In this document: in pieces, positions 1-64,000 of the stretch
Layout of the letters: each line of letters opens with the position of its first letter
How positions within the stretch are numbered: the first letter of the stretch is position 1
IMG/VR virus record: IMGVR_UViG_3300027782_000027
Span: 1 to 64,000 of that record
Direction: 5' to 3' (one strand)
DNA: 64,000 nucleotides
Notes under the pieces: model-generated
The model's input: only the letters and a program-made list of their open reading frames with translations
The model's database searches: none
Told to the model about the DNA's origin: nothing
Made by a program: the position numbers and the translations under genes

Positions 1-6
1 TAAGTA

Positions 7-381
7 GTGATGATGTTTTATTGGACAAGGCAGTTTAAATCGGGACACTATCCACCTAATGTATTAGAAAAAATATGGGTAATGGCAACACCTTTTTTCG
101 CAACTGCTGATTATACACCTGTTGAAGTTGATTGGTATGGATTAGAAGATGACTCAAAGAAACCTAATGTAGGAATATACGATACAAGTGGTGATGGTGA
201 TTATTTTGTGGAACTTACACATAATACACACAATGGTAACTATTTTTTTAATAGTGTTGATAATTTATTTGATTGGTATAATACGTTTTATTTACCAGGA
301 GTTTATGAAATAATCATGAATGATTTTATATCTGAAGTCCAACAAGACACAGATGAGAGACTTAGAGATAAAAATACTTAA
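7..381 (+). CDS. hypothetical protein (start uncertain, window edge)
   Basis: 124-aa ORF followed by hairpins and a terminator. Confidence 0.55.
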   Translation: MMMFYWTRQFKSGHYPPNVLEKIWVMATPFFATADYTPVEVDWYGLEDDSKKPNVGIYDTSGDGDYFVELTHNTHNGNYFFNSVDNLFDWYNTFYLPGVYEIIMNDFISEVQQDTDERLRDKNT

Positions 382-419
382 GATACGGACTTAGGACCGT
401 TGTAGTTTAGGCTACATTA

Positions 420-451
420 ACCCCATTGAATTCGCTACTCAGTGGGGTTTT
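420..451 (+). terminator. intrinsic terminator
   Basis: ACCCCATTGA...TCAGTGGGGT stem followed by T run, between convergent genes. Confidence 0.7.
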
Positions 452-1235
452 CATTTAAGACATCTTCTACCACTGGTGAATTACATGTACGCGATGTGTG
501 TGTTGTAGTTACCTTATGATTTAGGACTTCTCCCACCTCACTGGGAACAATAGTGGGTCTACAATTGGTTTTAGTTACCTTATGATTTAATACCTTCTCC
601 ACCATATTCGGAAACGGCGGTGTATTGAATGATATTGTAGATACCTTATGATTTAATACATCTTCCACCTTTATTTCCAACTGAAAACAAGAATGACCTG
701 TTGTAGATACCTTATGATTTAATACATCTTCTACCTTATGTCCAACCCATCCATCATACCCATCAGTTGTAGATACCTTATGATTTAATACATCTTCCAC
801 CAAGAAACCTTCGTTACCGATATCGTTTTGCGTTGTGGATACCTTATGATTTAATACCTCTTCCATCTTCACACTTGCCTTCATGCCCATGTAAACAGTT
901 GTAGATACCTTATGATTTAATACCTCTTCCACCCCGCCTGTAATCATGGTCTGCGCCATGGCAGTTGTGGACACCTTATGATTTAATACCTCTTCCACCC
1001 AAGAAGCAAGTATTGGTTCAAAATCTTTGGGTTCCAATGAGAAAATAGTAAAAAAACTATTAAAGAAATAATATCTCCACCACAAACGACCACTCTTTTC
1101 AAATTCAAAATACCAATGTTCCTTTTCTCGGTCAATTAACCATATAGAATCTTTATATGGGATTATCTCCGTATTACCTAATTCTTTGTATAGTTGTTTG
1201 AATACGACCTGTTTTAATCTATCAGTTACTTTCAT
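435..1235 (-). CDS. repeat-array protein 1: N-terminal domain of about 80 aa plus (VEEVLNHKVSTT + unique 10 aa) x8
   Basis: ORF translation; paralog of 1222-1899, 1883-2521 and 9657-10385. Confidence 0.85.
   Translation of the reverse strand: MKVTDRLKQVVFKQLYKELGNTEIIPYKDSIWLIDREKEHWYFEFEKSGRLWWRYYFFNSFFTIFSLEPKDFEPILASWVEEVLNHKVSTTAMAQTMITGGVEEVLNHKVSTTVYMGMKASVKMEEVLNHKVSTTQNDIGNEGFLVEDVLNHKVSTTDGYDGWVGHKVEDVLNHKVSTTGHSCFQLEIKVEDVLNHKVSTISFNTPPFPNMVEKVLNHKVTKTNCRPTIVPSEVGEVLNHKVTTTHTSRTCNSPVVEDVLNENPTE
502..999. CRISPR. CRISPR-like array 1, in frame inside a CDS; 8 full 36-nt repeats plus a degenerate one ending at 471; 30-nt spacers
   Basis: Consensus GTTGTRGATACCTTATGATTTAATACMTCTTCCACC at 502, 568, 634, 700, 766, 832, 898, 964; exact 66-nt period; no cas genes in the window. 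Confidence 0.55.
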
Positions 1236-1899
1236 TTTCTTTTTTGTTGTTTAATACCTCATCTACCGATTCCGCTCTTCTTGAGATGTATTCTTCCGTT
1301 TTGGATACCTTACGATTCAATATATCTTCCACCAAAAAGTTTCCTTCACCTACGTCACGGACTGTTTTGGATACCTTACGATTCAATACCTGTTCCACCG
1401 CAATGGTTACAGTTCCTGCCTTTCCTGCAGTTGTGGATACCTTACTATTCAATACCTCTTCCATCATATCATTCGAAGTGAAACTGAATTGCTGAGTTGT
1501 GGATACCTTACTATTCAATACCTCTTCCACCCCTTGCTTAAAACTTCTGAAACGGCTTGCAGTTGTGGATACCTTACTATTCAATACCTCTTCCACCCCG
1601 CCATCCATGACATATTGAGTGCTGTCAGTTGTGGATACCTTACTATTCAATACCTCTTCCACCCAAGATGAAATAATTGGTTCAAAATCTTTGGACTCCA
1701 AAGAGAAAAAAGAAAAGAAAGATTTGAAATAATCATATCTCCAATATAAACATCCACTTTCAGTTAGTTGGAAATACCAGTATTTTTCTTCTCTATCAAT
1801 AAACCAATAACTGTATTGGGTAGGGATAATTTCCACATTACCTAATTCTTTGTATAGTTGTTTGAATACAACCTGTTTTAATCTATCCGTTACTTTCAT
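1222..1899 (-). CDS. repeat-array protein 2 (6 unique 10-aa cassettes)
   Basis: ORF translation; repeats VEEVLNSKVSTT. Confidence 0.85.
   Translation of the reverse strand: MKVTDRLKQVVFKQLYKELGNVEIIPTQYSYWFIDREEKYWYFQLTESGCLYWRYDYFKSFFSFFSLESKDFEPIISSWVEEVLNSKVSTTDSTQYVMDGGVEEVLNSKVSTTASRFRSFKQGVEEVLNSKVSTTQQFSFTSNDMMEEVLNSKVSTTAGKAGTVTIAVEQVLNRKVSKTVRDVGEGNFLVEDILNRKVSKTEEYISRRAESVDEVLNNKKENESN
1298..1663. CRISPR. CRISPR-like array 2, in frame; 6 full repeats plus a degenerate one ending at 1267
   Basis: GTTGTGGATACCTTACTATTCAATACCTCTTCCACC-type repeats at 1298, 1364, 1430, 1496, 1562, 1628; 30-nt unique spacers. Confidence 0.55.
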
Positions 1900-2521
1900 T
1901 TTCTTTTTTATTGTTTAATGCCTTTTTCACCCAAGCACTATTTAATACTTCTTCCACTGACCTTTCGGAAAACAAGGAATTATTTTTAGTTGTTGATACC
2001 CTACTATCTAATACTTTTTTTACCTTTCTTTTTTGGGCGGCGTCTACTTCAAAAGTTTCGGATACCTTATGATTTAAGACCTCTTCCACCCACTTTGCTG
2101 TTACAGTAGTTTTCTCTTCAGTTGTGGATACCTTATGATTTAATACCTCTTCCACCAGAGGAAATTCGTCAATTACAAACATTTTTGTTGTGGATACCTT
2201 ATGATTTAATACCTCTTCCACCTTTCGCGAGAAGTAACCGAGCTTATTGCCTGTCGTGGATACCTTATGATTTAATACCTCTTCCACCCAAGAAGATATT
2301 ATTGGTTCAAACTCACTCTGTTCCAAAGAAAAAATGCTGAAAAACGATGGGAAGAATGAGTATCTCCAAAATAAACATCCATCTTTAGACAACTGAAAAT
2401 ACCAATAACAATTTTCCCTATCAATGAACCATACAGAGTCTTTATACGGGATTATCTCCACATTACCTAACTCTTTGTATAGGTGTTTGAATATGAGTTG
2501 TTTTAGCTTATCTGTAACCAT
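1883..2521 (-). CDS. repeat-array protein 3 (5 unique cassettes); start moved to ATG at 2521
   Basis: ORF translation; TATCTTTG element just upstream of the ATG; start matches paralogs. Confidence 0.85.
   Translation of the reverse strand: MVTDKLKQLIFKHLYKELGNVEIIPYKDSVWFIDRENCYWYFQLSKDGCLFWRYSFFPSFFSIFSLEQSEFEPIISSWVEEVLNHKVSTTGNKLGYFSRKVEEVLNHKVSTTKMFVIDEFPLVEEVLNHKVSTTEEKTTVTAKWVEEVLNHKVSETFEVDAAQKRKVKKVLDSRVSTTKNNSLFSERSVEEVLNSAWVKKALNNKKENESNG
1989..2288. CRISPR. CRISPR-like array 3, in frame; 5 repeats plus a degenerate one ending at 1958
   Basis: Repeats at 1989, 2055, 2121, 2187, 2253; 66-nt period. Confidence 0.55.
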
Positions 2522-2546
2522 AAGCACAAAGATAATAAAAAATTAC

Positions 2547-3086
2547 TTAATAAACAGGTCCTGATTTGAATTTTTTACATACAGGTATATTAGCTGTGGT
2601 TTTAAACTCTCTTGGAATTGCTTCACGTATTTTACCCCATTTATTATACGTATAAACATATTTGTCAATATCATTATATAAATCACCTTTAAATTTATAA
2701 TATGAGTTTACAAATTGACAAAAATCTTTGGCGGTTGAGATAGTTTTTATTGCTGGAGTTATTAAATCTTCTGAAGATGTTGTTTGAATATCTTTTTTTA
2801 CTTGATTTGCAGCATAATTTCCATCCCAAGCGTATGTGTCGGCTTTTGAATCATATCTACACCAATTAAATGAATTTACAACAATTTCATAGTCTTCAAA
2901 TCTTTCTTCACAAAGCCTAATACTTTCAGTCCCCGAATCAGGAAGGCTTGCTCCAAGTGATAATCCCATATCATTGAGACTCCCTATTAGGTTACCTGCT
3001 GGTACTCCCCCAATAGTTTGTTCTTTTATTACACGTTTTATTAAATTAATTAATTCAGATTCGGTTAGTCTAATTTTTTTACTCAT
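2547..3086 (-). CDS. hypothetical protein with KKIRLTESEL leader
   Basis: N-terminal leader shared with about 10 other ORFs. Confidence 0.75.
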   Translation of the reverse strand: MSKKIRLTESELINLIKRVIKEQTIGGVPAGNLIGSLNDMGLSLGASLPDSGTESIRLCEERFEDYEIVVNSFNWCRYDSKADTYAWDGNYAANQVKKDIQTTSSEDLITPAIKTISTAKDFCQFVNSYYKFKGDLYNDIDKYVYTYNKWGKIREAIPREFKTTANIPVCKKFKSGPVY

Positions 3087-3112
3087 TTTGTTTTTTTTAT
3101 ATAAATATATTA

Positions 3113-3451
3113 TTAATTTTCAGACGGTAATTTTAACGACCATTGGGAGCTCATTATCTTGTTGGACATTTGACCCTCCAAATTTAGTTTATTCTTAACC
3201 CATTGCCCAACAATTCTGGTGGATTGATAACTGTTAAGAGAAAAGAAGGAAGAAATGGCTTCAATTAAACCTTTATAGATAAAACACAATTCATTATTGG
3301 AATGATTACCACCATATTGAATTTGAGCTGACTCATCTTCAGGATATGAAAAATATATACTGGCACCAGTTTTAGTTATAATGAAATCCTGACTATCAAG
3401 ATACCTGAATATTACTTTATCTAATTGTGATTCTGTGATTAAATATTTCAT
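3113..3451 (-). CDS. MKYLITE-family small protein
   Basis: MKYLITESQLDKVIFRYLD...FFSL...WV paralog family. Confidence 0.8.
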   Translation of the reverse strand: MKYLITESQLDKVIFRYLDSQDFIITKTGASIYFSYPEDESAQIQYGGNHSNNELCFIYKGLIEAISSFFSLNSYQSTRIVGQWVKNKLNLEGQMSNKIMSSQWSLKLPSEN

Positions 3452-3819
3452 GATAATGTTATACTTCTAACTGATTTAACCTCATAGTCAGGAAAGAACT
3501 CATTAAATACATCTGACATAATGAATTTGCCGTGAACTAACCAAATGGGATGAGGAAACGCTGTACCATATATATCGTCAAAGTTCCTATTATAGTATAA
3601 ATCGCCACTTGGTTTATTATAAACCATTACAGCGTTTTGGTCACTATCAAATAAGTTAAGTCTTAAATCATTTTCATCATATGAATTAACCAAATTTGCA
3701 AAATAAGGAACCAATTTAGGTTTCAGTCTTTCGTATTGTTCCGTATATTCAGAATCTCTCCAAGTTCTTTCAAGTTCAGATATTAATTTATGTTGTGACT
3801 CGGTAATAATATACTTCAT
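3448..3819 (-). CDS. MKYIITE-leader small protein
   Basis: shared leader; upstream TATTTAT motif. Confidence 0.8.
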   Translation of the reverse strand: MKYIITESQHKLISELERTWRDSEYTEQYERLKPKLVPYFANLVNSYDENDLRLNLFDSDQNAVMVYNKPSGDLYYNRNFDDIYGTAFPHPIWLVHGKFIMSDVFNEFFPDYEVKSVRSITLS

Positions 3820-3851
3820 GTAATAATAAATATAATTATATTTATTATATT

Positions 3852-4175
3852 ATGAACCTACAAGAGAATATAAAAAAAGTATTAAGGGAAGAAACAGATT
3901 TTTCACCACAGTTCAAAAGAAGACTGAATAGATTTAAATCGTTTGTATGGGATAACAATGTAACTAATTATCCATGTGATTTTGAAAACTTTGAAGCGTT
4001 CATGCGTGGTATACAACATGAAATTATGGACATGATTACAGATGGTTCTGATACCGATGGTCCATTGTCTGAGTGGTTAAAATATAAAGATGGTGTTACG
4101 TATGTAGAAAACTACATGAGGGATGACTTAGAAAAGTTTTATAATAAAGAATGTGTTGATGTCTTATACGTATAA
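3852..4175 (+). CDS. MNLQENIKKVLREE-leader small protein
   Basis: leader shared with 5643 and 9201. Confidence 0.8.
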   Translation: MNLQENIKKVLREETDFSPQFKRRLNRFKSFVWDNNVTNYPCDFENFEAFMRGIQHEIMDMITDGSDTDGPLSEWLKYKDGVTYVENYMRDDLEKFYNKECVDVLYV

Positions 4176-4520
4176 ATCAAGAAATTGTTCCACTGTTATT
4201 CCAAGACCTGAGATACCAAATAAATTCATAAATTCAGATTCATCATATCTATCACATCCGTTATTGATAATCCAAGGAATATCTGTAACATAATTCATCT
4301 GATAAAGTATATCATAACTATTATCTAATTTTATAAGATACATCGGACCATAGTTATCCATACTAAGTCTTCTTCGTAAACCATCATCAGTAATACAGTT
4401 ATCAAAAGACATCATTACATCAATCAAATCTGGGTCAATCTCCACACGACCCGTAAGGTCAATATTAAATTTGTCTTTAATTAATGTTTTTAATTTTGAT
4501 TCAGTGATTAAGTATTTCAT
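4164..4520 (-). CDS. MKYLITE-leader small protein
   Basis: shared leader. Confidence 0.8.
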   Translation of the reverse strand: MKYLITESKLKTLIKDKFNIDLTGRVEIDPDLIDVMMSFDNCITDDGLRRRLSMDNYGPMYLIKLDNSYDILYQMNYVTDIPWIINNGCDRYDESEFMNLFGISGLGITVEQFLDLYV

Positions 4521-4536
4521 TATATATAAATATTAG

Positions 4537-4947
4537 TTAACAGTTACCTGTATTATAAACCTCAATATTGTGACCTCTAATTAGACCTCCACCGAACTGA
4601 TATAAAGCCTTAGCAATAGTATCTCTATACACACTCCTATTACCTTCTTCATACATATACCTCCCCACATTTTCAGGTTCCGGCTTAGGTATGTAGACAA
4701 CCAAATCCATAGAGTTACGAGTGGGGATGATATTATAACTACAATATCTTAAGACGGTTGAAATATCATTTTCAAATATAGTTTTTGTTAGAAAGATAAT
4801 ATCTTCTCTTTTTCCTTCAAGACCAATCTCATCAATAATATCTTCAGGTTCCTTATCAGTCATTTTACACAGAGTACGCATACCAAATTTCTCTAATAAG
4901 GGTTTAAGAGTTTTGCTATATTGATTCTCAGTGATTAAGTATTTCAT
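4537..4947 (-). CDS. MKYLITE-leader small protein
   Basis: shared leader. Confidence 0.8.
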   Translation of the reverse strand: MKYLITENQYSKTLKPLLEKFGMRTLCKMTDKEPEDIIDEIGLEGKREDIIFLTKTIFENDISTVLRYCSYNIIPTRNSMDLVVYIPKPEPENVGRYMYEEGNRSVYRDTIAKALYQFGGGLIRGHNIEVYNTGNC

Positions 4948-4955
4948 ATATTATA

Positions 4956-5285
4956 TTAGTTATTTACTCTTATCCATACATTCGGTGCGGGTTTAGCCCC
5001 ACGGACTTGTACAACTATTACTTTGAGGGTATTTTCAACCCATCTACGGATAAGTTCCATGGAATCGGAGATACCCAAAGAAAAGAAAGAGGCCACTTCA
5101 TTAATTAAACTATTAACAATGTAACACCAGCCACTAATTTTATCATATCTAATCTCAGCGTATTCATCATCTTCTAAATTAACTAAAAATATAGTTGCAC
5201 CCTTTTTAATCTGAATAAAGTTCTTAATATCCAAATATCTAAAGATTACTCTGTCTAATTGTGATTCGGTGATAAGGTATTTCAT
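4956..5285 (-). CDS. MKYLITE-family small protein
   Basis: close paralog of 8520-8816. Confidence 0.8.
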   Translation of the reverse strand: MKYLITESQLDRVIFRYLDIKNFIQIKKGATIFLVNLEDDEYAEIRYDKISGWCYIVNSLINEVASFFSLGISDSMELIRRWVENTLKVIVVQVRGAKPAPNVWIRVNN

Positions 5286-5288
5286 ATA

Positions 5289-5609
5289 TTAATATTCAAA
5301 AAACATAACATCAACATCAAATACTTTACTAAACCAATCAGAAATGAATTTACCTGATTGCTCTTTATCAAGTGGATACATGGATGAAAACTTATCTAAA
5401 AAAGATTCATCAATAAATAATCTACCATCACTATGGTCAAACTCCATTAAAATAAAAAAATCAGGGCCTCTTTCCTGGCTATATATATTAATGAAATCAC
5501 TATCTGATGTTCTATCATAATCTAATATATTATTTAACTCAGATATCATTAAATTATTTATTACCGATTTGGCTTTATCTAATTGTGATTCGGTGATAAG
5601 ATATTTCAT
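5289..5609 (-). CDS. MKYLITE-leader small protein (start moved to 5609)
   Basis: shared leader begins at codon 8 of the track ORF. Confidence 0.8.
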   Translation of the reverse strand: MKYLITESQLDKAKSVINNLMISELNNILDYDRTSDSDFINIYSQERGPDFFILMEFDHSDGRLFIDESFLDKFSSMYPLDKEQSGKFISDWFSKVFDVDVMFFEY

Positions 5610-5642
5610 ATAGAATATAAATATAATCATATTTATAATAAT

Positions 5643-5972
5643 ATGGACTTAAAAGAATCTATAAAAAGAATACTGAGGGAAGAACTATCGGCGAGAATTA
5701 AAAGAAGACTTTCTAATGATGAAATGGAAAATGAGTTTCTTGAATCTTTTGAAGGTGCTTATCGTCTTACAAAAGACAGAAAGGTTTTAAGTTCACATTT
5801 TTTAGATGAGTTAGTCTACACAACAATAACCTTTATGATGGATGGGGTACATTGGAGATTTGTTAGCACATTACCTGAAGATGAATTTTGGTATGATGAT
5901 ATACACCAAGGGTTAGAAAATCATTATAGAAAAAGAATTACACGGATGTATAATGAAAGAAAAGGTTTTTAA
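5643..5972 (+). CDS. MDLKESIKRILREE-leader small protein
   Basis: shared leader; similar to 3852-4175. Confidence 0.8.
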   Translation: MDLKESIKRILREELSARIKRRLSNDEMENEFLESFEGAYRLTKDRKVLSSHFLDELVYTTITFMMDGVHWRFVSTLPEDEFWYDDIHQGLENHYRKRITRMYNERKGF

Positions 5973-5975
5973 AGA

Positions 5976-6254
5976 TTAATTAGAGTTTAAGAATTTAAGT
6001 AACGCTCCAATATATTTGGAACGTTTATCATAGAATTCAGTATCATCATCATATTGAAAAAACTCTTCACCTCTATGTCTATCAATGAACTTTTCAATTA
6101 ATTCATAAGCGTAATCATCTCTGTCGGCGGAATCTTCAAAATCTTCTTCATCCATAATGTAGTTATAATCATCCCTAAGTGCTTCCAATTCATCCATTGT
6201 AAACCTCCTAAGTAAAAATACTTCTAACTGTGATTCTGTAATTAAGTATTTCAT
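5976..6254 (-). CDS. MKYLITE-leader acidic small protein
   Basis: shared leader. Confidence 0.8.
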   Translation of the reverse strand: MKYLITESQLEVFLLRRFTMDELEALRDDYNYIMDEEDFEDSADRDDYAYELIEKFIDRHRGEEFFQYDDDTEFYDKRSKYIGALLKFLNSN

Positions 6255-6267
6255 TATTCGTTAACCA

Positions 6268-6621
6268 TTAATCTGTAACTATTAATCTGTAATCATATGG
6301 ACCATCCCAAATCGTACTATTACTAATACCCAAAGTATTATTAACCCATTCTTTGATTATATCCAAACAATCCGATTTACCAATGGGTAATAAGGTAGAT
6401 AAATCCTCAGTCAAACTACGATTTACAAACACCCAATTCCTAACTTCACCAAAGGCGTTGTTAACATAAACACTAATCTGTGATTGACTATCTGACTCAC
6501 TGTTTAAGAAATATATATAATTGTTGAATCTCTTCTTGTTGTCATATATCACAAAGTCCTGAATATCAAGATACTTAAAGATTACTTTCTCTAATTTTGA
6601 TTCGGTGATAAGGTATTTCAT
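6268..6621 (-). CDS. MKYLITE-family small protein
   Basis: paralog family motif. Confidence 0.8.
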   Translation of the reverse strand: MKYLITESKLEKVIFKYLDIQDFVIYDNKKRFNNYIYFLNSESDSQSQISVYVNNAFGEVRNWVFVNRSLTEDLSTLLPIGKSDCLDIIKEWVNNTLGISNSTIWDGPYDYRLIVTD

Positions 6622-6633
6622 TATATATAAATA

Positions 6634-7002
6634 TTAGTTAAGGGGTATTCCCAATAACGAATGAATAAGGATGTCTTTGTTAGACGGTATTTTTAACCAA
6701 GACTGGGACATCAAAGTAGCCTTGGTGGTATTTGTAACCTTCATTTGTAGGGTATTCCCAACCCACCTACCAATAGCTGATTTAGAATCAGATTCGTCCA
6801 AAGAAAATAACGATGAGATGTTCTTGATTAATTCGGGACTTATTACACAACCAAAATTACCATTTTTGATTTGAGCATATTCATCATCTTCAGAGTTAAC
6901 GAAGTATACTAAAAGACCTATTTTAATTTGAATAAAATCTTGATGGTTCAAGTAAATAAAGATTGCTCTATCTAATTGTGATTCTGTAATTAAGTATTTC
7001 AT
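6634..7002 (-). CDS. MKYLITE-family small protein (start moved to 7002)
   Basis: leader begins at codon 15 of the track ORF. Confidence 0.8.
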   Translation of the reverse strand: MKYLITESQLDRAIFIYLNHQDFIQIKIGLLVYFVNSEDDEYAQIKNGNFGCVISPELIKNISSLFSLDESDSKSAIGRWVGNTLQMKVTNTTKATLMSQSWLKIPSNKDILIHSLLGIPLN

Positions 7003-7109
7003 TATATATAAATACAAAGATACACATAAAACTGAACAATACATATTGGGTTAATAATTTAATAAGAATAAGATAATATGGTTTGAGGTCGTTTTTAATA
7101 CTTATTATT

Positions 7110-7817
7110 ATGGATTTATCAAAGTTTTTAACCATAGTAATCCCTTGTAAGAACGAGGGCAAGATAATTGAACAAACGTTGTCCTTATTAAACTTTCAAA
7201 AGGGAATACAAGATGTTAGAGTTATTGTTTGTGATTCATCGGATGATGATTATACATCCTATTCTTTGGAAAATAGGAGAACAGATTATTTTAATCTACA
7301 GATTATTTCAGGAGGACTTCCGTCTGTTGCAAGAAATAAGGGAGCAGAGAATGTGGAAACACCTTATGTTCTATTTTTGGATGCTGACATATTCTTATTG
7401 GATTTTGACATATTAAACAATTGTATATGGGAGTTCTTATTACATAATACAGATTTGATTACATGTAAGGTAAGGTCAACGACAGGTGAGTATAATAGTA
7501 TATTCAGATTGTTTGACACCATACAAAAGGTATTTAAACCAATCACGCCATTTTGTCTTGGTGGGTTTATGATGGTTAAGAAAGAAGTATATGATACAAT
7601 CGGCGGGTTTGATGAAAACGCAAGAGTTGCTGAGGATTATCTATTCTCCAAACAAGTTAAACCAAGTAAGTTTTATATCATGAATACAACAGTATTCACA
7701 AGTCCAAGAAGGTTCAAACAGAAAGGTGTGTGGTATATGTTAAAACTTATGGTTAGTTCATTCTTCAACAGGAACAATAAAAATCATTTTGAGGATGATA
7801 AAGGATACTGGGAATGA
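7110..7817 (+). CDS. glycosyltransferase family 2
   Basis: IVIPCKNE, ARNKGA, LFLDAD (DxD) and GGFDE...ED motifs. Confidence 0.9.
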   Translation: MDLSKFLTIVIPCKNEGKIIEQTLSLLNFQKGIQDVRVIVCDSSDDDYTSYSLENRRTDYFNLQIISGGLPSVARNKGAENVETPYVLFLDADIFLLDFDILNNCIWEFLLHNTDLITCKVRSTTGEYNSIFRLFDTIQKVFKPITPFCLGGFMMVKKEVYDTIGGFDENARVAEDYLFSKQVKPSKFYIMNTTVFTSPRRFKQKGVWYMLKLMVSSFFNRNNKNHFEDDKGYWE

Positions 7818-8527
7818 ATAATTGGAAAACGATAATCATGAGTGACTTACACTTAGGAGCGAGACAATCACAGACAGATAAGATAATAAGTTTCTTGGAT
7901 AATAACACAACGGAAAAACTAATACTGAACGGTGATATAATAGATGGTTGGGCTCTCAAAGGTAATGGTAAATGGACAAAGGATTGTACCAAGATATTCA
8001 GGAAGTTCATGAAGATGTCCGAGAAGAATACAAAGGTAATTTATATAAGAGGAAACCATGATGACTTCTTAAAAGATTTTATTCCATTTAAATTAAACAA
8101 CATCAGGATTGTAAGGAAGTATGTTCATACAGGGATAGATAATAGAAAGTATTTTTGTTTTCACGGAGATGTATTGGATTTTGTTATAATGGAAGCAAGA
8201 TGGCTTGCAGTAATCGGTGGATGGTCATATGATATTGTCATTAAGTTTAATACTCTATATAACAAAATAAGAAAGTGGTTTAACTTACCATATCATTCAT
8301 TAGCTAACACAATAAAACAATCTGTAAAAGGGGCGATTAACTTTGTATCTGATTTTGAGGATAACGCGAAAGGTTTAACAAAACAAAAGGGATATGATGT
8401 TGCGGTGTGTGGACATATTCATCACCCGAAGATAGAGAATGACTATATGAACTCAGGAGACTTTTGTGAGAACTCTACATGTCTTGTAGAAGATTACAAT
8501 GGGGTGTGGAAAATAATTACTATCTAA
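7814..8527 (+). CDS. UDP-2,3-diacylglucosamine hydrolase-like (LpxH family) metallophosphoesterase
   Basis: SDLHLG, GDIID, GNHD, HGD, GHIH, NSGDF calcineurin-like motifs; translationally coupled to the GT2 gene. Confidence 0.85.
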   Translation: MNNWKTIIMSDLHLGARQSQTDKIISFLDNNTTEKLILNGDIIDGWALKGNGKWTKDCTKIFRKFMKMSEKNTKVIYIRGNHDDFLKDFIPFKLNNIRIVRKYVHTGIDNRKYFCFHGDVLDFVIMEARWLAVIGGWSYDIVIKFNTLYNKIRKWFNLPYHSLANTIKQSVKGAINFVSDFEDNAKGLTKQKGYDVAVCGHIHHPKIENDYMNSGDFCENSTCLVEDYNGVWKIITI

Positions 8528-8816
8528 CTATAACTTCTTTAACTCTTCTATCCAAAGTATTCTCAACCCATCTAGCAATAACATATTTAGAATTATCAAA
8601 TTCTATAGAGAAGAAATCTTTAATCTCATCAATTAACCCAAAAATTATTACACACTCACCACCTCTAAAGTATTCGATTGATGAGTCGATATATTCACCA
8701 CCTTCAGAATTGGCGAAGTAAATTGCACTCCCTCTTTTAATCTGAATAAAGTTCTTAATATCCAAATATCTAAAGATTACTCTATCTAATTGTGATTCTG
8801 TTATAAGGTATTTCAT
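8520..8816 (-). CDS. MKYLITE-family small protein
   Basis: paralog family motif. Confidence 0.8.
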   Translation of the reverse strand: MKYLITESQLDRVIFRYLDIKNFIQIKRGSAIYFANSEGGEYIDSSIEYFRGGECVIIFGLIDEIKDFFSIEFDNSKYVIARWVENTLDRRVKEVIVR

Positions 8817-8832
8817 TATATATAAATATTAG

Positions 8833-9168
8833 TTAGAAGGGTAACCTCAATGTCAAACTTCCACTGTTTGTAATGGACATTGATTTTTCGTAACTGTATT
8901 TTACTTGTAATGTATCACCAATCCATCGAACAATAATCTTCTCAGAATCAGAATCACTCAAAGAAAATAATGATGAAATATCGTCAACTAATTCATAATT
9001 CATAAAAGAAAAATTATCACTCATATCGTATCTGATTTGACAATACTTATCACCTTCTGAATTAACAAAGTATATAGTGTCTTTATCCTCAACCTGAATA
9101 AAATCTTGATTGTCAAGATACCTAAAGATTACTTTTTCTAATTTAGATTCTGTGATAAGATATTTCAT
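8833..9168 (-). CDS. MKYLITE-family small protein
   Basis: paralog family motif. Confidence 0.8.
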   Translation of the reverse strand: MKYLITESKLEKVIFRYLDNQDFIQVEDKDTIYFVNSEGDKYCQIRYDMSDNFSFMNYELVDDISSLFSLSDSDSEKIIVRWIGDTLQVKYSYEKSMSITNSGSLTLRLPF

Positions 9169-9200
9169 ATGATAATAAATATAATTATATTTATAATATT

Positions 9201-9656
9201 ATGAACCTACAACAAAACATAAAAAGAATATTAAGGGAAGAATACACCGTAAAACAGATGAAGTTATTAACTATCGCAAGTCAGGTGGGGTTACTAAAGA
9301 CAGGAGAAATGTTCGGTGGTATAGAATACCTTATAAATGTGTTAGGTGATGAGTTCCTTACAACAAACAATAAGGTTAAGATTATTAGGGAAGTAGTAGA
9401 AACAACCGATTATGAATATATCACACTAATGGATATGAATGAAAACCCAATAGTTCTCAAGGTTGGAGACGGTAAACTTTCACAAATAGAAATGATAAAT
9501 AAAGAAGATGTTACAGTGTTCCATTATGGTGGATATGAATACTCACAAGATTTAGGTGAAAGTTATATATCTTATGAAGAACTACCAAAAGATGTATTAG
9601 ATGATATCTTTAATATGGTATTAGATTTCTATACAGATACTTTAGAGAATAAGTAA
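9201..9656 (+). CDS. MNLQQNIKRILREE-leader protein
   Basis: shared leader. Confidence 0.8.
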   Translation: MNLQQNIKRILREEYTVKQMKLLTIASQVGLLKTGEMFGGIEYLINVLGDEFLTTNNKVKIIREVVETTDYEYITLMDMNENPIVLKVGDGKLSQIEMINKEDVTVFHYGGYEYSQDLGESYISYEELPKDVLDDIFNMVLDFYTDTLENK

Positions 9657-10385
9657 TTATTGATTTAAGACCTGTTCCATCACATAATTCATTACAGACA
9701 TTTCTACATCCGTTGTACATACCTTATTATTTAATACCTCTTCCACTCCTCTTGTGAAAGGTCCAGAATATGCTTCCATTGTAGATACCTTATGATTTAA
9801 TACCTCTTCTACCTCAATTCTTCCAACGTAATCAAGTGAATCGGTTGTGGATACCTTATGATTTAAGACCTCTTCCACCAATGAATGTTCGGGGTATTTG
9901 AGAATGGTAGTTGTAGACACCTTAACATTATGACTTAATACATCTTCCACCTTCCAAGGAACACGAACTTTAACATCGCACGTTGTGGATACCTTATGAT
10001 TTAATACATCTTCCACCATCATGCTTTCAACACCGCTACCTGTCACGGTTGTGGATACCTTATGATTTAAGACCTCTTCCACCACGTAGTTCCTAAGCCC
10101 TATAGGGCGATATGTTGCGGATACCTTATGATTTAAGACCTCTTCCACCCAAGAAGATAGAACAGGACAAAAATCATCCGAACTCATGGAGAATATTTGA
10201 AAAAACGAATTAAAAAAATCGTATCTCCACCATAAAGTACCTGACTCATCAAGTTCAAAGTACCAATGTTTATTATCCCTATTAATGAACCATATAGACC
10301 CATTATAAGGAATAATCTCACAATCACCTAACTCTCTATATAGGTGTTTAAAAATAATTTGTTTTAATCTATCTGTAATAACCAT
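9657..10385 (-). CDS. repeat-array protein 4 (7 unique cassettes)
   Basis: paralog of 435-1235; TATATTTG element just upstream of the ATG. Confidence 0.85.
   Translation of the reverse strand: MVITDRLKQIIFKHLYRELGDCEIIPYNGSIWFINRDNKHWYFELDESGTLWWRYDFFNSFFQIFSMSSDDFCPVLSSWVEEVLNHKVSATYRPIGLRNYVVEEVLNHKVSTTVTGSGVESMMVEDVLNHKVSTTCDVKVRVPWKVEDVLSHNVKVSTTTILKYPEHSLVEEVLNHKVSTTDSLDYVGRIEVEEVLNHKVSTMEAYSGPFTRGVEEVLNNKVCTTDVEMSVMNYVMEQVLNQ
9712..10149. CRISPR. CRISPR-like array 4, in frame; 7 repeats (one with a 6-nt insertion) plus a degenerate one ending at 9681
   Basis: Repeats at 9712, 9778, 9844, 9910 (42 nt), 9982, 10048, 10114; all spacers 30 nt. Confidence 0.55.
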
Positions 10386-11198
10386 AGAGCAAATATAGTA
10401 AGAAATTATGAACTAAACAAACTCATTCCCCCATTCCACTATCGTGTCGTTCCATTCCCCTAGCGGGTCATTACACTAATGGGTTCATTCATTTGTTTAC
10501 TTCTTAATTTCCCCTATTGTATGAATCTATAATTAACGTACAACACTAATCTATAATAATCCCCCATAATGAAAGACATATAGTATGAGGGGACATAACA
10601 TATTACTGTTAATGGTATTGTACCCATCGGGATAATGAAATACCCTAAAGGGTATATAATATGATATGAGTATACCTGTTAGGGTATAAAATATATGGTG
10701 GAATGTGAAGGGGACAATGTCCTTTATAGGGAACATAACCCTACAGGGTTATCCCTTATATAACACATTATGTCCCACTTTTTACCACCACTATAATTGT
10801 CCATATCATGTGTCTATATGGTAAGGGGAAATCTTAAAAACCTCATTATATTCGGGTCAAGAACCCCGTTGAAGACACTATAAAATACACTTTTCGTTGA
10901 AGGATTTAAACAACTAAAGTCTGTCCACGCCACTTTATTGTTACATCCTATTTTTAGCTGGAAAATGTATATAGTTAAAAAAACCCTTCTCACACTATCA
11001 GGAGGACCACTTTTTTCACTTTTCATATAACCAAAAACCCCTCTCACATATATGTCAGTGGTAAAAAGTGGGAAATAAAAACTTAACATAAACTATACAT
11101 TATACCATATATTTATTATGATTATTAGGTCTAAAAGTGGTCAAGGGGATTATCCCCCATCTGACACTCAACTGACATTTTGACAAAATCAAGAAAAA

Positions 11199-11495
11199 AT
11201 GAATAATAATTTATCAACAATTCCCCCTGACGATATGTCTAACCCCATTTCCATACCTGACATACTGAAGAATGTGAGGGTTGTAACTGACCCTTTACGG
11301 GATGTTGTTGCGGTGACCCTATATTATAATGGGGAAAAGGTGGGTAAGATGGAGTATAGGAAAGCTTCATCTACATACCAAGGAGACATGAAGATATTAA
11401 CATTGTATTCACTGACCCCTGAGTTCATGGAGTTATTCAAGGGACAGGAAAACCCAATTAGGATTTTAGACAACCATATTAAAGTGTTTGTTTAA
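11199..11495 (+). CDS. hypothetical protein
   Basis: 98-aa ORF. Confidence 0.5.
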   Translation: MNNNLSTIPPDDMSNPISIPDILKNVRVVTDPLRDVVAVTLYYNGEKVGKMEYRKASSTYQGDMKILTLYSLTPEFMELFKGQENPIRILDNHIKVFV

Positions 11496-11865
11496 ACTGT
11501 TTCCAAATAACACTCTTGTATTTTGTTTCATTTCCCCGAGCTTCTATTTCAAAGGGGCAGTCCCAATAACCATGTCTTGTTTGTGATGATGCGTAGTTAC
11601 GTTTGATACCCCTTTGTATGTGGTGGGTGTATTCGTGTATGATTGTTTTTACAAACTTATCAACAGTCTCACATGTGGATGGGTTTATCACCAATGCTTC
11701 ATAATCGTATTGGCCATAGAGATTTGTTAACCCGTTTCTAATTTTTAGTTTCGGGGATGGTTTGTTTCCATGACCGAGTGTCTTTCTAACTATGGTTATA
11801 AGTTGTAACCCCATCTTACGAAGTTCGGTGGTTGTGTATGTGTCTAATCTATCTTTGAGTTTCAT
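11479..11865 (-). CDS. putative zincin metallopeptidase-like protein (start moved to 11865)
   Basis: IIHEYTHHIQ (HExxH) plus PFEIEA motif. Confidence 0.7.
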   Translation of the reverse strand: MKLKDRLDTYTTTELRKMGLQLITIVRKTLGHGNKPSPKLKIRNGLTNLYGQYDYEALVINPSTCETVDKFVKTIIHEYTHHIQRGIKRNYASSQTRHGYWDCPFEIEARGNETKYKSVIWKQFKQTL

Positions 11866-11866
11866 A

Positions 11867-12289
11867 TTAGTCGATGAATTTGTAAGTGATGTTCCCGATG
11901 ATTTCGTCATTGTGTCTTGGTAATGGGATAGAGGCAGCTTTGAAGAAGGTTGGGATGATTGTGTTGTTGATAAGTTTCTGTGCTCCGTTGTTAGCTGACC
12001 ACTTTCTGCTCTTGAAGTAACTTGCTCTGTGATGACTACGCCAAGAGTTAACACTTGGGATTGATGACTCAGCGTAACGGTGGCCTTCTTTCTTCATGGT
12101 TACCTCTATGTTAATCACACGACCATAAGCGTTAGCGTTCCAACTCCACTTATCTGTCTCACCCACAGATACAATACGAACCGATACCTCACCGAAGTGG
12201 TTCCATGTGTCAGTCATAACAACAAGGTTCTGCTTCTTGATGAATCTCATTAACAATTTGGTTGATAGTTTGTCTTGGGTGATTTTCAT
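11867..12289 (-). CDS. hypothetical early protein
   Basis: TATATTTG element upstream; C-ending codon bias. Confidence 0.75.
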   Translation of the reverse strand: MKITQDKLSTKLLMRFIKKQNLVVMTDTWNHFGEVSVRIVSVGETDKWSWNANAYGRVINIEVTMKKEGHRYAESSIPSVNSWRSHHRASYFKSRKWSANNGAQKLINNTIIPTFFKAASIPLPRHNDEIIGNITYKFID

Positions 12290-12615
12290 AGTGGTTGTTT
12301 ATTGTTCTACAAATATACAACAATTTTCTTCCCCCACAAGAAAAATCTTCTTTTTTTTTAAAAGCAGGGTGGAGTACACACTCCAAGCATTAACCGTGCC
12401 AGCCCTTTATCCCCTTATCGTTATAAGGTACAGTTAGGGGGCTAAGTAACAACGAAAATAATTAATAAAAAATTAGGATGTTAACTTTCTTCGCCGTATC
12501 TTTGTGTTGACGCTCTATTTTATATAAAAAAACATATAAGGCACCAAGCTAAGTTACGGCGAATATTTTGAATAAACAAATATATTTCCCCAAGATATTA
12601 TCTTATATTTGTATA

Positions 12616-12918
12616 ATGAGACAGAAGATATATACACTAAAAGATTTTGACTTCAAACCCCATGGAGTGGTAAAGGGTGCGGTACAAGGATTACTTACAC
12701 TCCCCAACAATATCACAGTATCCATTGTAGGTGGTGGTCTTCAATCTATTGTCGGTGGGATGAATATGTTACGTGGTGATGGAGTGGATACCTTTGAAGT
12801 AGCCGCTTGGTGGGGTGACCAAGGTGATTGGATTAAACTATCTGACTACGATGATGTATTATCATATGTTGATAAAGATAGACTACCAATCATACTACTT
12901 GACTTATCTAAGAAATAA
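12616..12918 (+). CDS. hypothetical early protein (start moved to 12616)
   Basis: TATATTTG immediately upstream of the ATG. Confidence 0.75.
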   Translation: MRQKIYTLKDFDFKPHGVVKGAVQGLLTLPNNITVSIVGGGLQSIVGGMNMLRGDGVDTFEVAAWWGDQGDWIKLSDYDDVLSYVDKDRLPIILLDLSKK

Positions 12919-12963
12919 TTTGTTTATGTAAAACCTTTGTCGTATATTTGTAGTCTACACACT

Positions 12964-13152
12964 ATGAAGAAATACATACTATCCCTAATCATGTTAGTCG
13001 TTATACTAACATCTTGTTCTACCCCACAACGTGGGTACAACTACAAGAAACATTCTAACACACAACAGAAGATGTATAAACAAACTAAGAGAGTGAACAA
13101 AGGTAAGAACCAACTACAACATCAGTGTACCCCTAAGAAACACAGACGATAA
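12964..13152 (+). CDS. small basic lipoprotein
   Basis: MKKYILSLIMLVVILTSC signal peptide II and lipobox; TATATTTG upstream. Confidence 0.7.
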   Translation: MKKYILSLIMLVVILTSCSTPQRGYNYKKHSNTQQKMYKQTKRVNKGKNQLQHQCTPKKHRR

Positions 13153-13153
13153 T

Positions 13154-13252
13154 ATGAAACGATTTAAGATGACCCCTGACTTGGGGATACTAATATACAT
13201 AGCCATAGTAATTACCCTTGTAGTAATACTAAGAGCTTACCACATACTGTAA
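13154..13252 (+). CDS. 32-aa single-TM peptide (not in the ORF track)
   Basis: MKRFKMTPDLGILIYIAIVITLVVILRAYHIL, abuts the previous gene. Confidence 0.55.
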   Translation: MKRFKMTPDLGILIYIAIVITLVVILRAYHIL

Positions 13253-13421
13253 AGGGGAGGGGATACTTATCATAAGTTATCAACACCCCCTCCTATACCC
13301 CCATATACCCCTACCTATGGGGCCCCTCCCCCCGTATCCCCCCTTATATAGGGGGTTTTTTGGGTCAGAAGGGGGGATAATCCCCTCAAAAAAATCCTGG
13401 AAAAATTTTTTAGAAAAGCGA

Positions 13422-13943
13422 CCCTTTGTTTTAAAATGTTCCCTATATGTAAAAAATAAATTTTTGGAAAAATTTTGTATTTATGAATATGAGTAATGTT
13501 ATTGGTTCGGAAAAGTTTAATGGGTTATTAACTAAGGTTGTTAATTCTGTTATTGGTAAGTATCTTAAAAACGCTACCACTATTGATTACGATTTTAATT
13601 TTAGTGTTAAGGTAAGAAGAGGTATGAGTAAACCATATGTTGGTTGTAATGCGGGTTCTCATGGGGAACCTTATAATTACGTGATTGAGGTTTATTCGGA
13701 TATTGATATACCGAAGGGTTTTACATATAATGATGAGTATAGAAAGAAACACAATAAGATTGCTGATGGGTTTCATAATAGTATAATAGCCAATGAAATT
13801 AAAAATCTTATTCCAATGATGGGTTTGGATACCAAGAGTCTTGGTAATGTGTTTGGTGTTTGTTTTATGAATGTAATTTAAGTACACCACCCCTTTGTTT
13901 TAAAATATTCCCTATATTTGAAAAATAAATTTTTGGAAAAATT
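13422..13943 (+). repeat. 53-nt direct repeat pair (13422-13474 and 13891-13943) flanking gene 13483-13881
   Basis: CCCTTTGTTTTAAAATRTTCCCTATAT...AAAAATAAATTTTTGGAAAAATT in both copies. Confidence 0.85.
13483..13881 (+). CDS. hypothetical protein
   Basis: 132-aa ORF. Confidence 0.7.
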   Translation: MNMSNVIGSEKFNGLLTKVVNSVIGKYLKNATTIDYDFNFSVKVRRGMSKPYVGCNAGSHGEPYNYVIEVYSDIDIPKGFTYNDEYRKKHNKIADGFHNSIIANEIKNLIPMMGLDTKSLGNVFGVCFMNVI

Positions 13944-14216
13944 ATGAGTATTTTGTCAAATAAGAGAATGGAATTTTTAAAGAATTATATTGAGGGTGAG
14001 TTACGTGATTATGATTGGTTTAAGGGTGTTAAGGTAAGTATGTCTGAATGGGAATATAATGATTTGAGATTACCTTGTTATGATATTGATATTGATTCGG
14101 GTGGTCAATCTTTGTATAGTGAGTTTATTGAGGACCTTGACACTATGTTTTCTGTATTGTGTCCCAAGGATAAGGATGGGGAGACAATTGCTGTATGGAA
14201 TTTAATCAGTGAATGA
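13944..14216 (+). CDS. hypothetical protein; paralog of 20516-20827 lacking the MKYIITE leader
   Basis: shared Y(D/E)WF.G and DTMF..L.PKDK.G...AVW. Confidence 0.75.
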   Translation: MSILSNKRMEFLKNYIEGELRDYDWFKGVKVSMSEWEYNDLRLPCYDIDIDSGGQSLYSEFIEDLDTMFSVLCPKDKDGETIAVWNLISE

Positions 14217-14241
14217 GTATTTATTGTAAACATTATATAAT

Positions 14242-14739
14242 ATGAAAAAAGTTGTAAGATTAACAGAGTCGGATTTAACAAGAATTGTTAAACGAGTAAT
14301 AAATGAGAAAAAAGAAATGATTCGTATTACGGGTGATTATAGTGGGGCTAAACATGTACTTGGTAGTTCTGCATCTCCTGAAGATATTATGGATGAATAT
14401 AATAATGCAGTTGAAGAGGGAACACCTCTTGTTAGTTATTCTGATGGTGTGTTCTATAATCAGGATGATAAAGAGATTCCTGTAGACGTTGTTTTGGATG
14501 AATTGAATTATGCAATTCTTGGTTATGAAGAAGAAGATTATGATGATATGGGGGATTCTCCAAAACAAAAAAGATTTGGTGATGGTAATGAAAATGAAAT
14601 GTATTTAACCGATAATGTAAGGTTCCACCGTAAAGGGGGGAGGTTAACTTTAAGTTACACTCCGACTAAGACTATGGGAGGACTTACTATATCTGATAAA
14701 CAGAAGAAGATGTTAATTGATTTTTTAAACAGGAATTAA
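14242..14739 (+). CDS. MKKVVRLTESDL-leader protein
   Basis: shared leader; internal domain shared with 17769-18362. Confidence 0.8.
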   Translation: MKKVVRLTESDLTRIVKRVINEKKEMIRITGDYSGAKHVLGSSASPEDIMDEYNNAVEEGTPLVSYSDGVFYNQDDKEIPVDVVLDELNYAILGYEEEDYDDMGDSPKQKRFGDGNENEMYLTDNVRFHRKGGRLTLSYTPTKTMGGLTISDKQKKMLIDFLNRN

Positions 14740-14767
14740 CCTCTCCAATGATAGTATTGTTGGACCG

Positions 14768-14794
14768 ACCCCTTCTTCAACGGAGGGGTTTTTT
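14768..14794 (+). terminator. intrinsic terminator
   Basis: ACCCCTTC...GGAGGGGT stem plus T run. Confidence 0.75.
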
Positions 14795-14823
14795 ATTTCA
14801 TTTTTTTTTCTTATTATTAATAT

Positions 14824-15066
14824 ATGGAAGAAGAGAAATTATCAGTTACTGTGGATGTAACATTAAAGGACAATAAGTTTTTTTATAACATAATGGCCAT
14901 GAAGGGTATGAATATGGATGATATTATGTCTGTATTGTGTGGAGGTCTTGCTTTATCTATTCGTAGTAGGGAAACCCCTGAGTTACAGGGTCAGACTCTT
15001 AGGGATATTATTGGTCATTTGGAATCTGAGTTTATTAATGTGGATTCATTTTCTGACGTTAAATAA
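14824..15066 (+). CDS. hypothetical protein
   Basis: 80-aa ORF. Confidence 0.7.
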   Translation: MEEEKLSVTVDVTLKDNKFFYNIMAMKGMNMDDIMSVLCGGLALSIRSRETPELQGQTLRDIIGHLESEFINVDSFSDVK

Positions 15067-15115
15067 TTTTTTGGAAAATTAAGATTATTGTTTTATCTTT
15101 GTAAAAAAAATATAT

Positions 15116-15616
15116 ATGGAACCTGAAGAAGAAAATATTGGTATGATGAATATTTTAGGAGATAATGTTTTGTTAACAAGGGATTATGGTAATTATACTA
15201 TAACTAATGGAGGAATGACTGTTAATCCGTATCTTGATAATGATTATCGTGTTTCTTCAATGAACAACAGAACGTATAATAAAGATGGTGAATTTGTTTT
15301 TCCTGAGATGTTATTCAAGGTTCTTAAGAAGAGTTTACCTGGTATTCATTCAATTGTTATTAATAAGTTTGAAACTAAATTTACATATACTGTTGATAGT
15401 TTTGAATCTACCCCAAAGTACTTGGTATTTGTTGATGTTATATACAATTGGGATTCAAGTGAGGTGTTATCTCCTGAGAAGTTGGGTGATAAAATCAACA
15501 TGTCATTTCCTATGATATATACTGATGTTAAGTTTGTCACCTTTAGTGTAAATACCGTTAAGGTTGAGAGACGTGATTACGAGAAAGAGTTTATGAATAT
15601 CTTTGGTAAAAAATAA
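15116..15616 (+). CDS. hypothetical protein
   Basis: 166-aa ORF; TATCTTTG upstream. Confidence 0.75.
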   Translation: MEPEEENIGMMNILGDNVLLTRDYGNYTITNGGMTVNPYLDNDYRVSSMNNRTYNKDGEFVFPEMLFKVLKKSLPGIHSIVINKFETKFTYTVDSFESTPKYLVFVDVIYNWDSSEVLSPEKLGDKINMSFPMIYTDVKFVTFSVNTVKVERRDYEKEFMNIFGKK

Positions 15617-15635
15617 TTTTTTTCTTCGTTGTTCC

Positions 15636-15658
15636 AATCCCCCCTACCCCCTTTTTTG
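15636..15658 (+). repeat. dispersed intergenic element AATCCCCC(C)TACCCCCTTTTTT (other copies at 16089, 16513, 20849)
   Basis: four near-identical copies, each just after a stop codon and before TATTTAT. Confidence 0.85.
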
Positions 15659-15679
15659 TTTTGATGTATTTATTGTAAT

Positions 15680-16072
15680 ATGAAATACCAAATCACAAAG
15701 GAACAATATTCTAAACTTGTCTATAAGTTAATTGAAGCATTTTTTAAGGATGTTAAATTTTACAAAGATGATGGTGGGGGTTATTTGACTTATGATATTA
15801 CTGTTGATGGTGAGGATGTTGCTTATATTCACACGAAAAAAAGTCCTCATATAGCTAAGGGATGTGAATATGAACTTGTAATATATGACGATACTATATT
15901 AAAGATAACAGACTTTGTTCCGATTTTTAGGAAGAAGGTATTCTCAAAAATACTCATTAAATATTTTTCTGATATTACTGGCGAAGATATTGATTGTATT
16001 AATTTTGATATGAAACATCCTGGAAGTGATGATACAATTATATATACAAAAAAATTCAAAAAGAAAAAATAA
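15680..16072 (+). CDS. MKYQITKEQ-leader protein
   Basis: variant of the MKYLITE leader. Confidence 0.75.
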   Translation: MKYQITKEQYSKLVYKLIEAFFKDVKFYKDDGGGYLTYDITVDGEDVAYIHTKKSPHIAKGCEYELVIYDDTILKITDFVPIFRKKVFSKILIKYFSDITGEDIDCINFDMKHPGSDDTIIYTKKFKKKK

Positions 16073-16133
16073 TTTTTTTTCGTCGTTCAATCCCCCCTAC
16101 CCCCTTTTTTGTTTTTAGATATTTATATATAAT

Positions 16134-16514
16134 ATGAATACAACAGAACAAGAGCTTAAAGAAATACTTGATTATCAAATTGAGACAATAATAAGAAAGG
16201 GAACAACATATGAATTTCAAATCATTGACTCACCATCAATTTTTATTGATGGGGAAAGTTTTTTATCTCGCACAAATACCGTATCTATAATTAGGGAACA
16301 TCAATTAACCTCAAAATTTAATTCTATAAGAGAAGAATTTGTGAGCCGAGATGAATACGAAACGGTTGATTTTATATTAACGTCCATGGAATTTATTTTA
16401 ACATTCTTGGAGGAACATAAAGGTAAAAGGATATTTATTATGGGTGAGTCATTTAATTCTGGACCAAATCCTTTTTTTGTGAGAACTAAAACTATTAGAG
16501 CAATAGTGGTTTAA
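16134..16514 (+). CDS. hypothetical protein
   Basis: 126-aa ORF. Confidence 0.7.
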   Translation: MNTTEQELKEILDYQIETIIRKGTTYEFQIIDSPSIFIDGESFLSRTNTVSIIREHQLTSKFNSIREEFVSRDEYETVDFILTSMEFILTFLEEHKGKRIFIMGESFNSGPNPFFVRTKTIRAIVV

Positions 16515-16553
16515 TCCCCCTACCCCCTTTTTTGTTTTTGGATACTTATTTAT

Positions 16554-16745
16554 ATGAAAGAATTTTTAAAATATCTTATCATATGGATTGCTGAGAATCT
16601 ATCTATTCCATTTTGGGTTGTTGGTCATGTCCATCTATCACTTAATGTTTATAACGACATTTATGAGGTTATTGCATCTTTTGGAATGAACATAATTGTT
16701 GGTGTAGGTTTTTATTTTGGTTGGAAAGAATCTTTAAAGAAATAA
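16554..16745 (+). CDS. small membrane protein
   Basis: two hydrophobic segments. Confidence 0.65.
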   Translation: MKEFLKYLIIWIAENLSIPFWVVGHVHLSLNVYNDIYEVIASFGMNIIVGVGFYFGWKESLKK

Positions 16746-16774
16746 AATTTGAGTATTTATAATAAAAAACTATT

Positions 16775-16951
16775 ATGAAAAAATTATTAATTATCTTATC
16801 TATTGGTTTGTTTAGTTGTGGGTCATTAAAGAGTTCATCATGTTGTGATACTCATAAGGATTGTGTTAAACAGACTGAGTGTTGTGGTATGGACCACTGT
16901 GATAAAAATCATTGTGAGGGAAATTGTTGTGATTCATCTTGTTGTAGATAA
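16775..16951 (+). CDS. Cys-rich small lipoprotein (not in the ORF track)
   Basis: MKKLLIILSIGLFSC lipobox, then 11 more Cys in 43 aa; TATTTAT upstream, terminator downstream. Confidence 0.7.
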   Translation: MKKLLIILSIGLFSCGSLKSSSCCDTHKDCVKQTECCGMDHCDKNHCEGNCCDSSCCR

Positions 16952-17033
16952 TCTGATAATTTTATTATCTTAAACCCCTTTTTAAACGGAGGGGTTTTTT
17001 ATTTGTGTAGTATATTTATAATAAAATATTAAT

Positions 17034-17687
17034 ATGAAAAAAGTTGTAAGACTAACCGAGTCTGATTTGGTTAAAATAGTTAAAAGAGTTATTAGTGAAC
17101 AGACACAACCAAAAAAATTTAGAATTGGTACAACAACTTACCAAATACAAAAGATAACACCTGTTGATAATATGTGGAATCAATTAGAGTATGTAAAAGT
17201 ACTATCTAATGGAATGATGGAAAAGAGATTAATTACGGGATTTGTTAAAAATGGTAATTCTAAATTTATTTATCAAACTAAAAATGATAAATCCCAAAAG
17301 ATGGGGCCATCTGATATCGAATTAGTTGTTGGACAAAATAAACCTGATAATAAACCACAGACTCAATCACAACCTACGGTTAGTCAAAAGGACATTAATG
17401 AACTTAAAAATTTTTATAAAAACTTAACGGATTATCTAAATGACTTTTCAGGAGAGTATAAAACAAAACCTGAGAATTCTACCGAAAGTAATAAAATAAA
17501 TTTTAAATTATTTAGTAGTGAAAACATAAATGTTGGAGGATTAGTTACTTTGTCTTCAGAGTCTGGTAAAATAAAAGTATTGTTTGGTGGTAGACCTATA
17601 TACGATACTGAGCCAAATGACCCAAGAGGTATTGTTTTAACATCTAAACGTTTAGTAAAAGAATTGTTTAAACAACAAAATTACTAA
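17034..17687 (+). CDS. MKKVVRLTESDL-leader protein
   Basis: shared leader. Confidence 0.8.
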   Translation: MKKVVRLTESDLVKIVKRVISEQTQPKKFRIGTTTYQIQKITPVDNMWNQLEYVKVLSNGMMEKRLITGFVKNGNSKFIYQTKNDKSQKMGPSDIELVVGQNKPDNKPQTQSQPTVSQKDINELKNFYKNLTDYLNDFSGEYKTKPENSTESNKINFKLFSSENINVGGLVTLSSESGKIKVLFGGRPIYDTEPNDPRGIVLTSKRLVKELFKQQNY

Positions 17688-17705
17688 ACCAATATTGAGT
17701 TATAC

Positions 17706-17733
17706 AACCCCATTCTTATGAGTGGGGTTTTTT
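17706..17733 (+). terminator. intrinsic terminator
   Basis: AACCCCATTC TTAT GAGTGGGGTT plus T run. Confidence 0.8.
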
Positions 17734-17768
17734 ATTTTATGATATATTTATATATAAATTAAAATATT

Positions 17769-18362
17769 ATGAAAAAAGTTGTAAGATTAACAGAATCAGA
17801 TTTAATTAGAATTGTTAAAAGAGTTATTAAAGAAGAAACTTCCCCAAAAGAAAAAGGAAAAGATTTATACACATTATTACATTCATTGAGGAATTCAATT
17901 AACGATGAAGATAAGAAAGAAGCGTTATCTAAACTTGAGGATGTATTTTCTATTGTTAGAGACATGGATGATAAAGATAAACCAAAACGTAAGGTTAATG
18001 AAAATAGACATGAAGAAAAAGATATTTTCATATCTAAAGGTTTTAAGGGAGTTAGAATGGAATTTGGAGGTGAATCGGCATCACCAAGTGATATTATTGA
18101 GTTATATAATGATTATGTTGAAGAGGGTACCCCGTTGGTGAAATATCTTGGACGTGATATCTTTTTGAATGTTAATGATGAGGAGGTTGATAAGTATATT
18201 GTTCTTGACGAATTGAACTATGCCATTCTTGGTGAAGAAGATGAAGAAGAAGATTATGATGATGAGGAAGAAGAGCAAGATGATGATAATAATCGTCAAA
18301 GCTTTGATGATACCGGTAGACATCTTGGATGGTTTAATCCCAAACGTTTGAATGATATGTAA
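17769..18362 (+). CDS. MKKVVRLTESDL-leader acidic protein
   Basis: shared leader; domain shared with 14242. Confidence 0.8.
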   Translation: MKKVVRLTESDLIRIVKRVIKEETSPKEKGKDLYTLLHSLRNSINDEDKKEALSKLEDVFSIVRDMDDKDKPKRKVNENRHEEKDIFISKGFKGVRMEFGGESASPSDIIELYNDYVEEGTPLVKYLGRDIFLNVNDEEVDKYIVLDELNYAILGEEDEEEDYDDEEEEQDDDNNRQSFDDTGRHLGWFNPKRLNDM

Positions 18363-18463
18363 AACAATATTTCTAAATAAAATTAAAACTCCTTATTTTT
18401 TAAGGAGTTTTTTATTTTTTAATATATTTATAGTAAACATAAAAAAAATAAAAATTAAACATT

Positions 18464-18661
18464 ATGAAAAAAATTAGATTATCAGAAAGAGAATTAACTA
18501 ATATTATTAAAAAAGTTATCCGCGAGGGTGTTTATATTACAATCCCAATAGAGGGTGAACATGACGGAGTAAAATATACAATACAATTCCCTGACGGTTC
18601 AGGAAACCCTGGAACTTTAACATACGGTGAGGAAACATATACTTTAACTGAATTAAAATAA
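18464..18661 (+). CDS. MKKIRLSEREL-leader small protein
   Basis: shared leader. Confidence 0.75.
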   Translation: MKKIRLSERELTNIIKKVIREGVYITIPIEGEHDGVKYTIQFPDGSGNPGTLTYGEETYTLTELK

Positions 18662-18668
18662 AATTATT

Positions 18669-19052
18669 ATGAGAAATATTGAGGCATATAAGAACAGATT
18701 TTATAACTTGATGGAATCAACTATTGGTAATGTAAAACCATTAATTAGTGAACAAGAGGAAACTGAACCACAAATTTTTGACAAAAATTATTTTATTACA
18801 AAAAAAACGGGCACATTATCTTTGAATGATAATAGTATAGTTAACAAAATAGATGATGTTGAATTAACAGATGCTGGAAGTCAATTCTATGATAGTTTTG
18901 AAAGACAAAATTTTGGTGGAAGAGGGAGCTCATCGGGAGACTACCAATGGTCATACGGGGATACCCTTGACATTGGAATTAACGGAGCTCCTGGACAACC
19001 AGGTATTTCGATAAGTCAAAATGGAACCGAATTAGGTACAATGATATTTTAA
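18669..19052 (+). CDS. MRNIE..RF.NLMES-leader protein
   Basis: leader shared with 20895. Confidence 0.75.
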   Translation: MRNIEAYKNRFYNLMESTIGNVKPLISEQEETEPQIFDKNYFITKKTGTLSLNDNSIVNKIDDVELTDAGSQFYDSFERQNFGGRGSSSGDYQWSYGDTLDIGINGAPGQPGISISQNGTELGTMIF

Positions 19053-19122
19053 AAAATATCAATACTATAGTACAACCCCTCCGATGTGAGGGTTTTTTTA
19101 TTTGGTATATATTTATTGTAAT

Positions 19123-19779
19123 ATGAAAAAGATTGTAAGATTAACTGAATCAGATTTGGTTAAAATAGTTAAAAGAGTTATAGAAGAAGAACAGTCGTTC
19201 TCAGATAAATTGAAGCAGAAGATGTTATTCTTTAAACCTTTAAAGTTAACGGATGATAGAAAACTGAAGTTGTTTGAGTTTGTTGTTGATTCTATTGATT
19301 CTGGTGATTTTAGTACAGATGCTCGTAGAACACATCAAAAGGATGTAAACCTTGTAATTTATTCTAAGGGTGAGATAGTCATTGATGGTATCAAGACAAC
19401 TGCAAGTGTTGTTGTGTTTAATGTTAGAAAAAATATGGATGTTGGTCGTATTCCATCTTCTGATGTTATTGTTCAGATTCCAAAACATACAAAGGGTTAT
19501 GGTGATATGGGTTTTATGGATGAAAATAACCCTCTGTTTCAGAAGTTTGTCGGGTTATGTAAAAATATATTTGAAACCGACAAAAAATTACATATGGAGT
19601 TGGAAAAAGCTCAAATTAATTTATCTCGTGTTTCACCACATAAGAAGAAAGAAGACGAACCAATTCCCCGTTATGGAGTTTATTATGATTTTGATGATGA
19701 TGATTACACCAACAATAATGGTTTTGGGGGATTTGGTGGAGGTAGTTTCGGAGGTGGTGGAGCTGGTAGTGATTTCTAA
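19123..19779 (+). CDS. MKKIVRLTESDL-leader protein with Gly-rich tail
   Basis: shared leader; C-terminus GFGGFGGGSFGGGGAGSDF. Confidence 0.8.
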   Translation: MKKIVRLTESDLVKIVKRVIEEEQSFSDKLKQKMLFFKPLKLTDDRKLKLFEFVVDSIDSGDFSTDARRTHQKDVNLVIYSKGEIVIDGIKTTASVVVFNVRKNMDVGRIPSSDVIVQIPKHTKGYGDMGFMDENNPLFQKFVGLCKNIFETDKKLHMELEKAQINLSRVSPHKKKEDEPIPRYGVYYDFDDDDYTNNNGFGGFGGGSFGGGGAGSDF

Positions 19780-19794
19780 AGTATTTATTGTAAT

Positions 19795-20502
19795 ATGAAA
19801 AAGATTGTAAGATTAACTGAATCTGATTTGACAAGAATTGTTAAACGTATTATTCGTGAAAACGAGGAACAACAAATAACTGACGAGGTAACCAATATAA
19901 TTCTTAATAACATATCAAAAGAAGATTTATTAACTCTTGGGAAACTATACAACTCTATTGGGGAAGATGAATTTAAAGACGTTGTCGAAGATGTTGTTGA
20001 TAGTGTTATTGAAGGTGATACGGTTAGTGAATCAATAGGTTTTTCTAGAAGGGGTATTACTGTTGACACTCAATCTGAAAAAGATAAACTTGATGTTGCA
20101 AAAATAATCACACGATTTGCAACTACAGTACTGTCGTTACTGACAGGAGCGGTTACTATTAATACCTTGAATCCACAACACCAAGACATTGATAGTGCGA
20201 TGGTTGCCGGTATAATTACCGCAGCATTAGTAGGAACAAATCTATTAACAAGAATCCCACATAAAATTGGTACTAAACCGTTATCTAAAAAATTAAAAAA
20301 TTCAAGAATGGTTGGATTGGTTGACTCTAAATTGAACAATTTTGATAACCCAAAAAACACATTAATTGATGATGCAATTGAACATTTAATGGATAGTGGA
20401 ATTCCTGAAACAGTTACAAGACAATTTATTGAGGATTGGGAAGAAACAAATAATATTAAATTTAAAAGACCTCCTGAAAAAAGGGTAAAAAGGGCTAAAT
20501 AA
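19795..20502 (+). CDS. MKKIVRLTESDL-leader protein with two hydrophobic segments
   Basis: shared leader. Confidence 0.8.
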   Translation: MKKIVRLTESDLTRIVKRIIRENEEQQITDEVTNIILNNISKEDLLTLGKLYNSIGEDEFKDVVEDVVDSVIEGDTVSESIGFSRRGITVDTQSEKDKLDVAKIITRFATTVLSLLTGAVTINTLNPQHQDIDSAMVAGIITAALVGTNLLTRIPHKIGTKPLSKKLKNSRMVGLVDSKLNNFDNPKNTLIDDAIEHLMDSGIPETVTRQFIEDWEETNNIKFKRPPEKRVKRAK

Positions 20503-20515
20503 CATTAGTTTGAAA

Positions 20516-20827
20516 ATGAAATATATTATCACCGAGTCTCAAGAGATGTCAATTAGAAAAGTTAATTTCTTTAAAGAATATCTTGAGAACCTATTATCTA
20601 AATACGAATGGTTTAATGGTGATGTCTCGATAGAAACAAAAAATTGGAAAGTTAAAGATAAGACATATCCTGTATATCAAATTATACTAAATACAGGTGG
20701 TCGTAGTTATCACGCTTATGACGAGGGTTCAGAGATTGATGATAATATTGACACTATGTTTAAATTATTATTCCCTAAAGACAAGAACGGAGATTCTACT
20801 GCGGTGTGGGATGTTATTTTTATATAA
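20516..20827 (+). CDS. MKYIITE-leader protein
   Basis: paralog of 13944-14216. Confidence 0.8.
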   Translation: MKYIITESQEMSIRKVNFFKEYLENLLSKYEWFNGDVSIETKNWKVKDKTYPVYQIILNTGGRSYHAYDEGSEIDDNIDTMFKLLFPKDKNGDSTAVWDVIFI

Positions 20828-20894
20828 AATATTTTTTCCCGTTGTTCCAATCCTCCCTACCCCCCTTTTTATTTTCTGATGTATTTATAGTATT

Positions 20895-21677
20895 ATGAGA
20901 AACATAGAACAATATAGAAAAAGATTTTTTAATTTAATGGAATCAACCATTGGTGATGTTAAACCATTGATTAATGAAATTTTCGAGACGGATACAAATG
21001 GAACTTTAAACTATCCTGATGGTACATACACCGGAGACTATCATGCTAAACCTTTCAATCAACCTGTACGACGTGGTTATGGAATTATGAAATGGAATAA
21101 TGGTAATATATACACCGGTAATTGGGGTAATAATACGATGGATGGTTATGGAACTTTTATATATGCTAATGGTCAAAAATATATAGGGGATTTTAAAGAA
21201 GGGACTTTCAGTGGTTATGGAAGTATGACATGGCCTGATGGTCAAAAATATGTGGGATATTTCGAAAATGATTATGCCAATGGTTATGGTTCTTATACAG
21301 AAAAAAACGGAACTATTTACAAGGGAATGTGGAAAGACTTTGAGTTAGTAAATCCTGACATTGTTGAAAGTGAAGTATCGAGTACTGAATGTAATACTTT
21401 AAAGGCGGAAGCCGATAAACAAACATTATATAATCCGACTAATCTTAGTTCAGGTAAATTATCTATTGGTTTAAAAAATCAAGGACCTCTTGTAAAATAT
21501 GTTCAGTGTTTATTAAATGGAAAAAACAAAGAATTAAGTCTTGGTCTAACTGACCTTACAGTTGATGGTATTTTTGGAAATAATACAAAGAAAATGGTTA
21601 GAAAATTTCAAGAAAAGACTGGAGGATTAGGTAATGATGGTGTCGTTGGTAAAAATACATTTTTGAAATTGGTTTAA
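20895..21677 (+). CDS. MORN-repeat protein with C-terminal peptidoglycan-binding domain
   Basis: Y.G.(F/W)....(D/N)GYG repeats; VKYVQ.LL...VDGIFG..T...V..FQ...DGVVG..T (PG_binding_1-like). Confidence 0.85.
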   Translation: MRNIEQYRKRFFNLMESTIGDVKPLINEIFETDTNGTLNYPDGTYTGDYHAKPFNQPVRRGYGIMKWNNGNIYTGNWGNNTMDGYGTFIYANGQKYIGDFKEGTFSGYGSMTWPDGQKYVGYFENDYANGYGSYTEKNGTIYKGMWKDFELVNPDIVESEVSSTECNTLKAEADKQTLYNPTNLSSGKLSIGLKNQGPLVKYVQCLLNGKNKELSLGLTDLTVDGIFGNNTKKMVRKFQEKTGGLGNDGVVGKNTFLKLV

Positions 21678-21678
21678 T

Positions 21679-21990
21679 ATGAAGTATATCATTACCGAGA
21701 GTAAGTTAAATGAGGTTATTAAGAAGTACATGGAGGCCACCTATGGTGATGTTGAAATGAACATTGACAAAGATGATGGATATATTCATTTCTTTAGTAG
21801 GAAAGACTTTGATAGTGATGGTTACCCTGTAAGAATTGCCCACAGAAATAATCACGGGACATTATGGATTGATTATTCTTTTTTTGAAAAGATGCGTGTT
21901 TTATTTGGAAATTCAGTGGGTGAAGGTATTGAAAAATATTATTCCGATAAGTTTGGAATAGAAATTAAGAGAATTAACATGGAGTTTTAG
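21679..21990 (+). CDS. MKYIITE-leader protein
   Basis: shared leader. Confidence 0.8.
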   Translation: MKYIITESKLNEVIKKYMEATYGDVEMNIDKDDGYIHFFSRKDFDSDGYPVRIAHRNNHGTLWIDYSFFEKMRVLFGNSVGEGIEKYYSDKFGIEIKRINMEF

Positions 21991-22023
21991 TATTTTATCA
22001 AAAACTTTTTATATATTTGTTCT

Positions 22024-22527
22024 ATGGATTTATCTAATTATACAATAGAACAACTTGTTGAATTGAAAGACAAGATTAGTAGTCAAATTTATTCTTTTGA
22101 AGATGGATATTTTTATATCTGTAAAATTAATTCTTATGGAAGAAGTTGGGAAGATAAAGGTATAACAAACCCATATACTCTTCAAGAGTTATGTAATCAG
22201 TATGATGGTGATGAGGGTATTCTTAATGTTTATACAAACAACCCTGATTTGAATATTTATAACTATGGTGACGTTAAATTCGTTCCCACACGTGAGGACT
22301 ACGAGAAGTGGTATAAATATTCATATGTAAAACGACAAATCCCTAATATAGAAAAAGAATTGGAGGAGTGGAAAACCCGTGATGAGGTTCCATTTAATCG
22401 TCGTCCATTATTTGCTCCCATCTATTCAGTTGAGACTGTTGAGGAGTATAAAAAAGAAATGTCTGAACTTGAGGGAACATTTGTGGAACCTGTTAATATT
22501 GAGAGACATTTTGATGGAGAGGAATAA
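22024..22527 (+). CDS. hypothetical early protein
   Basis: TATATTTG just upstream. Confidence 0.75.
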   Translation: MDLSNYTIEQLVELKDKISSQIYSFEDGYFYICKINSYGRSWEDKGITNPYTLQELCNQYDGDEGILNVYTNNPDLNIYNYGDVKFVPTREDYEKWYKYSYVKRQIPNIEKELEEWKTRDEVPFNRRPLFAPIYSVETVEEYKKEMSELEGTFVEPVNIERHFDGEE

Positions 22528-22584
22528 TTTTTATACCCCATTCATCTGAGTGGGGTTTTTTGTTTTATAATGTATTTATCTTAT

Positions 22585-23094
22585 ATGTCTGATAATTTTT
22601 CACAAAAAGTAATTAGTTTAATAGATAAGGGAGGGTCTGTTTTGGATATTGCCAAGTTTTTCGGTGGGTTAGAACAATTCATTCAAAAAGTTTCCCAATA
22701 TCCATATTTAAAAGCATTGGTTGATTCAAAGTTAGGAGGTAATATTGAGTTCTATCTTGACGATTTGTCCAAAAGGTACCGACTTCCTGTTCAAATAAAA
22801 GCTGTTGAAGAGGCAGATGACTACTTTGGAGAAATGTATGACGTTTATGTTGATGTAATAATACCTGAAGTTACTGATGAAGTTGATATTGCAATCTTAT
22901 ATAATTATTTGAAAATGTATGAGGATGATACTGCGGATGAATGGGCATTACTTAACGATAAAAAACTTAATTCAGGTATGACAATGGTACATATTCTATC
23001 AATCAATGGTATTGATTGGAGAGATATGAAACGAGTGATTAATACGACAGAAGAAGACGTTGAAGAAATAATCCCTGACGAATACGAAATATAA
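22585..23094 (+). CDS. hypothetical acidic protein
   Basis: ORF; start after TATTTAT motif. Confidence 0.7.
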   Translation: MSDNFSQKVISLIDKGGSVLDIAKFFGGLEQFIQKVSQYPYLKALVDSKLGGNIEFYLDDLSKRYRLPVQIKAVEEADDYFGEMYDVYVDVIIPEVTDEVDIAILYNYLKMYEDDTADEWALLNDKKLNSGMTMVHILSINGIDWRDMKRVINTTEEDVEEIIPDEYEI

Positions 23095-23097
23095 TAT

Positions 23098-23802
23098 ATG
23101 AGTAATTTACGTCCCAAATACAAAGCGTTTTCTAAAGTAATGTCCGTCTATTTTAAGTCAAAAGAGATTTACGGATTAATAATTTATCATGATAACGAAT
23201 ATACTGGAGTTTATTTGGATAATGAACTAGTTAAGGTCCCAATCTTAAAGATAAAAAATCCAAATAACATTCCGTTTTCATACAATGCACTCAGCTCTTT
23301 ACTTGATGATGAATTAGATACTGTTGGAAATTTTGCCAATGTATCAATTAAATCATATCAACGTCCATCACTTATAGTATTAAATGATTTCAATAAAGGA
23401 GAGTTTTATATTCCTAAAGAAAATGAAAAAAAATTAAGGAAATGTTTAAATACAGATACCGTTGAGATAAAATACAGAGATAATAACAGCATAATATATA
23501 CAATATATGGAAAATATATTGTTGATGATAACTTTGAAATGTATTGGGAAAGTAGTGAATCTTTTAGAATAGACATCACTTTTGAAATTGAAAAAATATT
23601 TGTTGATGACCTTGTTAGAAAGGTTCATCATTTTATGAAAAACTATGATGAAATGGTTCACTTGGTTTATGATATAAAGTATGATAATGATGAATTGTTT
23701 GAAAACCCTGTATGGGATTGTATTATAGAAAATTTGGGTCAATATAAAACAATGATAAACAGAGACTGGCAATATGTTGATGTAAACATTATCGTTGCGT
23801 AA
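23098..23802 (+). CDS. hypothetical protein
   Basis: 234-aa ORF. Confidence 0.75.
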   Translation: MSNLRPKYKAFSKVMSVYFKSKEIYGLIIYHDNEYTGVYLDNELVKVPILKIKNPNNIPFSYNALSSLLDDELDTVGNFANVSIKSYQRPSLIVLNDFNKGEFYIPKENEKKLRKCLNTDTVEIKYRDNNSIIYTIYGKYIVDDNFEMYWESSESFRIDITFEIEKIFVDDLVRKVHHFMKNYDEMVHLVYDIKYDNDELFENPVWDCIIENLGQYKTMINRDWQYVDVNIIVA

Positions 23803-23816
23803 GGTATATATAATAT

Positions 23817-24164
23817 ATGAAGTACATCATAGACCAAAAACAATTAGAAAAGACAAAAAATTTAATTCAGGGATTAATTAATTCTAAATTAGATAGTTTA
23901 AGAGAAGAATCTGAAGAATGGGGAATGGGTGAGATGGATGAATTACACGAAGTTGAATCTGTTGATAAGATTGAGGTTGTTGATATTGTAATGTCAGGTA
24001 AGATAAAAGTTCTTATTAATATTTATAGAACTCAGTTAAGAGATGATTTTGATAATATTAGGGCGGAAATTCAATATAGATTAGAAGATTTGTTACCCAA
24101 TATTGAATTATACATAAACGATATTATTGATGAAAGGAAATTTGGTCCTGGAATTGATTGGTAA
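23817..24164 (+). CDS. MKYII-leader protein
   Basis: variant leader. Confidence 0.75.
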   Translation: MKYIIDQKQLEKTKNLIQGLINSKLDSLREESEEWGMGEMDELHEVESVDKIEVVDIVMSGKIKVLINIYRTQLRDDFDNIRAEIQYRLEDLLPNIELYINDIIDERKFGPGIDW

Positions 24165-24203
24165 TTTTTAAAATAAGTCAGATATTTATAAATAAAAAAC
24201 ACA

Positions 24204-24500
24204 ATGAAAAAAATTATTAGATTAACTGAATCAGATTTAACTCAAATTATTAAAAGAGTTATAAAAGAACAAACGTCTTCTAACGGTCCAATACAAGGAG
24301 ATAATGCCATAAAAATCACAATAAAAGGTAACGAAAAAAAAGTAACACTAAAAGGTGGGTATCAAACTAAAATTACTGACCATAATTATGGTAACGTAGA
24401 AGTAACTAATGCTATCCCTCAATCAGGTAAATACATTAAGTTTGTTTTTAATGGTTACACTTACACTTGTAATGGAACACAAACTTGTGTTAAAGGTTAA
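24204..24500 (+). CDS. MKKIIRLTESDL-leader protein
   Basis: shared leader. Confidence 0.8.
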   Translation: MKKIIRLTESDLTQIIKRVIKEQTSSNGPIQGDNAIKITIKGNEKKVTLKGGYQTKITDHNYGNVEVTNAIPQSGKYIKFVFNGYTYTCNGTQTCVKG

Positions 24501-24558
24501 TTAAAAAAACCAATAATTGAATTTTTTCACTATATTTGTAATCTAAAATAAAAACACT

Positions 24559-24657
24559 ATGACACTAAACAATTTCCCCGATGAAGACTATTACGACCAA
24601 GAAGTTTATGATGATGGAGAATTGTTAGATGACTGTGATGATTATTGCGGAAGTTGA
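24559..24657 (+). CDS. 32-aa highly acidic peptide (not in the ORF track)
   Basis: MTLNNFPDEDYYDQEVYDDGELLDDCDDYCGS; TATATTTG upstream. Confidence 0.5.
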   Translation: MTLNNFPDEDYYDQEVYDDGELLDDCDDYCGS

Positions 24658-24688
24658 TTATATTTATATAGTATAAAAACTTATAATT

Positions 24689-24844
24689 ATGAAATTCAAC
24701 AACTTTTGGTTAAAATTACAGGAAATTGATGAAATCAATATCACTGTTAAAGTCTTAGCATTTACAATTCTTTCAATTGAATTGGATTGGTCAGCAAAAA
24801 AAGTTTCTTTTACTGTATTGAACTTTAATTGGTCAAACAAGTAA
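24689..24844 (+). CDS. 51-aa hypothetical protein (not in the ORF track)
   Basis: MKFNNFWLKLQEIDEINITV...; TATTTAT upstream, terminator downstream. Confidence 0.55.
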   Translation: MKFNNFWLKLQEIDEINITVKVLAFTILSIELDWSAKKVSFTVLNFNWSNK

Positions 24845-24902
24845 TTTTAAACCCCTTGTAAAAAGGGGTTTATTTTTTTAAATTTATTTTTATTTTTATT
24901 TT

Positions 24903-25091
24903 ATGACACAAGAACAAAAATCACAATTGTATAGTAATCTATTATTACAACATACTCGTTTAGATAATCAAATTAATGAGATTAAGGCAGAACATTTTGA
25001 GATGAATGATGAACAGATGGGTAGAATTCGTGTATTACAGTCTAAACAAGGACAACTTGTTGGTCAGATGCAACAGTTGATGCAGGGTTAA
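24903..25091 (+). CDS. small Gln-rich coiled-coil protein
   Basis: 62-aa ORF. Confidence 0.65.
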   Translation: MTQEQKSQLYSNLLLQHTRLDNQINEIKAEHFEMNDEQMGRIRVLQSKQGQLVGQMQQLMQG

Positions 25092-25575
25092 ACCATTCAG
25101 GAATATCTTTATTTTTCCATTTAGCAAAATCTTTCTTAGCTCCGTTATAATAGTTTCTATATGATTCTATAACGTCTGTTACTTTGTATTTATCGGGCAT
25201 TGCTTTTGGCGGTTCTGTAAAACCTTTGTCATGAATGTTTAATTTATTTGTTAAACACCATTCAATCACATCCTGTGATTTATGACGTTTTCCGTATCTA
25301 TAAGTGTATTCCTTACATAACTCAAGTCCTAAGTCACATAGATAAAGATAGTTTGATAATGACTCTCTAACCCATATTGAACAAGGGTGGTTTTTGTGTG
25401 ATAACTTATACGGTACTTGGGCGGTACTTGGGCGGTACTTGGTGGGTGCTTGGTGGGTCACATGGTGGGCTCCACATAATAGTTGTGCAGTCTCAAGTAT
25501 CATCTTAACCACGTGTTTATCACAATGGTATTCTGCGCATTTTTTTGTGTTCCAGTCTAAAAAGAAAATATTCAT
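25042..25575 (-). CDS. pyrimidine dimer DNA glycosylase (denV-like) family protein
   Basis: MNIFFLD...HCDKHVVKMILETAQLL...HKNHPCSIW...YR.YY motifs; start moved to 25575. Confidence 0.8.
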   Translation of the reverse strand: MNIFFLDWNTKKCAEYHCDKHVVKMILETAQLLCGAHHVTHQAPTKYRPSTAQVPYKLSHKNHPCSIWVRESLSNYLYLCDLGLELCKEYTYRYGKRHKSQDVIEWCLTNKLNIHDKGFTEPPKAMPDKYKVTDVIESYRNYYNGAKKDFAKWKNKDIPEWFNPASTVASDQQVVLV

Positions 25576-25642
25576 AATGTAAAAATAGTTATTTTTTTTC
25601 ATTGTTTGATATATTTATAGTAATAAAATTAAAATTAAAATT

Positions 25643-26254
25643 ATGAAAAGATTAGTTATAACCGAATCTGAAAAACAAAGAATTTTGGGAATGCACCAAA
25701 CTGCCGCAAAAAAATTAAACTTATTAGAACAAACAGGAAATCAAACTCTTGATAGAATACTACAACAAAATAACGATGCTGCTTGGAGATTCATTGATGG
25801 TGTTACCGCAGCTGAAAAGGCGGGTACGCTTGGAACTGTTGATGAAGAGGCAATTGCTAACTTAGTTTATGGTATTAAAACAGTTGACTTATATATTGCT
25901 ATATTGTGGAATGTTAGAAATAATGTCAAAGATAATTATTGTGATGTTACTAGCTTCTCAGTTAAAACTATGTTTAGAGGTGAAGCCGGTGCAGCATCCG
26001 ATGTTCCATACTATGTAGACCCTATTAATAAACAGTTAAGAGGATTATGTACTTCCGCGGAAAAATCTTATGGTGGTGAGAATGGTAAACCTGAAAAAGG
26101 TGGATTTGAATTTACGTGTCGTGAAACGGCTGTTTATACTTCACTTCCTGCTGGTTGTAAAGGAAGTTTTAAAGTTGGTGCAACTAAATCGATTAATAGT
26201 GGTGGATTAAATAAGGTGTTTAATCTTATAGGTGACGGAGGAATTAATCCTTAA
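25643..26254 (+). CDS. hypothetical protein with ITESEKQRILGMH leader
   Basis: leader similar to 34130. Confidence 0.75.
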   Translation: MKRLVITESEKQRILGMHQTAAKKLNLLEQTGNQTLDRILQQNNDAAWRFIDGVTAAEKAGTLGTVDEEAIANLVYGIKTVDLYIAILWNVRNNVKDNYCDVTSFSVKTMFRGEAGAASDVPYYVDPINKQLRGLCTSAEKSYGGENGKPEKGGFEFTCRETAVYTSLPAGCKGSFKVGATKSINSGGLNKVFNLIGDGGINP

Positions 26255-26291
26255 ATATGAATTGAATCTGTAGTTAATATACTTTTTAAAT

Positions 26292-26324
26292 AAAAAAGGA
26301 GGGATAGTTAAATCCCTCCTTTTT
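26292..26324. terminator. bidirectional intrinsic terminator
   Basis: AAAAAAGGAGGGAT...ATCCCTCCTTTTT between convergent genes. Confidence 0.8.
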
Positions 26325-26524
26325 TATTTGATAACATTTTTTGTTGAACGGTAAATAGTAATCATCACACTTGGAACAACCAAGAAAATAAGAGTTAGTT
26401 TATTTAACGCTGAGATTAAATTTACAGTATTAATGAATTGAACTGGACATCCCGTACCTAAGAAGTTAACTAACAATGTAGAGATGATGAAGAGGGTTAC
26501 GATTACGAAGGTGAATTTTTTCAT
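26324..26524 (-). CDS. small two-TM membrane protein
   Basis: hydrophobic; TATATTTG upstream. Confidence 0.65.
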   Translation of the reverse strand: MKKFTFVIVTLFIISTLLVNFLGTGCPVQFINTVNLISALNKLTLIFLVVPSVMITIYRSTKNVIK

Positions 26525-26655
26525 TTTGTTGTAAGTATTAGAGGGTTATTGTTTGATTATCTTCTACAAATATACACATGTTTTTTGATTATACAAATTT
26601 ATTTTAAAAAAAAATCCCACAAAAGTGGGAAATTTTTAAAATAAATGAAATTGTA

Positions 26656-27081
26656 TTAGTTTACTGACACAACTTCTAAATCAAAGATAAGTTTCTTACC
26701 TGCTAATGGATGGTTCATATCCAATACCGCAGTACTTTCTTTAACTTCTGTAACTACAACGTTTACAGGACCAAATTGGTTTTGTCCTTGTAACATATCC
26801 CCAGCTTTAACACCTTCAGGGACTTGAGATAGTGGTACTTCACTCATCATTTGAGGTTTAATATCTCCGTAAGCATTTTCTGGCTCAATTTCAATTGTTT
26901 TCATTTCGCCTGCGGTCATATCAATTAATCCGTTTTCAAAACCTGGAATTAATTGACCTTGACCTAATGTTACTGTAAGAGGTTCTCTACCCTCAGCTAA
27001 AGATGTGTCGAATACTGAACCATCTTCTAATTTACCTGTATAATGAACAGATACATTATCACCGTTTTTAATTTTTGTCAT
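26656..27081 (-). CDS. FKBP-type peptidyl-prolyl isomerase (SlyD/FkpB-like)
   Basis: VSVHYTGKLEDGSVFD, LIPGFE, PENAYG, DMNHPLAGKKLIF. Confidence 0.93.
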   Translation of the reverse strand: MTKIKNGDNVSVHYTGKLEDGSVFDTSLAEGREPLTVTLGQGQLIPGFENGLIDMTAGEMKTIEIEPENAYGDIKPQMMSEVPLSQVPEGVKAGDMLQGQNQFGPVNVVVTEVKESTAVLDMNHPLAGKKLIFDLEVVSVN

Positions 27082-27190
27082 ATTTCAATATTAAATGAAA
27101 AAAAATCACTTTCAAAGTGAAAAATCAAAATTTCTTAATATTTATTACATATTAATGTGATTAATACTTAAAATAAAAAAAATATAAAAA

Positions 27191-27607
27191 ATGAAAAAAA
27201 TTGTAAGATTATCAGAATCAGAATTAACTAACTTAATTAAAACAGTAGTTAAAGAAACAAAAAGAAATAAAAGAAATGGTGTTAACGAAGAGCTTCAAAA
27301 CTACTTTAATCCTGAAGCTATGGAGACTGGTAGTGCAATTGTAACAATGGTTGGTACGGTTATAGGACTTTTAGGTATTGCTGGATGGGATTATCTTAAA
27401 GAACTTTATAGTGAATTAAGAAATACTAAAGGGAAACAAAAAGAAGCAATGGAACTTAAGTCTATTATCCAAGATTACGAAAGTAATAAAATGGATTCAG
27501 GTGAAGAAATGGATTCTGAAGTTGAAGTGGATAATATGGATATGGAAGATGAAGAACCAATGAATCCAATGGCTGAGAGTATCAGAAGACACATTAGAAG
27601 ACGTTAA
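27191..27607 (+). CDS. MKKIVRLSESEL-leader protein with one TM segment
   Basis: shared leader. Confidence 0.8.
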   Translation: MKKIVRLSESELTNLIKTVVKETKRNKRNGVNEELQNYFNPEAMETGSAIVTMVGTVIGLLGIAGWDYLKELYSELRNTKGKQKEAMELKSIIQDYESNKMDSGEEMDSEVEVDNMDMEDEEPMNPMAESIRRHIRRR

Positions 27608-27688
27608 TTTTTTAAAAAAAATAATGAAAAACTCCCAATCGGGAGTTTTTTTGTTTATATTTGTAGAACAATTAACACCAACACGACT

Positions 27689-27853
27689 ATGAAAAACTTA
27701 AAACTAAAATTGACTTCAGCAATGTTCGCTCTTGTATTATCAGTTGTATTAATGGTAAACTCACCATCATTACCTGTATTCGTTTTAAGTGTTGGTCTTA
27801 TTGTATTACAGACGGTTTTGTGGGGTAAGTTGATGAAAGAGATTAAAGAATAA
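27689..27853 (+). CDS. 54-aa two-TM protein (not in the ORF track)
   Basis: MKNLKLKLTSAMFALVLSVVLMV...; TATATTTG upstream. Confidence 0.6.
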   Translation: MKNLKLKLTSAMFALVLSVVLMVNSPSLPVFVLSVGLIVLQTVLWGKLMKEIKE

Positions 27854-27885
27854 AAAAATCCCCTTATTTGGAGGGGATTTGTAAT

Positions 27886-28710
27886 TTATACTGTTACTTC
27901 TTGTTGTAGTAGTTCGTAAGCTCTTGATAAACGAGTCATTCCTATTCCACCACCAAATCGTGGGAAGAAATCGTGTGATAAAAACTCTTCCAATTCTTTT
28001 TCTACTCTTTCTTTTCCGAATAATTCAAAAAGTTTTTCAGAGTATTTTCCATTTTCTATTGTGTAGAAGTTATTTCTCATTTCTTCTACGTTAGAACTTC
28101 TTTCAGCAGAACCGATAGTCTCTTGTCCGTAAAGAATTACATCAACTTTGTTGAATATTTTGTTTTTACCTTCTCTCATGTTCCAAAAAGGATTTGTTCT
28201 GTAAGGAAAGTTTTGTAGAGACACTACTGGTCCTTTTTCTTCCCACATTTTTGTCTCGTGTTCGTTCTCTAAAATGGATACTCCACCATATTCTTCACAA
28301 ACATCGTCGTAGTTAACTTCTACCTCACTATCAAATCCAAGATAGTCTAAAAGTTCTGATTCAAGTTTTAACATTTCTTTCATTCCACCTTTTGATTCAA
28401 ACTCAAACATTGGAAAAATCATTTCATGACGACCTGGGATTGGGTCTTTTTCTTGTCTATACGACGTTGAAATACAATATACACCATTCCATTCAGGATT
28501 TTTAAGAAGTTCGTATTCTAACCACATTTGACCTGTCTGTGGTAGTGGCCACACTTCTCCTTGATAATTAAATGTTGTTATTGAGTGTGGATTTTCACAC
28601 GCTGCCAAGATTGACAATCTTGATTGGGTTGGAACTTCTTTAAAACCTTTGTTTTGGAAGAATGTTCTCATTTTTTGAACTAACTCGTTGTAAGTTTCTG
28701 TGTTTTTCAT
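27886..28710 (-). CDS. class IIb aminoacyl-tRNA synthetase-like catalytic domain without anticodon domain (AsnRS-like; possible archaeal-type asparagine synthetase)
   Basis: motif 1 FFQNKGFKEVPT, motif 2 SYRQE...RH..IF.MFEFE, motif 3 FGGGIGMTRL; only 274 aa. Confidence 0.8.
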   Translation of the reverse strand: MKNTETYNELVQKMRTFFQNKGFKEVPTQSRLSILAACENPHSITTFNYQGEVWPLPQTGQMWLEYELLKNPEWNGVYCISTSYRQEKDPIPGRHEMIFPMFEFESKGGMKEMLKLESELLDYLGFDSEVEVNYDDVCEEYGGVSILENEHETKMWEEKGPVVSLQNFPYRTNPFWNMREGKNKIFNKVDVILYGQETIGSAERSSNVEEMRNNFYTIENGKYSEKLFELFGKERVEKELEEFLSHDFFPRFGGGIGMTRLSRAYELLQQEVTV

Positions 28711-28745
28711 TTTTTTGTTTTTTTTGTTTTATTTATTAAAAGGGC

Positions 28746-28834
28746 AAAAAAAATCCTGACAAATGTCAGGATTTCTTAAAAATATTATTGTTATTTAAAT
28801 TTCGTAATTTTCTTTTAACTTTTTTTGTAGTCAT
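28746..28834 (-). promoter_or_regulatory. putative Asn-rich leader peptide with terminator (attenuator)
   Basis: uORF 28834-28766 MTTKKVKRKLRNLNNNNIFKKS; hairpin AAATCCTGAC-ATTT-GTCAGGATTT plus U tract. Confidence 0.55.
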
Positions 28835-28907
28835 TAAAATTAAATATATGCGTTTTATTAAAAATAATCAAGATTAACAAAATATTTATTAAAAAGTATT
28901 TATCAGT

Positions 28908-30695
28908 ATGAGGAATTTATTGACTGAAGTTAGTAAGATGAAAAACATGATGGGTTTACAAGAGGCAGATAAGCCAAAATATAACCCTGAAGTAAAATAT
29001 CTTGTTTCAGTTTTAAAAGATAATAAAGTGTATAGTGCTCAAATCCAAAAATTCATTAATAGGATTAATGAATTTTCAAAAGACGGTTTAGTTGATTTTG
29101 GATTAATTACCCGAGGTATTTTAAAAACTTTAAAGTTAAAAGGTAACAAAGATATTAATGTTTTTGAATTTTTCAAACAACTAACTAAATCATTAGAAAA
29201 AAGAAAAAATAAAAAAGAAGTTGTTAATCCTGAAGAAGAACCATCAATTTTAGATAAAGACATTTATAAAAAAGAAATATTTTTTCTACAGGTTGAACTT
29301 TTAAAGTTACAGGAATGGTTAAAACAAACAGGTAAAACTGTTATAATTGTTTTTGAAGGAAGAGACTCGGCAGGTAAAGGTTCTACAATTAAGAAATTCA
29401 CTGAAAATTTAAATCCAAGATATTATAAAGTTATTGCTCTTGGTATCCCAACACCTGATGAAAGAAAGAACTGGTGGGATAGATACAGTAATCAAATTGA
29501 AAAAGGTAAGATAAACTTCTTTGATAGAAGTTGGTACAATAGAGGATTAGTTGAACCTGTAATGGGTTATGGTTCATCAGAAGAGTACGAAGACTTTATG
29601 GATAATGTTCAGGATTTTGAAGAATCATTGGTTGTTGATGGGGATTACTTATTTAAACTTTGGTTCTCAATAGATAAAGAAACTCAAGCTAAGAGATTTG
29701 ATTTCAGACAGAAGTCACCATTGAAATATTGGAAGTATTCTGAGAATGATGAGAAGATGCAAGATGTGTGGGAAAAGTTTACAGAGTATAAACAAAAACT
29801 TTTTGATAAAACATCAACCGTAAACCATCCGTGGGTTATTTTGGACGCTAACGATAAAAAGATTTCAGGTTTAAACTCAATTAGATACGTTTTACAAAAT
29901 ATTCCTTATACAAATAAGGATGAGGATGTTTTAAACAAAGACTTCCCTGAAGCGATGACGGTTTTAAAACCAAATATTAATGAGCAATCAGTTTTTGATT
30001 TCTATAACCAATTAACGGGTAAATCACAACAAAAACAAGAACCAAATTTTATGGATACATGGTCATCTATGGGACAACCAAAAGACCAAATGACACCAAA
30101 TTCAGGAGGTGCTGTTGATGCAGTTAAAGCTGGTGCTAAAAAAATTGCAAAAATTGCAAAAGAAAAGTCATCAAATTCAAATACAGTTGGGGTCGGAACA
30201 GTTTCAGATAAACTTGTAAATTTTGTAGCGAATATTGAGTTTTTTGTTAAGTGTGTTTATGACGACGCTAAAGGTGGTAAATGTGTGAGAAAAGAACCTG
30301 ATTGTTGTTTAAGAGGAAAATCCCCAACTCCCGGAGCAAAGGCAACAATAGGTTATGGTACAACGTATTATCCTGGTGGAATACCTGTTAAACCTAATGA
30401 CCCTGACATTACTGAAACAAGAGCAAAAGAATTAATGAGAAATACATTAAACAAAAATGCAAAAAAAATACTTAATTTATACCCAAACTTAAATCAACAA
30501 CAATTAGATGCGATGGCTTCATTATGTTACCAAATGGGACCTGATGGTTGTACAACAGAAGCTCCAAATTTATCAGCAGCCTTAAAAAGTAATCCAAATA
30601 ATTTACAAAATGTTGGACAACATTTTGTTGATTTCCCATTCAAAGACAGAAGAGAAAAAGAGTGGAAAATTTATAGTCAAGGAATTTATTCTTAA
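28908..30695 (+). CDS. ppk2: polyphosphate kinase 2 fused to a C-terminal GH24 lysozyme-like domain
   Basis: FEGRDSAGKG and FDRSWYNR (PPK2); E...VYDD, TIGYG, LNQQQLDAMASL.Y..G, RR.KE (phage lysozyme). Confidence 0.85.
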   Translation: MRNLLTEVSKMKNMMGLQEADKPKYNPEVKYLVSVLKDNKVYSAQIQKFINRINEFSKDGLVDFGLITRGILKTLKLKGNKDINVFEFFKQLTKSLEKRKNKKEVVNPEEEPSILDKDIYKKEIFFLQVELLKLQEWLKQTGKTVIIVFEGRDSAGKGSTIKKFTENLNPRYYKVIALGIPTPDERKNWWDRYSNQIEKGKINFFDRSWYNRGLVEPVMGYGSSEEYEDFMDNVQDFEESLVVDGDYLFKLWFSIDKETQAKRFDFRQKSPLKYWKYSENDEKMQDVWEKFTEYKQKLFDKTSTVNHPWVILDANDKKISGLNSIRYVLQNIPYTNKDEDVLNKDFPEAMTVLKPNINEQSVFDFYNQLTGKSQQKQEPNFMDTWSSMGQPKDQMTPNSGGAVDAVKAGAKKIAKIAKEKSSNSNTVGVGTVSDKLVNFVANIEFFVKCVYDDAKGGKCVRKEPDCCLRGKSPTPGAKATIGYGTTYYPGGIPVKPNDPDITETRAKELMRNTLNKNAKKILNLYPNLNQQQLDAMASLCYQMGPDGCTTEAPNLSAALKSNPNNLQNVGQHFVDFPFKDRREKEWKIYSQGIYS

Positions 30696-30713
30696 CCCTT
30701 ATATTTATAGAAT

Positions 30714-31031
30714 ATGAAAAAGTTTATTATCACAGAAAACCAATTAGAATTTATCGTTAAAAGATATATTAACGAAGATGCAAGATACGTAATGTCTTTT
30801 GACGAATTTATGAAACATAAAAACAAAGACCAACAATATAAATGTGGTTATGAAAACTTATGTTTTATCATTCATGATGGAAATCACCAAATTGACTTGG
30901 ATGAAAAATTCCATGAAACACACAAAATTCCTAATGGAGTTGGTGGAACAATTTACCACGATGGTAATAATACTTATTTCTGTCCTGACTTTGGTGATGA
31001 TAGACCACAAAGAACTATTCAGGTTTATTAA
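30714..31031 (+). CDS. MKKFIITENQL-leader protein
   Basis: variant leader. Confidence 0.75.
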   Translation: MKKFIITENQLEFIVKRYINEDARYVMSFDEFMKHKNKDQQYKCGYENLCFIIHDGNHQIDLDEKFHETHKIPNGVGGTIYHDGNNTYFCPDFGDDRPQRTIQVY

Positions 31032-31726
31032 AATTCAAATTGGTGTTTATATTCGTAACCTGTTGAAGATTCTTCAACATTCATACGAAAATCTAATTCT
31101 ATAATTTGGTTTTCATTATCAATTGTGAACGTTCCCTCAGAACCTTCATTTATTTCCCATCCACCATGATTTTGTTCCAAAATGTTGTATAACTTACTTT
31201 CCCAAACCGCTGTAAATTCATAATGTTTGTCATCAGTATCATTGATTAGACCAACGTCATCAATATAACCTGAATCACCACCACCGCTAAAATTAACTCT
31301 AATTTTAAGTTTACCATCTTCTTTCCACTGAACCATATCCTCAAGTAATTCCTTTTCGTCAATTTCAAACTCTTGGTAATACGATTCATAACCCATAGTT
31401 TGAATATTTTCTTCAATTATTAAAGTTTTGTCTGTTGTTGAATACTCACATGACACCGTTGCTCTAGAATCACCATCACCTTCTAATGAATCTAAAACTT
31501 CATCTTTAATAGAATCAAAAAAATTATCTAAAAAATCAAATAATTTATTAGGTATAATATCATAAGCACCACCTTTATTAGTCCAAGGTGAAAAGTGATA
31601 ATCAACATTTCCATCATAATCAACATAAAAGTCATTACTCATACGAGTAACACCATTACTTAATAGGATATAATGTAAAAGTTTAAAATTTTTTATAGTT
31701 TCAGGGTTATTTAATAATTCTTCCAT
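31028..31726 (-). CDS. acidic hypothetical protein (DUF6878-like by recall)
   Basis: FSGGGDSGYI and GWEINEGSEG motifs. Confidence 0.6.
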   Translation of the reverse strand: MEELLNNPETIKNFKLLHYILLSNGVTRMSNDFYVDYDGNVDYHFSPWTNKGGAYDIIPNKLFDFLDNFFDSIKDEVLDSLEGDGDSRATVSCEYSTTDKTLIIEENIQTMGYESYYQEFEIDEKELLEDMVQWKEDGKLKIRVNFSGGGDSGYIDDVGLINDTDDKHYEFTAVWESKLYNILEQNHGGWEINEGSEGTFTIDNENQIIELDFRMNVEESSTGYEYKHQFEF

Positions 31727-31737
31727 AACAATAAATA

Positions 31738-32091
31738 TCAATCATTAATTTCTAACTTCATCGTTTTAATCATCCATAAAGGTCTTTGTTTATTTTCTAA
31801 TGCTAACACCCATTCTTTTCCAGACGGAATATATCCGTTACAATCTTCCATTACATGTTGTTCACCGACATAACGGGTATATACAGTTTTTCCATCACTA
31901 TTTTTGAATTCAGGACCAAACTTTTGTTCCATTTCAAAGATACCCTCTGAATGATGTCTCCATATTCTGTGTAATGAATGTCCATACCATGATTTCGTAT
32001 TATCAAACCATTCATGAATTTCAATATAATCTTCCCATTTTCCTCCGAATTTTTTTGCTGAGGATTTAGCGTGTACGATTGGATGTGGCAT
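31738..32091 (-). CDS. His-rich hypothetical protein (DUF6915-like by recall)
   Basis: HP..HAKSSAKKFGG..EDY..IH.WFD, HR..RHHSEGIF, EQHV.ED. Confidence 0.65.
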   Translation of the reverse strand: MPHPIVHAKSSAKKFGGKWEDYIEIHEWFDNTKSWYGHSLHRIWRHHSEGIFEMEQKFGPEFKNSDGKTVYTRYVGEQHVMEDCNGYIPSGKEWVLALENKQRPLWMIKTMKLEIND

Positions 32092-32094
32092 AAT

Positions 32095-32364
32095 TTAGTG
32101 TTCTATAGATGTTGTTAATATATAATCCTCAGGAAGTGAAAGACTTTTGATAGTATGTAGGATAAGAATTTCCAGGCCTTCCGGAAAAAGTTCAATAGCA
32201 TATTCATAATTTGATGGGTATAATTTTACTGATAAAATGTTTTTTTTCTGACTAATTGAATGAGAAAATTCCGTAACTTTGATTTCAGAATTTTCACCAA
32301 ACCATTGGTCGATGTCTTGTTTGTTTGTTTTATTTAAGACTTTTTCAAAAAAACTCTTTTTCAT
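32095..32364 (-). CDS. hypothetical protein
   Basis: 89-aa ORF. Confidence 0.65.
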   Translation of the reverse strand: MKKSFFEKVLNKTNKQDIDQWFGENSEIKVTEFSHSISQKKNILSVKLYPSNYEYAIELFPEGLEILILHTIKSLSLPEDYILTTSIEH

Positions 32365-32405
32365 AATTATATATACAAAAGAAATATAAGATATTTATTG
32401 TTAAT

Positions 32406-32789
32406 ATGAAAGTAAATTTATATGATAAATCTAGTGGACTTAGTTCTGAGCAGATAAATGTTATTCAGGACTTCTTGAGATTTTGTCAAAAAAACTCTCC
32501 ACTTAAGAAAGACGTTGACATCCAACTTCTTGGTGAACGTTTTGGTAAGATGACTACAGGTAGTGAAATACTTGGTAGAATTAAAGTTCTTGCTGGTGGA
32601 AGAATGTTAATTGACATTTTAAGAACTATTGCTCACGAGTGGGTTCATGAGTTTGCTCGTCAAAGAAATATCAAATTGCAAGGGTTTAACACCGTTTCTC
32701 AAGAAAACTTTGCAAATTCTGAAGCAGGGATTATGATACGTATGTATGAAAAAAGTAATCCACAATTAACTGCGTTGTTGTATAATTAA
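32406..32789 (+). CDS. putative zincin metallopeptidase-like protein
   Basis: LRTIAHEWVH (HExxH) plus E..AN. Confidence 0.7.
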   Translation: MKVNLYDKSSGLSSEQINVIQDFLRFCQKNSPLKKDVDIQLLGERFGKMTTGSEILGRIKVLAGGRMLIDILRTIAHEWVHEFARQRNIKLQGFNTVSQENFANSEAGIMIRMYEKSNPQLTALLYN

Positions 32790-32812
32790 GAAAGATTATG
32801 TATATTTGTCCT

Positions 32813-33019
32813 ATGGATAGGGACTTTCAATGGATACGTAAGGTAATTGGTTCGATTACCCACTTTGGACAAATTCAATCTGCCGAAAATTTGATTGATT
32901 TATATGTTAAAAAGTATGAAGAATCTGAAGAATTAACACAATATTCTTTGGACTTTGAATGTAGTATTGTTTCCTTAAAGAAAAATTTAATTGGTAAAAA
33001 AGCAATTCTTGAACTATGA
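32813..33019 (+). CDS. hypothetical protein
   Basis: TATATTTG upstream; overlaps the start of the next gene. Confidence 0.65.
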   Translation: MDRDFQWIRKVIGSITHFGQIQSAENLIDLYVKKYEESEELTQYSLDFECSIVSLKKNLIGKKAILEL

Positions 33020-33612
33020 AAGAAAAAATAAGTGATTTTATTTGGAAATATTTTAGAAATCCCGTTAGAAACTTTTCTACATCTGTTGGTAATCTAATCA
33101 AGTGGTTTCCTGTGATTTGGAAAGACAGAGATTGGGATGACCATTATATTTTTGAGGTATTCAAGTTCAAGTTAGAGAAACAGGCTAAGTACATTAAAGA
33201 AAAAGGATTTCACACTAATTCAGACCTTGATTCTAAACGAATGATGTTGTGTGTCAAATTGATGGAAAAAGTTCAGGAAGAGTTTTATACAATGGAATAT
33301 ATGGACTATGAGGACAAAGATTTTTTCTTTGTTCCGACAGGTGATGATATTGAAGATGTATTGGGTGGTTATTATATGGAGACACGTTTGAAAAAAGAAA
33401 ACTTAAATGACTTTTTCAAAAAATATCCATTGGTATATAAGAAAATTGTTACCGATAAAAAGTATCATATTTTTAAAATGGACAACGAGGACTTAACTTC
33501 ATACGAGGTTAAATCAAGAATCGCTTTGAATATCGGAAGATACAATCACGAAAGGGCAAGAAAGTTACTTTTCAAAATCTTGAGTGAGAATATTGAACGT
33601 TGGTGGAATTAA
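33016..33612 (+). CDS. conserved phage hypothetical protein
   Basis: WFPVIWKDRDWD...WW motif typical of large phages. Confidence 0.75.
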   Translation: MKEKISDFIWKYFRNPVRNFSTSVGNLIKWFPVIWKDRDWDDHYIFEVFKFKLEKQAKYIKEKGFHTNSDLDSKRMMLCVKLMEKVQEEFYTMEYMDYEDKDFFFVPTGDDIEDVLGGYYMETRLKKENLNDFFKKYPLVYKKIVTDKKYHIFKMDNEDLTSYEVKSRIALNIGRYNHERARKLLFKILSENIERWWN

Positions 33613-33923
33613 CCGTTAATCTCTTCTTCAGTAGTTTCTGTAACTTCTTCTACCGTAGGTTCCTCTGTCTTATCTTTTGATTTTCTATAACCTAAAAGAG
33701 TTGCTCCAATACCAACAAGGACTACTGATTGTGTAATAACGTCAATATCCTTGTTTAAAAACATTTTATCCACACAACCCATGAAGAATGTCAAACCTCC
33801 AATAAAGACGATGTAAAGACCCGCCGTTCCACTTCCTGATGTCTTCCCTGAACTATTGGAAGTCATCTCTGCGAATGAAAACTGTTTGATGTTTCCGATT
33901 TGTTTTTTAATATATTCTTTCAT
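33609..33923 (-). CDS. two-TM membrane protein
   Basis: hydrophobic segments and acidic tail. Confidence 0.7.
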   Translation of the reverse strand: MKEYIKKQIGNIKQFSFAEMTSNSSGKTSGSGTAGLYIVFIGGLTFFMGCVDKMFLNKDIDVITQSVVLVGIGATLLGYRKSKDKTEEPTVEEVTETTEEEING

Positions 33924-33926
33924 CTT

Positions 33927-34058
33927 TTACCTCCCTTGACCTTTATAAGGTTTTTTGTAATTCTTACTTGTTTTATTGGATGTAAACTTCTTTGAAGATT
34001 TACCTGATTTCTTAACTCCGAATGATAACTTCGTTGAACCTGTTGATTTAGCTGCCAT
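33927..34058 (-). CDS. 43-aa basic peptide ending YKGQGR (not in the ORF track)
   Basis: MAAKSTGSTKLSFGVKKSGKSSKKFTSNKTSKNYKKPYKGQGR. Confidence 0.65.
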   Translation of the reverse strand: MAAKSTGSTKLSFGVKKSGKSSKKFTSNKTSKNYKKPYKGQGR

Positions 34059-34129
34059 TATTTCATTTATTTAGCAATAAGTATATACGTTTTTTAAAAT
34101 GACATATATTTATTAATAAAAATTATATT

Positions 34130-34825
34130 ATGAAAAAACTATTTGAAATTTCTTCGGAAGAAAAACAAAGAATATTGGAAATGCATGAAAGTGCCACCAA
34201 GAGAAATTATTTAAGTGAACTAGACACAACACAAGCAACTACTAAACCAGTTAAAACAACACAAATTATACCAGGTGCGGAATCAGTTGAATCTTTTATT
34301 ATACCAAGAGATTTTTGTAAAGTTCAATATGGGATTGATTTACAAAAAATTATTGATGAATATAGACAAGGTATCACTCAAGGATATTTGATTGGTAAAG
34401 ATAAACCATATTTATGGTCTGTTGAACAAGATGATTCCAAATTCGTACAATTTCAGATTAACGAATTATTTAAAACAGGTAATTTGGACCGAGTACAAAC
34501 GGTGACTTATTACAAAGATTCAAAATCATGGGGACAACAATATTTACGTCCAGATTCCGAAAAAGTTAATAACGATAAAGTTACTGACGAATATTGGAAA
34601 CCTACATTTTTTTGGAGAGGAATAGTTAACGATTTATCTCAAATAACGAATTCTTTAGTGTTAACTAGATTTCTTCAGGCTAGTAAACAAATGAATCAAC
34701 CATATAATTTAAAAGATATGATAAATAAAAAATCGCAATTGTATGTAAATCCTGAAAGTGATATTAGTCAACAAACAATAGACAATATAAAATCATCTTT
34801 AGTATATAAGACTCTTGCAACTTAA
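34130..34825 (+). CDS. hypothetical protein with ISSEEKQRILEMH leader
   Basis: shared leader type. Confidence 0.75.
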   Translation: MKKLFEISSEEKQRILEMHESATKRNYLSELDTTQATTKPVKTTQIIPGAESVESFIIPRDFCKVQYGIDLQKIIDEYRQGITQGYLIGKDKPYLWSVEQDDSKFVQFQINELFKTGNLDRVQTVTYYKDSKSWGQQYLRPDSEKVNNDKVTDEYWKPTFFWRGIVNDLSQITNSLVLTRFLQASKQMNQPYNLKDMINKKSQLYVNPESDISQQTIDNIKSSLVYKTLAT

Positions 34826-34831
34826 TTATTT

Positions 34832-35338
34832 TTATTGTAAAATTGAGTATGTGAGGGTATCTACAAAAAATACAAATCCTGATTGAGTTTCTAATAACAC
34901 TATTGTATTATATTGATTATCATTTAGGGTCTCAACAATTTGAATTGATTTATATTTACCACCATAAAGATTAATTTTTGAAAAACCAATTACTTTAAAA
35001 TTAAGTTCTGAAAGCATAGAATTTGTAAAAGTTTCATCACCTAAAAAAACAAGTGACTCTGAAAATACCCCCCAATCTACTGAAGGGGTATTTTTTGTTG
35101 GGGAAAAATCAAACTCGTATTTACTAAAATATTTGTTATGTTTTTTAACACTTCTTTCAAATGGTCCATCAGAGTAAATTGGTTCAGTCCCATTTCTTTG
35201 TGGAATTGGTACATATGGTATGTCTAAAGAATCTAAAACAAATTGTGACTCGTAGTTAGGAAAAAAATATTTTGATTCCTGAGCATTGGATACCAAACCA
35301 ACCATCACTAAAACAAGAGAAAGGAATAAGTTTTTCAT
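34832..35338 (-). CDS. secreted protein (signal peptide I)
   Basis: MKNLFLSLVLVMVGLVSNA|Q; Gln at +1 is typical of Bacteroidota. Confidence 0.75.
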   Translation of the reverse strand: MKNLFLSLVLVMVGLVSNAQESKYFFPNYESQFVLDSLDIPYVPIPQRNGTEPIYSDGPFERSVKKHNKYFSKYEFDFSPTKNTPSVDWGVFSESLVFLGDETFTNSMLSELNFKVIGFSKINLYGGKYKSIQIVETLNDNQYNTIVLLETQSGFVFFVDTLTYSILQ

Positions 35339-35421
35339 AGGACTTGATTATTTAATTATTTCTACAAATATACACAAAATATTCGTCTACACAAACATAT
35401 TTATAAATAAAATATTTTATT

Positions 35422-36246
35422 ATGGCAAAAATAGTTAGACTAACTGAAAATGATTTAGTTAAAATAATCAAAAAAGTTCTATCTGAACAAGAGACTCAAC
35501 CAACAACTCAACCTACTGGAACAACTCAAACTACGACACAAACTACAACTCAAAGTCCTGATTTATCTAATTTAGGTATAAAAACACTTAATGGTGGTGT
35601 TAAAGTCGTTGAGGTTCCTCAAAAACAAAGTCGTAATATAGAAGAAATTGCCAAACAAACTGGTGATAAAGTTTATGGTGTGGGTAAATATGAGATAATG
35701 AGTGACGTGGGTGGAAATTATCCAGGAATGCTTGTAGTTAAAAAAGAGGCGTATCAAAAATTATTATCAGACAAAGGTATTACTGTTGTGGAAGGGGAAC
35801 ATTGTTCTGAACCAAAATGGACAGGTAAAAAAGATAAAAATAATCCTACCGGTTGGGTATACACATTTAAGGCAGGTAATGATTCTTCTAATTACGTTGT
35901 TAAACCATTACCATGGAATTTATTTAATAAAATACTTAATGAAAGAGGAACACCAGGATGTCCTGACGATAGAGTGAATAGGCACATTCATCCTAAAGTT
36001 AAAGGGGATTATTCAGGAGGTAATTTTATGGACTCTGATTACAGTCAAGCCTCAAAGAATTTCTTTGATAACCCGAATTCAAATCAAGCTATGAATGCTT
36101 TTTGTAGTGGTTTAAAGCCTACAAGTTTTTATCGTATAAATGGTTTTCCAGGTGTATCGGCAAAATGTCCTGTATTTGTTGATGGTAACGAAGATATGGA
36201 ACGGGCATTTTCTACAAATGATTATATAAGGATTCAAACTATCTAA
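35422..36246 (+). CDS. MAKIVRLTENDL-leader protein with T/Q-rich linker
   Basis: shared leader. Confidence 0.8.
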   Translation: MAKIVRLTENDLVKIIKKVLSEQETQPTTQPTGTTQTTTQTTTQSPDLSNLGIKTLNGGVKVVEVPQKQSRNIEEIAKQTGDKVYGVGKYEIMSDVGGNYPGMLVVKKEAYQKLLSDKGITVVEGEHCSEPKWTGKKDKNNPTGWVYTFKAGNDSSNYVVKPLPWNLFNKILNERGTPGCPDDRVNRHIHPKVKGDYSGGNFMDSDYSQASKNFFDNPNSNQAMNAFCSGLKPTSFYRINGFPGVSAKCPVFVDGNEDMERAFSTNDYIRIQTI

Positions 36247-36258
36247 TTAAAAAACCCT

Positions 36259-36711
36259 CTAACGAGGGTTTTTCTTTTTACATTTAACATCAAAACACAT
36301 GTAACCTTCAGTGGTTTCATTATTAATGTCATACTCAACTAACATATTAACTGATTTATTATCATTTTTGTAAACGACTACAACACCTTTAAAACCTTTA
36401 GTATCGACACATTCAAAAGAAACTAAAATATCGTTTGATGGATTTTTGAATACCTCAGTGATTACAAAATTAAACACCACACCCTCACCATTTTTCATAG
36501 TTAAAGATTTATTGTCGACATCAATAGTGTAAACAACTTCCCCCTGACCAAGAGTAGTGTATGTAATTAAACCATTTTCCAATGATGGAATAAAATTAAC
36601 TTCTTTTGGGTGTTGGAATTTTTGAATAGTATCAGTTTTTACAACAAATACTTGTGAGTTAGCCACCAAACCAACCATCACTAAAACAAAAGAAAGAAAT
36701 AAGTTTTTCAT
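36259..36711 (-). CDS. secreted protein (signal peptide I)
   Basis: signal peptide nearly identical to that of 34832-35338. Confidence 0.75.
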   Translation of the reverse strand: MKNLFLSFVLVMVGLVANSQVFVVKTDTIQKFQHPKEVNFIPSLENGLITYTTLGQGEVVYTIDVDNKSLTMKNGEGVVFNFVITEVFKNPSNDILVSFECVDTKGFKGVVVVYKNDNKSVNMLVEYDINNETTEGYMCFDVKCKKKNPR

Positions 36712-36825
36712 AGGACTTGATTATTTAATTATTAATACAAATATACACAAAATATTCCTCCACACAAATATATTTATAAATAAAGTGAACTTTGTTCATA
36801 AACTTTAAACCCACGTTAATGGATA

Positions 36826-37029
36826 ATGACAAAAATGAAACGAATTCTAAAGGAAAATGTTGCCACTTACTGCCTTATGCTCGCAATGTTTTTCAACCCA
36901 CTAGGATTCGACATAATGTTCAAAGCAATTTTAGACTACACAAGTTCTTATTGGATTACCACAGGAATTTTTTATTGTATATCGGGATTGTTCTTTGGGT
37001 TGTATTTCTTATTACGAAGTAAAAAATGA
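36826..37029 (+). CDS. small two-TM membrane protein
   Basis: hydrophobic; overlaps the next start. Confidence 0.6.
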   Translation: MTKMKRILKENVATYCLMLAMFFNPLGFDIMFKAILDYTSSYWITTGIFYCISGLFFGLYFLLRSKK

Positions 37030-37625
37030 ATATCAAAAAACTTATCAAAAAAGTTCTTACAGAATCGGTGGAAAAACCACTTATTTCAGAACACCTTAAT
37101 TATCATATAACAAATGAAGTACCATTGAATGATAATATCTTCAGATTTGGTTCAGAAGAGTTCTTTAATGTTATTAACGAAGCTCGTGAGTTGTATTACG
37201 AAGGAATGGTTGAGTTAAATGAAGATGATGTTGAACTTATTGAATCTGATTTTGGAACACAGGTTAGATTATCAAGTGGTAGAGTTATTTACTTGGATAC
37301 TCCTATGGAAGAATCATTTATTTCTGAGGCGGAACATAATGGTAAGAAAGTTGAACTTGGTAAACCAAGAAGAAACAGTGGTGGTGGAAAAAAATACGTT
37401 GTTTATGTTAAAAACCCATCGACAGGTAGAGTTAAAAAGATTTCATTTGGTGATGTTAAAGGTGGATTAACCGCTAAGGTATCTAATCCTAAAGCTCGTA
37501 AATCATTTGCCGCAAGACATCAGTGTTCTAAAAAGAAAGATAGATTAACTGCGGGGTACTGGGCATGTAGACTCAATCGCTTTGGTTACCTCTGGGGAGG
37601 TAAAACTTATCCAGGATTTTGGTAA
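37026..37625 (+). CDS. conserved T4-like phage hypothetical protein
   Basis: KKY.VYVKNP..G.VKKISFGD, ARKSFAARH.C, AGYWAC. Confidence 0.75.
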   Translation: MNIKKLIKKVLTESVEKPLISEHLNYHITNEVPLNDNIFRFGSEEFFNVINEARELYYEGMVELNEDDVELIESDFGTQVRLSSGRVIYLDTPMEESFISEAEHNGKKVELGKPRRNSGGGKKYVVYVKNPSTGRVKKISFGDVKGGLTAKVSNPKARKSFAARHQCSKKKDRLTAGYWACRLNRFGYLWGGKTYPGFW

Positions 37626-37626
37626 T

Positions 37627-37893
37627 ATGAAACCGTATAAAGATAGAAAACTAACAGAAACTTCAAAGATTAGAGTTTTTAAATCCAATGTTGATAGTGG
37701 TGAACTACAATGGCATCGTGATAGAGAAGATAGATTGGTTGAAGTGGTACAAGGTGATGGATGGAAATTTCAAATGGATAATCAACTACCTATAGAGTTA
37801 ACTGAAGGACAAGTATTATTAATCCCTGAAGGAACTTACCACAGAATATTCAGAGGAACGTCTGATTTGGAATTAAAGATTGATTTTATTTAG
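37627..37893 (+). CDS. cupin-fold small protein
   Basis: WHRDREDR..EV and IPEGTYHRI. Confidence 0.7.
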   Translation: MKPYKDRKLTETSKIRVFKSNVDSGELQWHRDREDRLVEVVQGDGWKFQMDNQLPIELTEGQVLLIPEGTYHRIFRGTSDLELKIDFI

Positions 37894-38506
37894 TAATTCT
37901 ATCAACGATTAAATCCATAAGTCGTTTTAAGAAATTACCCGAAATTGTTATTAATCCAAATGCCGATAATGATTTAACCAACATTTCAGTATCTTTCATA
38001 TCCCATATACCTTCAGAGACAGCGTCATATATCATTGGTATAATTGGAACCAAGAATGCATAACTTAACATATTTGTCACACTGAATGCTGATAAATTCA
38101 AACTCTTTAAAAAACCTGCCAAAACAGTTTTAAGTTGATTAGCTTTAATTGCTCCCAATTTAAATGGTTCTTCAAGTCCGTCTTCTTTAATCTTTTTAAT
38201 AATTGATTTGGTAAAACTTCTTTCCTGAAAGAATATTACTGAAGCAATACCCGCAGCAATCAATGATGAATCTTTTTCTGTTAACTCTGGTACCTGTCCA
38301 TTTAACCATTGCATAATTGGTCCCATAAACCCTCCAATTGCCGCACCCCATGTAAGCATCATCTTTAAGTTTATTGAAGCATGTGATTTAGTGTCTTCAA
38401 CAATCTTTTTAGTTAGTTCAACACCATCTTCTTGAACTTCTTTAATCCTATCATTTATTGATTCAAGGATAATTTGCTTTTGAGATTCTTTAATTATATA
38501 TTTCAT
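37886..38506 (-). CDS. MKYIIKESQ-leader membrane protein
   Basis: variant leader and several hydrophobic helices. Confidence 0.75.
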   Translation of the reverse strand: MKYIIKESQKQIILESINDRIKEVQEDGVELTKKIVEDTKSHASINLKMMLTWGAAIGGFMGPIMQWLNGQVPELTEKDSSLIAAGIASVIFFQERSFTKSIIKKIKEDGLEEPFKLGAIKANQLKTVLAGFLKSLNLSAFSVTNMLSYAFLVPIIPMIYDAVSEGIWDMKDTEMLVKSLSAFGLITISGNFLKRLMDLIVDRITK

Positions 38507-38521
38507 TATATTTATAAATAT

Positions 38522-39124
38522 ATGAGTAAGAAATTAAATCCTGAACTTAAACCTGATGATAGAATTGTTGTCATTGAACTATTAGGTGAACCTCAATTAT
38601 CGTTTGGTGACAGAGGAACTGTTAAAGGAATTCAAAAAGGACCTGGATTTGTTCAGTATGTTGTTAAATGGGACAATGGGTCAAGTCTTTATTTATTGGA
38701 TGAAGATAAATGGATGTATGAATCTGAGTTTGATGAAATGAGAGAAAGAAAAAGAAAAAAAAATATTCAGGAAAATAAATCAACTGATTTAACACTACAT
38801 TCATTGTTAGTAAAACATTTCAACATGTTGTATTTAAAAAAATATCTTAATAAATTAAGAGAGACTAGTGTTGTTAATATGTTTGCAGCGGCACCATATC
38901 TTTATATAGGTAAAGAAAGATTGGCTCACGAACACAAATATAACGATACTAACGAATCGTTTGATGAGTTACTTGATATGGCCGATAAGGCTCAAGGTGA
39001 AATGGTAAACGGAGTAATCAGTATTATTGAAGACGAAAATAAAGAAGTAACCGTAGAAAGAATCAATGCTTATTTAAGAAGATACTCTCCAAAAATTATT
39101 TCATTTTACGCAAATTACTTCTAA
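38522..39124 (+). CDS. hypothetical protein (N-terminal DUF4314-like by recall)
   Basis: GDRGTV...VKWDNGSSL.L..EDKW. Confidence 0.65.
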   Translation: MSKKLNPELKPDDRIVVIELLGEPQLSFGDRGTVKGIQKGPGFVQYVVKWDNGSSLYLLDEDKWMYESEFDEMRERKRKKNIQENKSTDLTLHSLLVKHFNMLYLKKYLNKLRETSVVNMFAAAPYLYIGKERLAHEHKYNDTNESFDELLDMADKAQGEMVNGVISIIEDENKEVTVERINAYLRRYSPKIISFYANYF

Positions 39125-39357
39125 AGTAAAAACAAAGGATTTCTTTCACCGAAATGTCCACCAACAATGTTGTAGTAGTAATATTCTAAAGCATCTTCAT
39201 AAGACATATCTTTTTGTAATGACTCAAGTATTTTATCACGTGAATAAAGTATTCTTATACCATTACCAAACTCTTCAACAACTCCTGTAATACAATCATC
39301 AAATCCGTCTAATAGAATTGCTCCTTCAGCTAATTCTTCTACTTCTTCTTTTGTCAT
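39121..39357 (-). CDS. conserved phage hypothetical protein
   Basis: LDGFDDCITG...YS...A.EYYYYNI.G...GE..P. Confidence 0.7.
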   Translation of the reverse strand: MTKEEVEELAEGAILLDGFDDCITGVVEEFGNGIRILYSRDKILESLQKDMSYEDALEYYYYNIVGGHFGERNPLFLL

Positions 39358-39863
39358 TTGTTTTTGTATTCTTTCAGTGTGATTCCTTCGGTGTCTTTAT
39401 CACTAATCTTAACTTTAAAGTTAAATCCTCTCATGTATTTTGTGATAATATCTTTCACTTCTTCTACGGTATCCCATTGAATACATCCTTCATGTTCTTT
39501 TGAGTATTCATTGTCAACCAAATAGTTAACGATTGTTCCACTTTGAAGTGTTAAAAATCCGTGAGCGTATCCTTTTGGAACATATACCGATTCACCTGAT
39601 GTTAAAATGAATGTTTCTAACTTACCGAAGTCTTCACTGTCTTTATCTAAGTTGATAACAAAATCAATTACTTTTCCTTGAATAACTGAAACTAATTTGG
39701 ATTGAGCCATTGGGTCATCTTGATAATGTAATCCACGAAATACGAATATATCGTCGTTTATGCTAATGTTTGATTGAACCCACTTGTCAGAAAGTTTAAT
39801 TGGTGTAAAAGACCCACGATGGTCTTTAAAAACTGGTTGTAATAGTTGATAAGGTTTTTCCAT
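39354..39863 (-). CDS. rmlC: dTDP-4-dehydrorhamnose 3,5-epimerase
   Basis: FKDHRGSF, RGLHYQ, Q.KLV.VI.G, VPKGYAHGF. Confidence 0.88.
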   Translation of the reverse strand: MEKPYQLLQPVFKDHRGSFTPIKLSDKWVQSNISINDDIFVFRGLHYQDDPMAQSKLVSVIQGKVIDFVINLDKDSEDFGKLETFILTSGESVYVPKGYAHGFLTLQSGTIVNYLVDNEYSKEHEGCIQWDTVEEVKDIITKYMRGFNFKVKISDKDTEGITLKEYKNK

Positions 39864-39927
39864 GTGTAAAATATAATAAATTAATATTATTCAATCAACC
39901 ATATATTTATATAGAAAACAATTATAT

Positions 39928-40395
39928 ATGAGAAACGCATTTTTTTTGAATATTACTAAAGAAGAAAAAGAATCAATACAAGATAAACACAGAAGTCAAT
40001 ATGATGGATATGTTACTCGTGGATTTAACACACCAAAAGAACAAATCCTTAATGTTGAAAATTTGGCGTTAGATGAAAAAGGAATTACTGTTAATAATAA
40101 AGGTGATGTTACTGAATATAGAAACACGAACATTAATCAAAAACTTAAAAAAGTTTGTGAACAATGTACTGGATTATATGAAGGTGATATGTGTGAACAA
40201 TGTTCATCCATGAAAGAAGGTGAAATGTGTGAGCAGTGTGGTGGTGGAATAAAAGAGGGAGAACAATGTGAACAGTGTTCAACTAAATCATATTCTATGG
40301 AAGAAATTGAAGAAGGTATTAAAGTAAAATCAAAGGCTTATTTAGTACAAGAACAAATTAATGAATCACTTAAGTGGTTCAAGAAAATCATTTAA
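39928..40395 (+). CDS. protein with four CEQC repeats
   Basis: (EG..)CEQC x4. Confidence 0.75.
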   Translation: MRNAFFLNITKEEKESIQDKHRSQYDGYVTRGFNTPKEQILNVENLALDEKGITVNNKGDVTEYRNTNINQKLKKVCEQCTGLYEGDMCEQCSSMKEGEMCEQCGGGIKEGEQCEQCSTKSYSMEEIEEGIKVKSKAYLVQEQINESLKWFKKII

Positions 40396-40399
40396 TGAA

Positions 40400-40735
40400 A
40401 TGAAAATCAAAGAAATCGTTGATTACTATTACAATCCAAAATCTGAAATCATACAAGTTAGTTTCAGATTAAAAGAAGATGGTGAAGACGAGATAAGAGA
40501 ACATGAATTTGAACTGGACTTTGTTGAAAAGTCTGGTTTTTTCATTTTAGAGAACTATGATTATGAATCAAATGATTTACCAATTATATATGAAGAAGAT
40601 ACTGACGAGTTAATTATTGATGAAGAAGCGTCAGATGAAAAAGAATACGAAGTAGATGTAACTGAGTTAAAGGATTTTATGGAAGAATTCTACAAATTAA
40701 ATCCAAAGAAAATTCCACCTTCGTTTTTATTCTAA
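40400..40735 (+). CDS. acidic hypothetical protein
   Basis: ORF, start moved to 40400. Confidence 0.7.
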   Translation: MKIKEIVDYYYNPKSEIIQVSFRLKEDGEDEIREHEFELDFVEKSGFFILENYDYESNDLPIIYEEDTDELIIDEEASDEKEYEVDVTELKDFMEEFYKLNPKKIPPSFLF

Positions 40736-40777
40736 TAACTACATTTTTTTTATTGGTTGTGTTATATTTATGTAATA

Positions 40778-41035
40778 ATGACACAAGACGTTGATTACAT
40801 AATTTCATTACTTAAAGAATTGACTACCAATAACAGAAAAAAAGGTAGTAAAGATGAGTTAGGTGAACAAGACGCCGCCGCTGGTGGTGGAGGGGGAACT
40901 GCTAACACAAATAAAAGAGGTAGTAATTGGAATGAATTATATGTAACAACAAGAGGACCTGCAAATATGTTAGGTAAGAAAGGTGAGAAATGGGACTCAG
41001 GAGTTAAACGTGGTTCGGCAAATCAAGTTTGGTAA
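40778..41035 (+). CDS. hypothetical protein with RG(P/S)AN repeats
   Basis: ORF after TATTTAT motif. Confidence 0.7.
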   Translation: MTQDVDYIISLLKELTTNNRKKGSKDELGEQDAAAGGGGGTANTNKRGSNWNELYVTTRGPANMLGKKGEKWDSGVKRGSANQVW

Positions 41036-41037
41036 AT

Positions 41038-42873
41038 ATGGATAGTAAACAAGAATTATTAGAAAGAGTGTTGTTGATGATGAAATATGACTCATCAAGA
41101 ACTTTAAATGAAAATGTTCAAATTATAAATGAACAGTCAGATGCAAATTGGAAAACCAAATATGCGTGTGTTCCCAAACACTATGGTGCTACAAAGGATA
41201 CTTTAAAAGATGGCTCTACCGCATATAAAATTAATGGACTTTATTATTACAACAACGGAAGAGCTCAACCGTCACGAACATATTCATGTAATGACGCTTT
41301 TTTCAAATATCCTAAAAATCAAGTCGATGGAGATGCGTTTAGAAAATGGTTTTATAAGAATTATAGTAATGACAAATATTTAGGTAACATTGCAAAAAAA
41401 TATAAAGTTTCACAAACAGGTCCTTACAATTCACCTGAATTAAGAAATGCTTGGGAATCGTATGGGTGGGAATTTTTAGAAGGTGGAGGGAAATTAACAC
41501 CAGATGAAGTAATTGCTAAACGAAAAGAAATAGAAAATTCTGATATTGATGGTTATATGAGAAAGGTATGGGGAACAAGTTTTTCTATGCCTAACGCTAA
41601 ATCTAAACAAGAATGGATTAATGGTTATGCTAAGTACGCGGCTAAAGAAATTGAAGGAGCTATTTACATGGTGTGGGGTACTAATCCTGATGGTAAATGT
41701 TCTAGAAAAGATAAATCATTTTTGGATGATAAACCAATCGGTTTAAAATGGCCTTCATTATGGGAAAGATTAAATAAAAAAGGAAGTTACAATGACGGAG
41801 GTAGTACGGTTAACGAATATAATACATGTTATAATGAAGATGTTGCAATGGGATTAAAAGATGCTTACAAACCTTCTTGGGACCATGTCGTTAAAGCTTA
41901 CGGTATCAATACTACAGTATCTGTTGAAAAGATTGTTGATAAATTATGGAAAACATATACGGATGGTCATGGAAGTATTTCAAACGTACCGTCATATAGT
42001 AATCGTAGAATTTATAGAAATACGGGTTCTGTTTCAAAATCGGGTGGTATAACAATGGAAGAATTCCATGAAATTATGATGTATTTAGAAATAGGTTCAG
42101 CGTTTATACCTGGTATCGGCCCTATATTATCTTTCGGATTTGGTTTTGGTGACGCATTATTTTATATGGATGAAAATCCGGAAATGGGGGCCTTTGTTTT
42201 ACTTTTAACTGTATTACCTGAATTAAAATTGTTTACTAATACTGTAAAATTAGGTAAAGCAACAGGTGTTTATGCCACTACCTTAAATAAACTCGCCAAA
42301 GGTGATGTTAAAGCGTTAACGAAACAAGAGATTGCGTTTGTTAATGAAGTTAAGACATTAGTTGAAACAAATAAAGGTGAGGTTAAATCTGAAGTTAAAA
42401 AGGTTGTAGGTAAAGAAGCTGATAAAATTTTAAATAATCCAAGTGCGAAAAAACAATTAAAACAGGAAGAGATTAAAGCTTTAAACACAGTATCTGCTGC
42501 GAAAAATTTAGAATTTTTAAAATTAGATACTTTATTTGGTATTGCTTTACCATTTACAACAAAATATGGTAGAGATATATTAAAACGAATTTTTGGATTA
42601 TATGAAGAAAATTTTGGAGGAATGACGGAAGCTCAATGGGTTGATTTAGAAAGAAAACTTAATAAAGTTCCTAAAGAAGTAATGCCTCCAACTGTTACCG
42701 CTTTTGAAAACAAACCTGAGGAGTTTGTAGCGTATGTAAAAGAAGAAAAAGTTTCTAAAGCAATTAATTCAAGATTACAAAACTTAACACTAAAAGTACC
42801 ATTAAACCAATTAGAGACTAAAACAACTGAAGAAGATATTGCTGTTATGATGGCACAAGAACCAAACAAATAA
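41038..42873 (+). CDS. large putative virion-internal protein with hydrophobic hairpin
   Basis: leader ending INEQ; AFIPGIG.....FG..DA..Y segment. Confidence 0.65.
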   Translation: MDSKQELLERVLLMMKYDSSRTLNENVQIINEQSDANWKTKYACVPKHYGATKDTLKDGSTAYKINGLYYYNNGRAQPSRTYSCNDAFFKYPKNQVDGDAFRKWFYKNYSNDKYLGNIAKKYKVSQTGPYNSPELRNAWESYGWEFLEGGGKLTPDEVIAKRKEIENSDIDGYMRKVWGTSFSMPNAKSKQEWINGYAKYAAKEIEGAIYMVWGTNPDGKCSRKDKSFLDDKPIGLKWPSLWERLNKKGSYNDGGSTVNEYNTCYNEDVAMGLKDAYKPSWDHVVKAYGINTTVSVEKIVDKLWKTYTDGHGSISNVPSYSNRRIYRNTGSVSKSGGITMEEFHEIMMYLEIGSAFIPGIGPILSFGFGFGDALFYMDENPEMGAFVLLLTVLPELKLFTNTVKLGKATGVYATTLNKLAKGDVKALTKQEIAFVNEVKTLVETNKGEVKSEVKKVVGKEADKILNNPSAKKQLKQEEIKALNTVSAAKNLEFLKLDTLFGIALPFTTKYGRDILKRIFGLYEENFGGMTEAQWVDLERKLNKVPKEVMPPTVTAFENKPEEFVAYVKEEKVSKAINSRLQNLTLKVPLNQLETKTTEEDIAVMMAQEPNK

Positions 42874-42913
42874 TTTTTTATCAAAACAATAATATTTATA
42901 AAAAAAGACAAAA

Positions 42914-44422
42914 ATGAAATCAGAAATTTTACTTGAAATAAATAGAGTTAAAGAGATTATGGGGTTATCCCCATCATTACTCAACGAGCAACTTGCGTTT
43001 TTAAAATCAATTGCAAAATCAGGAAAGGCAGAATTAAAGGCAGAATTAAAAAATTATTTAGATACATATGCAAAGGCTATGAATGTAAGTACGGACACCG
43101 CTCTTGAAGCATTTGAAAAAGACTATGCTGAGGCTTTGTTAAAAAATGACGATAATGTAGTTAATAAAGTATTTGATGATTATTTTAGTATTGTTTCTAA
43201 AGATTATGCGGATGATTTAATTGAGATGTATGCGAGAGTTTCACCTATAGAATTTGGTAAAGAGGTAGTCGGTGCTCAGTTAGGAGTTCAATATAAAGGA
43301 GTGTATGCTAAATATATTAAACCAGAAACTAAACTTACCGACGAAACTTTTAACAGTGTTAGAAATATGTTATACGATGTTAAATCTAAAAAATTAAATA
43401 TTGTTGGAGATAGTTCTGCGGACATATTAGCAAGAGAGTCTCTTGCAGAATTTGAAGAAGCTCTTGAAAAGAAATTTACTGATTATAACGATGAGTATAT
43501 TAAAAGGGAAGAAAAAAGAGAAGCTGAGGAAATACTAAAACAACAAGAAAAGGAACTGGCAACAAGAAGTTTAGATGACTGGTATGATGATGTTTATACG
43601 GTTGATACTAAAAATGCAAGTAAAAAGCCATTAACAAGAGAAGAATTCAAAGCTCAGGTAAAATCAGCTCAAGCTAAAGTCGCTGGTGCAAAACCAGTAG
43701 ACATTGTAAAAGAGTTAATTGAAAGTGCTCCGAATAAGAAAAATGCGGTTGAATACATTAATAATGCGTTTAGAAAAAAAGGAGGTGTTGGAGATGTTGT
43801 TGACATGGCGGCAGATGGTAGTATAAAGACAACTAATAAATTGGTTGAATTTACAAAATCACTTGGAGCATTGGGTTGGGGAGGGTTATTAGTTATAGGT
43901 ATTGCGGTTGCGGTTTTTGCACCAAGTGTTATTGAGTCTATTTACCAAAAATATAAAGAAATGAGCACTAAGTATAATGATGTTTATGATGCTCTTGGGG
44001 AAAGATTATCTGGAAATTATTATGATTTACCTGATGATGTTAAATTTTTTATTAGTCGGGAATTCACAATTGAACAAGCTAAAAAAAATGACACTACACC
44101 ATATATTAAAAATATAGAATATAAAGAAAATACGGACTCTGAGGCAGGTTCAATAACAATTAAAATGAGTGATGACTCTATTGTAAAATATGAAACCTCT
44201 GATGGTAAAACATTTAATAAAGTTGGTGGTGAAGGTGAAGTTGAAAGCGGAAAAAAAACTGAAGAGGAATTTAAAGCCGCCGCTATAAAAGGAGGTTTTG
44301 ATATTGGAAAATCATTTGTTAAACAAACAGACACAAAATATTGGGGGGTTGATAACGATGATACAGAAAGTACTACTGAATGGAACGGGACAACGTTTAT
44401 TGTAACGGCAGGACACATTTAA
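42914..44422 (+). CDS. large helical putative virion-internal protein with one TM segment
   Basis: leader LLEINRVKEIMGL...LNEQ; TM GALGWGGLLVIGIAVAVFA. Confidence 0.65.
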   Translation: MKSEILLEINRVKEIMGLSPSLLNEQLAFLKSIAKSGKAELKAELKNYLDTYAKAMNVSTDTALEAFEKDYAEALLKNDDNVVNKVFDDYFSIVSKDYADDLIEMYARVSPIEFGKEVVGAQLGVQYKGVYAKYIKPETKLTDETFNSVRNMLYDVKSKKLNIVGDSSADILARESLAEFEEALEKKFTDYNDEYIKREEKREAEEILKQQEKELATRSLDDWYDDVYTVDTKNASKKPLTREEFKAQVKSAQAKVAGAKPVDIVKELIESAPNKKNAVEYINNAFRKKGGVGDVVDMAADGSIKTTNKLVEFTKSLGALGWGGLLVIGIAVAVFAPSVIESIYQKYKEMSTKYNDVYDALGERLSGNYYDLPDDVKFFISREFTIEQAKKNDTTPYIKNIEYKENTDSEAGSITIKMSDDSIVKYETSDGKTFNKVGGEGEVESGKKTEEEFKAAAIKGGFDIGKSFVKQTDTKYWGVDNDDTESTTEWNGTTFIVTAGHI

Positions 44423-44431
44423 AAAAATATT

Positions 44432-46174
44432 ATGAAAAAAATAATACTAGAACAGGTTGATAAATTAAATGTTAAAGAAAAGAGTAAATACGATGCCGCT
44501 ATAAAGTCGGGATTTAAAATTACTACTGTTAAAGAGTTTAATAAGGATACTGCGAATTATGAATATAAGTCGTTTGGAACGGGATATAGTCCCGCAATTC
44601 AGCCTGTTTATGTTAGAAAAAAGAAAACAGTTAGCCCCCCAAAACCAGTTGAAACTGAAAAAGAAAAAAAAGACAAAAAACCTTATAGTGAAGTAAAATT
44701 ACCGTTTACAAAAACTTCAGAGAGTGATGAGTTTAGAGCTTGGTTATTATCAAAATTTCCTGATTATGGAGATGAGGTAAAAATGACCAAATTATTAACT
44801 GTCGCTAAACCATCATCAAAATACAAAACATCAGACGCCCTTAAAAACGCTTATTTTGATAAAGGTGCTGAATATGTAAAATGGGTTACTGGTGGTGGAA
44901 AAGTTGATAGTAAAACATTTGCAGTTACTGACGGAACATATATACCAACCAATGACAAACCAACTGAAATAGAAAAAACTACTAAGAAGATAAAAAGAAT
45001 GGGATGTAAAAATGTTGGTGATACTAGCAGATTTAAAACCTTATCCTCTGACGATTCTCAAAGAAATGATTTTGTTAGAGATTTTTTATCGTGGTGGAAG
45101 AAAAAATTCAATAAGATATTTTTTGTATCAGATGGTAAATGTGGTATGTATCCTAGAACGGTATCCAGTTGGATTTATGGTGTTTTATATGATGAAAACG
45201 GTGATGAGTATTACGCATGGCAAGATGAAAATATAAATAATCTCGCAAATGTTAAAGATACAACTGAAGAAGGAGATGATACTACATATTTTGATATGTG
45301 GTTAAGAGATAGAGAGTTAAATATAAGAGCTCAAGAAGAAAAAAGAAAAGAAATACAAAATAAATACGGTGATAAAAACGAAAAAGAAATATCAGTTGTT
45401 AAAGATTTTGAAGGTCTTAAACTAGCGGCTGGTAACGCCAAAATTAACCCTACTAGACAAAATTGTAAGGTGTTATTCCAACAAACGAAAGGTTACAATA
45501 ATACTGATAAAACTATTAACGCAACCATTGAAACTTGTAGGTCAAAATTCCCATTGATGGACATACCTGAAAGTCTTGAAAATAAAATATCCGGAAAATT
45601 AAAACTAATGAAAGAAAATAAAAGTTTAAGTGAATCTATAACTAATAAGATTAAATCAAAGAAATATGAAAAAACTTTGGGTGGTCTATCAGAACAGTTC
45701 GACAAACAAAATTACAGAAAATTCTTTGATACGTTAACTAAATTTAGAAATAACAATATCAACGAAGCGACAAATTCAGAATTTGAAAAATCATTTGATG
45801 TTATTTTCCAAGGTAAAGAAACAGAGTTTAAAAACAGAGCGATAGAATATATCTTAGGTAAATTGGAAGTTTCACCATCGTCTGAACTTGGTAAAAGTAT
45901 TAAATCAGAATTAGATAGAGTACCAGCTAAAGACATGTTTAGAAATGAATATGATGTCCCTGAGGCAATATCAAAGGCTATTGAGACATCTTCACAATCA
46001 AATAATGGTGAACAAACAGGATTAAAAGGTATTGTATCTCAATCAATTAAATTTGACGATAAACAAATCAAACAAGGTGTTAGACAACATCTTCATGATT
46101 ATATCGAAGGAGTTAAAGATGATATTAAGTCTTTGGAACAAAAATTAAAAAGTTCGATAGTACAAGGTCTTTAA
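44432..46174 (+). CDS. large hypothetical (putative virion) protein
   Basis: 580-aa ORF. Confidence 0.7.
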   Translation: MKKIILEQVDKLNVKEKSKYDAAIKSGFKITTVKEFNKDTANYEYKSFGTGYSPAIQPVYVRKKKTVSPPKPVETEKEKKDKKPYSEVKLPFTKTSESDEFRAWLLSKFPDYGDEVKMTKLLTVAKPSSKYKTSDALKNAYFDKGAEYVKWVTGGGKVDSKTFAVTDGTYIPTNDKPTEIEKTTKKIKRMGCKNVGDTSRFKTLSSDDSQRNDFVRDFLSWWKKKFNKIFFVSDGKCGMYPRTVSSWIYGVLYDENGDEYYAWQDENINNLANVKDTTEEGDDTTYFDMWLRDRELNIRAQEEKRKEIQNKYGDKNEKEISVVKDFEGLKLAAGNAKINPTRQNCKVLFQQTKGYNNTDKTINATIETCRSKFPLMDIPESLENKISGKLKLMKENKSLSESITNKIKSKKYEKTLGGLSEQFDKQNYRKFFDTLTKFRNNNINEATNSEFEKSFDVIFQGKETEFKNRAIEYILGKLEVSPSSELGKSIKSELDRVPAKDMFRNEYDVPEAISKAIETSSQSNNGEQTGLKGIVSQSIKFDDKQIKQGVRQHLHDYIEGVKDDIKSLEQKLKSSIVQGL

Positions 46175-46665
46175 AAAGACTTTTGATATTCAGTCCAAAC
46201 TTTTTGTAAAGATTGACCCACAGAATCCGAAAATATAGAAGGTTCTGTGGGTTTTTTCATTAACCTCATATTGGTTTCACCCAATAACTTGTCCCCTTTC
46301 TTCGAATTACACGTTATACAACACGTAACTAGGTTATCCCATGTGTTACCCCCACCTTTTGATTTAGGGATGATATGGTCTATTGTAAGGTCTTTTTTAC
46401 TACCACAATAAACACAAGCGTTATGGTCACGTCTCATGATTCTATGACGATTAACACGAATACGTCTACGAGTGATTGAAACGTAGTTTAAAAGTCTAAT
46501 AATAACGGGTCTAACGAGTTTTATAATACCGCACACGACTGGCTCGTCAGATGATTTTACAACCTCTGCCTTCCCTTTATAGACTAAATTAAACCCACGA
46601 TTAAACGATGTTACATTTAAGGGACTATAATCTGAATTAAGAACTAATACTCCATTCATATTCAT
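46171..46665 (-). CDS. HNH endonuclease (McrA-like)
   Basis: RD...CVYCG....LTIDHIIPKSKGG..TWDNLVTCC..CN..KG. Confidence 0.92.
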   Translation of the reverse strand: MNMNGVLVLNSDYSPLNVTSFNRGFNLVYKGKAEVVKSSDEPVVCGIIKLVRPVIIRLLNYVSITRRRIRVNRHRIMRRDHNACVYCGSKKDLTIDHIIPKSKGGGNTWDNLVTCCITCNSKKGDKLLGETNMRLMKKPTEPSIFSDSVGQSLQKVWTEYQKSF

Positions 46666-46734
46666 AAAGATATTAATAAAAATTTATTAGGACAAATTGA
46701 ATTTACCAATAAGTATTATTATACTTAAATTGTT

Positions 46735-46986
46735 ATGTCAGAAAACAAAATACAAATATCAGAAAAATATAGAAATGATGTTAAGGGATTGACTCATGAT
46801 AAACTTATATTAGTTCCTTTGGAGGTATTAGAGAGTTTATGTGATTTTTATACATGGAAAGAATTTATGTCAAATCCATACTTTATTGAAGAACAATCAT
46901 CTCCAATCATTAAAAAATATGATAAAGTGAAGTTTTCGTTTGATGACGAATGGGATAATTATAGTGGAACACATTTTGGGTATTAA
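46735..46986 (+). CDS. hypothetical protein
   Basis: 83-aa ORF. Confidence 0.65.
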   Translation: MSENKIQISEKYRNDVKGLTHDKLILVPLEVLESLCDFYTWKEFMSNPYFIEEQSSPIIKKYDKVKFSFDDEWDNYSGTHFGY

Positions 46987-46988
46987 TT

Positions 46989-47165
46989 ATGTTTGTAATC
47001 GTTAAATTTATAAAAAACAAAAAAGGAGTTGAGATGCCAGTCATCCTTCTAAACATCCATGATGAAATCTTGGAGTTTAATACCTATGAAGAAGCTGAAA
47101 TAACAAAAGAATTATTTGAGAAAAATTCTGATTCAGGTCATAAGTATATTGTCAAAGAACTTTAA
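46989..47165 (+). CDS. 58-aa hypothetical protein (not in the ORF track)
   Basis: MFVIVKFIKNKKGVEMPVILLN..., abuts the previous gene. Confidence 0.6.
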   Translation: MFVIVKFIKNKKGVEMPVILLNIHDEILEFNTYEEAEITKELFEKNSDSGHKYIVKEL

Positions 47166-47204
47166 TATTGTCACAAATTTAATCTATATTTGTGACAAAT
47201 AAAT

Positions 47205-47278
47205 GCCTTCGTAGCTCAGTAGGATAGAGCAACAGATTTCTAATCTGTGGGCCAGGGGTTCGAATCCCTTCGGGGGTA
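47205..47278 (+). tRNA. tRNA-Arg (anticodon TCT)
   Basis: GCCTTCG acceptor, TAGCTCAG..GGATAGAGC D arm, ACAGA-TTTCTAA-TCTGT anticodon arm, GGTTCGAATCC T arm; CCA not encoded; promoter and terminator flank it. Confidence 0.93.
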
Positions 47279-47284
47279 CTATTT

Positions 47285-47311
47285 AAAAAGGGTAAATTTT
47301 TACCCTTTTTT
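47285..47311 (+). terminator. intrinsic terminator after the tRNA
   Basis: AAAAAGGGTAAA...TTTACCCTTTTT. Confidence 0.8.
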
Positions 47312-47363
47312 ATTTTTACTAATATTTATCAATTAGTGATATAAAAATTTAAAGAAAAAAACG

Positions 47364-47981
47364 GTGAAGGAAATTATACCAACAATTATTACATCAGTAA
47401 CATCTATCATTATAGCATTAATTACCGCAGGGGTTTTTAACATGATGAAAGAAAAAAGAGCGAAACAAAACTCAAGAAACAAACTTTCACAACAAATAGA
47501 AACAGACGAAATTGTTCATTCTACGTTAAGAGAAATAAGAAGAAAATATAACGCAGATAGAATATATGTCATCCAATTTCACAATGGTGGTAATTTTTAT
47601 ACATCGTCAGCAATGCAAAAAGCCTCAGTTACATATGAAAGATGTTCTGACGGACTTGAAAGAATAACTGAAAAAATACAAAATGTATTTGTAAGTCACT
47701 ATAATTGGTTGATTAAACAAACTATGGAGCACGGATTGTTTATTCACGATTGTGAGCATATTTCCGATATATCAACAAGAGCATTAATTAAAAAGTTTGG
47801 AACACAGTCTATGGTAGCATTACCAATTACGGATAAAGATAATCATTTGATTGCTCTTCTTTGTATGGATTGGGTATTCAGTGAGCATGTTGAGATATAT
47901 TGTGAAAATGAGGAGTTTACAAAGACTTTTGTTGAAGAATTTAAAACTGATACCGAATCGGTTAAAAACTTTTTGATTTAA
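47364..47981 (+). CDS. N-terminal TM plus GAF-like domain protein; candidate T4 T-type holin
   Basis: single TM, then ADRIYVIQFHNG...SMVALPI....LIALLCMD; near the endolysin. Confidence 0.55.
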   Translation: MKEIIPTIITSVTSIIIALITAGVFNMMKEKRAKQNSRNKLSQQIETDEIVHSTLREIRRKYNADRIYVIQFHNGGNFYTSSAMQKASVTYERCSDGLERITEKIQNVFVSHYNWLIKQTMEHGLFIHDCEHISDISTRALIKKFGTQSMVALPITDKDNHLIALLCMDWVFSEHVEIYCENEEFTKTFVEEFKTDTESVKNFLI

Positions 47982-48745
47982 TAATCTAAATCAAAGTTTG
48001 GGTTACTAGCCCTATTACCAACCCATCCAGCGGTATCTATTTCATAAAAATATTCGGTATTATATTCTAAATCTTCAGTTGTCTCAACTTCTATTGCTAT
48101 TGGTAGTGCATATATAAATATAGTTTCATTTGTCTCTTCATAATCTGTGATTGTGTCAGAGTCAATTTTGTCATATCTGTTAAGTTTACTAACTTCTGAT
48201 TTTAATTCTTCATTAATACTAAAATAAATGTCTAATTTTAATTCGTAAGCATCGCTTTTTTGTTGTTCACCTGTACCACTACAGTCATAACAATCTTCAT
48301 GACCGCTACCCCCACAGGTATCACAATCACTTTTACCACCACCATCACAATTTCCACATGTTTCACCTTCTTCGTTTTCACCTTCACCACCACAATCAGA
48401 ACATTCTACTTCACCTGAACCATCACATTCACTGCAACTAATCTCACCATCACCACCACAGTAATCACAGCTTTCCTGAACTTCAGTATCAAATACATTG
48501 GCAATTGCGTAGGTAAATCTTTCATTATCTACTTTCCATAATATTGATTCAAATTCTTTTTCACCATTATTAATAGCACCGATTAAAAATACCAATTTAA
48601 CAAAATCCCATCCTTCTAACACGGACATCATTTGTTGATACGGGCCTTTACTGCTATTTAATTTTCTTGATATTTGTGCGACATTTGTATCTTTAATCGA
48701 TAAAGATAACTTTTGAGCAATTCTAATTAATTTATTGTTTTCCAT
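47978..48745 (-). CDS. DnaJ-type CxxCxGxG zinc-finger repeat protein
   Basis: six CxxCxGxG repeats. Confidence 0.8.
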   Translation of the reverse strand: MENNKLIRIAQKLSLSIKDTNVAQISRKLNSSKGPYQQMMSVLEGWDFVKLVFLIGAINNGEKEFESILWKVDNERFTYAIANVFDTEVQESCDYCGGDGEISCSECDGSGEVECSDCGGEGENEEGETCGNCDGGGKSDCDTCGGSGHEDCYDCSGTGEQQKSDAYELKLDIYFSINEELKSEVSKLNRYDKIDSDTITDYEETNETIFIYALPIAIEVETTEDLEYNTEYFYEIDTAGWVGNRASNPNFDLDY

Positions 48746-48772
48746 AATATTTATAAATATACCATTTTTATA

Positions 48773-50434
48773 ATGAATAAAAAACAATTACACGAACAAT
48801 CGTTAAAGGAACTACGTAAGTTAGAATATATCTTTGAGGAGGAATCAACTGCAAGACCTGTTGCAACAAGTGTTAAAAGTCACTTGGAAGGTTTAGGATA
48901 CGAAACTAAAAGAACAATGGCGGAAGTTGGTGATTTAACTCCTGAATTTGGGGACACCTTAAAAGATGTCGGAAGTGCATTTAAACAAAAATTACCTGAT
49001 TTAAAAATAAAGTTTGGTTCAGGTAGAGATTTATTTCATAAAGCATATCCAAATAGTAGACACAATAAAGGTAATGCTATTGATGTTGTATTCAAAGGAA
49101 TTGAAAAAGGTGATGATGATGAATTAAATAAAATCTCAACTTTACTATGTGCGTTAAGAAAAAAATACCCCGGATTTACATTTATTGATGAGTATAGAAG
49201 ACCAAGTAGATTCTCAACAGGAGTTCATTATCATTTATCATATTCAGATAGTAAAACAGATGAAGGTGGTGGAACCTCTCAATTTTGTTCGTCCCTAAAA
49301 AACTTAGATAATTTAGAAGATATTGATTTTGAAAAAATTGATAACCTACAAACAACAGAAACAACAAAAGACCCTAGTAAATTAGAGAAGTTCTTAGATT
49401 ATATTGGATTAGGAAGTTTAACTGATATTAAATCAGGTGATAAAGAAAGTCAAAAAGAATTGGTATCAAAGGTTCAAGATAAAGAAGATGTTAAAGATAC
49501 TGATGACGGATTTGAAATCTTTGGATATAATGTTGACGATATAATAAATAAAATTGATGACATTTTACCTCAATTTGAGTCGGAACAAAAGAGAAAGAAT
49601 ATTTTAGAAACTCTTGCAATTAGAGATATTTCAGGAATGTCAACTTACGGAAGGAAAAATGAAAAACTTAAATCAAGAGATTTTTTTGTTATCCACCATA
49701 CCGCAGGTAGAGGTGATGCTGAAAAAGTTGTTGGTATTCTTAACAGTAGAAAAGGTGGATTAGGAGTTCAGTGGGTTATAGAAAGAGATGGGTCAATTGT
49801 TAGAACATTACCAAGTGGAAGTAGAGGCGCACACACTTTAAATTCAAGTGATTTCCCATCGGCACCACAAGGAATTAATAATTCTAACGCTGAAGGTGTT
49901 GAAGTTATTGGTATGAATGATGAGGACATTTTACCAGTACAAGCGGTTTCAGCACTTAAATTAGTTAAATCTTTGGGGTATAGTCCTGATAGTATTTACG
50001 GTCATGGTGAAATAAATCCGGGGCATAAAGCAAAAACTGAGGGTCAAACAATCAAACAATTCATTTTAAAAAATTGGGGTAATAGTGAATCTGATTATGA
50101 TTATTCTATGTTTGAAAATAGGGGAATTGATGTTGAGGCGGAAACAAAGAATATTAAAGAACCAAGTAAATTGGATTCATTTTTAGATGCCGTTGGATTA
50201 GGAAGTCTGACAGGGGCTAAAGCTGGTGATAAAGAAAGTCAAAAAGAATTAGTTTCAAAGGTTGAGAATGAAAAAGACGTTAAAGATACTGGCGATGGAT
50301 TTGAAATTTTTGGATATAAAGTTGACGATATATTAGATAAAATTGGTGATTTATTACCTCAATTTGAATCAGAACAAGAAAAAAAGAATCTTTTAGAAGA
50401 TATTGAAAGAATTAAATCAAAAATGATTAAATAA
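48773..50434 (+). CDS. two-domain cell-wall hydrolase: M15-like peptidase plus Amidase_2
   Basis: SRH..GNAID...HYHLS; VIHHTAG...GAH...GVEVIG...YGHGEI. Confidence 0.8.
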   Translation: MNKKQLHEQSLKELRKLEYIFEEESTARPVATSVKSHLEGLGYETKRTMAEVGDLTPEFGDTLKDVGSAFKQKLPDLKIKFGSGRDLFHKAYPNSRHNKGNAIDVVFKGIEKGDDDELNKISTLLCALRKKYPGFTFIDEYRRPSRFSTGVHYHLSYSDSKTDEGGGTSQFCSSLKNLDNLEDIDFEKIDNLQTTETTKDPSKLEKFLDYIGLGSLTDIKSGDKESQKELVSKVQDKEDVKDTDDGFEIFGYNVDDIINKIDDILPQFESEQKRKNILETLAIRDISGMSTYGRKNEKLKSRDFFVIHHTAGRGDAEKVVGILNSRKGGLGVQWVIERDGSIVRTLPSGSRGAHTLNSSDFPSAPQGINNSNAEGVEVIGMNDEDILPVQAVSALKLVKSLGYSPDSIYGHGEINPGHKAKTEGQTIKQFILKNWGNSESDYDYSMFENRGIDVEAETKNIKEPSKLDSFLDAVGLGSLTGAKAGDKESQKELVSKVENEKDVKDTGDGFEIFGYKVDDILDKIGDLLPQFESEQEKKNLLEDIERIKSKMIK

Positions 50435-50460
50435 AAAAAGGGACTGAAAAGTCCCTTTTT
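50433..50460. terminator. bidirectional terminator between the hydrolase and tmRNA
   Basis: AAAAAAAGGGACT-GAAA-AGTCCCTTTT. Confidence 0.85.
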
Positions 50461-50463
50461 AAT

Positions 50464-50856
50464 TGGTGGAGGTGCTGGGTTTCGAACCCAGGTCCAAAAA
50501 TGTTTACGATAAAACACTACACGTTTAGGTCATTGTTTTTCTAAACAATCCGAAACTTCACAATTCCCTTATTTTATAGTGGTTCGGTTTACTGAGAACT
50601 AATCCTCCACTTTGTTCCTTTTCGGATAGAAACCACACCACGGTACGAGCTTCTGTTTCAAGGCGTATGCTTACCGGCCCATTGTATACTAATCTTAGAT
50701 TAGGCTACAGATACTTCTTCAGTACGGATTAAACCGAGTGTAGAAAGTTTTGCAATTGTGTTGCCGTTTGTTTTTTAAACCAGTTTTACAGGGTTAGTTT
50801 AGCCCCGACGTGCGTTTTATAATAAATTCATTCCTGTCAAATCCAGAAACACCCCC
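50464..50856 (-). ncRNA. ssrA: tmRNA
   Basis: 5' GGGGGTGTTTCTGGATTTGACAGG; 3' CTGGGTTCGAAACCCAGCACCTCCACCA; tag ORF 50765-50700; TATCTTTG promoter upstream. Confidence 0.92.
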
Positions 50857-50930
50857 ATAAATCAAAGAACTATGTTACAAAGATATAAATATATTCTTCT
50901 TTTACCAAGTATTTATTTAAAAAAAGTTTA

Positions 50931-52010
50931 ATGAGTCAACTTTATCAAGCATTAAAAGATTTTACGGAAGGTTTAGCTACTGCAAATTTTGTTAGATACG
51001 AAGACGATGAAGATATTTTACGTATTACAAGAATAAATGAAAAAAATCTTGGTAAATCTTTGGTTTATTTAACATTTGATACTGAGGATTATGTTGACCT
51101 TTTCACTAGAAATAATGATGAAACTAATAACGGTTATTTAATTAGAGTTGCTTTCCAAGGGGGGTATTATGGAGATAATGTTTTCGTTGATGATTATTCC
51201 ATGGATTATGATTGGGATGAGGGTTATTTACTACATTATTTCAATAATGAGAATTTAGATAGGGTCAAACAAATAGTAAAAATATTACGACCTAGTCTTT
51301 CCGTAGAGAATTTAACAGAACATAACGATAAAATTATTGAAATTTGTAAGTGGTTAAAAAATGATTTTTCAAATGAGATAGATAGTATTATTTACGATTA
51401 TTCAAGTGAATATGATGAAGCACTCGTTAAAGGATTAAGACAATATGTTACATCTAAATTATGTAACGCTTTACTTCCTTTAAATATCTTTGAGAAAAAA
51501 TGTACTAATCTCTACATGACAACTGTAGCAATTCTTTTAAATACTTGGGATAAATCTGGTGAAGACAAAGACGCTAAACTTTCAGATATGTTAAAAACAA
51601 GTATTGACCAATTGGGAATACAGTTTGATGAAGATTTATATGAAGATTATTATGCTTATTTTGATAGTCAAAATTATGATGATGAAAGTTTTAACAGAAG
51701 TGTAACTTGGAATCTTGATAAAATCATGGAAAAAATTGAAGATAGTGATAATATTGATTCTTATCGTAAAAACTCTGAAGTACTTGAAAAATTGTCAAAT
51801 TTAAAGTATGGTGATATTGGTAAATGGTATGAATTTCCTCCACAAAAAACATTTGGCGAAAAAACACCAAACAAATTCATAATTCAAGATGTTAATGACG
51901 GAAAAATACTTATTACATATACTGACTATGAAAAAAATCAATTTAACCAAACCGTTAAAATTGATTATGATACTTTCTTAAATTTTTTATATCATCCTGA
52001 ATTGTTTTAA
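50931..52010 (+). CDS. acidic hypothetical protein
   Basis: 359-aa ORF. Confidence 0.75.
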   Translation: MSQLYQALKDFTEGLATANFVRYEDDEDILRITRINEKNLGKSLVYLTFDTEDYVDLFTRNNDETNNGYLIRVAFQGGYYGDNVFVDDYSMDYDWDEGYLLHYFNNENLDRVKQIVKILRPSLSVENLTEHNDKIIEICKWLKNDFSNEIDSIIYDYSSEYDEALVKGLRQYVTSKLCNALLPLNIFEKKCTNLYMTTVAILLNTWDKSGEDKDAKLSDMLKTSIDQLGIQFDEDLYEDYYAYFDSQNYDDESFNRSVTWNLDKIMEKIEDSDNIDSYRKNSEVLEKLSNLKYGDIGKWYEFPPQKTFGEKTPNKFIIQDVNDGKILITYTDYEKNQFNQTVKIDYDTFLNFLYHPELF

Positions 52011-52037
52011 TAGAAAAATGGCTTATCTTTATAAGCT

Positions 52038-52856
52038 ATGATAGAAAATGTTGATTTCTTAAAAAAGGTATTGTCAATACCTACAAAATCATTTAAAGAA
52101 GATTTAATGATTGAATTTTTGGTTGAATATTTAACCGAAAAAAAACACAATTTTAAAGTTGATGACTTTGGAAATGTTTATGTCACAAAAGGTGAAATAA
52201 ACGAGGGTGAATCCTACCCTTGTATTGTTGCACATACCGATACGGTTCATAACATTGACACAATCAATATCCATGAAGAACAACTTAAAGACTCAAAAGG
52301 TAATCCAAGTTTATCACTTAAAGCATATAATGATTTGGGTAACCCGACAGGTATTGGTGGTGATGATAAGTGTGGAGTGTTTGCCTGTCTTCAGTTATTG
52401 GAAGTCTTTGATGTAATTAAAGTTGCTTTATTTGTATCTGAAGAAGTTGGTTGTTTGGGTTCAAAAGAAGCTGACAGGGATTTCTTTAGTAATGTGGGTT
52501 ATGCAATTCAATTTGATGCTCCTGACGATTACATGGTAACAGAATATTGTTATGGTGTTAAAGTATTTGAAACGGATTCTGAATTTGAGACAAAGGCTAA
52601 AAAAGTTCTTTCTGAAGGTATGTTGTCTGAACCAAAATATATGCAACATCCTTACACTGATGTTTGGCAACTTCGTAAGAAGTTTGATTTCTCTTGTATT
52701 AACTTTTCAATCGGATATCACAACTATCACACACCAAATGAATATGTTGTTGTTCATGAAGTTTTTGCTGGTATGAATACAGGTAAAAAACTAATTGAAG
52801 AACTTGGTAAACAGAAATACAAATTCATACATAGTTCACAAGTTTTTAATTTTTAA
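52038..52856 (+). CDS. M20/M28-family zinc peptidase
   Basis: AHTDTV, GGDDKCG, SEEVG, D and YH..HT.NE ligands. Confidence 0.85.
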   Translation: MIENVDFLKKVLSIPTKSFKEDLMIEFLVEYLTEKKHNFKVDDFGNVYVTKGEINEGESYPCIVAHTDTVHNIDTINIHEEQLKDSKGNPSLSLKAYNDLGNPTGIGGDDKCGVFACLQLLEVFDVIKVALFVSEEVGCLGSKEADRDFFSNVGYAIQFDAPDDYMVTEYCYGVKVFETDSEFETKAKKVLSEGMLSEPKYMQHPYTDVWQLRKKFDFSCINFSIGYHNYHTPNEYVVVHEVFAGMNTGKKLIEELGKQKYKFIHSSQVFNF

Positions 52857-52873
52857 TCATAAAAAAAGGGGGT

Positions 52874-54937
52874 TTATTCCCCCTTTTTCTTTCTTGGTCT
52901 TTTCACTTTTGATGTTTCATCAGGTTGAATTTCAATTTCTGATATTGACACTTCTTCCTCATTAATTTCAATATTGTAGGTTTTATCCATTACAATTTTT
53001 TCACGTAATACTTCATCTGAAATGTAGTCTTCAATCTTTTCTTGAATTGCTCTCTTCAAAGGACGCGCTCCGTAAACATCATCAAATCCAACTTTTGAAA
53101 CAAAGTCAATTACTGACTGACCGAAGTTAATGTTATATCCCAATTTTGACAAACGAGATTTCAATTTGTTAACTTCAACCAAAACAATCTTTTGAATATC
53201 GTCATTTTGAAGTGTATTGAATACAATTACCTCATCCAAACGATTGATAAACTCAGGTGCGAAGTGATTCTTCAATTCTTTGTTTAACATTGTTTTCTTA
53301 AGTTCTTCGTTGGTATAAACATTACCTGTCTTACTAAATCCAACACCTGCTCCAAACTCTTGCATCTTTTTCACCCCAAGATTTGATGTCATAATGATTA
53401 GACAGTTCTTGAAATTAATTTTTCTTCCAAAACTATCCGTCATATAACCTTCATCTAATAGTTGAAGTAATGCTGAGAAGATATCTTTGTGTGCTTTCTC
53501 AACCTCGTCAAATAATACCACAGAGTATGGTTTAGTTTTAACTTGTTCTGTAAGTTGTCCACCTTCATCGTATCCTACATAGCCAGGAGGAGAACCAATC
53601 AAACGAGATACAGTATGTTTATCTTGGTACTCAGACATATCAACTCGAATAAGATTTTCATCGCTACCAAAGATTTGTTTTGCTAATTCTTTTGCCAATA
53701 ATGTCTTACCAACACCTGTTGAACCTAAGAATATAAATGAACCAATTGGTTTATTTGGGTCCTTGATACCTAATCTATTTCTACGAATAGATTTCGCAAT
53801 CTTTGTAACCGCTTCTTTTTGTCCGATAACCGATTTATTTAATTCTTCTTCTAAATTAATAAGAGCAATCTTATCATCTAAATTAAGTTTTGTTAAAGGT
53901 ATTTTTGTCATTGTTGACACCACCTCGTAAACCAATTCTTCAGAAATTGTTTTTCTATTATCTAATAAAGTTTGTTCAAACTTTTTCTTTTCAATATCAA
54001 GTTGTGATAAAACTTTCTTTTCTTTATCTCTTAAGTTAGCAGCTTCTTCGTAATTCTGTTTTTTAACAACAAGTAATTTTTGTTGTTTAATCTCTAACGC
54101 CTGACGTTTTAATTCATCAATTATCTCAGGATTTTTTACATCCACCTGAGCTCTTGCTCCGACTTCATCCAAGATGTCAAATGCTTTATCAGGGAACTCT
54201 CTGTCCGTGATATATCGCTCTGCTAAGTCAACACAGATTTGTAGAATATTATCGGTATAATTTACTTTGTGATAATTTTCGTATCTGTCTTTAACATTTT
54301 TAAGGATTTGTAATGTTTCTTCTTTTGTTGATGAACTAACAATTACTTTTTGGAAACGTCTATCCAACGCTCCGTCCTTTTCAATTTGTTTTTTGTATTC
54401 GTCCAATGTAGTAGCTCCAATACATTGTATTTCACCTCTCGATAATGCTGGCTTTAAGATGTTGGATGCGTCCATGGAACCTGAGGCATTACCCGCTCCG
54501 ACAATAGTATGGATTTCATCAATGAATAGAATAACATTTGGGTTTGCTTGAATTTCTTCCAAAATAACCTTTAATCTCTCTTCAAATTGACCACGATACT
54601 TTGTTCCGGCAACAACTGAATTCATTTCTAATGAAAGAATACGTTTGTCAACCAAGTTTCTTGGACAATCACCTTCAAAAATCTTCATTGCTAATCCCTC
54701 AACAATTGCCGTCTTACCACAACCAGGTTCACCGATGATAATTGGGTTATTTTTCTTTCTTCTTGAAAGAATTTGAGCAATACGTAATATTTCGTCTTCC
54801 CTACCAACAACTGGGTCTAACTTACCTTCTTCAGCAAGTTTAATAAGGTCACGACTAAAATTGTCTAAAACAGGTGTACTTGAGTTAACCTCTGCTTTTT
54901 TTGGTAGTTTCCCACCTTCTTCAACTGAATCTGTCAT
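52874..54937 (-). CDS. clpC: ClpC-like AAA+ ATPase lacking the N-terminal Clp-repeat domain
   Basis: GEPGCGKT, FIDEIH, UVR-type M domain, GSTGVGKT, LFDEVEKAH, YGARPL. Confidence 0.92.
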   Translation of the reverse strand: MTDSVEEGGKLPKKAEVNSSTPVLDNFSRDLIKLAEEGKLDPVVGREDEILRIAQILSRRKKNNPIIIGEPGCGKTAIVEGLAMKIFEGDCPRNLVDKRILSLEMNSVVAGTKYRGQFEERLKVILEEIQANPNVILFIDEIHTIVGAGNASGSMDASNILKPALSRGEIQCIGATTLDEYKKQIEKDGALDRRFQKVIVSSSTKEETLQILKNVKDRYENYHKVNYTDNILQICVDLAERYITDREFPDKAFDILDEVGARAQVDVKNPEIIDELKRQALEIKQQKLLVVKKQNYEEAANLRDKEKKVLSQLDIEKKKFEQTLLDNRKTISEELVYEVVSTMTKIPLTKLNLDDKIALINLEEELNKSVIGQKEAVTKIAKSIRRNRLGIKDPNKPIGSFIFLGSTGVGKTLLAKELAKQIFGSDENLIRVDMSEYQDKHTVSRLIGSPPGYVGYDEGGQLTEQVKTKPYSVVLFDEVEKAHKDIFSALLQLLDEGYMTDSFGRKINFKNCLIIMTSNLGVKKMQEFGAGVGFSKTGNVYTNEELKKTMLNKELKNHFAPEFINRLDEVIVFNTLQNDDIQKIVLVEVNKLKSRLSKLGYNINFGQSVIDFVSKVGFDDVYGARPLKRAIQEKIEDYISDEVLREKIVMDKTYNIEINEEEVSISEIEIQPDETSKVKRPRKKKGE

Positions 54938-55025
54938 AAAATAGTTTTTATTAAAATTAAATGAATTTGTTCTTAAATTCAACTACAAATGTAATTCAAA
55001 ATTATTTATCATTAAAAAAAAAGTT

Positions 55026-55268
55026 ATGGCAATCACAAAAGAAACAATCAGTGGAACAAATATTATTTGTGAAATTGAATCATCAAACATTACTAAAACT
55101 GATTTCAACACGGAGAGTAAAAAACTAATTGTTGATTTTAAAACAGGGGCTCAGTACGAGTATGAAGGAGTCCCACATGAAGTTTATACAAGATTTAGAA
55201 TGGCGGAATCACAGGGAAGTTTTTTTAATAAAAACATTTCAAAAACATACAAATATAAAAGATTGTAA
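55026..55268 (+). CDS. KTSC domain protein
   Basis: SSNI....F......L.V.F..G..YEY.GVP..VY..F..AES.GSFFN..I. Confidence 0.88.
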   Translation: MAITKETISGTNIICEIESSNITKTDFNTESKKLIVDFKTGAQYEYEGVPHEVYTRFRMAESQGSFFNKNISKTYKYKRL

Positions 55269-55288
55269 TTAGTTGATATTTATTATTT

Positions 55289-56050
55289 GTGAAAGATAAT
55301 AATATAATCCAAAGTTTTTTTTCTAAAGATGAACTCAACTCAAAAATTTGGGATGAGAATCAAAAATTGAGAAAAGAAGTAAGAGAAAAACTACTTCAAA
55401 CAGCCAATGAATTTATTGATTTTATTGGTGTTCCTTTATTAATTGAAGATGTTATTTTCACAGGTTCTTTAGCAAACTATAATTGGTCTGAGTATTCTGA
55501 CATTGATTTACACGTAGTTTGTGATTTTATTCAATTTTCAGATACTGAATTATCACTTTACGAAGAATTATTTAAAGTTAAAAAAACTATTTTTAATACC
55601 AATCACGATATTAAAATCTTTGGGTATGAAGTTGAACTATATGTTCAAAACGCATCTGAAGCACATTTTAGTTCAGGGGTTTATTCAGTTCTATATGATG
55701 AATGGGATGTAAAACCTGAAAAAGAAGATTCAAATATTGACACTAAAATTCTTAAATCAAAAATTAATCATTGGAAAAGTCAAATTGATACTGTTGTTGA
55801 TAACGCAACTGAAAAGGATATTGATGAGGCTCGAGAATATATTAAAAAGTTTAAAGAGAAACTTAAAAAATATCGTAGTTCAGGTCTTAAAAAAGAAGGT
55901 GAATATTCTTACGAAAATTTGGTGTTTAAATACTTAAGAAGAAGTGATTATTTAGAAAAATTATTTAATTTAGAGAATAATCTTTTAGATAAAGAACTTT
56001 CTTTAATGGAACAAAACATAGATTTTTTACTTAATCTAAAAAAATCCTAA
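55289..56050 (+). CDS. Pol-beta-type nucleotidyltransferase domain protein
   Basis: TGSLANYNWSEYSDIDLH and VELYVQ. Confidence 0.8.
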   Translation: MKDNNIIQSFFSKDELNSKIWDENQKLRKEVREKLLQTANEFIDFIGVPLLIEDVIFTGSLANYNWSEYSDIDLHVVCDFIQFSDTELSLYEELFKVKKTIFNTNHDIKIFGYEVELYVQNASEAHFSSGVYSVLYDEWDVKPEKEDSNIDTKILKSKINHWKSQIDTVVDNATEKDIDEAREYIKKFKEKLKKYRSSGLKKEGEYSYENLVFKYLRRSDYLEKLFNLENNLLDKELSLMEQNIDFLLNLKKS

Positions 56051-56080
56051 TTTTCTGTATATTTATAAAGAAAAAATAAC

Positions 56081-56266
56081 ATGGCAGTATTTTCGTCGGG
56101 AACTTATACTTATAAGTTAATTAATTACACAGGTGTAACTAATTGTGAAGCGTGTACTTCATCAATACAACCACACCCAATATATGGTAGTATGTCAAAT
56201 TCTGCGGACACTATTGTTCAACTAACTGCAATAACCCTTGGCGGATTTAATGGATTAAATAATTAA
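56081..56266 (+). CDS. small hypothetical protein
   Basis: 61-aa ORF after TATTTAT motif. Confidence 0.65.
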   Translation: MAVFSSGTYTYKLINYTGVTNCEACTSSIQPHPIYGSMSNSADTIVQLTAITLGGFNGLNN

Positions 56267-56272
56267 AAAAAA

Positions 56273-57520
56273 ATGAGTAAGATAAACCCAATCGGTAGTG
56301 AAAAACTACAAGGAATTGAAAAATTACAAAGAATTATGGAAATTGCAAGATATAAAGAAGCAATCCCAAATTCTATAAATGAAACATCATCAATTGATTA
56401 CAGAATCACATTGGCTGATGGTAATACCTATGAGATTGTTAAAGAAAGATTAGGATACATTATTAAGAAACAAATTAACGAATCTACTTCAGATTATATT
56501 GATGTTATTAAAAATAGAAAACATTTTTCATCATATTCTGCGGCAATGAGAAAATTAAACTTAATGGCTGGTGAACTTAACAGAGTTAATGGTATTAGTG
56601 AAGGTATATCTTTATTTACTGAAGATAAAAAATATATGTTGAAGGCACCTCAACCAAAAATGGAAGCTCCAACTGAAGAACCTTCAGATTTACCGCCACC
56701 ATCTCCTGAGCCAGCTCCGGCACCGGCTCCTGAGGGCGCAATGTCAACACCTCCATCAGATGAGGAATTACCAATGTCTCCTGAAGGTGAAGAGCCGGAT
56801 ATGGACATGGATTTACCTGATATGGAAGATATGGGTGGAGAACCGTCAGAAGGTGGTGAAGGTGAACCTGTTACATTTAAGTCTATCCAAAAGTTAACTG
56901 GTAAGTTGGCTCAAAAGATTAGAGATTATTCAGGTGAAGACGAGTTATCAAGTAAAGATGTAAAATATGTTATTAATTCAATATTATCTTCTTTAGATTT
57001 AAATTCATTAGATGAAGAAGATAAGGAAGAAATCTTAACAAGATTTGATGGTGAAGAAGATTCTGACTATGGAATGGAAGATATGGGTTCAGAAGAAGAC
57101 GAAATTGATATTGATACTGAAGAAGAACCAATTGAAGAACCTGAGGGTGAAATGGCTGAAGGATTTATGGATGAAATGGAATTTAAAGAAGAAGATTATG
57201 TTAATTCAGCTTTAAACAGTATTTTCAGTGAATCAACAATTGAAAAAGTTCTTAAAAGTTATGTTGTAGTTAATGAAAATGAAAAGAAATTTGTTAATAA
57301 CAAGAAAAAAGAACAAAAAGTTATTTCAGAATCAAAAAAAATAAGATACTCAAAAGAAATTGAAAGATTATCTTTAACTGAAGCACAAGCTGAAATATCA
57401 AAAAAGATTGTTAATAATTTCCCATATATAACTTTTGTTGGTAAGACTAATAAAGGTAATTTAGTATTTGAAAATAAAAACAAACAACTTAAGGTATCCC
57501 CACAAGGTAATATCCTATGA
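56273..57520 (+). CDS. acidic Pro-rich putative head/core protein
   Basis: low-complexity P/E/D regions; many (I/L)xE sites; upstream of terminase. Confidence 0.6.
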   Translation: MSKINPIGSEKLQGIEKLQRIMEIARYKEAIPNSINETSSIDYRITLADGNTYEIVKERLGYIIKKQINESTSDYIDVIKNRKHFSSYSAAMRKLNLMAGELNRVNGISEGISLFTEDKKYMLKAPQPKMEAPTEEPSDLPPPSPEPAPAPAPEGAMSTPPSDEELPMSPEGEEPDMDMDLPDMEDMGGEPSEGGEGEPVTFKSIQKLTGKLAQKIRDYSGEDELSSKDVKYVINSILSSLDLNSLDEEDKEEILTRFDGEEDSDYGMEDMGSEEDEIDIDTEEEPIEEPEGEMAEGFMDEMEFKEEDYVNSALNSIFSESTIEKVLKSYVVVNENEKKFVNNKKKEQKVISESKKIRYSKEIERLSLTEAQAEISKKIVNNFPYITFVGKTNKGNLVFENKNKQLKVSPQGNIL

Positions 57521-57936
57521 GTTATTTAGTTTTTGTTAACGGATTAGGGGCAAATTATAAAGGGAATAAAACTTACGAGTTTATTTTCTCAGAAACCACT
57601 GATGTATTTGGTGATGATTGGGACACAAACCCCGCAAATGGGAATCCAACACCACCTGATACTGAAGAAATTAAAAAAGTAGGAGTATTGAATAGAGACG
57701 GAATAGATATGGAGCTCATTCAAAACTCCGATTTTTTTTGTATGAAAGATGCGATTGATAAAGTAATTGCGTTGGCTTGGGAAAAGGATAGTGATAAAGA
57801 TAATAGATTAGTATTTCACTTTGGAATGAGTGAACAACAGGTTAAAGATAAACTATACGAAAAGGACATAATCCTTGAGTATTACAAAGAATTTGAAGAA
57901 AATGGTAACAGAAAAACAAATCCAAGAAATAATTAA
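57517..57936 (+). CDS. hypothetical protein
   Basis: 139-aa ORF coupled to its neighbours. Confidence 0.75.
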   Translation: MSYLVFVNGLGANYKGNKTYEFIFSETTDVFGDDWDTNPANGNPTPPDTEEIKKVGVLNRDGIDMELIQNSDFFCMKDAIDKVIALAWEKDSDKDNRLVFHFGMSEQQVKDKLYEKDIILEYYKEFEENGNRKTNPRNN

Positions 57937-58726
57937 GATGGGTGTTAGTAAAAACACTTTATCAAAGATGACATTAAAAGAAATTAAAAACTTACATGAG
58001 AGTATGGTAAATTCTCAAGGGTTTGTCGGAATGGATAAACCAATCGGAAGAATGGAAACTAAAGAACAAGTTACATCAGTACCTGGAAAACCATCATATA
58101 AGATTGGAGACAAGGGTGGAGTAGTTCCCGCAAACGATAAGGGGTATTCAATAAAGAAAAATACTGATAATACGGTTACCGCAACTCCAATGGAAGAAAA
58201 TAAAAAACCAAAGAAAAAAGTTGAACAAAATCCTTTTGGTATTTGTACGACATCATTAGGTTTAAAAGGTAAAAAGAAAGACGATTATACTAAAGGTGAA
58301 GAGAAAAAATTTGAAAGATGTGTTCTTGATGTCAAAAAGTCATTAAAAGAAGGTAAAAATCCATATGAAGTAATTTTGGAACAAAAAATGAGAGAGATTG
58401 TTGAATCAAATTTAAGACCCACTATGACAAAGAACGATTTAATCAATAGTATTTTGGAATCAAAAACAAAAGAAAAAACTAAAGAGAAAGAAAAAACAAC
58501 TACTCCTACTAGAAAGAATCCTTTCAAACCGGCTCCTGATACTGAGCCAAGACCAAAAGGTTCAGGTACTAAGGAAAAAGAAAAAACTAAAGAAAAGGAA
58601 AGAACAACAACAAATCCTAGAAAAAATCCTTTTCAACCAGCTCCTAACACAGACCCAAGACCAAAAGGTGAATTACCATCATATTTGAATTTTGGTAAAA
58701 TGAATATTAAATTAAAAGGTGAGTAA
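57902..58726 (+). CDS. basic protein with duplicated KEKEKT..RKNPF.PAP...PRPKG tail
   Basis: translation. Confidence 0.75.
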   Translation: MVTEKQIQEIIKMGVSKNTLSKMTLKEIKNLHESMVNSQGFVGMDKPIGRMETKEQVTSVPGKPSYKIGDKGGVVPANDKGYSIKKNTDNTVTATPMEENKKPKKKVEQNPFGICTTSLGLKGKKKDDYTKGEEKKFERCVLDVKKSLKEGKNPYEVILEQKMREIVESNLRPTMTKNDLINSILESKTKEKTKEKEKTTTPTRKNPFKPAPDTEPRPKGSGTKEKEKTKEKERTTTNPRKNPFQPAPNTDPRPKGELPSYLNFGKMNIKLKGE

Positions 58727-60026
58727 GATGAAAAAAGAACAATTAGTAAAAAGATTGGTTAGTCGAATTAATGAGGCTCCTATCGGATACGAAGGACCTG
58801 AAAGAATGGCTCCTGATATCCAATCTAAATTTGAAAAAGGTGAAACTCCTCATTCAGGTAGTAAAGCATTTCCTGAAATTACACCTGAAGGACCGGATAA
58901 ACCATCTAACTTTGAGCAACTTATTGCTTCACAAAGATTTAAAGAGGTTATCAACAGACTAAAAAGATATACTGGTCTTCAAGATGTTACATCACAAAAC
59001 GCGATGATGCAACTTCAAATGATGGTGATGAGTGCTATGCAAGAGATTGCTCAGATTGAATCTGAAAACAAAGAATACTTGGAAGAACTTGCAATTGAAG
59101 TTGTTCAAAAAGAATTCGCAATTCCTGAAGGTTCATTACAATATGATGTAAAGTTAGTTCAACCAAATGATATTGACTCAAGTAAGTTATCACCTAAAGG
59201 TGAAGAACCAAGTGAAGAAGAAATTGAAAATATGTTTGGGTCTGAAGAAGAACAAGAACAACTTGAAGATTTCATGGACTCATTCGAACAATTTGACTTA
59301 GAAAAGGCAAAAAGAAGATTTATCAACTCACTTATTCAAGGAGCCGCTAAACAATCTTCTTATATGTTTGAATTGTTAAACAGAGAGTTAAATGCTATTA
59401 ACCCAAGGTTATTAAATTTGTATGGTGTGTTTATGTCATTTGCTGATTCACTTTATTGGTTAATGCCTGACTCAATGGTTCAAGGTATGGCAGGTGATGG
59501 AGAATCTACTTTTGGTATGTCTGAATTGGATGCTAAAACTGACCCACCGACAGTAAAAGCTCGTGGTGTTAACTTACCAATCCTTATTCATGAACTTGCT
59601 AAAGGTGTTATGGAAATTGCTGGAACATACGGATTACCAAAAGATAAAACAAGACAAGAGGCGGTGATTAACTCACAAGATACTGTTGTAGGTGAAATTT
59701 GGGATATGAGATTAGGTCCTGTTATTTGGCAAAAGTTCCGTGAGTCTTATCCTGATGAGTTATTTGATGACGATAAAAGAAACTTACAACAATATTTTCT
59801 TGTAAAGTTTGCAGAACTTACACCAAACGAATTCTTTGCTATGGCTCGTGAAATTTTATCAGGTTCACCAAAAGGAAAGAAAATGGTAAAAGACATGGTT
59901 GATGAAATTGTAGAGGAATTAAAAGGATATGAGTATGAAGATACTATGAAGAAATATGAGGATGATGATGACGACGATGATGATGAAGATTTTGATGACT
60001 TCTTAAAAGGATTAGGTATCAACTAA
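58719..60026 (+). CDS. conserved large-phage hypothetical protein
   Basis: 435-aa ORF with KRRFINSLIQG and LIHELAKG. Confidence 0.75.
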   Translation: MSKMKKEQLVKRLVSRINEAPIGYEGPERMAPDIQSKFEKGETPHSGSKAFPEITPEGPDKPSNFEQLIASQRFKEVINRLKRYTGLQDVTSQNAMMQLQMMVMSAMQEIAQIESENKEYLEELAIEVVQKEFAIPEGSLQYDVKLVQPNDIDSSKLSPKGEEPSEEEIENMFGSEEEQEQLEDFMDSFEQFDLEKAKRRFINSLIQGAAKQSSYMFELLNRELNAINPRLLNLYGVFMSFADSLYWLMPDSMVQGMAGDGESTFGMSELDAKTDPPTVKARGVNLPILIHELAKGVMEIAGTYGLPKDKTRQEAVINSQDTVVGEIWDMRLGPVIWQKFRESYPDELFDDDKRNLQQYFLVKFAELTPNEFFAMAREILSGSPKGKKMVKDMVDEIVEELKGYEYEDTMKKYEDDDDDDDDEDFDDFLKGLGIN

Positions 60027-60033
60027 AAACTTT

Positions 60034-60059
60034 AAAACCCTTCAGAGATGAAGGGTTTT
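60034..60059 (+). terminator. intrinsic terminator
   Basis: AAAACCCTTCA-GAGA-TGAAGGGTTTT. Confidence 0.8.
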
Positions 60060-60091
60060 CTATTTTACGATAAATTTTATATTTATAGTAT

Positions 60092-61837
60092 ATGAGTTTA
60101 TCTAAAGAAGCCGTTTTAATGGAGTATGCCAAGTGTATGAAATCAACACCATACGCCCTTAAAACTTATTTACAGACATATGACAACACTGTTTCAAAGT
60201 ATGTCCCATTAGAGTTATTCCCTGACCAAATTAGTCTGGTTGAAGATTATGAAAACTATAATGAAAATATTGCACTAAAGTATAGACAAGCTGGTGTATC
60301 TACGGTAACCGCTGCTTGGTCATCAAAAAAACTTGTTTTTGCTAAAAAGAATAGTCCTGAAAAGGTTTTGATTATAGCAAATAAGTTGGATACTGCGGTG
60401 GAGGTGGCGAATAAGATTAGAGGATTCACCGACCAATGGCCTAGTTGGGTTGGTGTTGGGTTTTCTGCTGAAAAAAATTCACAAAGACATTTTAAATTAA
60501 CTAACGGATGTGAAGTTAAGGCAGTTGCGACATCTAAGGATGCTCTTCGTGGTTATACACCCACAATATTAATATTTGACGAGGCTGCGTATATTGAAGC
60601 TGATGGGGATTTTTGGGCGGCTTGTATGGCATCCTTATCTACAGGTGGTAAAGTAATAGTTGTATCAACACCAAACGGATATGACGCAATCTATTATGAA
60701 ATTTACGACCAAGCATTAAAGGGAATGAATGAATTCAAAGTTTCCGAAATGGTTTGGTGGAAAGACCCAAGATATGCGAAAGATTTATCATTAGTTAATG
60801 TTAAAGATATTATTCATTATTATTTAAATCGTAATGAATACCCGAATGTTGAAATTATTGAATATAATAATAAAGAAAAGAACTTTGATGAGATAAGACA
60901 ACTGATTTCACAGGGTTATAAGCCAAACTCATCTTGGTATGAGTCAATGGTAAAGAAACTTAAATACGATAAACGTAAAGTTAACCAGGAGTTGGAATGT
61001 GCGTTTCTTGGTTCAGGGGATAACGTATTTAATTCTGATATGTTGGAAGATTTAAGGGTAAATATGGTTAAGGAACCACCTACGAAGATGATGGGTGGTG
61101 GACTATGGATTTGGAAAGAACCTGAAATAGGTAAAAAATATATCATGGGAGTTGACGTATCTCGTGGTGACAGTGAAGACTTTTCAACATTTCAAATTGT
61201 TGATTTTGATACAAGAGAACAGGTTGCTGAGTATGTTGGTAAACTTCCTCCTGACACTTTGGCTGAAATATGTTATAAGTGGGGTAATATGTATAATGCG
61301 TTCATTGTTGTGGATATTACTGGTGGTATGGGTGTTACAACATCTTTAAGATTAAGGGAACTTGGATATAGGAATGTGTATGTTGATGGAGTTGATGTGT
61401 CAAACAAATGGCAATACGACCCAAAGGCAACTGAAAAAATACCAGGAATTAACTTTAATGCTAAAAGAGTTCAAATTATAGCAACTTTTGAAGAATATCT
61501 AAGACATGGATTTAGAATAAATTCAAGTAGGTTGTTAAATGAAATGAATACATTTATTTACATGAATGGAAGACCTGACCACCAAAAGGGACAACATGAT
61601 GACTTGATTATGTCTGTTGCGATGGCACTTTATGTTGGTGAAACATCATTTTCATCACTTAACAAGGTGACAAATCAAACAAAGGCGATGATTGACTCGT
61701 GGACTGTTAACACTAATGAATTTAATAGAAGACAATTTATGGACCCGGTAATTTCACAACAACAAGAAAACTTTAAACGAGAGGCAACAAAAAGTGACTA
61801 CGAAAACTATTTATGGTTATTCGGTGGTAAACGATAA
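60092..61837 (+). CDS. terL: terminase large subunit (T4 gp17-like)
   Basis: KYRQAGVST Walker A variant, ILIFDEAAY Walker B, STPNG, QELEC.FLG, GVDVSRG, HDDLIM. Confidence 0.93.
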
Positions 61838-61841
61838 AAAT

Positions 61842-63122
61842 ATGGGATTATCTAAAAGACAAAGAACGGGAACATATAACGCGACTGGGTCAAGAATGAT
61901 TGTACCTGGACTGGGTGGATTAAGTTCTAAAATACAAAATGGAGATAAAGTTTCTATTCGACCAAATAACACAATTATTTTTGAACCATCTCCGACGCCT
62001 TCGTCAACATCTATACCAACATCTACACCAACTCCAACACCTTCTATAACTCCAACACCTTCTATAACCCCTACTAATACTGTTACGCCAACAAATACAA
62101 TTACTCCTACTAACACTCAAACACCAACTAATACTGTTACACCAACAAATACTCAAACACCAACTAATACTGTTACACCAACAAATACAATTACACCAAC
62201 AAATACAATTACTCCAACTCAAACACCGACTAATACTGTTACACCAACAAATACTCAAACACCAACACCTACTCAAACTCCTACTAATACACCGACACCT
62301 TCAATTACCCCAACTAAAACTGTAACTCCAACGGTAACTCAAACACCTACTAATACTATAACTCCAACACCTTCAATTACTCCAACTAAAACTGTAACTC
62401 CAACGGTTACTCAAACACCAACTAATACCACAACTAAAACACCTACACCAACTACTACACCTACACCAACAAGATTACCAGCATTAGTTTATGATTTAGA
62501 CGCCGCTTATTATTCCGCAATGCCAACTAATGGTTCTGTAGTTTCTGGAACAGGAGCCTATAGTGTTACAGTAACTAATGCAGGAAGTAGTATATCTTGG
62601 AACAGTGCAAATGGTGGGGTATTTATTAAATCAAATAATGTTGGTACAGATGCGATATATGGTGGTCCAAACTATGTAACCAGTCAAAGTTACACAGTAT
62701 TTATGGCCTATAAACTATCAGCAACATCTCTTGGAAGATTGTTAAACACTCAAAATGAAAGTATTAAGGATTGGTTGATGGGGGCATACAATGGTAATCC
62801 AAATACTTTTTATCCAAACTTTAGTGTAAACTTACCATCATCAGGAGCTGATACAGTTTGGCATTTAGATTGGGCAACTTGGGATACGGGGACTAATACA
62901 GGTACACTGTATACCTCAACAAATACCGCCCCAACTAATTTCTCATATTCTGCAACTAATGGTGGTGGAGGTGGATTTAACCAAATAAGATTGTTTAGTC
63001 GTTCATCAGGTAGTGAAGTACAAACAGCAAACATAGGATTTGTTAAAGTTTGGGATGGGGTATTATCATTATCCCAAATACAGGCTCAACACGCTTTATA
63101 CAAAACTAGATTTGGATATTAA
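61842..63122 (+). CDS. Pro/Thr-repeat stalk protein with C-terminal LamG/ConA-like domain
   Basis: about 160 aa of TPTNT/TPTPT repeats; LVYDLDAA...IG.VKVW...LS..QI...Y..RFG. Confidence 0.8.
61988..62470 (+). repeat. coding tandem repeat (18-nt units encoding TPTNT(V/I/Q) and variants)
   Basis: ACACCAACTAATACT.. units. Confidence 0.85.
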
Positions 63123-63191
63123 AAACCATTCTATGTGTCCATCATGTTTTGATTAAACTTTAATTTAATTTAAAAGTATTTATATTTTAGT

Positions 63192-64000
63192 ATGAGTGAA
63201 AATAAACTAACGGTATGGCAACGGTTATCCCAAACATTTGGACCCAATTCTCTTTTGGGGCAGGATTATCCTACGTACAAATATGATAAAAGTGAATTAT
63301 TAAAAACAACCTCTAAGTCTGAATATGATAGAGAAAAACTTCAGGCACAACAAACATATTATTTAGCTAACCAATGGGGTAGAATTGAAAATAATCTATA
63401 TACACAGGCGGTTTATTATGAACCAACTCGTTTATCATCTTTCTACGACTATGAGTCAATGGAATTTACCCCTGAAATTGGTGCCGCTCTTGACATATAC
63501 GCTGAAGAATCTACAACCATTGACCAAAATGGTTTTATGTTACAAATTTATTCTGAATCATCGAGAATTAAATCAATTCTTGGAGATTTGTTTAATAATG
63601 CTTTAGATATTAACACTAACTTACCTATGTGGATAAGAAACACATGTAAGTATGGTGATAATTTTGTATATCTTAAATTAGACCCTGAAAAAGGTATTAT
63701 AGGATGTATGCAATTACCAATCATTGAGATTGAACGATTGGAAGCGGGTATGGGAGCACACTCAACAGACTCAACAACTAATCCTGAAAAGAAACATTTG
63801 AAGTTCAAATGGAAACAAAAGGATTTAGAGTTTAATACTTGGGAAATTGCTCACTTTAGATTACTTGGTGATGATAGAAGACTTCCTTATGGAACTTCTA
63901 TGTTAGAAAAGGCTCGTCGTATTTGGAAACAATTATTGTTATCTGAAGATGCTATGTTAATCTACAGAACATCAAGAGCACCTGAAAGACGTGTATTTAA
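63192..64000 (+). CDS. portal protein (T4 gp20-like), truncated by the window end; not in the ORF track
   Basis: MSENKLTVWQRL...ESMEFTPEIGAALDIYAEES...HFRL...PYGTSMLEKARRIWKQLLLSEDAMLIYRTSRAPERRVF. Confidence 0.92.
   Translation, partial: MSENKLTVWQRLSQTFGPNSLLGQDYPTYKYDKSELLKTTSKSEYDREKLQAQQTYYLANQWGRIENNLYTQAVYYEPTRLSSFYDYESMEFTPEIGAALDIYAEESTTIDQNGFMLQIYSESSRIKSILGDLFNNALDINTNLPMWIRNTCKYGDNFVYLKLDPEKGIIGCMQLPIIEIERLEAGMGAHSTDSTTNPEKKHLKFKWKQKDLEFNTWEIAHFRLLGDDRRLPYGTSMLEKARRIWKQLLLSEDAMLIYRTSRAPERRVF

What the first reader, a model, noticed from the sequence alone, without database searches (positions are those of the whole stretch)
471..10149. Repeat boundaries ignore codon phase, so the unit is conserved at nucleotide level
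Seen: on the coding strand the repeat is GGTGGAAGAGGTATTAAATCATAAGGTATCCACAAC. Its first G is the wobble base of the last, otherwise variable, spacer codon, and it is G in 24 of 26 junctions (GGG, AAG, TTG, ATG, GAG, GTG, GCG, TCG, CTG, TGG). The two exceptions are in 3'-terminal, decayed repeats. This genome strongly prefers A/T at third positions. At the other end the repeat stops after AC of a Thr codon whose third base takes all four values. Protein-level selection alone cannot explain this, whereas a precise 36-bp duplication on insertion can.
Basis: seen in the sequence. Interest (0 to 1): 0.85.

Follow-up and report, generated by a model that had tools for sequence, protein, structure and literature searches.

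The report
In-frame CRISPR-like cassette arrays in phage genes
Four genes of an uncultured freshwater jumbo phage are built like CRISPR arrays (a 36-base repeat alternating with unrelated 30-base inserts) yet are kept open and translated, which suggests a previously undescribed way of writing new 10-residue peptides into a protein.

Summary
Four paralogous minus-strand genes (435-1235, 1222-1899, 1883-2527, 9657-10385) each encode a ~79-aa domain followed by 5-8 units of 66 nt. Each unit is a near-identical 36-nt repeat plus an unrelated 30-nt cassette.

- **Boundaries:** conservation drops from 0.9-2.0 bits to 0.24 bits or less exactly at the 36-nt edges, out of codon phase. The wobble G is present in 89/95 junctions against 8.5% genome G3 (p=3e-87), and in 468/495 in a larger set.
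- **Translation:** the arrays have 0-3 in-frame stops in 495 cassettes, and cassette peptides are under purifying selection.
- **Cassettes:** they are mutually unrelated, and their amino-acid make-up is close to that of random codons.
- **Dynamics:** arrays differ between near-identical phages by whole units. Novelty concentrates next to the N-terminal domain, and repeats decay towards the 3' end.
- **Not found:** no cas gene, reverse transcriptase, protospacer or known family.

Best reading (about 0.45): units are added beside the domain by a repeat-duplicating insertion like CRISPR adaptation, shuffled by recombination in the repeats, and filtered for an open frame. The main rival (about 0.3) is an old repeat protein whose repeat halves are homogenised by homology-limited gene conversion. 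The protein's function is unknown.

The parts
435..1235 (-). Gene A (266 aa). N-terminal domain at 1000-1235. Array at 436-999: 8 repeat+cassette units and a truncated terminal repeat (471-436).
   Evidence: no Pfam, NCBIfam or PHROG family
1222..1899 (-). Gene B (225 aa). Domain at 1664-1899, array at 1268-1663 (6 units), then a truncated terminal repeat. Its own repeat variant (Ser AGT in place of His CAT, TTG in place of TTA) is identical in the four units nearest the domain. The start of gene A overlaps the end of gene B.
1883..2527 (-). Gene C (214 aa). Domain at 2289-2527, array at 1959-2288 (5 units), then a decayed terminal repeat. The start of gene B overlaps the end of gene C.
9657..10385 (-). 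Gene D (242 aa). Domain at 10150-10385, array at 9660-10149 (7 units). One unit is 72 nt because its repeat carries a 6-nt in-frame insertion, which is inherited together with its cassette in all D orthologues.
964..999 (-). Example of the first ('master') repeat. It is the last 36 nt of the domain's coding sequence. Its first base is the third base of the invariant Trp codon, and it ends after AC of a Thr codon.
   Evidence: hhalign aligns the domain, through WVEEVLNHKV, with the array-less paralogues (95.9%, E 5e-9)
3113..9168 (-). Cluster of at least six array-less paralogues of the same domain (3113-3451, 4956-5285, 6268-6621, 6634-7044, 8520-8816, 8833-9168; MKYLITESQL...WVxNTL plus a tail), lying between genes C and D among other small genes on both strands. 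They serve as an internal control: their tails diverge by ordinary point changes between related phages.

Best explanation
**What it is (shown).** The window is the first 64 kb of a 240,759-bp contig of an uncultured freshwater jumbo phage. Four paralogous genes each encode a small alpha/beta domain followed by 22-aa modules: 12 constant residues (VEEVLNHKVSTT) plus 10 variable ones. At DNA level each module is a 36-nt repeat, which is a copy of the last 36 nt of the domain's own coding sequence, plus a 30-nt cassette. The frame is kept open through all units, and each cassette, once present, evolves under purifying selection as a peptide.

**How it works (inferred).** New units are added as whole 66-nt pieces immediately after the domain. 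The first repeat is duplicated and an unrelated 30-nt stretch is placed between the two copies. This is the same topology as CRISPR spacer integration, and because 66 is 3 x 22 it preserves the frame. The enzyme is unknown. It is either a host Cas1-Cas2 of the 36/30 type acting in trans, or an undescribed activity. Recombination between repeats then deletes and shuffles units. Selection removes insertions that carry stops or have lengths that are not multiples of three.

**Product.** The result is a protein whose C-terminal part is a string of near-random 10-residue peptides on a constant scaffold. It most likely acts as a variable recognition or decoy surface in phage-host or phage-phage conflict.
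For: - **Sharp, phase-blind boundaries:**
- **Strict period:** 1113 of 1154 adjacent repeat pairs (gaps of 60-80 nt) are 66 nt apart. Nearly all others are multiples of three. No metagenome record has a 67-nt or 65-nt spacing for the exact repeat half.
- **Translated:** 0 stops in 1155 in-frame codons against 3-9.5% in the other five frames, P about 1e-30. In the larger set, 3 stops in 5445 codons, all at array 3' ends.
- **Cassettes are unrelated.** Pairwise Hamming distances are bimodal, either 7 or fewer (orthologous copies) or 11 or more. The upper mode peaks at 22, like the simulated random distribution. There are 405 clusters, 344 of them singletons, and no long shared k-mers. Amino-acid make-up is close to that of random codons, with modest departures.
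- **Purifying selection on cassettes:** variable columns at codon positions 3:1:2 are 85:35:31 (p=6e-9), with 74 synonymous against 61 non-synonymous codon changes.
- **Whole-unit turnover is faster than point change.** Gene D in the window and in L005 have identical 231-nt domain sequence, but 3 of the window's 7 cassettes and 4 of L005's 8 have no counterpart in the other. The same polymorphism appears in independent lake metagenomes.
- **Polarity:** 4 of 34 array pairs share the first cassette and 19 of 34 share the last. Mismatches to the first repeat rise 0, 1.1, 2.0, 3.2, 4.7, 4.7, 5.0 with unit index. Repeat variants lie in ordered blocks (NRK in older units, NSK in newer ones in gene B).
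- **Each lineage's repeats copy that lineage's own domain end**.
- **Control:** array-less paralogues in the same island show no tail replacement.
Against: - No integrase was identified. There is no Cas1 in this genome (82% complete) or in two relatives rated 100% complete (326 kb and 309 kb). There is no Cas13b and no reverse transcriptase.
- No cassette source was found in the phage's own genome, in 50,697 phage records, in IMG/VR for two cassettes, or in about 1,100 Bacteroidota genomes.
- Cassette GC content is under-dispersed (variance 0.78 of binomial). This fits poorly with capture from many different genomes.
- Some cassettes occur in several contexts (cassette 8 precedes 9, 78 or 55). 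Recombination is therefore certainly at work and could by itself mimic polarity.
- Polarity and repeat decay could also reflect the long homology and stronger constraint at the domain end.
Confidence: 0.45

Rival explanations
1. This is an old repeat protein, for example a beta-solenoid with one variable face, and nothing is inserted. The 36-nt halves are kept alike by gene conversion or unequal exchange that can only run through the homologous stretch. That alone makes the boundaries sharp and blind to codon phase. Cassettes diverged long ago, and today's differences come from deletion and from exchange with a very large population pool.
For: Hybrid repeats and cassettes found in several contexts prove recombination within repeats. 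Repeats are homogeneous within an array and lineage-specific (L077: seven leader-proximal repeats near-identical, all sharing GTA GAA in place of GTG GAG), which is the signature of concerted evolution. The family is old: 499 clusters at 50% identity, with domain identity down to about 42%. AlphaFold places two short strands per unit, though at pLDDT about 50. Weak position preferences (Gly at cassette position 5, Pro at 6) fit a folded loop.
Against: No cassette pairs lie between 8 and 10 mismatches among 122,000 pairs, so duplication followed by divergence is not feeding the pool. No tandem duplicate of a cassette was seen in about 40 arrays, although unequal exchange should make as many duplicates as deletions. 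Rare G-ending codons are retained in 11 lineages against a strong A/T bias. Cassette GC3 is 38% against 20% for the genome and shows no drift with unit age.
Confidence: 0.3
2. The arrays act at RNA level, as guide RNAs or as decoys for a host CRISPR effector of the 36/30 type (type II or VI-B). Translation is secondary, for instance protecting a long transcript from Rho-dependent termination.
For: The geometry is 36 nt plus 30 nt. The repeat read in the coding sense shares 22-24 of 36 positions in register, including up to the last 12 nt, with the Cas13b-associated repeat of Flavobacterium columnare and F. covae. There is a 5-bp terminal inverted repeat. Phage repeat mimics that act on Cas proteins are described (bioRxiv 10.1101/2024.10.29.618823, abstract seen).
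Against: The 12-nt identity is specific to one phage lineage; others have a different 3' half. Shuffled versions of the Flavobacterium repeat reach 22-24 of 36 somewhere in this genome. The inner stem of the VI-B repeat is absent. There is no Rfam match and no protospacer. Substitutions in cassettes are concentrated at third codon positions, which an RNA guide would not show. The repeat derives from the coding sequence of a protein domain.
Confidence: 0.1
3. The genes are multi-core peptide precursors, processed by a protease or RiPP-like enzymes. The domain serves as a leader and the 12 constant residues as recognition sites, releasing many different 10-22-residue peptides.
For: Every cassette is flanked on both sides by constant sequence, because a truncated repeat is kept after the last cassette. 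Cassettes are hypervariable while the flanks are identical at nucleotide level, as known for cyanobactin precursors (own knowledge: Donia et al. 2006). Cassette peptides are under purifying selection.
Against: No protease or modifying enzyme was seen among the neighbours scanned. Only a GT2 glycosyltransferase and a metallophosphoesterase were recognised. The Foldseek match to a RiPP recognition element is not significant (E 1.9). Near-random peptides are an odd product set. This reading concerns function and does not explain how cassettes arise.
Confidence: 0.1
4. The pattern is an assembly artefact or a spurious ORF laid over an ordinary non-coding CRISPR array.
For: CRISPR arrays are sometimes wrongly translated into database proteins with spaced repeats (PMC7673337, abstract seen).
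Against: The same architecture occurs in more than 150 independent contigs from many lakes and in independent runs. The absence of stops has P about 1e-30. Substitutions carry a coding signature. The N-terminal domain is in frame and homologous to a protein family.
Confidence: 0.02

Closest known systems
CRISPR arrays with 36-nt repeats and about 30-nt spacers (type II; type VI-B of Flavobacterium, L020 and L021)
   Same: Near-identical direct repeats alternate with unique inserts of fixed length. Boundaries are defined at nucleotide level. Growth is polar and the far-end repeats decay. Whole units are gained and lost between near-identical genomes. Geometry is 36+30.
   Different: These arrays lie inside an ORF and are translated, and the inserts are under purifying selection as peptides. 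No cas genes are present, no protospacers were found, and there is no non-coding leader, since the 'leader' is a protein domain. Spacing is strictly 66, whereas the Flavobacterium arrays show 65-67.
Neo-CRISPR or ectopic spacer integration by Cas1-Cas2 at repeat-like sites (own knowledge: Nivala et al. 2018; ectopic acquisition within arrays: PMC7999890, abstract seen)
   Same: A pre-existing sequence is duplicated around an inserted spacer. This could seed an array at the 3' end of a gene.
   Different: Those events are sporadic, occur in the host chromosome and are not coding. Here the architecture is maintained in a whole phage gene family (499 clusters at 50% identity).
Diversity-generating retroelements (e.g. 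PMC6199706, abstract seen)
   Same: They are phage-borne and make a defined part of a protein hypervariable.
   Different: DGRs need a reverse transcriptase and a template repeat, and change only adenine-templated positions in place. There is no RT here and no template copy, and the variation comes in whole units.
Multi-core RiPP precursors with hypervariable cassettes (cyanobactin patE type; own knowledge)
   Same: Variable short peptides sit between constant flanks that are identical at nucleotide level.
   Different: No processing enzymes were found here. There are many more cassettes with near-random composition, and the arrays show CRISPR-like polarity and unit turnover.
Cassette-based variable receptors and antigenic variation (lamprey VLR, Borrelia vlsE, Neisseria pilE/pilS; own knowledge)
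   Same: A modular variable protein is assembled from short cassettes by recombination at short conserved stretches.
   Different: Those systems draw on silent donor cassettes in the same genome. None exist here.

Membership tests
CRISPR array | Near-identical direct repeats of 23-55 nt separated by unique spacers of similar length | tested here: met
   36-nt repeats and 30-nt unrelated cassettes
CRISPR array | Non-coding; transcribed and processed into crRNA | tested here: not met
   The frame is open through 495 cassettes, and substitutions show a coding pattern. RNA processing could not be tested, because only assembled contigs of RNA runs were available.
CRISPR array | Associated cas genes (adaptation module or effector) in the locus or genome | tested here: not met
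   No Cas1 or Cas13b in this genome or in two complete relatives. The largest ORFs are structural or replicative. A host-encoded system cannot be excluded.
CRISPR array | Spacers match foreign DNA (protospacers) | tested here: inconclusive
   None found, but only a small part of sequence space was searched. One out-of-register 26-nt match to a bacterial rpmF gene remains unexplained.
CRISPR array | Polar growth at one end, with a degenerate terminal repeat | tested here: met
   Pairs sharing the first cassette 4/34, the last 19/34. Repeat decay rises with unit index.
Type VI-B (Cas13b) direct repeat | 36-nt repeat with paired GTTG...CAAC termini and an inner stem, conserved in the family | tested here: not met
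   Termini are similar only in this lineage. The inner stem is absent, and other phage lineages differ in the 3' half.
Diversity-generating retroelement | Reverse transcriptase plus a template repeat; adenine-specific changes | tested here: not met
   No RT. No second copy of any cassette outside the arrays.
Ordinary tandem-repeat protein under concerted evolution | The whole repeat unit is homogenised; units related to each other by descent | tested here: not met
   Only 36 of the 66 nt are homogenised. Cassettes are at random-level distance, with none at intermediate distance.
Multi-core RiPP or peptide precursor | Neighbouring maturation enzymes (protease, cyclodehydratase, radical SAM and the like) | tested here: inconclusive
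   None among the neighbours scanned. The rest of the genome was not fully annotated.

The most novel reading that the evidence does not exclude
This phage family carries a natural in-frame 'cassette writer'. An integrase-type activity, either host Cas1-Cas2 co-opted in trans or an unknown enzyme, inserts arbitrary 30-nt DNA next to a protein domain while duplicating a 36-nt repeat. A gene thereby accumulates a heritable, selectable library of random 10-residue peptides. This would be CRISPR-like memory or diversification acting at protein rather than RNA level.
Probability: 0.35. Interest if true: 0.95.

Novelty: categorically new. Interest (0 to 1): 0.85.

Why it matters
If units really are inserted, this would be a third way, beside DGRs and recombination of silent cassettes, by which a virus diversifies a protein. 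It would also be the first in which CRISPR-type array growth is read out as protein. That would bear on how CRISPR arrays and their integration chemistry can be co-opted, and on how random peptides become functional. It could also offer a template for in vivo peptide-library writing. Even under the rival reading, it is a widespread, uncharacterised hypervariable gene family of abundant lake phages, with an unusually clean separation of DNA-level and protein-level constraints. The questions are testable with existing lake time series and with cloned genes.

Tried and rejected
- **Family and fold searches.** Pfam, NCBIfam, PHROGs and Rfam gave nothing for the array genes or the small paralogues.
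- **Structure.** AlphaFold gave a usable model only for the domain (pLDDT 70-87); the repeat region had pLDDT about 50. Foldseek against PDB and BFVD found only family members. The ESM Atlas gave nothing.
- **Isolated phages.** None carries the family.
- **Cassette source.** Searches of the phage's own genome, all fetched loci, two 22-mers in IMG/VR, 401 Flavobacterium genomes, 401 Bacteroidota genomes and 301 genomes of one order found no source.
- **Mimicry of the Flavobacterium Cas13b repeat.** I followed this lead and then downgraded it. Shuffled repeats score as well genome-wide, and the shared 3' end is lineage-specific.
- **Stop-codon filtering as the cause of the narrow GC spread.** Simulated and rejected.
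- **Promoter and terminator scan.** No better than shuffles.
- **Literature.** Six searches, including the repeat and peptide strings themselves, found no description.
- **Read laying.** Only assembler contigs were available, so transcript ends could not be read.


Full report
**Context.** The window is the first 64 kb of a single 240,759-bp viral contig. It is about 31% GC and carries a T4-type large terminase, a ClpB-like ATPase, a PPK2-lysozyme fusion, a tRNA and a tmRNA. The nearest terminases, at 27-29% identity, belong to uncultured huge phages and to Flavobacterium phages. CheckV rates the genome 82% complete. Near-identical DNA is present in many lake-water metagenomes.

**Anatomy.** There are four minus-strand genes: A 435-1235, B 1222-1899, C 1883-2527 and D 9657-10385.
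- Each begins with a ~79-aa domain that is 62-69% identical between paralogues.
- Each then runs through 5-8 units of exactly 66 nt.
- A unit is a 36-nt repeat, read as G + 11 codons + AC and encoding VEEVLNHKVSTT, followed by 30 unrelated bases.
- The repeat occurs nowhere else in the 240 kb.
- C, B and A are tandem with overlapping stop and start codons.
- Between C and D lie at least six small genes (MKYLITESQL...WVxNTL plus a tail). A profile comparison shows these to be array-less homologues of the domain (95.9%, E 5e-9), and the alignment runs through WVEEVLNHKV.

The repeat is therefore the domain's own last 36 coding bases. Its first G is the third base of the invariant Trp codon.

**Check of the observation.**
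- On 78 non-redundant units, information content is 0.86-2.0 bits at all 36 repeat positions and 0.24 bits or less at all 30 cassette positions, changing within one base at each edge.
- The wobble G is 89/95 against a genomic G3 of 8.5% (p=3e-87).
- It is 468/495 in the enlarged set.
- Its protein shadow is that residues lacking an NNG codon are nearly absent, and Met is unusually common (10-12%), at cassette position 10. This holds in 282 cassettes from 120 metagenomic homologues and in 225 cassettes from representatives of clusters at 50% identity.
- The repeat uses codons that are rare in this genome (GTG 8.9%, GAG 19.8%, AAG 22.4%, TCC 3.7%).
- GTG-GAA-GAG is invariant in 11 lineages whose domains are less than 75% identical. 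Identical-codon use at conserved residues is 75% in the first repeat against 56% in the domain.

**The arrays are translated.**
- 105 unique cassettes have no stop in 1155 in-frame codons, against 3.0-9.5% per codon in the other five frames. The chance expectation is about 1e-30.
- In 495 cassettes only three carry a stop, all at the 3' end of an array.
- Spacing is 66 in 1113 of 1154 adjacent repeat pairs with gaps of 60-80 nt. Almost all others are 63, 69, 72 or 75.
- The only 67-nt cases are one terminal 'cassette' that consists of a stop codon and a terminator-like hairpin.
- A scan of 241 million metagenome records found no pair of exact repeat halves 67 nt apart. Among at least 120 loci, none was 65 nt apart.
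- Among orthologous copies of a cassette, variable columns fall 85:35:31 on codon positions 3:1:2 (p=6e-9). Codon changes are 74 synonymous to 61 non-synonymous, so the peptides are under purifying selection.
- Weak position preferences (Gly at position 5, Pro at 6) point the same way.
- Contigs from RNA libraries cover parts of genes A-C, which is weak evidence of transcription.

**The cassettes are unrelated to each other and to anything found.**
- Pairwise distances among 495 cassettes are bimodal. 140 pairs have 7 or fewer mismatches. The rest have 11 or more, peak at 22 like the simulated random distribution, and none lies at 8-10. This gives 405 clusters, 344 of them singletons.
- Shared k-mers in any register or orientation barely exceed shuffles.
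- Composition is 41.5% GC against 32% for the genome. It is flat across codon positions, with GC3 of 38% against 20%, and shows no gradient along the array. It is less variable than binomial (ratio 0.78), which stop-codon avoidance does not explain.
- No source was found in any search.
- One exception remains unexplained. A 26-nt exact run (35/38 overall) matches the antisense of the rpmF gene of one Bacteroidota genome. It covers 20 nt of gene A's oldest cassette and 18 nt of the adjoining repeat, so it is out of register with the cassette.

**Dynamics.**
- Orthologous arrays in related phages keep the cassette order but differ by whole units.
- Gene D of the window and of L005 have identical 231-nt domain sequence, yet 3 of the window's 7 cassettes and 4 of L005's 8 have no counterpart in the other.
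- Of 34 pairs of distinct orthologous arrays, 4 share the first cassette and 19 share the last.
- Mismatches to the first repeat rise 0, 1.1, 2.0, 3.2, 4.7, 4.7, 5.0 with unit index.
- Repeat variants lie in ordered blocks, for example NRK in older units and NSK in newer ones in gene B.
- Hybrid repeats mark deletions by recombination within repeats.
- Some cassettes appear in several contexts or in different paralogues, so recombination is certainly active.
- In distant family members (domain identity down to about 42%) the architecture is the same, and each array repeats that lineage's own domain end.
- The array-less paralogues in the same island diverge in the ordinary way, tail included.

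**What was not found.** There is no Cas1, Cas13b or reverse transcriptase, here or in two complete relatives for Cas1 and Cas13b. There is no Rfam family, no protein family and no fold match. No isolated phage carries the gene, and six literature searches found no description.

**Interpretation.** These things are shown:
- a translated, hypervariable, modular protein family;
- module boundaries set at DNA level;
- variable parts that are independent sequences, gained and lost as units, with novelty concentrated next to the domain.

The most economical mechanism is addition of units beside the domain with duplication of the first repeat. This is the topology of CRISPR spacer integration, and it is frame-preserving because 36+30 = 66. 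Recombination and selection for an open frame would follow. This step is inferred, and neither the enzyme nor the source of the 30 nt is known.

The strongest rival needs no insertion. Gene conversion confined to the homologous 36 nt also gives sharp, phase-blind edges, and exchange through the long domain homology could mimic polarity. It does not explain three things: the absence of intermediate cassette similarity, the lack of duplicated cassettes, and the retention of rare G-ending codons.

I pursued an RNA-level reading, with the arrays as guides or decoys for a host 36/30 CRISPR system. The repeat matches the Cas13b-associated repeat of Flavobacterium columnare and F. covae at 22-24 of 36 positions in register, including up to the last 12. 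That identity is lineage-specific and is within the range reached by shuffled repeats genome-wide. It also lacks the inner stem, and the coding pattern of substitutions argues against it.

A peptide-precursor reading concerns function only and lacks any enzyme partner. An artefact is excluded by more than 150 independent contigs.

**Function.** The protein's function is unknown. My best guess is a variable binding or decoy surface on a constant scaffold. This rests only on the purifying selection on individual cassettes, the rapid unit turnover and the location in an island of fast-evolving paralogues.

**Verdict.** The structure belongs to no known family and resembles CRISPR arrays in architecture and dynamics while failing their defining tests.

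Noticed in passing
window 454-491: A 26-nt exact run (35/38 overall) matches the antisense of the ribosomal protein L32 gene (rpmF, flanked by plsX and a DUF177 gene) of one Bacteroidota genome. It spans the junction of gene A's oldest cassette and the terminal repeat. It is either chance or a trace of captured host DNA.
   Followed up: partly
window 964-999 and all repeats; L020:637-1400, L021:4745-5560: The repeat, read in the coding sense, shares 22-24 of 36 positions in register with the Cas13b-associated CRISPR repeat of Flavobacterium columnare and F. covae, including up to the last 12 nt in copies that carry TCT. The 3' identity is specific to this phage lineage and is probably coincidental.
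   Followed up: yes
window 2547-9656: An island of small paralogous genes on both strands. At least six are MKYLITESQL-type domain paralogues, and several further small genes share only that N-terminus. A second family on the plus strand starts M(N/D)L(Q/K)E.IK..LREE (3852-4175, 5643-5972, 9201-9656). Neither has any known family. A GT2 glycosyltransferase (7083-7817) and a metallophosphoesterase (7814-8527) sit in the middle.
   Followed up: partly
L107, L147, L163, L173 (array 3' ends): In one lineage the last 'cassette' is 31 nt long and consists of a stop codon plus a terminator-like hairpin. It is still followed by a decayed repeat, so the repeat-cassette structure runs past the end of the ORF.
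   Followed up: partly
L077:492-690: A TAG stop is formed by a cassette ending in TA plus the constant G of the next repeat. One intact unit and a decayed repeat lie beyond the stop.
   Followed up: yes
window 1883-1899 and 1222-1235: Genes C, B and A overlap head to tail: the ATG of the next gene lies inside the ...NKKENESN tail of the previous one. This suggests tandem duplication of the whole gene and translational coupling.
   Followed up: no
window 964-999 (any repeat): The 36-nt repeat contains an internal imperfect direct repeat, (G/A)AGGTAT, at positions 8-15 and 23-30, and a 5-bp terminal inverted repeat, GTGGA/TCCAC.
   Followed up: no
window 50464-50856 and 47205-47279: The phage encodes a tmRNA (tag AKLSTLGLIRTEEVSVA) and a tRNA-Arg(TCT).
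   Followed up: no
window 28908-30695: One 595-aa ORF joins a polyphosphate kinase 2 domain and a phage lysozyme domain.
   Followed up: no
own genome 168785-183085 (outside the window): A 4766-aa ORF contains a short motif recurring many times, mostly at distances that are multiples of 9 nt. It was seen through repeated 12-15-nt chance hits of one cassette.
   Followed up: no

Follow-up and report, generated by a model that had tools for sequence, protein, structure and literature searches.

Related N-terminal leaders in six classes on 37 genes of a T4-like freshwater phage, candidate tags of the capsid-targeting type

The sequence analysed is IMG/VR record IMGVR_UViG_3300027782_000027, an uncultured freshwater T4-like phage with a genome of 240,759 bp. 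The window, that is the whole stretch of DNA examined, comprises positions 1-64,000 of the record (64,000 nt), and the census of leaders covered the region 2547-44422 by six-frame scans with leader patterns. In this region 37 genes start with one of six related N-terminal leaders of 7 to about 28 residues, which are basic or amphipathic (class A, 17 genes; B, 10; C, 3; D, 2; E, 2; F, 3). Every match is located at the ATG of its open reading frame. The class A pattern MKY[LI]ITE gave 14 matches, and three looser starts bring the class to 17 genes. Eight of these belong to one diverged family of proteins of about 100 aa, termed the body family in the following list of the class A genes:

3113..3451 (-), MKYLITESQL, body family
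3448..3819 (-), MKYIITESQ, separate body; TATTTAT 13 nt upstream
4164..4520 (-), separate body
4537..4947 (-), MKYLITENQ, separate body
4956..5285 (-), body family
5289..5609 (-), body family; start at the leader ATG, not at the upstream ATG
5976..6254 (-), acidic separate body
6268..6621 (-), body family
6634..7002 (-), body family
8520..8816 (-), body family
8833..9168 (-), body family
15680..16072 (+), loose class A, MKYQITKEQ
20516..20827 (+), separate body
21679..21990 (+), distant member of the body family
23817..24164 (+), loose class A, MKYIIDQKQL
30714..31031 (+), A/B hybrid leader, MKKFIITENQLEFIVKRYINE
37886..38506 (-), class A variant, MKYIIKESQ

The class B pattern [RK]L[TS]E[SNR][DE]L matched ten times, followed in eight cases by [IV][IV]K[RKT][VI][ILV].E. 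Scans with the patterns of class C (MNLQENIK..LREE), class D (MRNIE.Y..RF.NLMES) and class E (EKQRIL.MH) and for the ..MMGL/IMGL-type leaders of class F returned three, two, two and three matches, respectively. These counts agree with those of the earlier note, which had given about 17 MKY(L/I)ITESQL genes, 10 leaders of the MKK(I/V)VRLTESDL type (our class B), 2 of the MRNIE.Y..RF.NLMES type, 2-3 of the EKQRIL.MH type, 3-4 of the MMGL type and 3-4 of a further leader. The remaining genes, listed with two variant leader genes (39928..40395 and 37026..37625) besides the 37, are the following:

2547..3086 (-), class B, MSKKIRLTESELINLIKRVIKE
14242..14739 (+), class B; body segment in common with 17769-18362
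17034..17687 (+), class B; modelled with AF2
17769..18362 (+), class B, acidic body
18464..18661 (+), class B, 65 aa
19123..19779 (+), class B
19795..20502 (+), class B
24204..24500 (+), class B, basic body of 76 aa
27191..27607 (+), class B, TM-like segment
35422..36246 (+), class B; T/Q/P-rich linker directly after the leader
3852..4175 (+), class C, MNLQENIKKVLREE; divergent from 3448-3819, with a palindromic spacer of 32 bp and two TATTTAT between them
5643..5972 (+), class C, MDLKESIKRILREE
9201..9656 (+), class C, MNLQQNIKRILREE
18669..19052 (+), class D, MRNIE.Y..RF.NLMESTIG.VKPLISE
20895..21677 (+), class D; body with MORN repeats and PG_binding_1
25643..26254 (+), class E, MKRLVITESEKQRILGMH
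34130..34825 (+), class E, ..ISSEEKQRILEMHE
39928..40395 (+), class E-like variant read by eye, ..ITKEEKESIQDKH; no match with the leader HMMs
28908..30695 (+), class F, MRNLLTEVSKMKNMMGLQE; PPK2 and Phage_lysozyme body
41038..42873 (+), loose class F, 611 aa; no Pfam or PHROG match
42914..44422 (+), class F, MKSEILLEINRVKEIMGL, 502 aa, TM-like segment
37026..37625 (+), C/D hybrid leader according to the leader HMMs, MNIKKLIKKVLTESVEKPLISE

All strict matches lie within 2.5-44.4 kb of the genome, and a genome-wide scan found none in the remaining 196 kb. The leader HMMs recovered looser variants at 37026, beside the capsid gene (71.9-73.7 kb) and at 132308. By the same HMMs, leader-bearing genes adjoin the capsid gene both here (72665-73703) and in the complete relative G005 (73672-74717), in which 37 matches were found in the equivalent region. 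Leader-like starts were also read by eye at 44432 and at 238-240 kb.

The leader genes are usually preceded by a TATTTAT motif, as the earlier note had observed. Of the 37 leader genes, 28 have it no more than 60 nt upstream, compared with 10 of 48 non-leader neighbours (p = 7e-7). Conversely, host-type TAnnTTTG boxes precede one of the 37 leader genes and 11 of the 48 neighbours. Between the divergent genes 3448-3819 and 3852-4175 the motif forms a bidirectional pair:

3820..3851 (.), promoter-like TATTTAT element, palindromic bidirectional pair, 13 nt from each ATG

The motif is also found upstream of the terminase (60092), portal, protease, scaffold, sheath, tube and gp25 genes. The gene of a DnaB-like helicase carries it too, so the motif may not be confined to late genes.

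The bodies behind the leaders are diverse. The earlier note had spoken of more than 35 unrelated proteins; the number of genes was confirmed, but "unrelated" was an overstatement, as the 37 genes encode about 29 body types. Apart from the eight-gene family, two class B genes have a body segment in common, and the class B leaders of the window are distributed over nine body types. Bodies span 44-586 residues and most are acidic; Pfam searches identified PPK2 and Phage_lysozyme in 28908-30695 and MORN and PG_binding_1 in 20895-21677. The kinds of bodies named in the earlier note (MORN/PG-binding, PPK2, TM and acidic proteins) were all recovered. From these Pfam domains, different folds are indicated for the class B-F bodies. 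Among 125 class B proteins of IMG/VR contigs, 65-380 aa in length, BLASTP separated 102 body clusters; 93 of 118 metagenome proteins had different bodies, and across freshwater viral contigs more than 100 unrelated bodies stand behind these leaders. The class F leader of 28908-30695 is joined to a body of 595 aa here versus 233 aa in a syntenic relative. TM-like segments are present in three of the cargo candidates, which is unusual among head-internal proteins.

The leaders are conserved as peptides. At identical amino acids the same codon is used in 55% of the class A pairs and in 66% of the class B pairs, where about 50% is expected from codon usage. Synonymous sites are near saturation while the amino acids are invariant, indicating selection on the leader peptide and excluding a recent homogenisation or an RNA element. 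All six classes, including the hybrids, keep the motif [LI]-x-E, although this motif is short and common and occurs within the first 30 residues of 43% of the other genes. Class B leaders hardly differ over positions 1-20, vary freely at position 21 (entropy 2.35 bits) and always have E22; the conserved block stops at I-x-E22 and the sequence is random from about position 24. That the leaders end in [LI]-x-E is consistent with, but not proof of, a gp21-type cleavage site. Hybrid leaders, among them A/B, C/D, A/E/F and C/F combinations, show that recombination has taken place within leaders.

AF2 models were obtained for one gene of each of the two large classes. For the class B protein 17034..17687 an amphipathic leader helix was predicted at low confidence (residues 9-24, pLDDT about 55), followed by two better predicted domains; at the I-x-E site, residues 17-25, the pLDDT is below 50. 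For the class A protein 4956..5285 (pLDDT 88) residues 1-4 are floppy and a helix spans residues 5-20, the leader being continuous with helix 1 of a domain whose fold is predicted with confidence. Cleavage at [LI]-x-E would take off only seven residues in class A. Because of these two features, the conservation of the class A leader may in part be ordinary family conservation.

The head genes are of the T4 type. A Peptidase_S77 (PF03420) gene is found at genome positions 66499-67218 (E 2e-26), and its product is 33% identical to T4 gp21 with ILIE/LLIE, ELNHP and SSRG aligned. In the gp23-type capsid protein (PF07068) HLINE60|A aligns with the T4 cleavage site FLTE65|A. The portal gene matches PF07230, so that gp20, gp21 and gp23 all have Pfam matches in the genome, and an acidic scaffold gene is present as well. 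By these genes the genome is that of a T4-type jumbo phage, not of the phiKZ type. The protease was found in six of six leader-bearing genomes that are at least 90% complete; as all leader-bearing genomes form one clade, this co-occurrence is not phylogenetically independent.

We consider it somewhat better than an even chance (probability roughly 0.55) that the leaders serve as propeptide tags at the N-terminus, like the T4 capsid-targeting sequence. The best reading of these sequences is that of an expanded, multi-class system of the T4 capsid-targeting kind, whose tags probably load a large and fast-changing protein cargo into the capsid. The leader genes would be co-expressed with the virion genes, and through its leader the attached protein would have an affinity for the acidic scaffold core while the prohead assembles. 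The prohead protease of the gp21 family (Peptidase_S77) would then remove the leader by cutting behind the Glu of [LI]-x-E, and the mature body would stay inside the head and presumably exit with the DNA at infection. New cargo would be recruited by fusing genes to a leader; because the tag is proposed to work independently of the body, the repertoire could be large and its turnover fast. Binding to the core, cleavage, presence in the virion and ejection are steps that we infer. The earlier note had proposed a plug-and-play capsid-targeting tag. Our analysis supports this proposal in part, as each sequence-level prediction of such a tag that could be examined came out in its favour: the modular leader, the selection at the peptide level and a conserved block ending at [LI]-x-E, together with the gp21-family protease, the aligned I-x-E of the capsid protein, the motif in common with virion genes and the fast turnover of the cargo. 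That the cargo consists of effectors for injection is inferred from the T4 precedent only.

We considered four other explanations for the leaders. They could be an uncleaved interaction or localisation tag for another machine, such as a chaperone or unfoldase, an oligomerisation partner or a replication or assembly compartment, acting in the infected cell and not in the virion. Possible partners are encoded nearby, namely a ClpA/B-type double-ring AAA+ protein (52874-54937), an FKBP isomerase (26656-27081) and a DnaJ-zinc-finger-like protein (47978-48745), and the predicted amphipathic helix would suit such a role. This explanation, however, accounts neither for [LI]-x-E in every class nor for the class B conservation stopping exactly at I-x-E. 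Moreover, the Clp gene carries a host-type promoter box whereas the leader genes carry the motif of the virion genes, and only capsid targeting has a direct precedent. We therefore regard it as unlikely.

The shared N-termini could also be merely the best conserved part of fast-diverging paralogues, the bodies being homologous beyond recognition and the leader having no tag function. Class A lends itself to this explanation: in the window 8 of its 17 genes come from one family, which in IMG/VR accounts for 74 of the 104 class A proteins, and the leader runs into helix 1 of the fold. The number of class B body clusters and their range of lengths argue against it, as do the unrelated Pfam domains on some bodies (LysM, MORN, PG_binding, PPK2, lysozyme), the polar linkers that follow the leader in some proteins and the hybrid leaders. 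As a general explanation it appears improbable.

Even less probable is that the conserved and spreading unit is a DNA cassette of terminator, promoter and first codons moved by recombination, with the peptide as a passenger. Stem–loop terminators together with TATTTAT do lie directly upstream of many leader genes, the hybrids point to recombination inside leaders, and RNA contigs of relatives match only the 40-60 nt that encode the leader. Yet the silent sites are not conserved, as described above. As the cause of conservation the DNA cassette is largely refuted, but it may be a route by which cargo genes are shuffled. Export signals to the membrane or periplasm, which the peptidoglycan-active bodies (lysozyme, PG_binding_1) might suggest, can be practically dismissed, since the leaders are highly charged throughout, lack the hydrophobic core of at least 10 residues after a basic N-terminus that marks Sec, Tat or lipoprotein signal peptides, and look quite different from the canonical signal and lipoprotein peptides of the non-leader genes at 12964, 16775, 34832 and 36259. 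RiPP-type families combine a conserved leader with short, hypervariable core peptides and a nearby maturase; they were rejected because of the length of the bodies, some with enzyme domains, and no maturase-like family was found among the part of the region's genes that was scanned with Pfam.

The closest known system to the proposed capsid-targeting tags is the targeting sequence of the T4 internal proteins IPI, IPII and IPIII, which, like the Alt propeptide, is removed by the prohead protease gp21. T4 gp21 cuts after L/I-x-E, and a 10-residue capsid-targeting sequence loads foreign proteins. IPII and IPIII start with MKTYQEFIAE; IPI has a length of 95 aa, its ...ITE lies at residue 19, and the mature form comprises 76 residues. 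As in T4, otherwise unrelated, fast-evolving proteins carry a short N-terminal leader with I-x-E at its end, and their genes are found in a plastic region away from the core head module. The phage likewise encodes an acidic scaffold, a protease of the gp21 family and a gp23 capsid protein whose cleavage site aligns with that of T4. In contrast to T4 with 3-4 such genes, about 37-40 genes per genome are involved here, the leaders fall into six inter-related, recombining classes, some of 22-28 residues with two [LI]-x-E, and the cargo includes predicted enzymes of up to about 600 aa. Similarity to MKTYQEFIAE is limited to MK, an aromatic residue and I-x-E and to class A, classes B-F being unlike it; hence the leaders would at most work like the T4 sequence, and the similarity falls short of indicating homology.

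The giant phages phiKZ, 201phi2-1 and SPN3US contain dozens of head-internal proteins, including paralogue families, from which a gp21-related protease removes N-terminal propeptides after Glu. The present phage resembles them as a jumbo phage with a gp21-related protease, but their propeptides are long, not common to unrelated proteins and cut at S/A-x-E; with [LI]-x-E as the conserved motif and T4-type head genes, propeptides of that type were rejected. 

Two further systems are similar in part. The cargo-loading peptides of encapsulins are short portable peptides that bring diverse cargo into an HK97-fold shell; they are usually C-terminal and uncleaved and bind the shell directly, without protease or DNA, whereas the leaders are N-terminal with a candidate protease site. 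The promoter-stem-loop cassettes of T4-type phages are terminator-promoter units flanking small accessory genes and conserved as DNA. Such units beside small accessory genes of a plastic region are seen here too, but the conservation resides in the peptide.

A search of databases and literature found no cultured relative or virion proteome for these phages. The clade comprises widespread freshwater T4-type phages of 240-320 kb, probably with Bacteroidota as hosts. Only tentatively, and with odds somewhat below even, do we extend the capsid-targeting reading to the whole clade, as a combinatorial multi-class system of recombining leaders that would take up about 13% of the genes. Across the clade, more than 100 different accessory proteins would be packed in the head and delivered along with the DNA; this would be larger and more modular than any other arsenal of injected proteins known from phages.

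If the leaders are capsid-targeting tags, sequence alone would mark a very large and rapidly evolving repertoire of proteins that reach the cell before gene expression. Such proteins would be obvious candidates for a role against host defences or in host takeover; the cases known are a few internal proteins of T4, which were identified by experiment. With the leader motifs, such cargo could be searched for in metagenomes. The leaders would also be natural portable packaging tags with a candidate protease site for loading large capsids, and the multiple recombining classes would reveal the way in which the phage recruits new cargo.

Leaders of six classes, A to F, were located by six-frame scans at the N-termini of 37 genes between 2547 and 44422, which confirmed the coordinates claimed in the earlier note. 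Every match was found at the ATG of an open reading frame.

Leader classes, with the number of genes and the [LI]-x-E motifs kept in each
Class A, MKY[LI]ITES[QK]L, 17 genes (14 strict and 3 loose matches); LITE
Class B, MKK[IV][VI]RLTESDL..IVKRVI.E, 10 genes; RLTE and VI.E
Class C, MNLQENIK[KR][IV]LREE, 3 genes; LRE
Class D, MRNIE.Y..RF.NLMESTIG.VKPLI.E, 2 genes; LME and LI.E
Class E, ..ITESEKQRIL.MH, 2 genes; ITE
Class F, ..L.E......[MI]MGL, 3 genes; LTE or MGL.E

Strict matches are confined to 2.5-44.4 kb and none was found in the other 196 kb of the genome. Leader HMMs add the gene at 37026-37625 and three genes adjoining the capsid gene (71946-73703).

The bodies behind the leaders are indeed many, about 29 types in the window, but to call them unrelated was an overstatement: after removal of the first 30 residues eight class A genes turned out to be one diverged family of ~100-aa proteins and two class B genes have a segment in common. 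The PPK2 and MORN/PG-binding bodies were recovered by Pfam, the former as PPK2 and Phage_lysozyme on 28908-30695 and the latter as MORN and PG_binding_1 on 20895-21677. Most other bodies gave nothing in Pfam, and PHROGs assigned no family to the 10 leader proteins examined. The bodies are mostly acidic and soluble, with a TM-like segment in three. Beside the class A cluster lies a separate expanded family of four paralogues (435-1235, 1222-1899, 1883-2521 and 9657-10385, all on the minus strand) starting with M(K)VTDRLKQ..FK.LYKELG, a common N-terminus without [LI]-x-E; host-type TAnnTTTG boxes lie upstream of two of them.

The source, a single contig recorded in IMG/VR, comprises 240,759 bp with 32% GC (CheckV completeness estimate 82%), the window being its first 64 kb, and the phage is a T4-type myovirus. 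Genes for tail sheath, tube and gp25 were recognised in addition to the following.

60092-61837, large terminase, distantly T4-like
Just past the window end, gp20 portal (PF07230, E 2e-75)
Genome 66499-67218, prohead protease of the gp21 family, S77 (PF03420, E 2e-26)
Just past the window end, scaffold-like protein, 464 aa, strongly acidic
Just past the window end, gp23 major capsid protein (PF07068, E 3e-72)

T4 gp21 cleaves after L/I-x-E (PMC9026906). The phage protease is 33% identical to T4 gp21, and the N-terminal ILIE/LLIE, ELNHP and SSRG segments are aligned. By BLASTP, HLINE60/ASS of the capsid protein aligns with FLTE65/AEI of T4 gp23, which is cleaved after Glu65. A 236-aa protein encoded between the portal and protease genes contains 11 [LI]-x-E motifs and fits a degraded core protein.

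At least one [LI]-x-E is kept in each of the six leader classes. By itself the motif is weak evidence, as it also occurs within the first 30 residues in 43% of the other genes; the number of sites per N-terminus is 0.95 in leader-region genes versus 0.54 elsewhere (p = 0.006). The cleavage-motif comparison draws its weight from the context of protease, capsid and core protein. The class B leaders hardly vary over positions 1-20, are unconstrained at position 21 (entropy 2.35 bits) and always have E22, and from about position 24 onwards the sequences become random; part of this invariance is due to the retrieval method, but that does not account for the I, the free x, the E and the divergence behind them. 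Typically, polar Q/T/S/P-rich residues follow E22. In the AF2 model of one class B protein the leader is a low-confidence helix at 9-24 (pLDDT ~55, <50 at 17-25) with two better-predicted domains behind it, in keeping with an exposed junction. When the S77 protease was modelled together with residues 1-45 of a class B protein, the predicted complex scored 0.00, which speaks neither for nor against binding.

The leaders had been described as usually standing behind TATTTAT, and this held: the motif precedes 28 of the 37 leader genes versus 10 of the 48 non-leader genes of the region (p = 7e-7). For TAnnTTTG boxes the figures are 1 of 37 and 11 of 48, respectively (p = 0.01). TATTTAT was counted 194 times on both strands, 87 of them no more than 60 nt ahead of a start on the same strand (this space makes up 3.4% of the sequence), with the distances to the ATG peaking at 11-14 and 19-25 nt. 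No accompanying -35-like element was found. An A is conserved 11-12 nt after the first base of the motif. TATTTAT also lies upstream of the terminase, portal, protease, scaffold, sheath, tube and gp25 genes. It has the look of a phage-specific promoter with a single element, of the T4-late-gene kind and common to virion and leader genes. The motif also precedes a DnaB-like helicase gene, so that "late" is a presumption. Screening for a late sigma factor like gp55 turned up one clear Sigma70_r2 gene at 201.4-202.2 kb and a sub-threshold match at 79.4-80.1 kb, both uncertain as gp55 counterparts.

Three spacers separating class A from divergently oriented class C genes (3820-3851, 5610-5642 and 9169-9200; 32-33 bp) carry palindromic back-to-back TATTTAT, 13 nt from each ATG; given the conserved A behind the motif start, many of the mRNAs made here would be (nearly) leaderless. 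TATTTAT is also found upstream of a gene outside the window (genome 107623-109128, minus strand) for an Fe/Mn superoxide dismutase, with Sod_Fe_N and Sod_Fe_C at residues 36-226, an N-terminal extension of ~35 aa (MKSLNIVSESLVSRLLGEE...) and a C-terminal one of ~275 aa.

Freshwater metatranscriptome contigs placed on 16900-22000 did not contain this phage and therefore gave no information on timing or transcription starts. The matches consist of ~40-60 nt of relatives' leader-coding sequence only (17769-17833, 19138-19178, 19804-19845 and 20913-20965), with 90-95% identity followed by divergence. Leader-bearing genes of related phages may be transcribed in nature; the run record warns of DNA in RNA libraries.

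From motif, protease, capsid site and promoter motif, the capsid targeting proposed in the earlier note is the best-supported explanation of the leaders, with a probability of roughly 0.55 on circumstantial support and with the count of unrelated bodies corrected to those ~29 types. The main rival, that the leaders are uncleaved tags for another partner, we regard as rather unlikely.

Conservation within a protein family accounts for part of class A only. With the leader removed, 74 of 104 class A proteins group into a single family, and nine other bodies occur in the window; the class A leader is in part the N-terminus of a family that is expanding and in part portable. The AF2 model of the family (46 sequences, pLDDT 88) shows a compact alpha/beta fold in which the leader, floppy at residues 1-4, continues into helix 5-20; no PDB match was obtained for this fold (best E 0.14), and BFVD returned only uncharacterised proteins of uncultured phages. 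The 125 class B proteins fall into 102 BLASTP clusters once the leader is removed, so that class B is a truly portable tag. Judged by their bodies, the same is true of classes C-F.

With residues 1-40 of a class B protein as query, a word-indexed search gave 276 metagenomic protein clusters; among the 120 matches listed, the leader is present in 118 and the bodies are different in 93, some with LysM, MORN or PG-binding domains. In IMG/VR, scans with degenerate DNA detected the class B leader in at least 119 stretches and the class A leader in at least 117, frequently on the same contigs. Hybrid leaders in relatives, e.g. MGKFVITEEEKKHIMGL and MNLQEQISRMQSMMGL, indicate that the classes recombine and have a common [LI]-[TQ]-E-[SN] core. 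A complete relative, G005 (293,850 bp), has 37 leader-HMM matches in the equivalent region, wrapping round the contig ends beside the head module. A homologue in this relative exists for 41% of the leader-gene bodies versus 75% of genes elsewhere in the genome; by this comparison of sequences the bodies turn over quickly.

In the leader codon alignments third positions vary freely. Pairs that share an amino acid also share its codon in 55% of cases for class A and 66% for class B, near the ~50% expected from genome codon usage, and selection therefore acts on the peptide. On this synonymous-site saturation a DNA cassette, an RNA element, a translation signal and recent gene conversion were rejected as causes of the conservation; signal peptides were rejected on composition.

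The phage sequence occurs in DNA runs of freshwater metagenomes, which contain up to 97% of its sampled words. Canonical boxes of the Bacteroidota type (TTG ... TAnnTTTG) upstream of some genes suggest a Bacteroidota host. They form a second promoter class, TTG ... TATATTTGTA, of the Bacteroidota sigma-A type; its sites lie at 12964, 26324(-), 27689, 34832(-), 36259(-) and 52874(-) in the window, mostly upstream of signal-peptide or lipoprotein genes, and at genome 72202(-) and 225792. Further features of the window are as follows.

26656-27081 (-), FKBP-type isomerase, identified via its orthologue in the related contig L007
27886-28710 (-), class II aaRS-like protein (tRNA-synt_2)
46171-46665 (-), HNH endonuclease
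47205-47279, tRNA-Arg(TCT)
47442-47981 (+), GAF-domain protein
48773-50434 (+), Amidase_2 protein, 553 aa
50464-50856 (-), full-length tmRNA gene (Rfam RF00023, 130.5 bits, model 1-374 of 374), tag peptide by ARAGORN AKLSTLGLIRTEEVSVA
52874-54937 (-), ClpA/B-type double-ring AAA+ protein (AAA, AAA_lid_9, AAA_2, ClpB_D2-small), TAnnTTTG host-type box upstream, adjoining the tmRNA gene and head genes
61842-63122 (+), 426-aa protein in the terminase-portal interval with a long T/P-rich repeat run (TPTNTxTPTNT...)

A class B protein had no tblastn match in 50,697 GenBank phage records, even at an E of 10, and megablast with 19 kb of the phage gave none either, so there is no cultured relative whose proteomics could be borrowed. 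The leader strings are mentioned in no paper of the literature set searched, and a literature search by concept returned T4, phiKZ and SPN3US work only. PhiKZ-type phages have many cleaved head proteins, cut at S/A-x-E, without a shared portable leader. In T4, IPII and IPIII have the common start MKTYQEFIAE, and IPI (95 aa) has ...STITE at residue 19 and a mature form of 76 residues. Ten residues of the T4 targeting sequence are enough for the loading of foreign proteins; the residues for targeting can be separated from those for processing, I8 and E10 (PMC3012670, PMC9026906). The system described here shares its logic and its protease family with the T4 internal proteins, but has about tenfold more genes per genome, several leader classes that are longer and recombine with one another, enzyme-sized cargo, and leaders without sequence similarity to the T4 sequence.

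What the first reader, a model, noticed from the sequence alone, without database searches (positions are those of the whole stretch)
3113..9168. Array proteins appear to derive from the neighbouring MKYLITE paralog family, whose members end in a single variable tail
Seen: 3113, 4956, 6268, 6634, 8520 and 8833 align with the array-protein domain. Examples: LITESKLEKVIFKYL vs VITDRLKQIIFKHL, and FSLDESDSKSAIGRWVGNTLQMKVTNTT vs FSLEQSEFEPIISSWVEEVLNHKVSTT. After the WV..L..KV element each has an unrelated short tail. Inference: the repeat evolved from coding sequence at a position already tolerant of variable peptides, so the domain may be a display scaffold. This also keeps alive the alternative that CRISPR resemblance arose secondarily.
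Basis: partly seen in the sequence, partly recalled or inferred. Interest (0 to 1): 0.6.

Follow-up and report, generated by a model that had tools for sequence, protein, structure and literature searches.

The report
Translated CRISPR-like arrays in a phage
A freshwater jumbo phage carries four genes in which a small folded protein domain runs, in frame, into an array that looks and grows like a Cas13b-type CRISPR array yet is kept readable as protein, a combination I have not found described.

Summary
The ~79-residue N domain of the four "array proteins" is homologous to the neighbouring MKYLITE paralogs: hhalign 95.5%, E 1.4e-8; still E 1e-5 without the repeat-like element. AlphaFold gives both the same helix, four strands, two helices order.

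The "display scaffold" reading is too narrow. At DNA level the arrays behave like CRISPR arrays:
- Units are strictly 36 + 30 nt, and the boundaries are not codon-aligned.
- Rare codons are fixed in the repeat across 18 lineages.
- New units appear next to the N domain; distal units are shared and decayed.
- One metagenome variant has exactly one extra proximal unit with a duplicated first repeat.

The repeat is 23-24/36 identical, in the same orientation, to the Flavobacterium columnare 36-nt/30-nt repeat that I take to be its Cas13b (VI-B) array. A pattern built from both picked out the only Cas13b genome among ~300-400 Bacteroidota.

The frame is also kept open: 1 stop in 1290 spacer codons against 45-110 in other frames, and spacer pN/pS is 0.28.

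No cas gene, anti-repeat or protospacer was found. The function is not settled.

The parts
435..1235 (-). Array gene A1 (266 aa). N domain is codons 1-79 (999-1235). Then 8 units of 36-nt repeat + 30-nt spacer and a degenerate terminal repeat (435-999).
   Evidence: ORF; unit dissection; AlphaFold model; orthologous arrays.
1222..1899 (-). Array gene A2 (225 aa). N domain 1663-1899; 6 spacers. Its stop overlaps the start of A1 by 14 nt.
1883..2521 (-). Array gene A3 (212 aa from the ATG at 2521). N domain 2288-2521; 5 regular spacers and a decayed end. Its stop overlaps the start of A2.
   Evidence: At least 1475 database clusters are related to it.
9657..10385 (-). Array gene A4 (242 aa). N domain 10149-10385; 7 spacers, one irregular 72-nt unit.
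3113..3451 (-). MKYLITE paralog B1 (112 aa): single domain plus tail.
4956..5285 (-). MKYLITE paralog B2 (109 aa).
6268..6621 (-). MKYLITE paralog B3 (117 aa).
6634..7002 (-). MKYLITE paralog B4 (122 aa from the MKYLITE start). Its WVGNTLQMKVTNT codons are 23/36 identical to the F. columnare VI-B repeat.
   Evidence: (AlphaFold pLDDT 84.6).
8520..8816 (-). MKYLITE paralog B5 (98 aa, short tail).
8833..9168 (-). MKYLITE paralog B6 (111 aa). It is the best single-sequence match to the array N domain.
   Evidence: E 1.4e-4; E 5e-5.
5289..5609 (-). More distant MKYLITE-superfamily member (ends ...DWFSKVFDVDV...).
   Evidence: Found by the B-family HMM; sits in the outer group of the tree.

Best explanation
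The four 'array proteins' are orphan CRISPR arrays of the Cas13b (type VI-B) kind, fused in frame to a small MKYLITE-family domain gene and read through as protein.

Shown:
- Each gene is a folded domain of ~79 residues followed by strict 66-nt units: a 36-nt repeat and a 30-nt unique insert.
- The first repeat supplies the last turn of helix 3 and the following strand of the domain.
- New units enter next to the domain and duplicate the first repeat. Old units drift to the 3' end and decay.
- The repeat is conserved as nucleotides and resembles repeats that sit beside cas13b.
- The reading frame through all inserts is kept open.

Inferred:
- Units are added by a host CRISPR integrase. The likeliest is the type II-C Cas1-Cas2, which serves VI-B arrays in trans in Flavobacterium.
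- The transcript can be bound or processed by host Cas13b.
- The arrays therefore act in the conflict with host CRISPR-Cas, as decoy crRNAs or a spacer sink, or less likely as phage-chosen guides.
- Translation either protects and couples the long operon transcript, or yields a functional domain with a disordered tail. Inserts that carry stops are purged.
For: Architecture:
- 295 repeats in this phage and 33 related viral contigs, almost all spaced exactly 66 nt.
- In the logo, repeat columns 1-35 and column 66 are conserved; columns 36-65 carry no information. The unit is therefore 36 + 30 nt and its boundary is not codon-aligned.

Nucleotide-level constraint:
- GTG is used 18/18 times (genome-wide use 7%), GAG 17/17 (17%) and AAG 15/15 (22%) across lineages. 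Equally conserved residues of the N domain use mixed codons.

Growth:
- The fraction of private spacers is 0.43 at unit 1 and 0.16 at unit 5.
- Shared spacers are collinear in 434 of 460 array pairs.
- Contig L120 equals the L119 array, which differs from this window's A1 at an internal unit, plus one extra unit directly after the domain. Its second repeat carries the variant specific to the first repeat.
- Pairwise spacer identity is bimodal: 23-28 of 29, or 17 or fewer, with nothing between. Inserts are therefore new sequence, not diverged duplicates.

Type VI-B link:
- The repeat is 23-24/36 identical to the F. columnare CRISPR-2 repeat; 0 of 100,000 shuffles reach that.
- Repeat length, spacer length, the leader-distal GTTGT motif and the leader-to-array transcription direction agree with PMC8092290.
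- A pattern of the shared positions found one true array in 401 Bacteroidota genomes. That genome, G131, was the only one with Cas13b (NF038190, 820.9 bits) in the overlapping 301-genome draw later searched for Cas13b.

Coding:
- 1 in-frame stop in 1290 spacer codons, against 45-110 in the five other frames.
- Spacer pN/pS is 0.28, against 0.21 for the N domain.
- Codon-position bias exceeds what a stop filter alone produces.
- Stop and start codons of the three tandem genes overlap.
Against: - No cas1, cas13b or reverse transcriptase in this phage (estimated 82% complete), and no cas1 or cas13b in five related records, two of them complete.
- No anti-repeat above the shuffled level.
- No protospacer for any spacer in the phage itself, in GenBank phages, or for the two (IMG/VR) and one (JGI metagenomes) exact 25-mers tried.
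- No bacterial array with this repeat. The exact 19-mer gave only single chance hits in 185,579 species genomes, and a pattern with up to 3 mismatches gave none in 401 Bacteroidota.
- The host is unknown.
- The repeat is only about 65% identical to known VI-B repeats. Its middle is recoded and its predicted hairpin is weaker. Some lineages lose the outer stem.
- pN/pS rests on 25 differences.
- No RNA data exist.
Confidence: 0.6

Rival explanations
1. Purely protein-level reading. The repeat is a duplicated helix-strand module of the MKYLITE domain, and the 10-mers are displayed or variable peptides under diversifying selection. The CRISPR likeness is convergent and has no link to Cas proteins.
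For: - The frame is open and spacer pN/pS is below 1.
- The N domain is homologous to array-less paralogs whose C-terminal element aligns with the repeat peptide.
- AlphaFold docks one distal unit back onto the domain at pLDDT ~75.
- No cas genes or protospacers were found.
Against: - It does not explain the fixed rare codons or the conserved G that lies outside the codon register.
- It does not explain exact 36 + 30 nt units, or polar gain of unrelated 30-nt inserts with duplication of the first repeat.
- It does not explain the 23-24/36 identity to Cas13b-type repeats.
- The array part is predicted disordered, and the 10-mers show no positional preference.
Confidence: 0.15
2. Ordinary non-coding phage mini-CRISPR array or RNA anti-CRISPR. 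The long ORFs are an accident of a 66-nt period and a stop-free repeat; no protein is made.
For: - Phage-borne orphan arrays and repeat mimics are known (PMC10651486, listed).
- The repeat resembles VI-B repeats.
Against: - 1 stop in 1290 in-frame spacer codons, against 45-110 in each other frame. Detection was at DNA level, not ORF-based.
- Native VI-B repeats contain a stop in this frame, and the phage repeat is recoded there.
- The 'leader' is a conserved folded domain with pN/pS 0.21.
- Array ends coincide with conserved stop contexts, and starts and stops overlap.
Confidence: 0.07
3. Multi-core precursor or polyprotein. The conserved 12-mer is a recognition or cleavage site, for example for the phage's T4-type prohead protease at V-E-E, and the 10-mers are released as peptides.
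For: - The architecture is a leader domain plus repeated conserved motifs flanking hypervariable cores.
- A Peptidase_S77 prohead protease is encoded at contig position 66,655-67,089.
- The candidate capsid protein has an I-N-E|A site.
Against: - No maturation enzymes were identified, and the neighbours were not scanned.
- V at P3 is not the canonical L/I, from my knowledge of T4 gp21.
- This reading does not explain the DNA-level CRISPR behaviour. At best it adds to the main explanation.
Confidence: 0.08

Closest known systems
Type VI-B (Cas13b) CRISPR arrays of Bacteroidota, which receive spacers in trans from type II-C Cas1-Cas2 (F. columnare; PMC8092290)
   Same: - 36-nt repeat and 30-nt spacer.
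- Repeat 23-24/36 identical to the F. columnare repeat.
- GTTGT at the leader-distal end; transcription runs from leader to array.
- Polar gain with duplication of the first repeat; decayed distal repeats.
- No cas1/cas2 in cis.
   Different: - The arrays lie in a phage with no cas13b.
- The whole array is an open reading frame continuous with a folded domain.
- The middle of the repeat is recoded, removing a stop and weakening the inner stem.
- No protospacers are known.
Phage-encoded orphan mini-arrays and RNA anti-CRISPRs (solitary repeat units; PMC10651486)
   Same: A virus carries repeats that resemble host CRISPR repeats without any effector gene. The plausible role is to subvert host Cas proteins.
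   Different: - Here there are 5-9 units per array and 3-4 arrays per genome.
- Spacer turnover is active.
- There is strong selection for translation.
Neo-CRISPR arrays from off-target spacer integration (Nivala et al. 2018, as cited in bioRxiv 10.1101/148544)
   Same: An array can be seeded at a repeat-like sequence outside a canonical locus. This is a possible origin at the 3' end of an MKYLITE gene.
   Different: - Those arrays were seen in E. coli over-expressing Cas1-Cas2.
- They are not coding, not on a phage, and not maintained over years.
MKYLITE small-protein superfamily of these phages (uncharacterised; no Pfam or PHROG family)
   Same: The N domain is homologous and has the same predicted helix, four strands, two helices order. 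Both share a WV..L..KV C-terminal element.
   Different: - Array proteins start MKVTD/MVITD instead of MKYLITES.
- They carry arrays instead of one ~15-residue tail.
Multi-core RiPP precursors such as cyanobactin PatE (from my own knowledge)
   Same: A leader followed by conserved flanking motifs around short hypervariable cores.
   Different: - No modification enzymes are known here.
- Variation arises by polar unit insertion at DNA level.

Membership tests
CRISPR array (generic) | Fixed-length direct repeats separated by unique spacers of fixed length | tested here: met
   36 + 30 nt. 295 repeats, almost all spaced 66 nt. Boundaries are sharp at nucleotide level.
CRISPR array (generic) | Polar spacer gain at the leader end with duplication of the first repeat; conserved and decayed distal end | tested here: met
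   Gradient of private spacers and collinearity. L120 has one extra proximal unit that carries the first-repeat variant. Distal repeats are degenerate.
CRISPR array (generic) | Spacers match foreign nucleic acids (protospacers) | tested here: inconclusive
   No match in the phage's own genome or related loci, in GenBank phages, in IMG/VR for two exact 25-mers, or in JGI metagenomes for one exact 25-mer, where all 5 hits were arrays. Only a few spacers were searched, and only as exact matches.
CRISPR array (generic) | cas genes in cis or in the same genome | tested here: not met
   No Cas1 and no Cas13b. Nothing found in PADLOC or Pfam for the large ORFs.
CRISPR array (generic) | Transcribed and processed into crRNAs | not testable with these tools
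   All 20 runs that hold the locus are DNA contigs.
Type VI-B (Cas13b) array | Repeat sequence of the VI-B repeat family | tested here: met
   23-24/36 identical to the F. columnare repeat (0 of 100,000 shuffles) and 20-21/36 to the F. branchiophilum repeat. The shared-position pattern found only the genome with Cas13b among those sampled. The 23/36 match to the G131 repeat is partly by construction of that pattern.
Type VI-B (Cas13b) array | Two-tier hairpin of the direct repeat | tested here: inconclusive
   An outer stem plus a short inner stem is predicted, as in VI-B repeats. It is weaker (z -1.2 to -2.2) and shifted. No covariation was seen, and some lineages lose the stem.
Type VI-B (Cas13b) array | Adjacent cas13b | tested here: not met
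MKYLITE paralog family | Significant profile similarity over the whole domain | tested here: met
MKYLITE paralog family | Same predicted fold | tested here: met
   Same order and lengths of helices and strands. The two models were not superposed. Neither has a PDB match.
MKYLITE paralog family | MKY[LI]ITES N-terminus | tested here: not met
   Array proteins start MKVTDRLKQ or MVITDRLKQ.
Diversity-generating retroelement target | Reverse transcriptase and a template repeat | tested here: not met
   No RVT_1. Spacers have no second copy in the genome.
RiPP multi-core precursor | Dedicated maturation enzymes nearby | not tested
   The neighbouring small ORFs were not scanned one by one.

The most novel reading that the evidence does not exclude
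A CRISPR array that is also a gene. Host adaptation machinery writes 30-nt inserts into a phage array, and each surviving insert becomes ten residues of a phage protein. The same units would then be under both RNA/DNA-level and peptide-level selection. The array-less MKYLITE paralogs would be single-repeat versions: coding solitary repeat units aimed at Cas13b.
Probability: 0.3. Interest if true: 0.9.

Novelty: new variant of a known kind. Interest (0 to 1): 0.8.

Why it matters
- If phage genes can host working CRISPR-type arrays in frame, CRISPR adaptation can edit protein-coding sequence in nature.
- Phages of Bacteroidota would then have a so far undescribed way to engage type VI-B/II-C systems.
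- The family is abundant: at least 1475 sequence clusters, found in lakes sampled from 2017 to 2025.
- It gives a concrete, testable system for Cas13b counter-defence and for in-trans spacer integration.
- It also warns that array finders and gene callers each see only half of such loci.

Tried and rejected
- Pfam and PHROGs gave nothing on all ten proteins. PADLOC, run only on A4, B6 and seven large ORFs, gave nothing.
- Rfam found no CRISPR-DR or other family in the arrays.
- Fold searches gave no meaningful match: Foldseek best E 1.1; VIA best Z 4.4.
- The protein atlas returned only unnamed phage clusters at 0.83 or less.
- tblastn of an array protein against GenBank phages found nothing.
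- The genome-contig scan with the 5' half of the repeat gave 46 single chance hits in unrelated genes.
- A strict repeat pattern found none in 401 Bacteroidota genomes.
- Protospacer searches found none.
- A search for a tracrRNA-like anti-repeat stayed at the shuffled level.
- Duplication followed by hypermutation as the source of spacers is rejected, because no pair has intermediate similarity.
- DGR is rejected because there is no reverse transcriptase.
- Laying contigs of four lake runs showed unitigs that break at the repeats. They gave only alternative spacers at the same junctions, and no RNA.
- An early lead from memory, that the PspCas13b repeat shares GTGGAAG, is out of register and was dropped.
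Full report
**Context.** The window is the first 64 kb of a 240,759-bp viral contig, estimated 82% complete. It is found in freshwater lake metagenomes from 2017 to 2025, in 17 studies.
- It encodes a T4-type large terminase, at best 27-29% identical to huge uncultured phages and to a Flavobacterium phage.
- It also encodes a T4-type prohead protease, a tail sheath, a family-B DNA polymerase and an SprB-repeat protein. It is therefore a jumbo myophage, probably of a Bacteroidota host.
- No alternative genetic code was needed.

**The observation.** The six MKYLITES ORFs and the four array genes are as described. Homology between the two sets is solid:
- hhalign gives 95.5% probability, E 1.4e-8, over 87 columns.
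- Reciprocal HMM searches link the two sets.
- After removing the WV..L..KV/repeat element from both alignments, hhalign still gives E 1e-5. The reversed control gives 0.36.
- AlphaFold2 models have the same layout. The paralog at 6637-7002 (pLDDT 84.6) has H7-20, four strands, H56-65 and H70-85. The array protein at 438-1235 has H5-18, four strands, H56-63 and H69-85, at pLDDT about 85.
- Neither model has a recognisable PDB relative.
- In a quick tree, all array N domains form one group (SH-aLRT 93) beside two groups of array-less proteins. The array architecture therefore arose once within this superfamily. The tree is unrooted, so the direction is an inference from parsimony.
- By my reading of alignment A3 (no script count), the tails of the paralogs are variable, but about half end in a shared [LI][KR][IVL]P motif.

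**What the arrays are at DNA level.**
- Repeats are spaced exactly 66 nt in this phage and in 33 related viral contigs.
- A logo over 144 distinct units shows conserved columns 1-35, no information in columns 36-65, and a conserved G in column 66. The true unit is a 36-nt repeat beginning with the last base of the Trp codon, plus a 30-nt insert. The boundary ignores codons.
- Across 18 lineages whose N domains fall to about 45% identity, the repeat keeps rare codons: GTG 18/18, GAG 17/17, AAG 15/15. Genome-wide use of these codons is 7%, 17% and 22%. Conserved residues of the N domain use mixed synonymous codons.
- Spacer pairs are either near-identical (23-28 of 29) or at background (17 or fewer). 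New inserts are therefore unrelated sequence, not diverged duplicates.
- Orthologous arrays share their distal units and differ near the domain.
- In 100 distinct arrays from the protein database, the private fraction falls from 0.43 at unit 1 to 0.16 at unit 5. Shared units are collinear in 434 of 460 pairs.
- A metagenome contig (L120) carries the L119 array (which differs from this window's A1 at an internal unit) plus exactly one extra unit directly after the domain. Its second repeat has the polymorphism otherwise specific to the first repeat. This is the footprint of CRISPR-type integration.
- Several spacer variants coexist at one junction within single lake samples.

**Link to Cas13b arrays.**
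- Table 4 of PMC5395568 lists the F. columnare CRISPR-2 repeat: 36 nt, with 30-nt spacers. I take it to be the VI-B array, because PMC8092290 reports one II-C and one VI-B array in this species and CRISPR-1 lies beside cas9 and cas1.
- The phage repeat is 23-24/36 identical to it, ungapped and in the same orientation; 0 of 100,000 shuffles reach that. It is 20-21/36 identical to the F. branchiophilum repeat.
- PMC8092290 reports that F. columnare II-C and VI-B repeats are both 36 bp and share GTGTT-type similarity at the leader-distal end, namely GTTGT. VI-B is transcribed from leader to array. VI-B lacks cas1/cas2 and acquires spacers through the II-C machinery.
- The phage arrays match in repeat length, spacer length, end motif and orientation, taking the N-domain gene as the leader.
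- A degenerate pattern of the positions shared by the phage and F. columnare repeats found one real array among 401 sampled Bacteroidota genomes. That genome, G131, has a Cas13b gene directly beside the array (NF038190, 820.9 bits). It is the only Cas13b carrier among 301 sampled genomes.
- Native VI-B repeats contain a stop in the phage reading frame. The phage repeat keeps VI-B-like ends and has a recoded middle.
- Its predicted hairpin has the same two tiers but is weaker.
- The array-less paralogs also have VI-B-like codons at WV.NTLQMKVTNT: up to 23/36, in a register one base later. The 99.9th percentile for other parts of the same genes is 21. These genes are related to one another, so this counts as few independent observations.

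**Evidence that the arrays are read as protein.**
- Detection at DNA level, with no ORF filter, gives 1 in-frame stop in 1290 spacer codons, against 45-110 in each of the other five frames.
- Spacers show G1/A2/T3 codon-position bias beyond a simulated stop filter. Their amino-acid composition differs from random (chi-square 66.7, 19 df).
- Differences among orthologous spacers give pN/pS 0.28 (12 synonymous, 13 non-synonymous), similar to 0.21 for the N domain. The sample is small.
- The three tandem genes overlap stop to start.
- The array part is predicted disordered.
- 252 distinct 10-mers show no positional preference except the NNG-constrained last codon.

**What is missing.**
- No Cas1, Cas13b or reverse transcriptase in this phage, and no Cas1 or Cas13b in five relatives, two of them complete.
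- No anti-repeat.
- No protospacers.
- No bacterial array with this exact repeat.
- No RNA data.

**Interpretation.** The best-supported reading is an orphan VI-B-type CRISPR array fused in frame to an MKYLITE-family gene.
- Shown: the arrays grow by CRISPR-style polar integration. Both the repeat nucleotides and the open frame are under selection.
- Inferred: the enzyme is the host II-C Cas1-Cas2, and host Cas13b binds the transcripts. The role would be interference with host CRISPR-Cas, as a decoy crRNA or a spacer sink, or as phage-chosen guides.
- Translation may prevent premature termination across about 2 kb of arrays, or may give a functional protein.
- Two origins remain possible. The array may have been seeded at a repeat-like 3' end of the gene, as with neo-CRISPR arrays. 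Or a captured array may have been recoded to complete the domain.

**Novelty.** Searches of the paper library found phage mini-arrays and RNA anti-CRISPRs, but nothing on in-frame, translated arrays. The family has no Pfam or PHROG entry and only 'hypothetical protein' names.

Noticed in passing
window 3113-9656, 14242-27607 and others; prohead protease at contig 66,655-67,089 (outside the window): Many unrelated small proteins share one of a few N-terminal signatures: MKY[LI]ITE-S (14 ORFs), MKKxVRLTE-SDL (7), MNLQExIKKxLRE-E (3) and MRNIE (2). Each contains an (L/I)xE motif. The phage has a T4 gp21-type prohead protease, and its candidate capsid protein has an I-N-E|A site. These may be T4-like capsid-targeting or cleaved propeptides of injected internal proteins. 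The array proteins lack the motif.
   Followed up: partly
window 50464-50856 (-) and 47205-47279 (+): The phage encodes a tmRNA (Rfam 130.5 bits; tag AKLSTLGLIRTEEVSVA) and a tRNA-Arg(TCT). A phage tmRNA could matter if host Cas13b cuts mRNAs and strands ribosomes. That link is speculation.
   Followed up: no
window 435-1235, residues 217-241 of the A1 model: AlphaFold docks one old distal unit (spacer NCRPTIVPSE plus the next repeat) back onto the N domain at pLDDT about 75. The rest of the array is below 30. The TIVPSE stretch resembles the LKIPSN tail motif of the paralogs, so it may be a remnant of the ancestral tail.
   Followed up: no
window 10386-11198: About 800 nt upstream of array gene A4 lack any convincing ORF and have higher G+C. 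The stretch is 70-100% conserved in close relatives only. A TAtaTTTG box lies just before the A4 start.
   Followed up: partly
window 61794-63122 (+): Between the terminase and the portal gene lies a 442-aa ORF with a long Thr/Pro-rich tandem repeat (TPTNT/TPSITP units of 18-72 nt).
   Followed up: no
window 3448-3819 and locus L024:4306-5001: In one relative, a B-type paralog and the next MKYIITE gene are fused into a single 231-aa ORF. This shows how plastic the cluster is.
   Followed up: no
loci L038:6471-6992, L039:6842-7477, L039:11193-11594, L050:1236-1574: Some members of the array clade have decayed or nearly absent arrays (0-1.5 recognisable repeats). Arrays can therefore be lost as well as gained.
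   Followed up: partly

Follow-up and report, generated by a model that had tools for sequence, protein, structure and literature searches.

In-frame, CRISPR-like cassette arrays in four protein-coding genes of a freshwater jumbo phage

Anatomy of the four array genes and their surroundings

The sequence analyzed here (hereafter the window) comprises the first 64,000 nucleotides of IMG/VR record IMGVR_UViG_3300027782_000027, a 240,759-bp jumbo phage record from a freshwater metagenome that is about 82% complete and has a GC content of 32%. The phage, or close kin, is present in many lake metagenomes from 2016-2025. Four minus-strand ORFs in the window share one plan, in which a 79-residue N-terminal domain is followed by 22-residue units, a truncated repeat and a short tail. 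Each unit consists of 12 conserved residues (VEEVLNHKVSTT) and 10 residues with no similarity between units, corresponding at the DNA level to a 36-nt repeat and a 30-nt insert. The features of the region, all on the minus strand, are as follows.

9657-10385: array gene 4 (242 aa), N-domain plus in-frame cassette array
10390-10397: TATATTTG (TAnnTTTG), a promoter-like -7 element 4 nt before the ATG and conserved in orthologous loci L008-L021; a TTTG lies about 20 nt further upstream at 10417-10420
10149-10385: N-terminal domain of gene 4 (79 aa), predicted helix, four strands and two helices, the last helix running into repeat 1
10114-10149: repeat 1 (36 nt), its first G being the last base of the Trp codon
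10084-10113: insert 1 (YRPIGLRNYV), unique to this genome
9682-10083: repeats 2-7 (10048-10083, 9982-10017, 9910-9951, 9844-9879, 9778-9813 and 9712-9747) and inserts 2-7, which lie between them, the last at 9682-9711
9910-9951: repeat 4, with a +6 nt in-frame insertion (VEDVLSHNVKVSTT)
9657-9681: truncated terminal repeat (MEQVLNQ) and stop, the conserved tail of orthologues
1883-2527: array gene 3, first of a tandem trio (array 1883-2288); TATCTTTG precedes its ATG at 2521
1222-1899: array gene 2 (array 1222-1663), with its own NSKV repeat variant; its start overlaps the end of gene 3
435-1235: array gene 1 (array 435-999, eight full repeats); its start overlaps the end of gene 2
3113-9168: eight non-array paralogues of the N-domain (MKYLITESQL family, 98-136 aa) at 3113-3451, 3448-3819, 4956-5285, 5289-5630, 6268-6621, 6634-7044, 8520-8816 and 8833-9168

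The initial annotation of gene 4 had described a detached paralogue with its own promoter element, seven spacers shared with no other array, degenerate 3'-terminal repeats in all four genes, a single frame-preserving +6 nt indel and a homogenized NSKV variant in array 2, and our analyses confirmed that these observations are real. Gene 4 has seven full repeats, a truncated terminal repeat and seven variable 30-nt segments, none of which resembles a segment in the three other window arrays. The segments are, however, independent only within this genome, as five of the seven recur in orthologous arrays of other phage contigs. The repeat motif had 21 matches in the window against 0 in shuffled sequence, and all 25 copies in the 240-kb genome lie in the four genes. 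The +6 nt repeat is the only indel in the window and is inherited in orthologues L008-L014, and the NSKV variant of array 2 is also kept in orthologues. An assembly artefact was rejected because the architecture recurs in 36 IMG/VR loci and in many independent lake runs.

The three tandem genes overlap start-on-stop (at 1222-1235 and 1883-1899, with the ATG inside ...AAAGAAAATGAAAGTAACTGA) and only gene 3, the first of the trio, has a TAnnTTTG motif, which suggests one translationally coupled operon. The TAnnTTTG motif is the Bacteroidota sigma-A -7 element. In addition, a relative of the N-domain lies on a 2790-bp contig (JBIPPH010000103.1, our locus L038) binned into a Lake Mendota Bacteroidia MAG, the only hit in 185,579 species genomes, although this is a weak host hint or may represent mis-binned phage DNA. 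Antisense ORFs on the plus strand across the arrays (1244-1495, 1281-1481 and 2122-2340, with repeating WIPYDLIPLPP and similar) exist because one antisense frame of the repeat is open; they are interrupted by stops in the inserts and are by-products.

The window holds eight or more small paralogous genes starting MKYLITESQL on the minus strand, and two further genes (4164-4520 and 4537-4947) share only this N-terminal tag, which the array proteins of some distant relatives (P0090 and P0193) also carry in front of the N-domain. Otherwise different proteins encoded at 3852-4175, 5643-5972 and 9201-9656 (plus strand) share a second N-terminal tag, MNLQENIKRILREE. Both tags contain (L/I)xE, the cleavage or capsid-targeting pattern of the T4 prohead protease, and a T4-type Peptidase_S77 prohead protease is encoded at 66655-67089 of the record. 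These may be packaged, injected proteins. Among 20 neighboring ORFs, only a GT2 glycosyltransferase and a calcineurin-like metallophosphoesterase (7083-8527) had Pfam hits, and both recur near the arrays in 7-8 related loci. Elsewhere in the window, ORF 61794-63122 contains long Thr/Pro-rich tandem repeats (62016-62470; periods 18, 36, 54 and 72), probably a linker in a structural protein, and ARAGORN predicted a tRNA-Arg(TCT) at 47205-47279 and a putative tmRNA-like gene (tag AKLSTLGLIRTEEVSVA) at 50464-50856, both on the minus strand.

Selection on the reading frame and nucleotide-level definition of the unit

To determine whether the arrays are maintained as coding sequence, we examined 121 distinct inserts from about 50 arrays and found that the gene frame has 0 stops in 1331 codons, in contrast to 42-120 in each of the other five frames. 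In the window alone the figures were 0 of 222 against 3-21. The period is exactly 66 nt in about 50 arrays from 37 loci, and in relatives 235 of 247 inserts are exactly 30 nt, with all 247 lengths being multiples of three. The N-domain is under purifying selection (dN/dS about 0.1-0.3); in close pairs dS is 0.05-0.12 and dN about 0.01, and the pooled dN/dS is 0.3. AlphaFold2 predicted the N-domain with a pLDDT of about 80-88, whereas the repeat tail scored 24-47 and is probably disordered. Pieces of the genes occur in four freshwater metatranscriptome assemblies, but at low depth and with no control for DNA. Together, these data support selection on the arrays as protein, although translation is inferred from sequence and not shown directly.

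The unit is nevertheless defined at the nucleotide level. The 36-nt repeat starts one base before a codon boundary, as 212 of 218 repeats begin with G. In 355 distinct decapeptides from 238 proteins, residues that cannot be coded NNG (D, N, H, Y, F, C and I) make up 29-36% of positions 1-9 but 3% of position 10, where Met and Trp are enriched, such that the last variable codon is NNG in 97% of units. There was no other position-specific conservation in the decapeptides. The third base of the last Thr codon is free and belongs to the insert. Across 27 distinct array consensus repeats, the stretches GGTGGAAGAGGT, AAGGT and ACAAC are nearly invariant, including the synonymous third positions of GTG, GAG and AAG, although G-ending codons are rare in this genome (G3 11%, GC3 20%). 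Positions 13, 20-22 and 28-31 vary, with amino acid changes. Protein selection alone does not predict this pattern. At the RNA level there is only a weak 5-bp end stem, which is lost in lineages with other bases at positions 29-31.

The inserts also look foreign in composition. Their GC content is 41-44%, against 32% for the genome and about 30% for the N-domains, mainly through GC3 (36% against 20% for the genome). Insert codon positions are partly coding-like (G1 0.27, G3 0.16, T3 0.37), more so than random capture plus a stop filter would give, and their amino acid composition, with raised Arg, His and Cys, lies between random translation and the phage proteome. An apparent amelioration of GC along the array in the window, where first inserts are 48-61% GC, vanished in the full set.

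Turnover of units, polarity and origin of the repeat motif

Units are born and lost whole. Distinct inserts are no more similar to one another than codon-shuffled controls, the nearest-neighbor distances of the gene 4 inserts to those of the other window arrays equal those of such controls, and there is no excess of pairs at 7-13 mismatches. Inserts shared by orthologous arrays are almost identical (pooled dS 0.017, dN 0.010), yet arrays already differ in several units when the adjacent N-domains differ by dS 0-0.1 and share none at dS above 0.3. Hypermutation and gradual divergence are therefore excluded, and turnover is by gain and loss of units.

Where arrays change was the condition on which the initial annotation had staked its growth model. 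Among 120 distinct arrays, 184 pairs share at least two units in order, and their unshared units lie on the N-domain side 550 times, internally 228 times and distally 114 times; 153 pairs differ proximally and 56 distally. The first unit is unique in 57% of arrays and the last in 27%. In one example, a shared trunk of three to four distal units carries five different proximal extensions, in the manner of CRISPR spacer trees, and the array-4 orthologues can be derived from one another by front additions plus internal deletions. The decay gradient was also confirmed, with mismatches to the first repeat rising from 1.7 at rank 2 to about 5 at ranks 5-8, and repeat variants form contiguous blocks, for example the NSKV block of array 2 over older NRKV units. 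This fits templating on the first repeat. However, internal and distal differences make up 38% of unshared units, a form lacking the distal unit 9663-9728 co-occurs in three lake samples, assembly graphs break throughout the arrays and chimeras between paralogues exist. Unit loss and recombination therefore act as well, and recombination anchored in the conserved N-domain could mimic part of the polarity, or may even explain much of it.

The interpretation offered by the initial annotation, that arrays grow from the domain-proximal end by copying the first repeat and that the product is selected as an early-expressed protein, is thus partly supported: the polarity and the selection as protein hold, whereas early expression rests only on a promoter-like motif and the low-depth metatranscriptome contigs.

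The origin of the motif was indicated by the eight MKYLITESQL paralogues, which are homologous to the N-domain of the array proteins over 84 columns (hhalign probability 96.3%, E 2e-9). Their C-terminal helix (WVENTLxxKV...) aligns with the first repeat, and BFVD structures of such paralogues superpose at an rmsd of 1.9 over 77 columns. The repeat is therefore a duplicated end of a phage protein domain and not a captured host array. The family is large, with 419 clusters at 50% identity, and divergent members keep the 22-residue period with other motifs.

Searches for known relatives or for a generating machinery returned little. Pfam and PHROGs gave no family for the four proteins, megablast and blastn against GenBank phages gave nothing relevant, and fold searches (PDB wide, AFDB clusters, BFVD and ESM Atlas features) gave no informative match, with Z below 7 and family members as the only hits. 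There was no Cas1 in this record or in two complete relatives, and no reverse transcriptase (RVT_1) in this record. Rfam gave no CRISPR-DR hit at E up to 10, the repeat pattern was absent from 185,579 prokaryote genomes and, at up to 3 mismatches, from 191 genomes of the candidate host order, of which only 27 have Cas1, and no anti-repeat or tracr-like sequence was found in the phage. No protospacer or other source of inserts was found in the phage's own genome (121 inserts), IMG/VR (2 inserts), JGI metagenomes (1 insert) or the 191 candidate-host genomes (arrays 1-3), a search that was far from exhaustive. Literature searches for the repeat strings and for in-frame or coding CRISPR-like arrays in phages found nothing relevant.

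A proposed translated cassette array and its alternatives

Based on these findings, the reading we favor, with moderate confidence, is that the four genes encode real proteins, each with a small folded N-terminal domain from a phage multigene family and a predicted-disordered tail, and that the tail is a fast-turning-over cassette array that grows at the domain-proximal repeat by DNA-level insertion with repeat duplication. In this view, new units would appear next to the N-domain, apparently by duplication of the first repeat, old units would be lost by repeat-to-repeat deletion or recombination, distal repeats would decay, and only inserts that keep the frame open would survive. We regard the anatomy, the selection on the frame, the wholesale turnover of units, the polarity and the origin of the motif as established by our analyses. 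By contrast, the ruler-type insertion with repeat duplication, carried out by an enzyme that was not found and may be new, is an inference, as are translation, early timing and the function. Hypervariability, promoter type and location in a region of small multi-copy genes suggest a host-interaction or anti-defense role, and our guess is that the product serves a fast arms race with the Bacteroidota-type host, for example as an anti-defense or decoy protein or as a multi-peptide precursor.

The main alternative is an ordinary tandem-repeat protein, in which units come from ancient duplications, the conserved 12-mer is held by protein selection and by gene conversion or recombination between repeats, the 10-mer linkers are unconstrained and saturated, and polarity arises because crossovers pair the long conserved N-domain with any repeat, swapping proximal blocks between co-infecting phages drawn from a large standing pool of units. 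This is consistent with the sharing of units between arrays with different N-domains and at different ranks, with the paralogue recombinants, with the common internal and distal differences, with the lack of a dedicated enzyme in the searches and with the derivation of the motif from a protein helix. We consider it unlikely, though not negligible, as it gives no source for new units even though turnover outruns point mutation and no pairs of intermediate similarity exist, and it does not explain the strict 30-nt length, the off-codon boundary with an obligatory G, the G-ending synonymous sites kept across phages whose N-domains are only about 45-55% identical, or the raised GC3 of the inserts. 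A genuine CRISPR mini-array, or an RNA decoy using host Cas proteins to target competitors or to soak up Cas or tracrRNA, with an open frame that is incidental or only stabilizes the transcript, is very unlikely. The 36/30 geometry, unique spacers, leader-end polarity, trailer decay and nucleotide-level conservation would fit, and huge phages with cas-less arrays are reported (PMC7162821), but the strongly selected frame, which argues that the transcript is an mRNA, the homology of the repeat to a helix of non-array paralogues, the absence of a repeat match, anti-repeat or protospacer in the searches above, the few Cas1-bearing candidate hosts and the weak, non-conserved stem all argue against it. 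A resemblance to type VI-B (Cas13b) repeats in the 36/30 geometry and the ...GGTA..ACAAC end was likewise set aside, because the repeat has no conserved hairpin, no host counterpart was found and the motif is a protein helix of a phage family.

A multi-core precursor or polyprotein, with the N-domain as leader, the 12-mers as recognition or cleavage sites and the decapeptides released as a variable peptide library, is a reading of function that is compatible with either generating mechanism. Every variable segment is flanked by the motif on both sides, including a truncated last repeat, the tail is predicted to be disordered and the long leader-like domain is duplicated in four genes. Cassettes of unrelated short peptides between flanks conserved even at silent sites occur in cyanobactin precursors of the PatE/TruE type; a review of this field is PMC4663559. 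However, no protease, cyclase or other maturation enzyme was found by Pfam among the 20 neighboring ORFs, the cores lack the conserved residues that a modification chemistry would require, and the peptides look partly like translations of random sequence. We therefore consider this reading unlikely. The arrays also differ from these precursors in having up to 8-9 units with polar turnover, a phage setting and a long folded leader domain.

Comparison with other systems was also informative. Like CRISPR arrays, including cas-less mini-arrays of phages, the arrays have direct repeats of fixed length within the 23-50 nt range of CRISPR repeats, unique inserts of fixed length, addition at one end, apparent repeat duplication, internal deletions, a degenerate last repeat and array-specific repeat variants; they differ in lying in frame within a protein whose domain supplies the repeat motif, in inserts filtered for open frame, and in the lack of cas genes, cognate host repeat and conserved hairpin in our searches, with no protospacers in the limited search described above. 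Diversity-generating retroelements and cassette-based antigenic variation (vlsE, pilE/pilS) similarly diversify a short stretch of a protein between conserved sequences, but we found no reverse transcriptase, template repeat, silent donor cassette or second copy of any insert in the genome, and units are replaced whole rather than mutated or converted. The hyperplastic early regions of T4-type phages, with their multigene families of small proteins, share with this T4-like phage, in which a prohead protease S77 is present, clusters of small paralogous ORFans with their own promoters and fast gene turnover, but to our knowledge nothing like an internal repeat-insert array has been described for them.

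We could not find a previous description of genes built in this way, with CRISPR-like repeats, inserts and polarity in an open reading frame. The evidence leaves possible, although we hold it only tentatively, that these phages or their hosts possess an undescribed DNA-level ruler machinery that, like CRISPR adaptation, duplicates the first repeat and adds a 30-nt segment, but acts on a protein-coding gene and writes novel decapeptides into a translated phage protein, presumably for an arms race with host defenses; this would be a new kind of diversity generator. If the arrays really gain de novo 30-nt units with repeat duplication, this would be a CRISPR-adaptation-like process running without known Cas proteins and with its output read as protein, a new route to protein hypervariability in viruses and a possible source of new ruler-type integrases. 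Under the tamer, recombination-only reading, it is still a widespread, unannotated family in freshwater jumbo phages, which standard tools would miscall as CRISPR arrays, and its turnover is fast enough to serve as a strain marker and points to a strong, as yet unidentified selective pressure.
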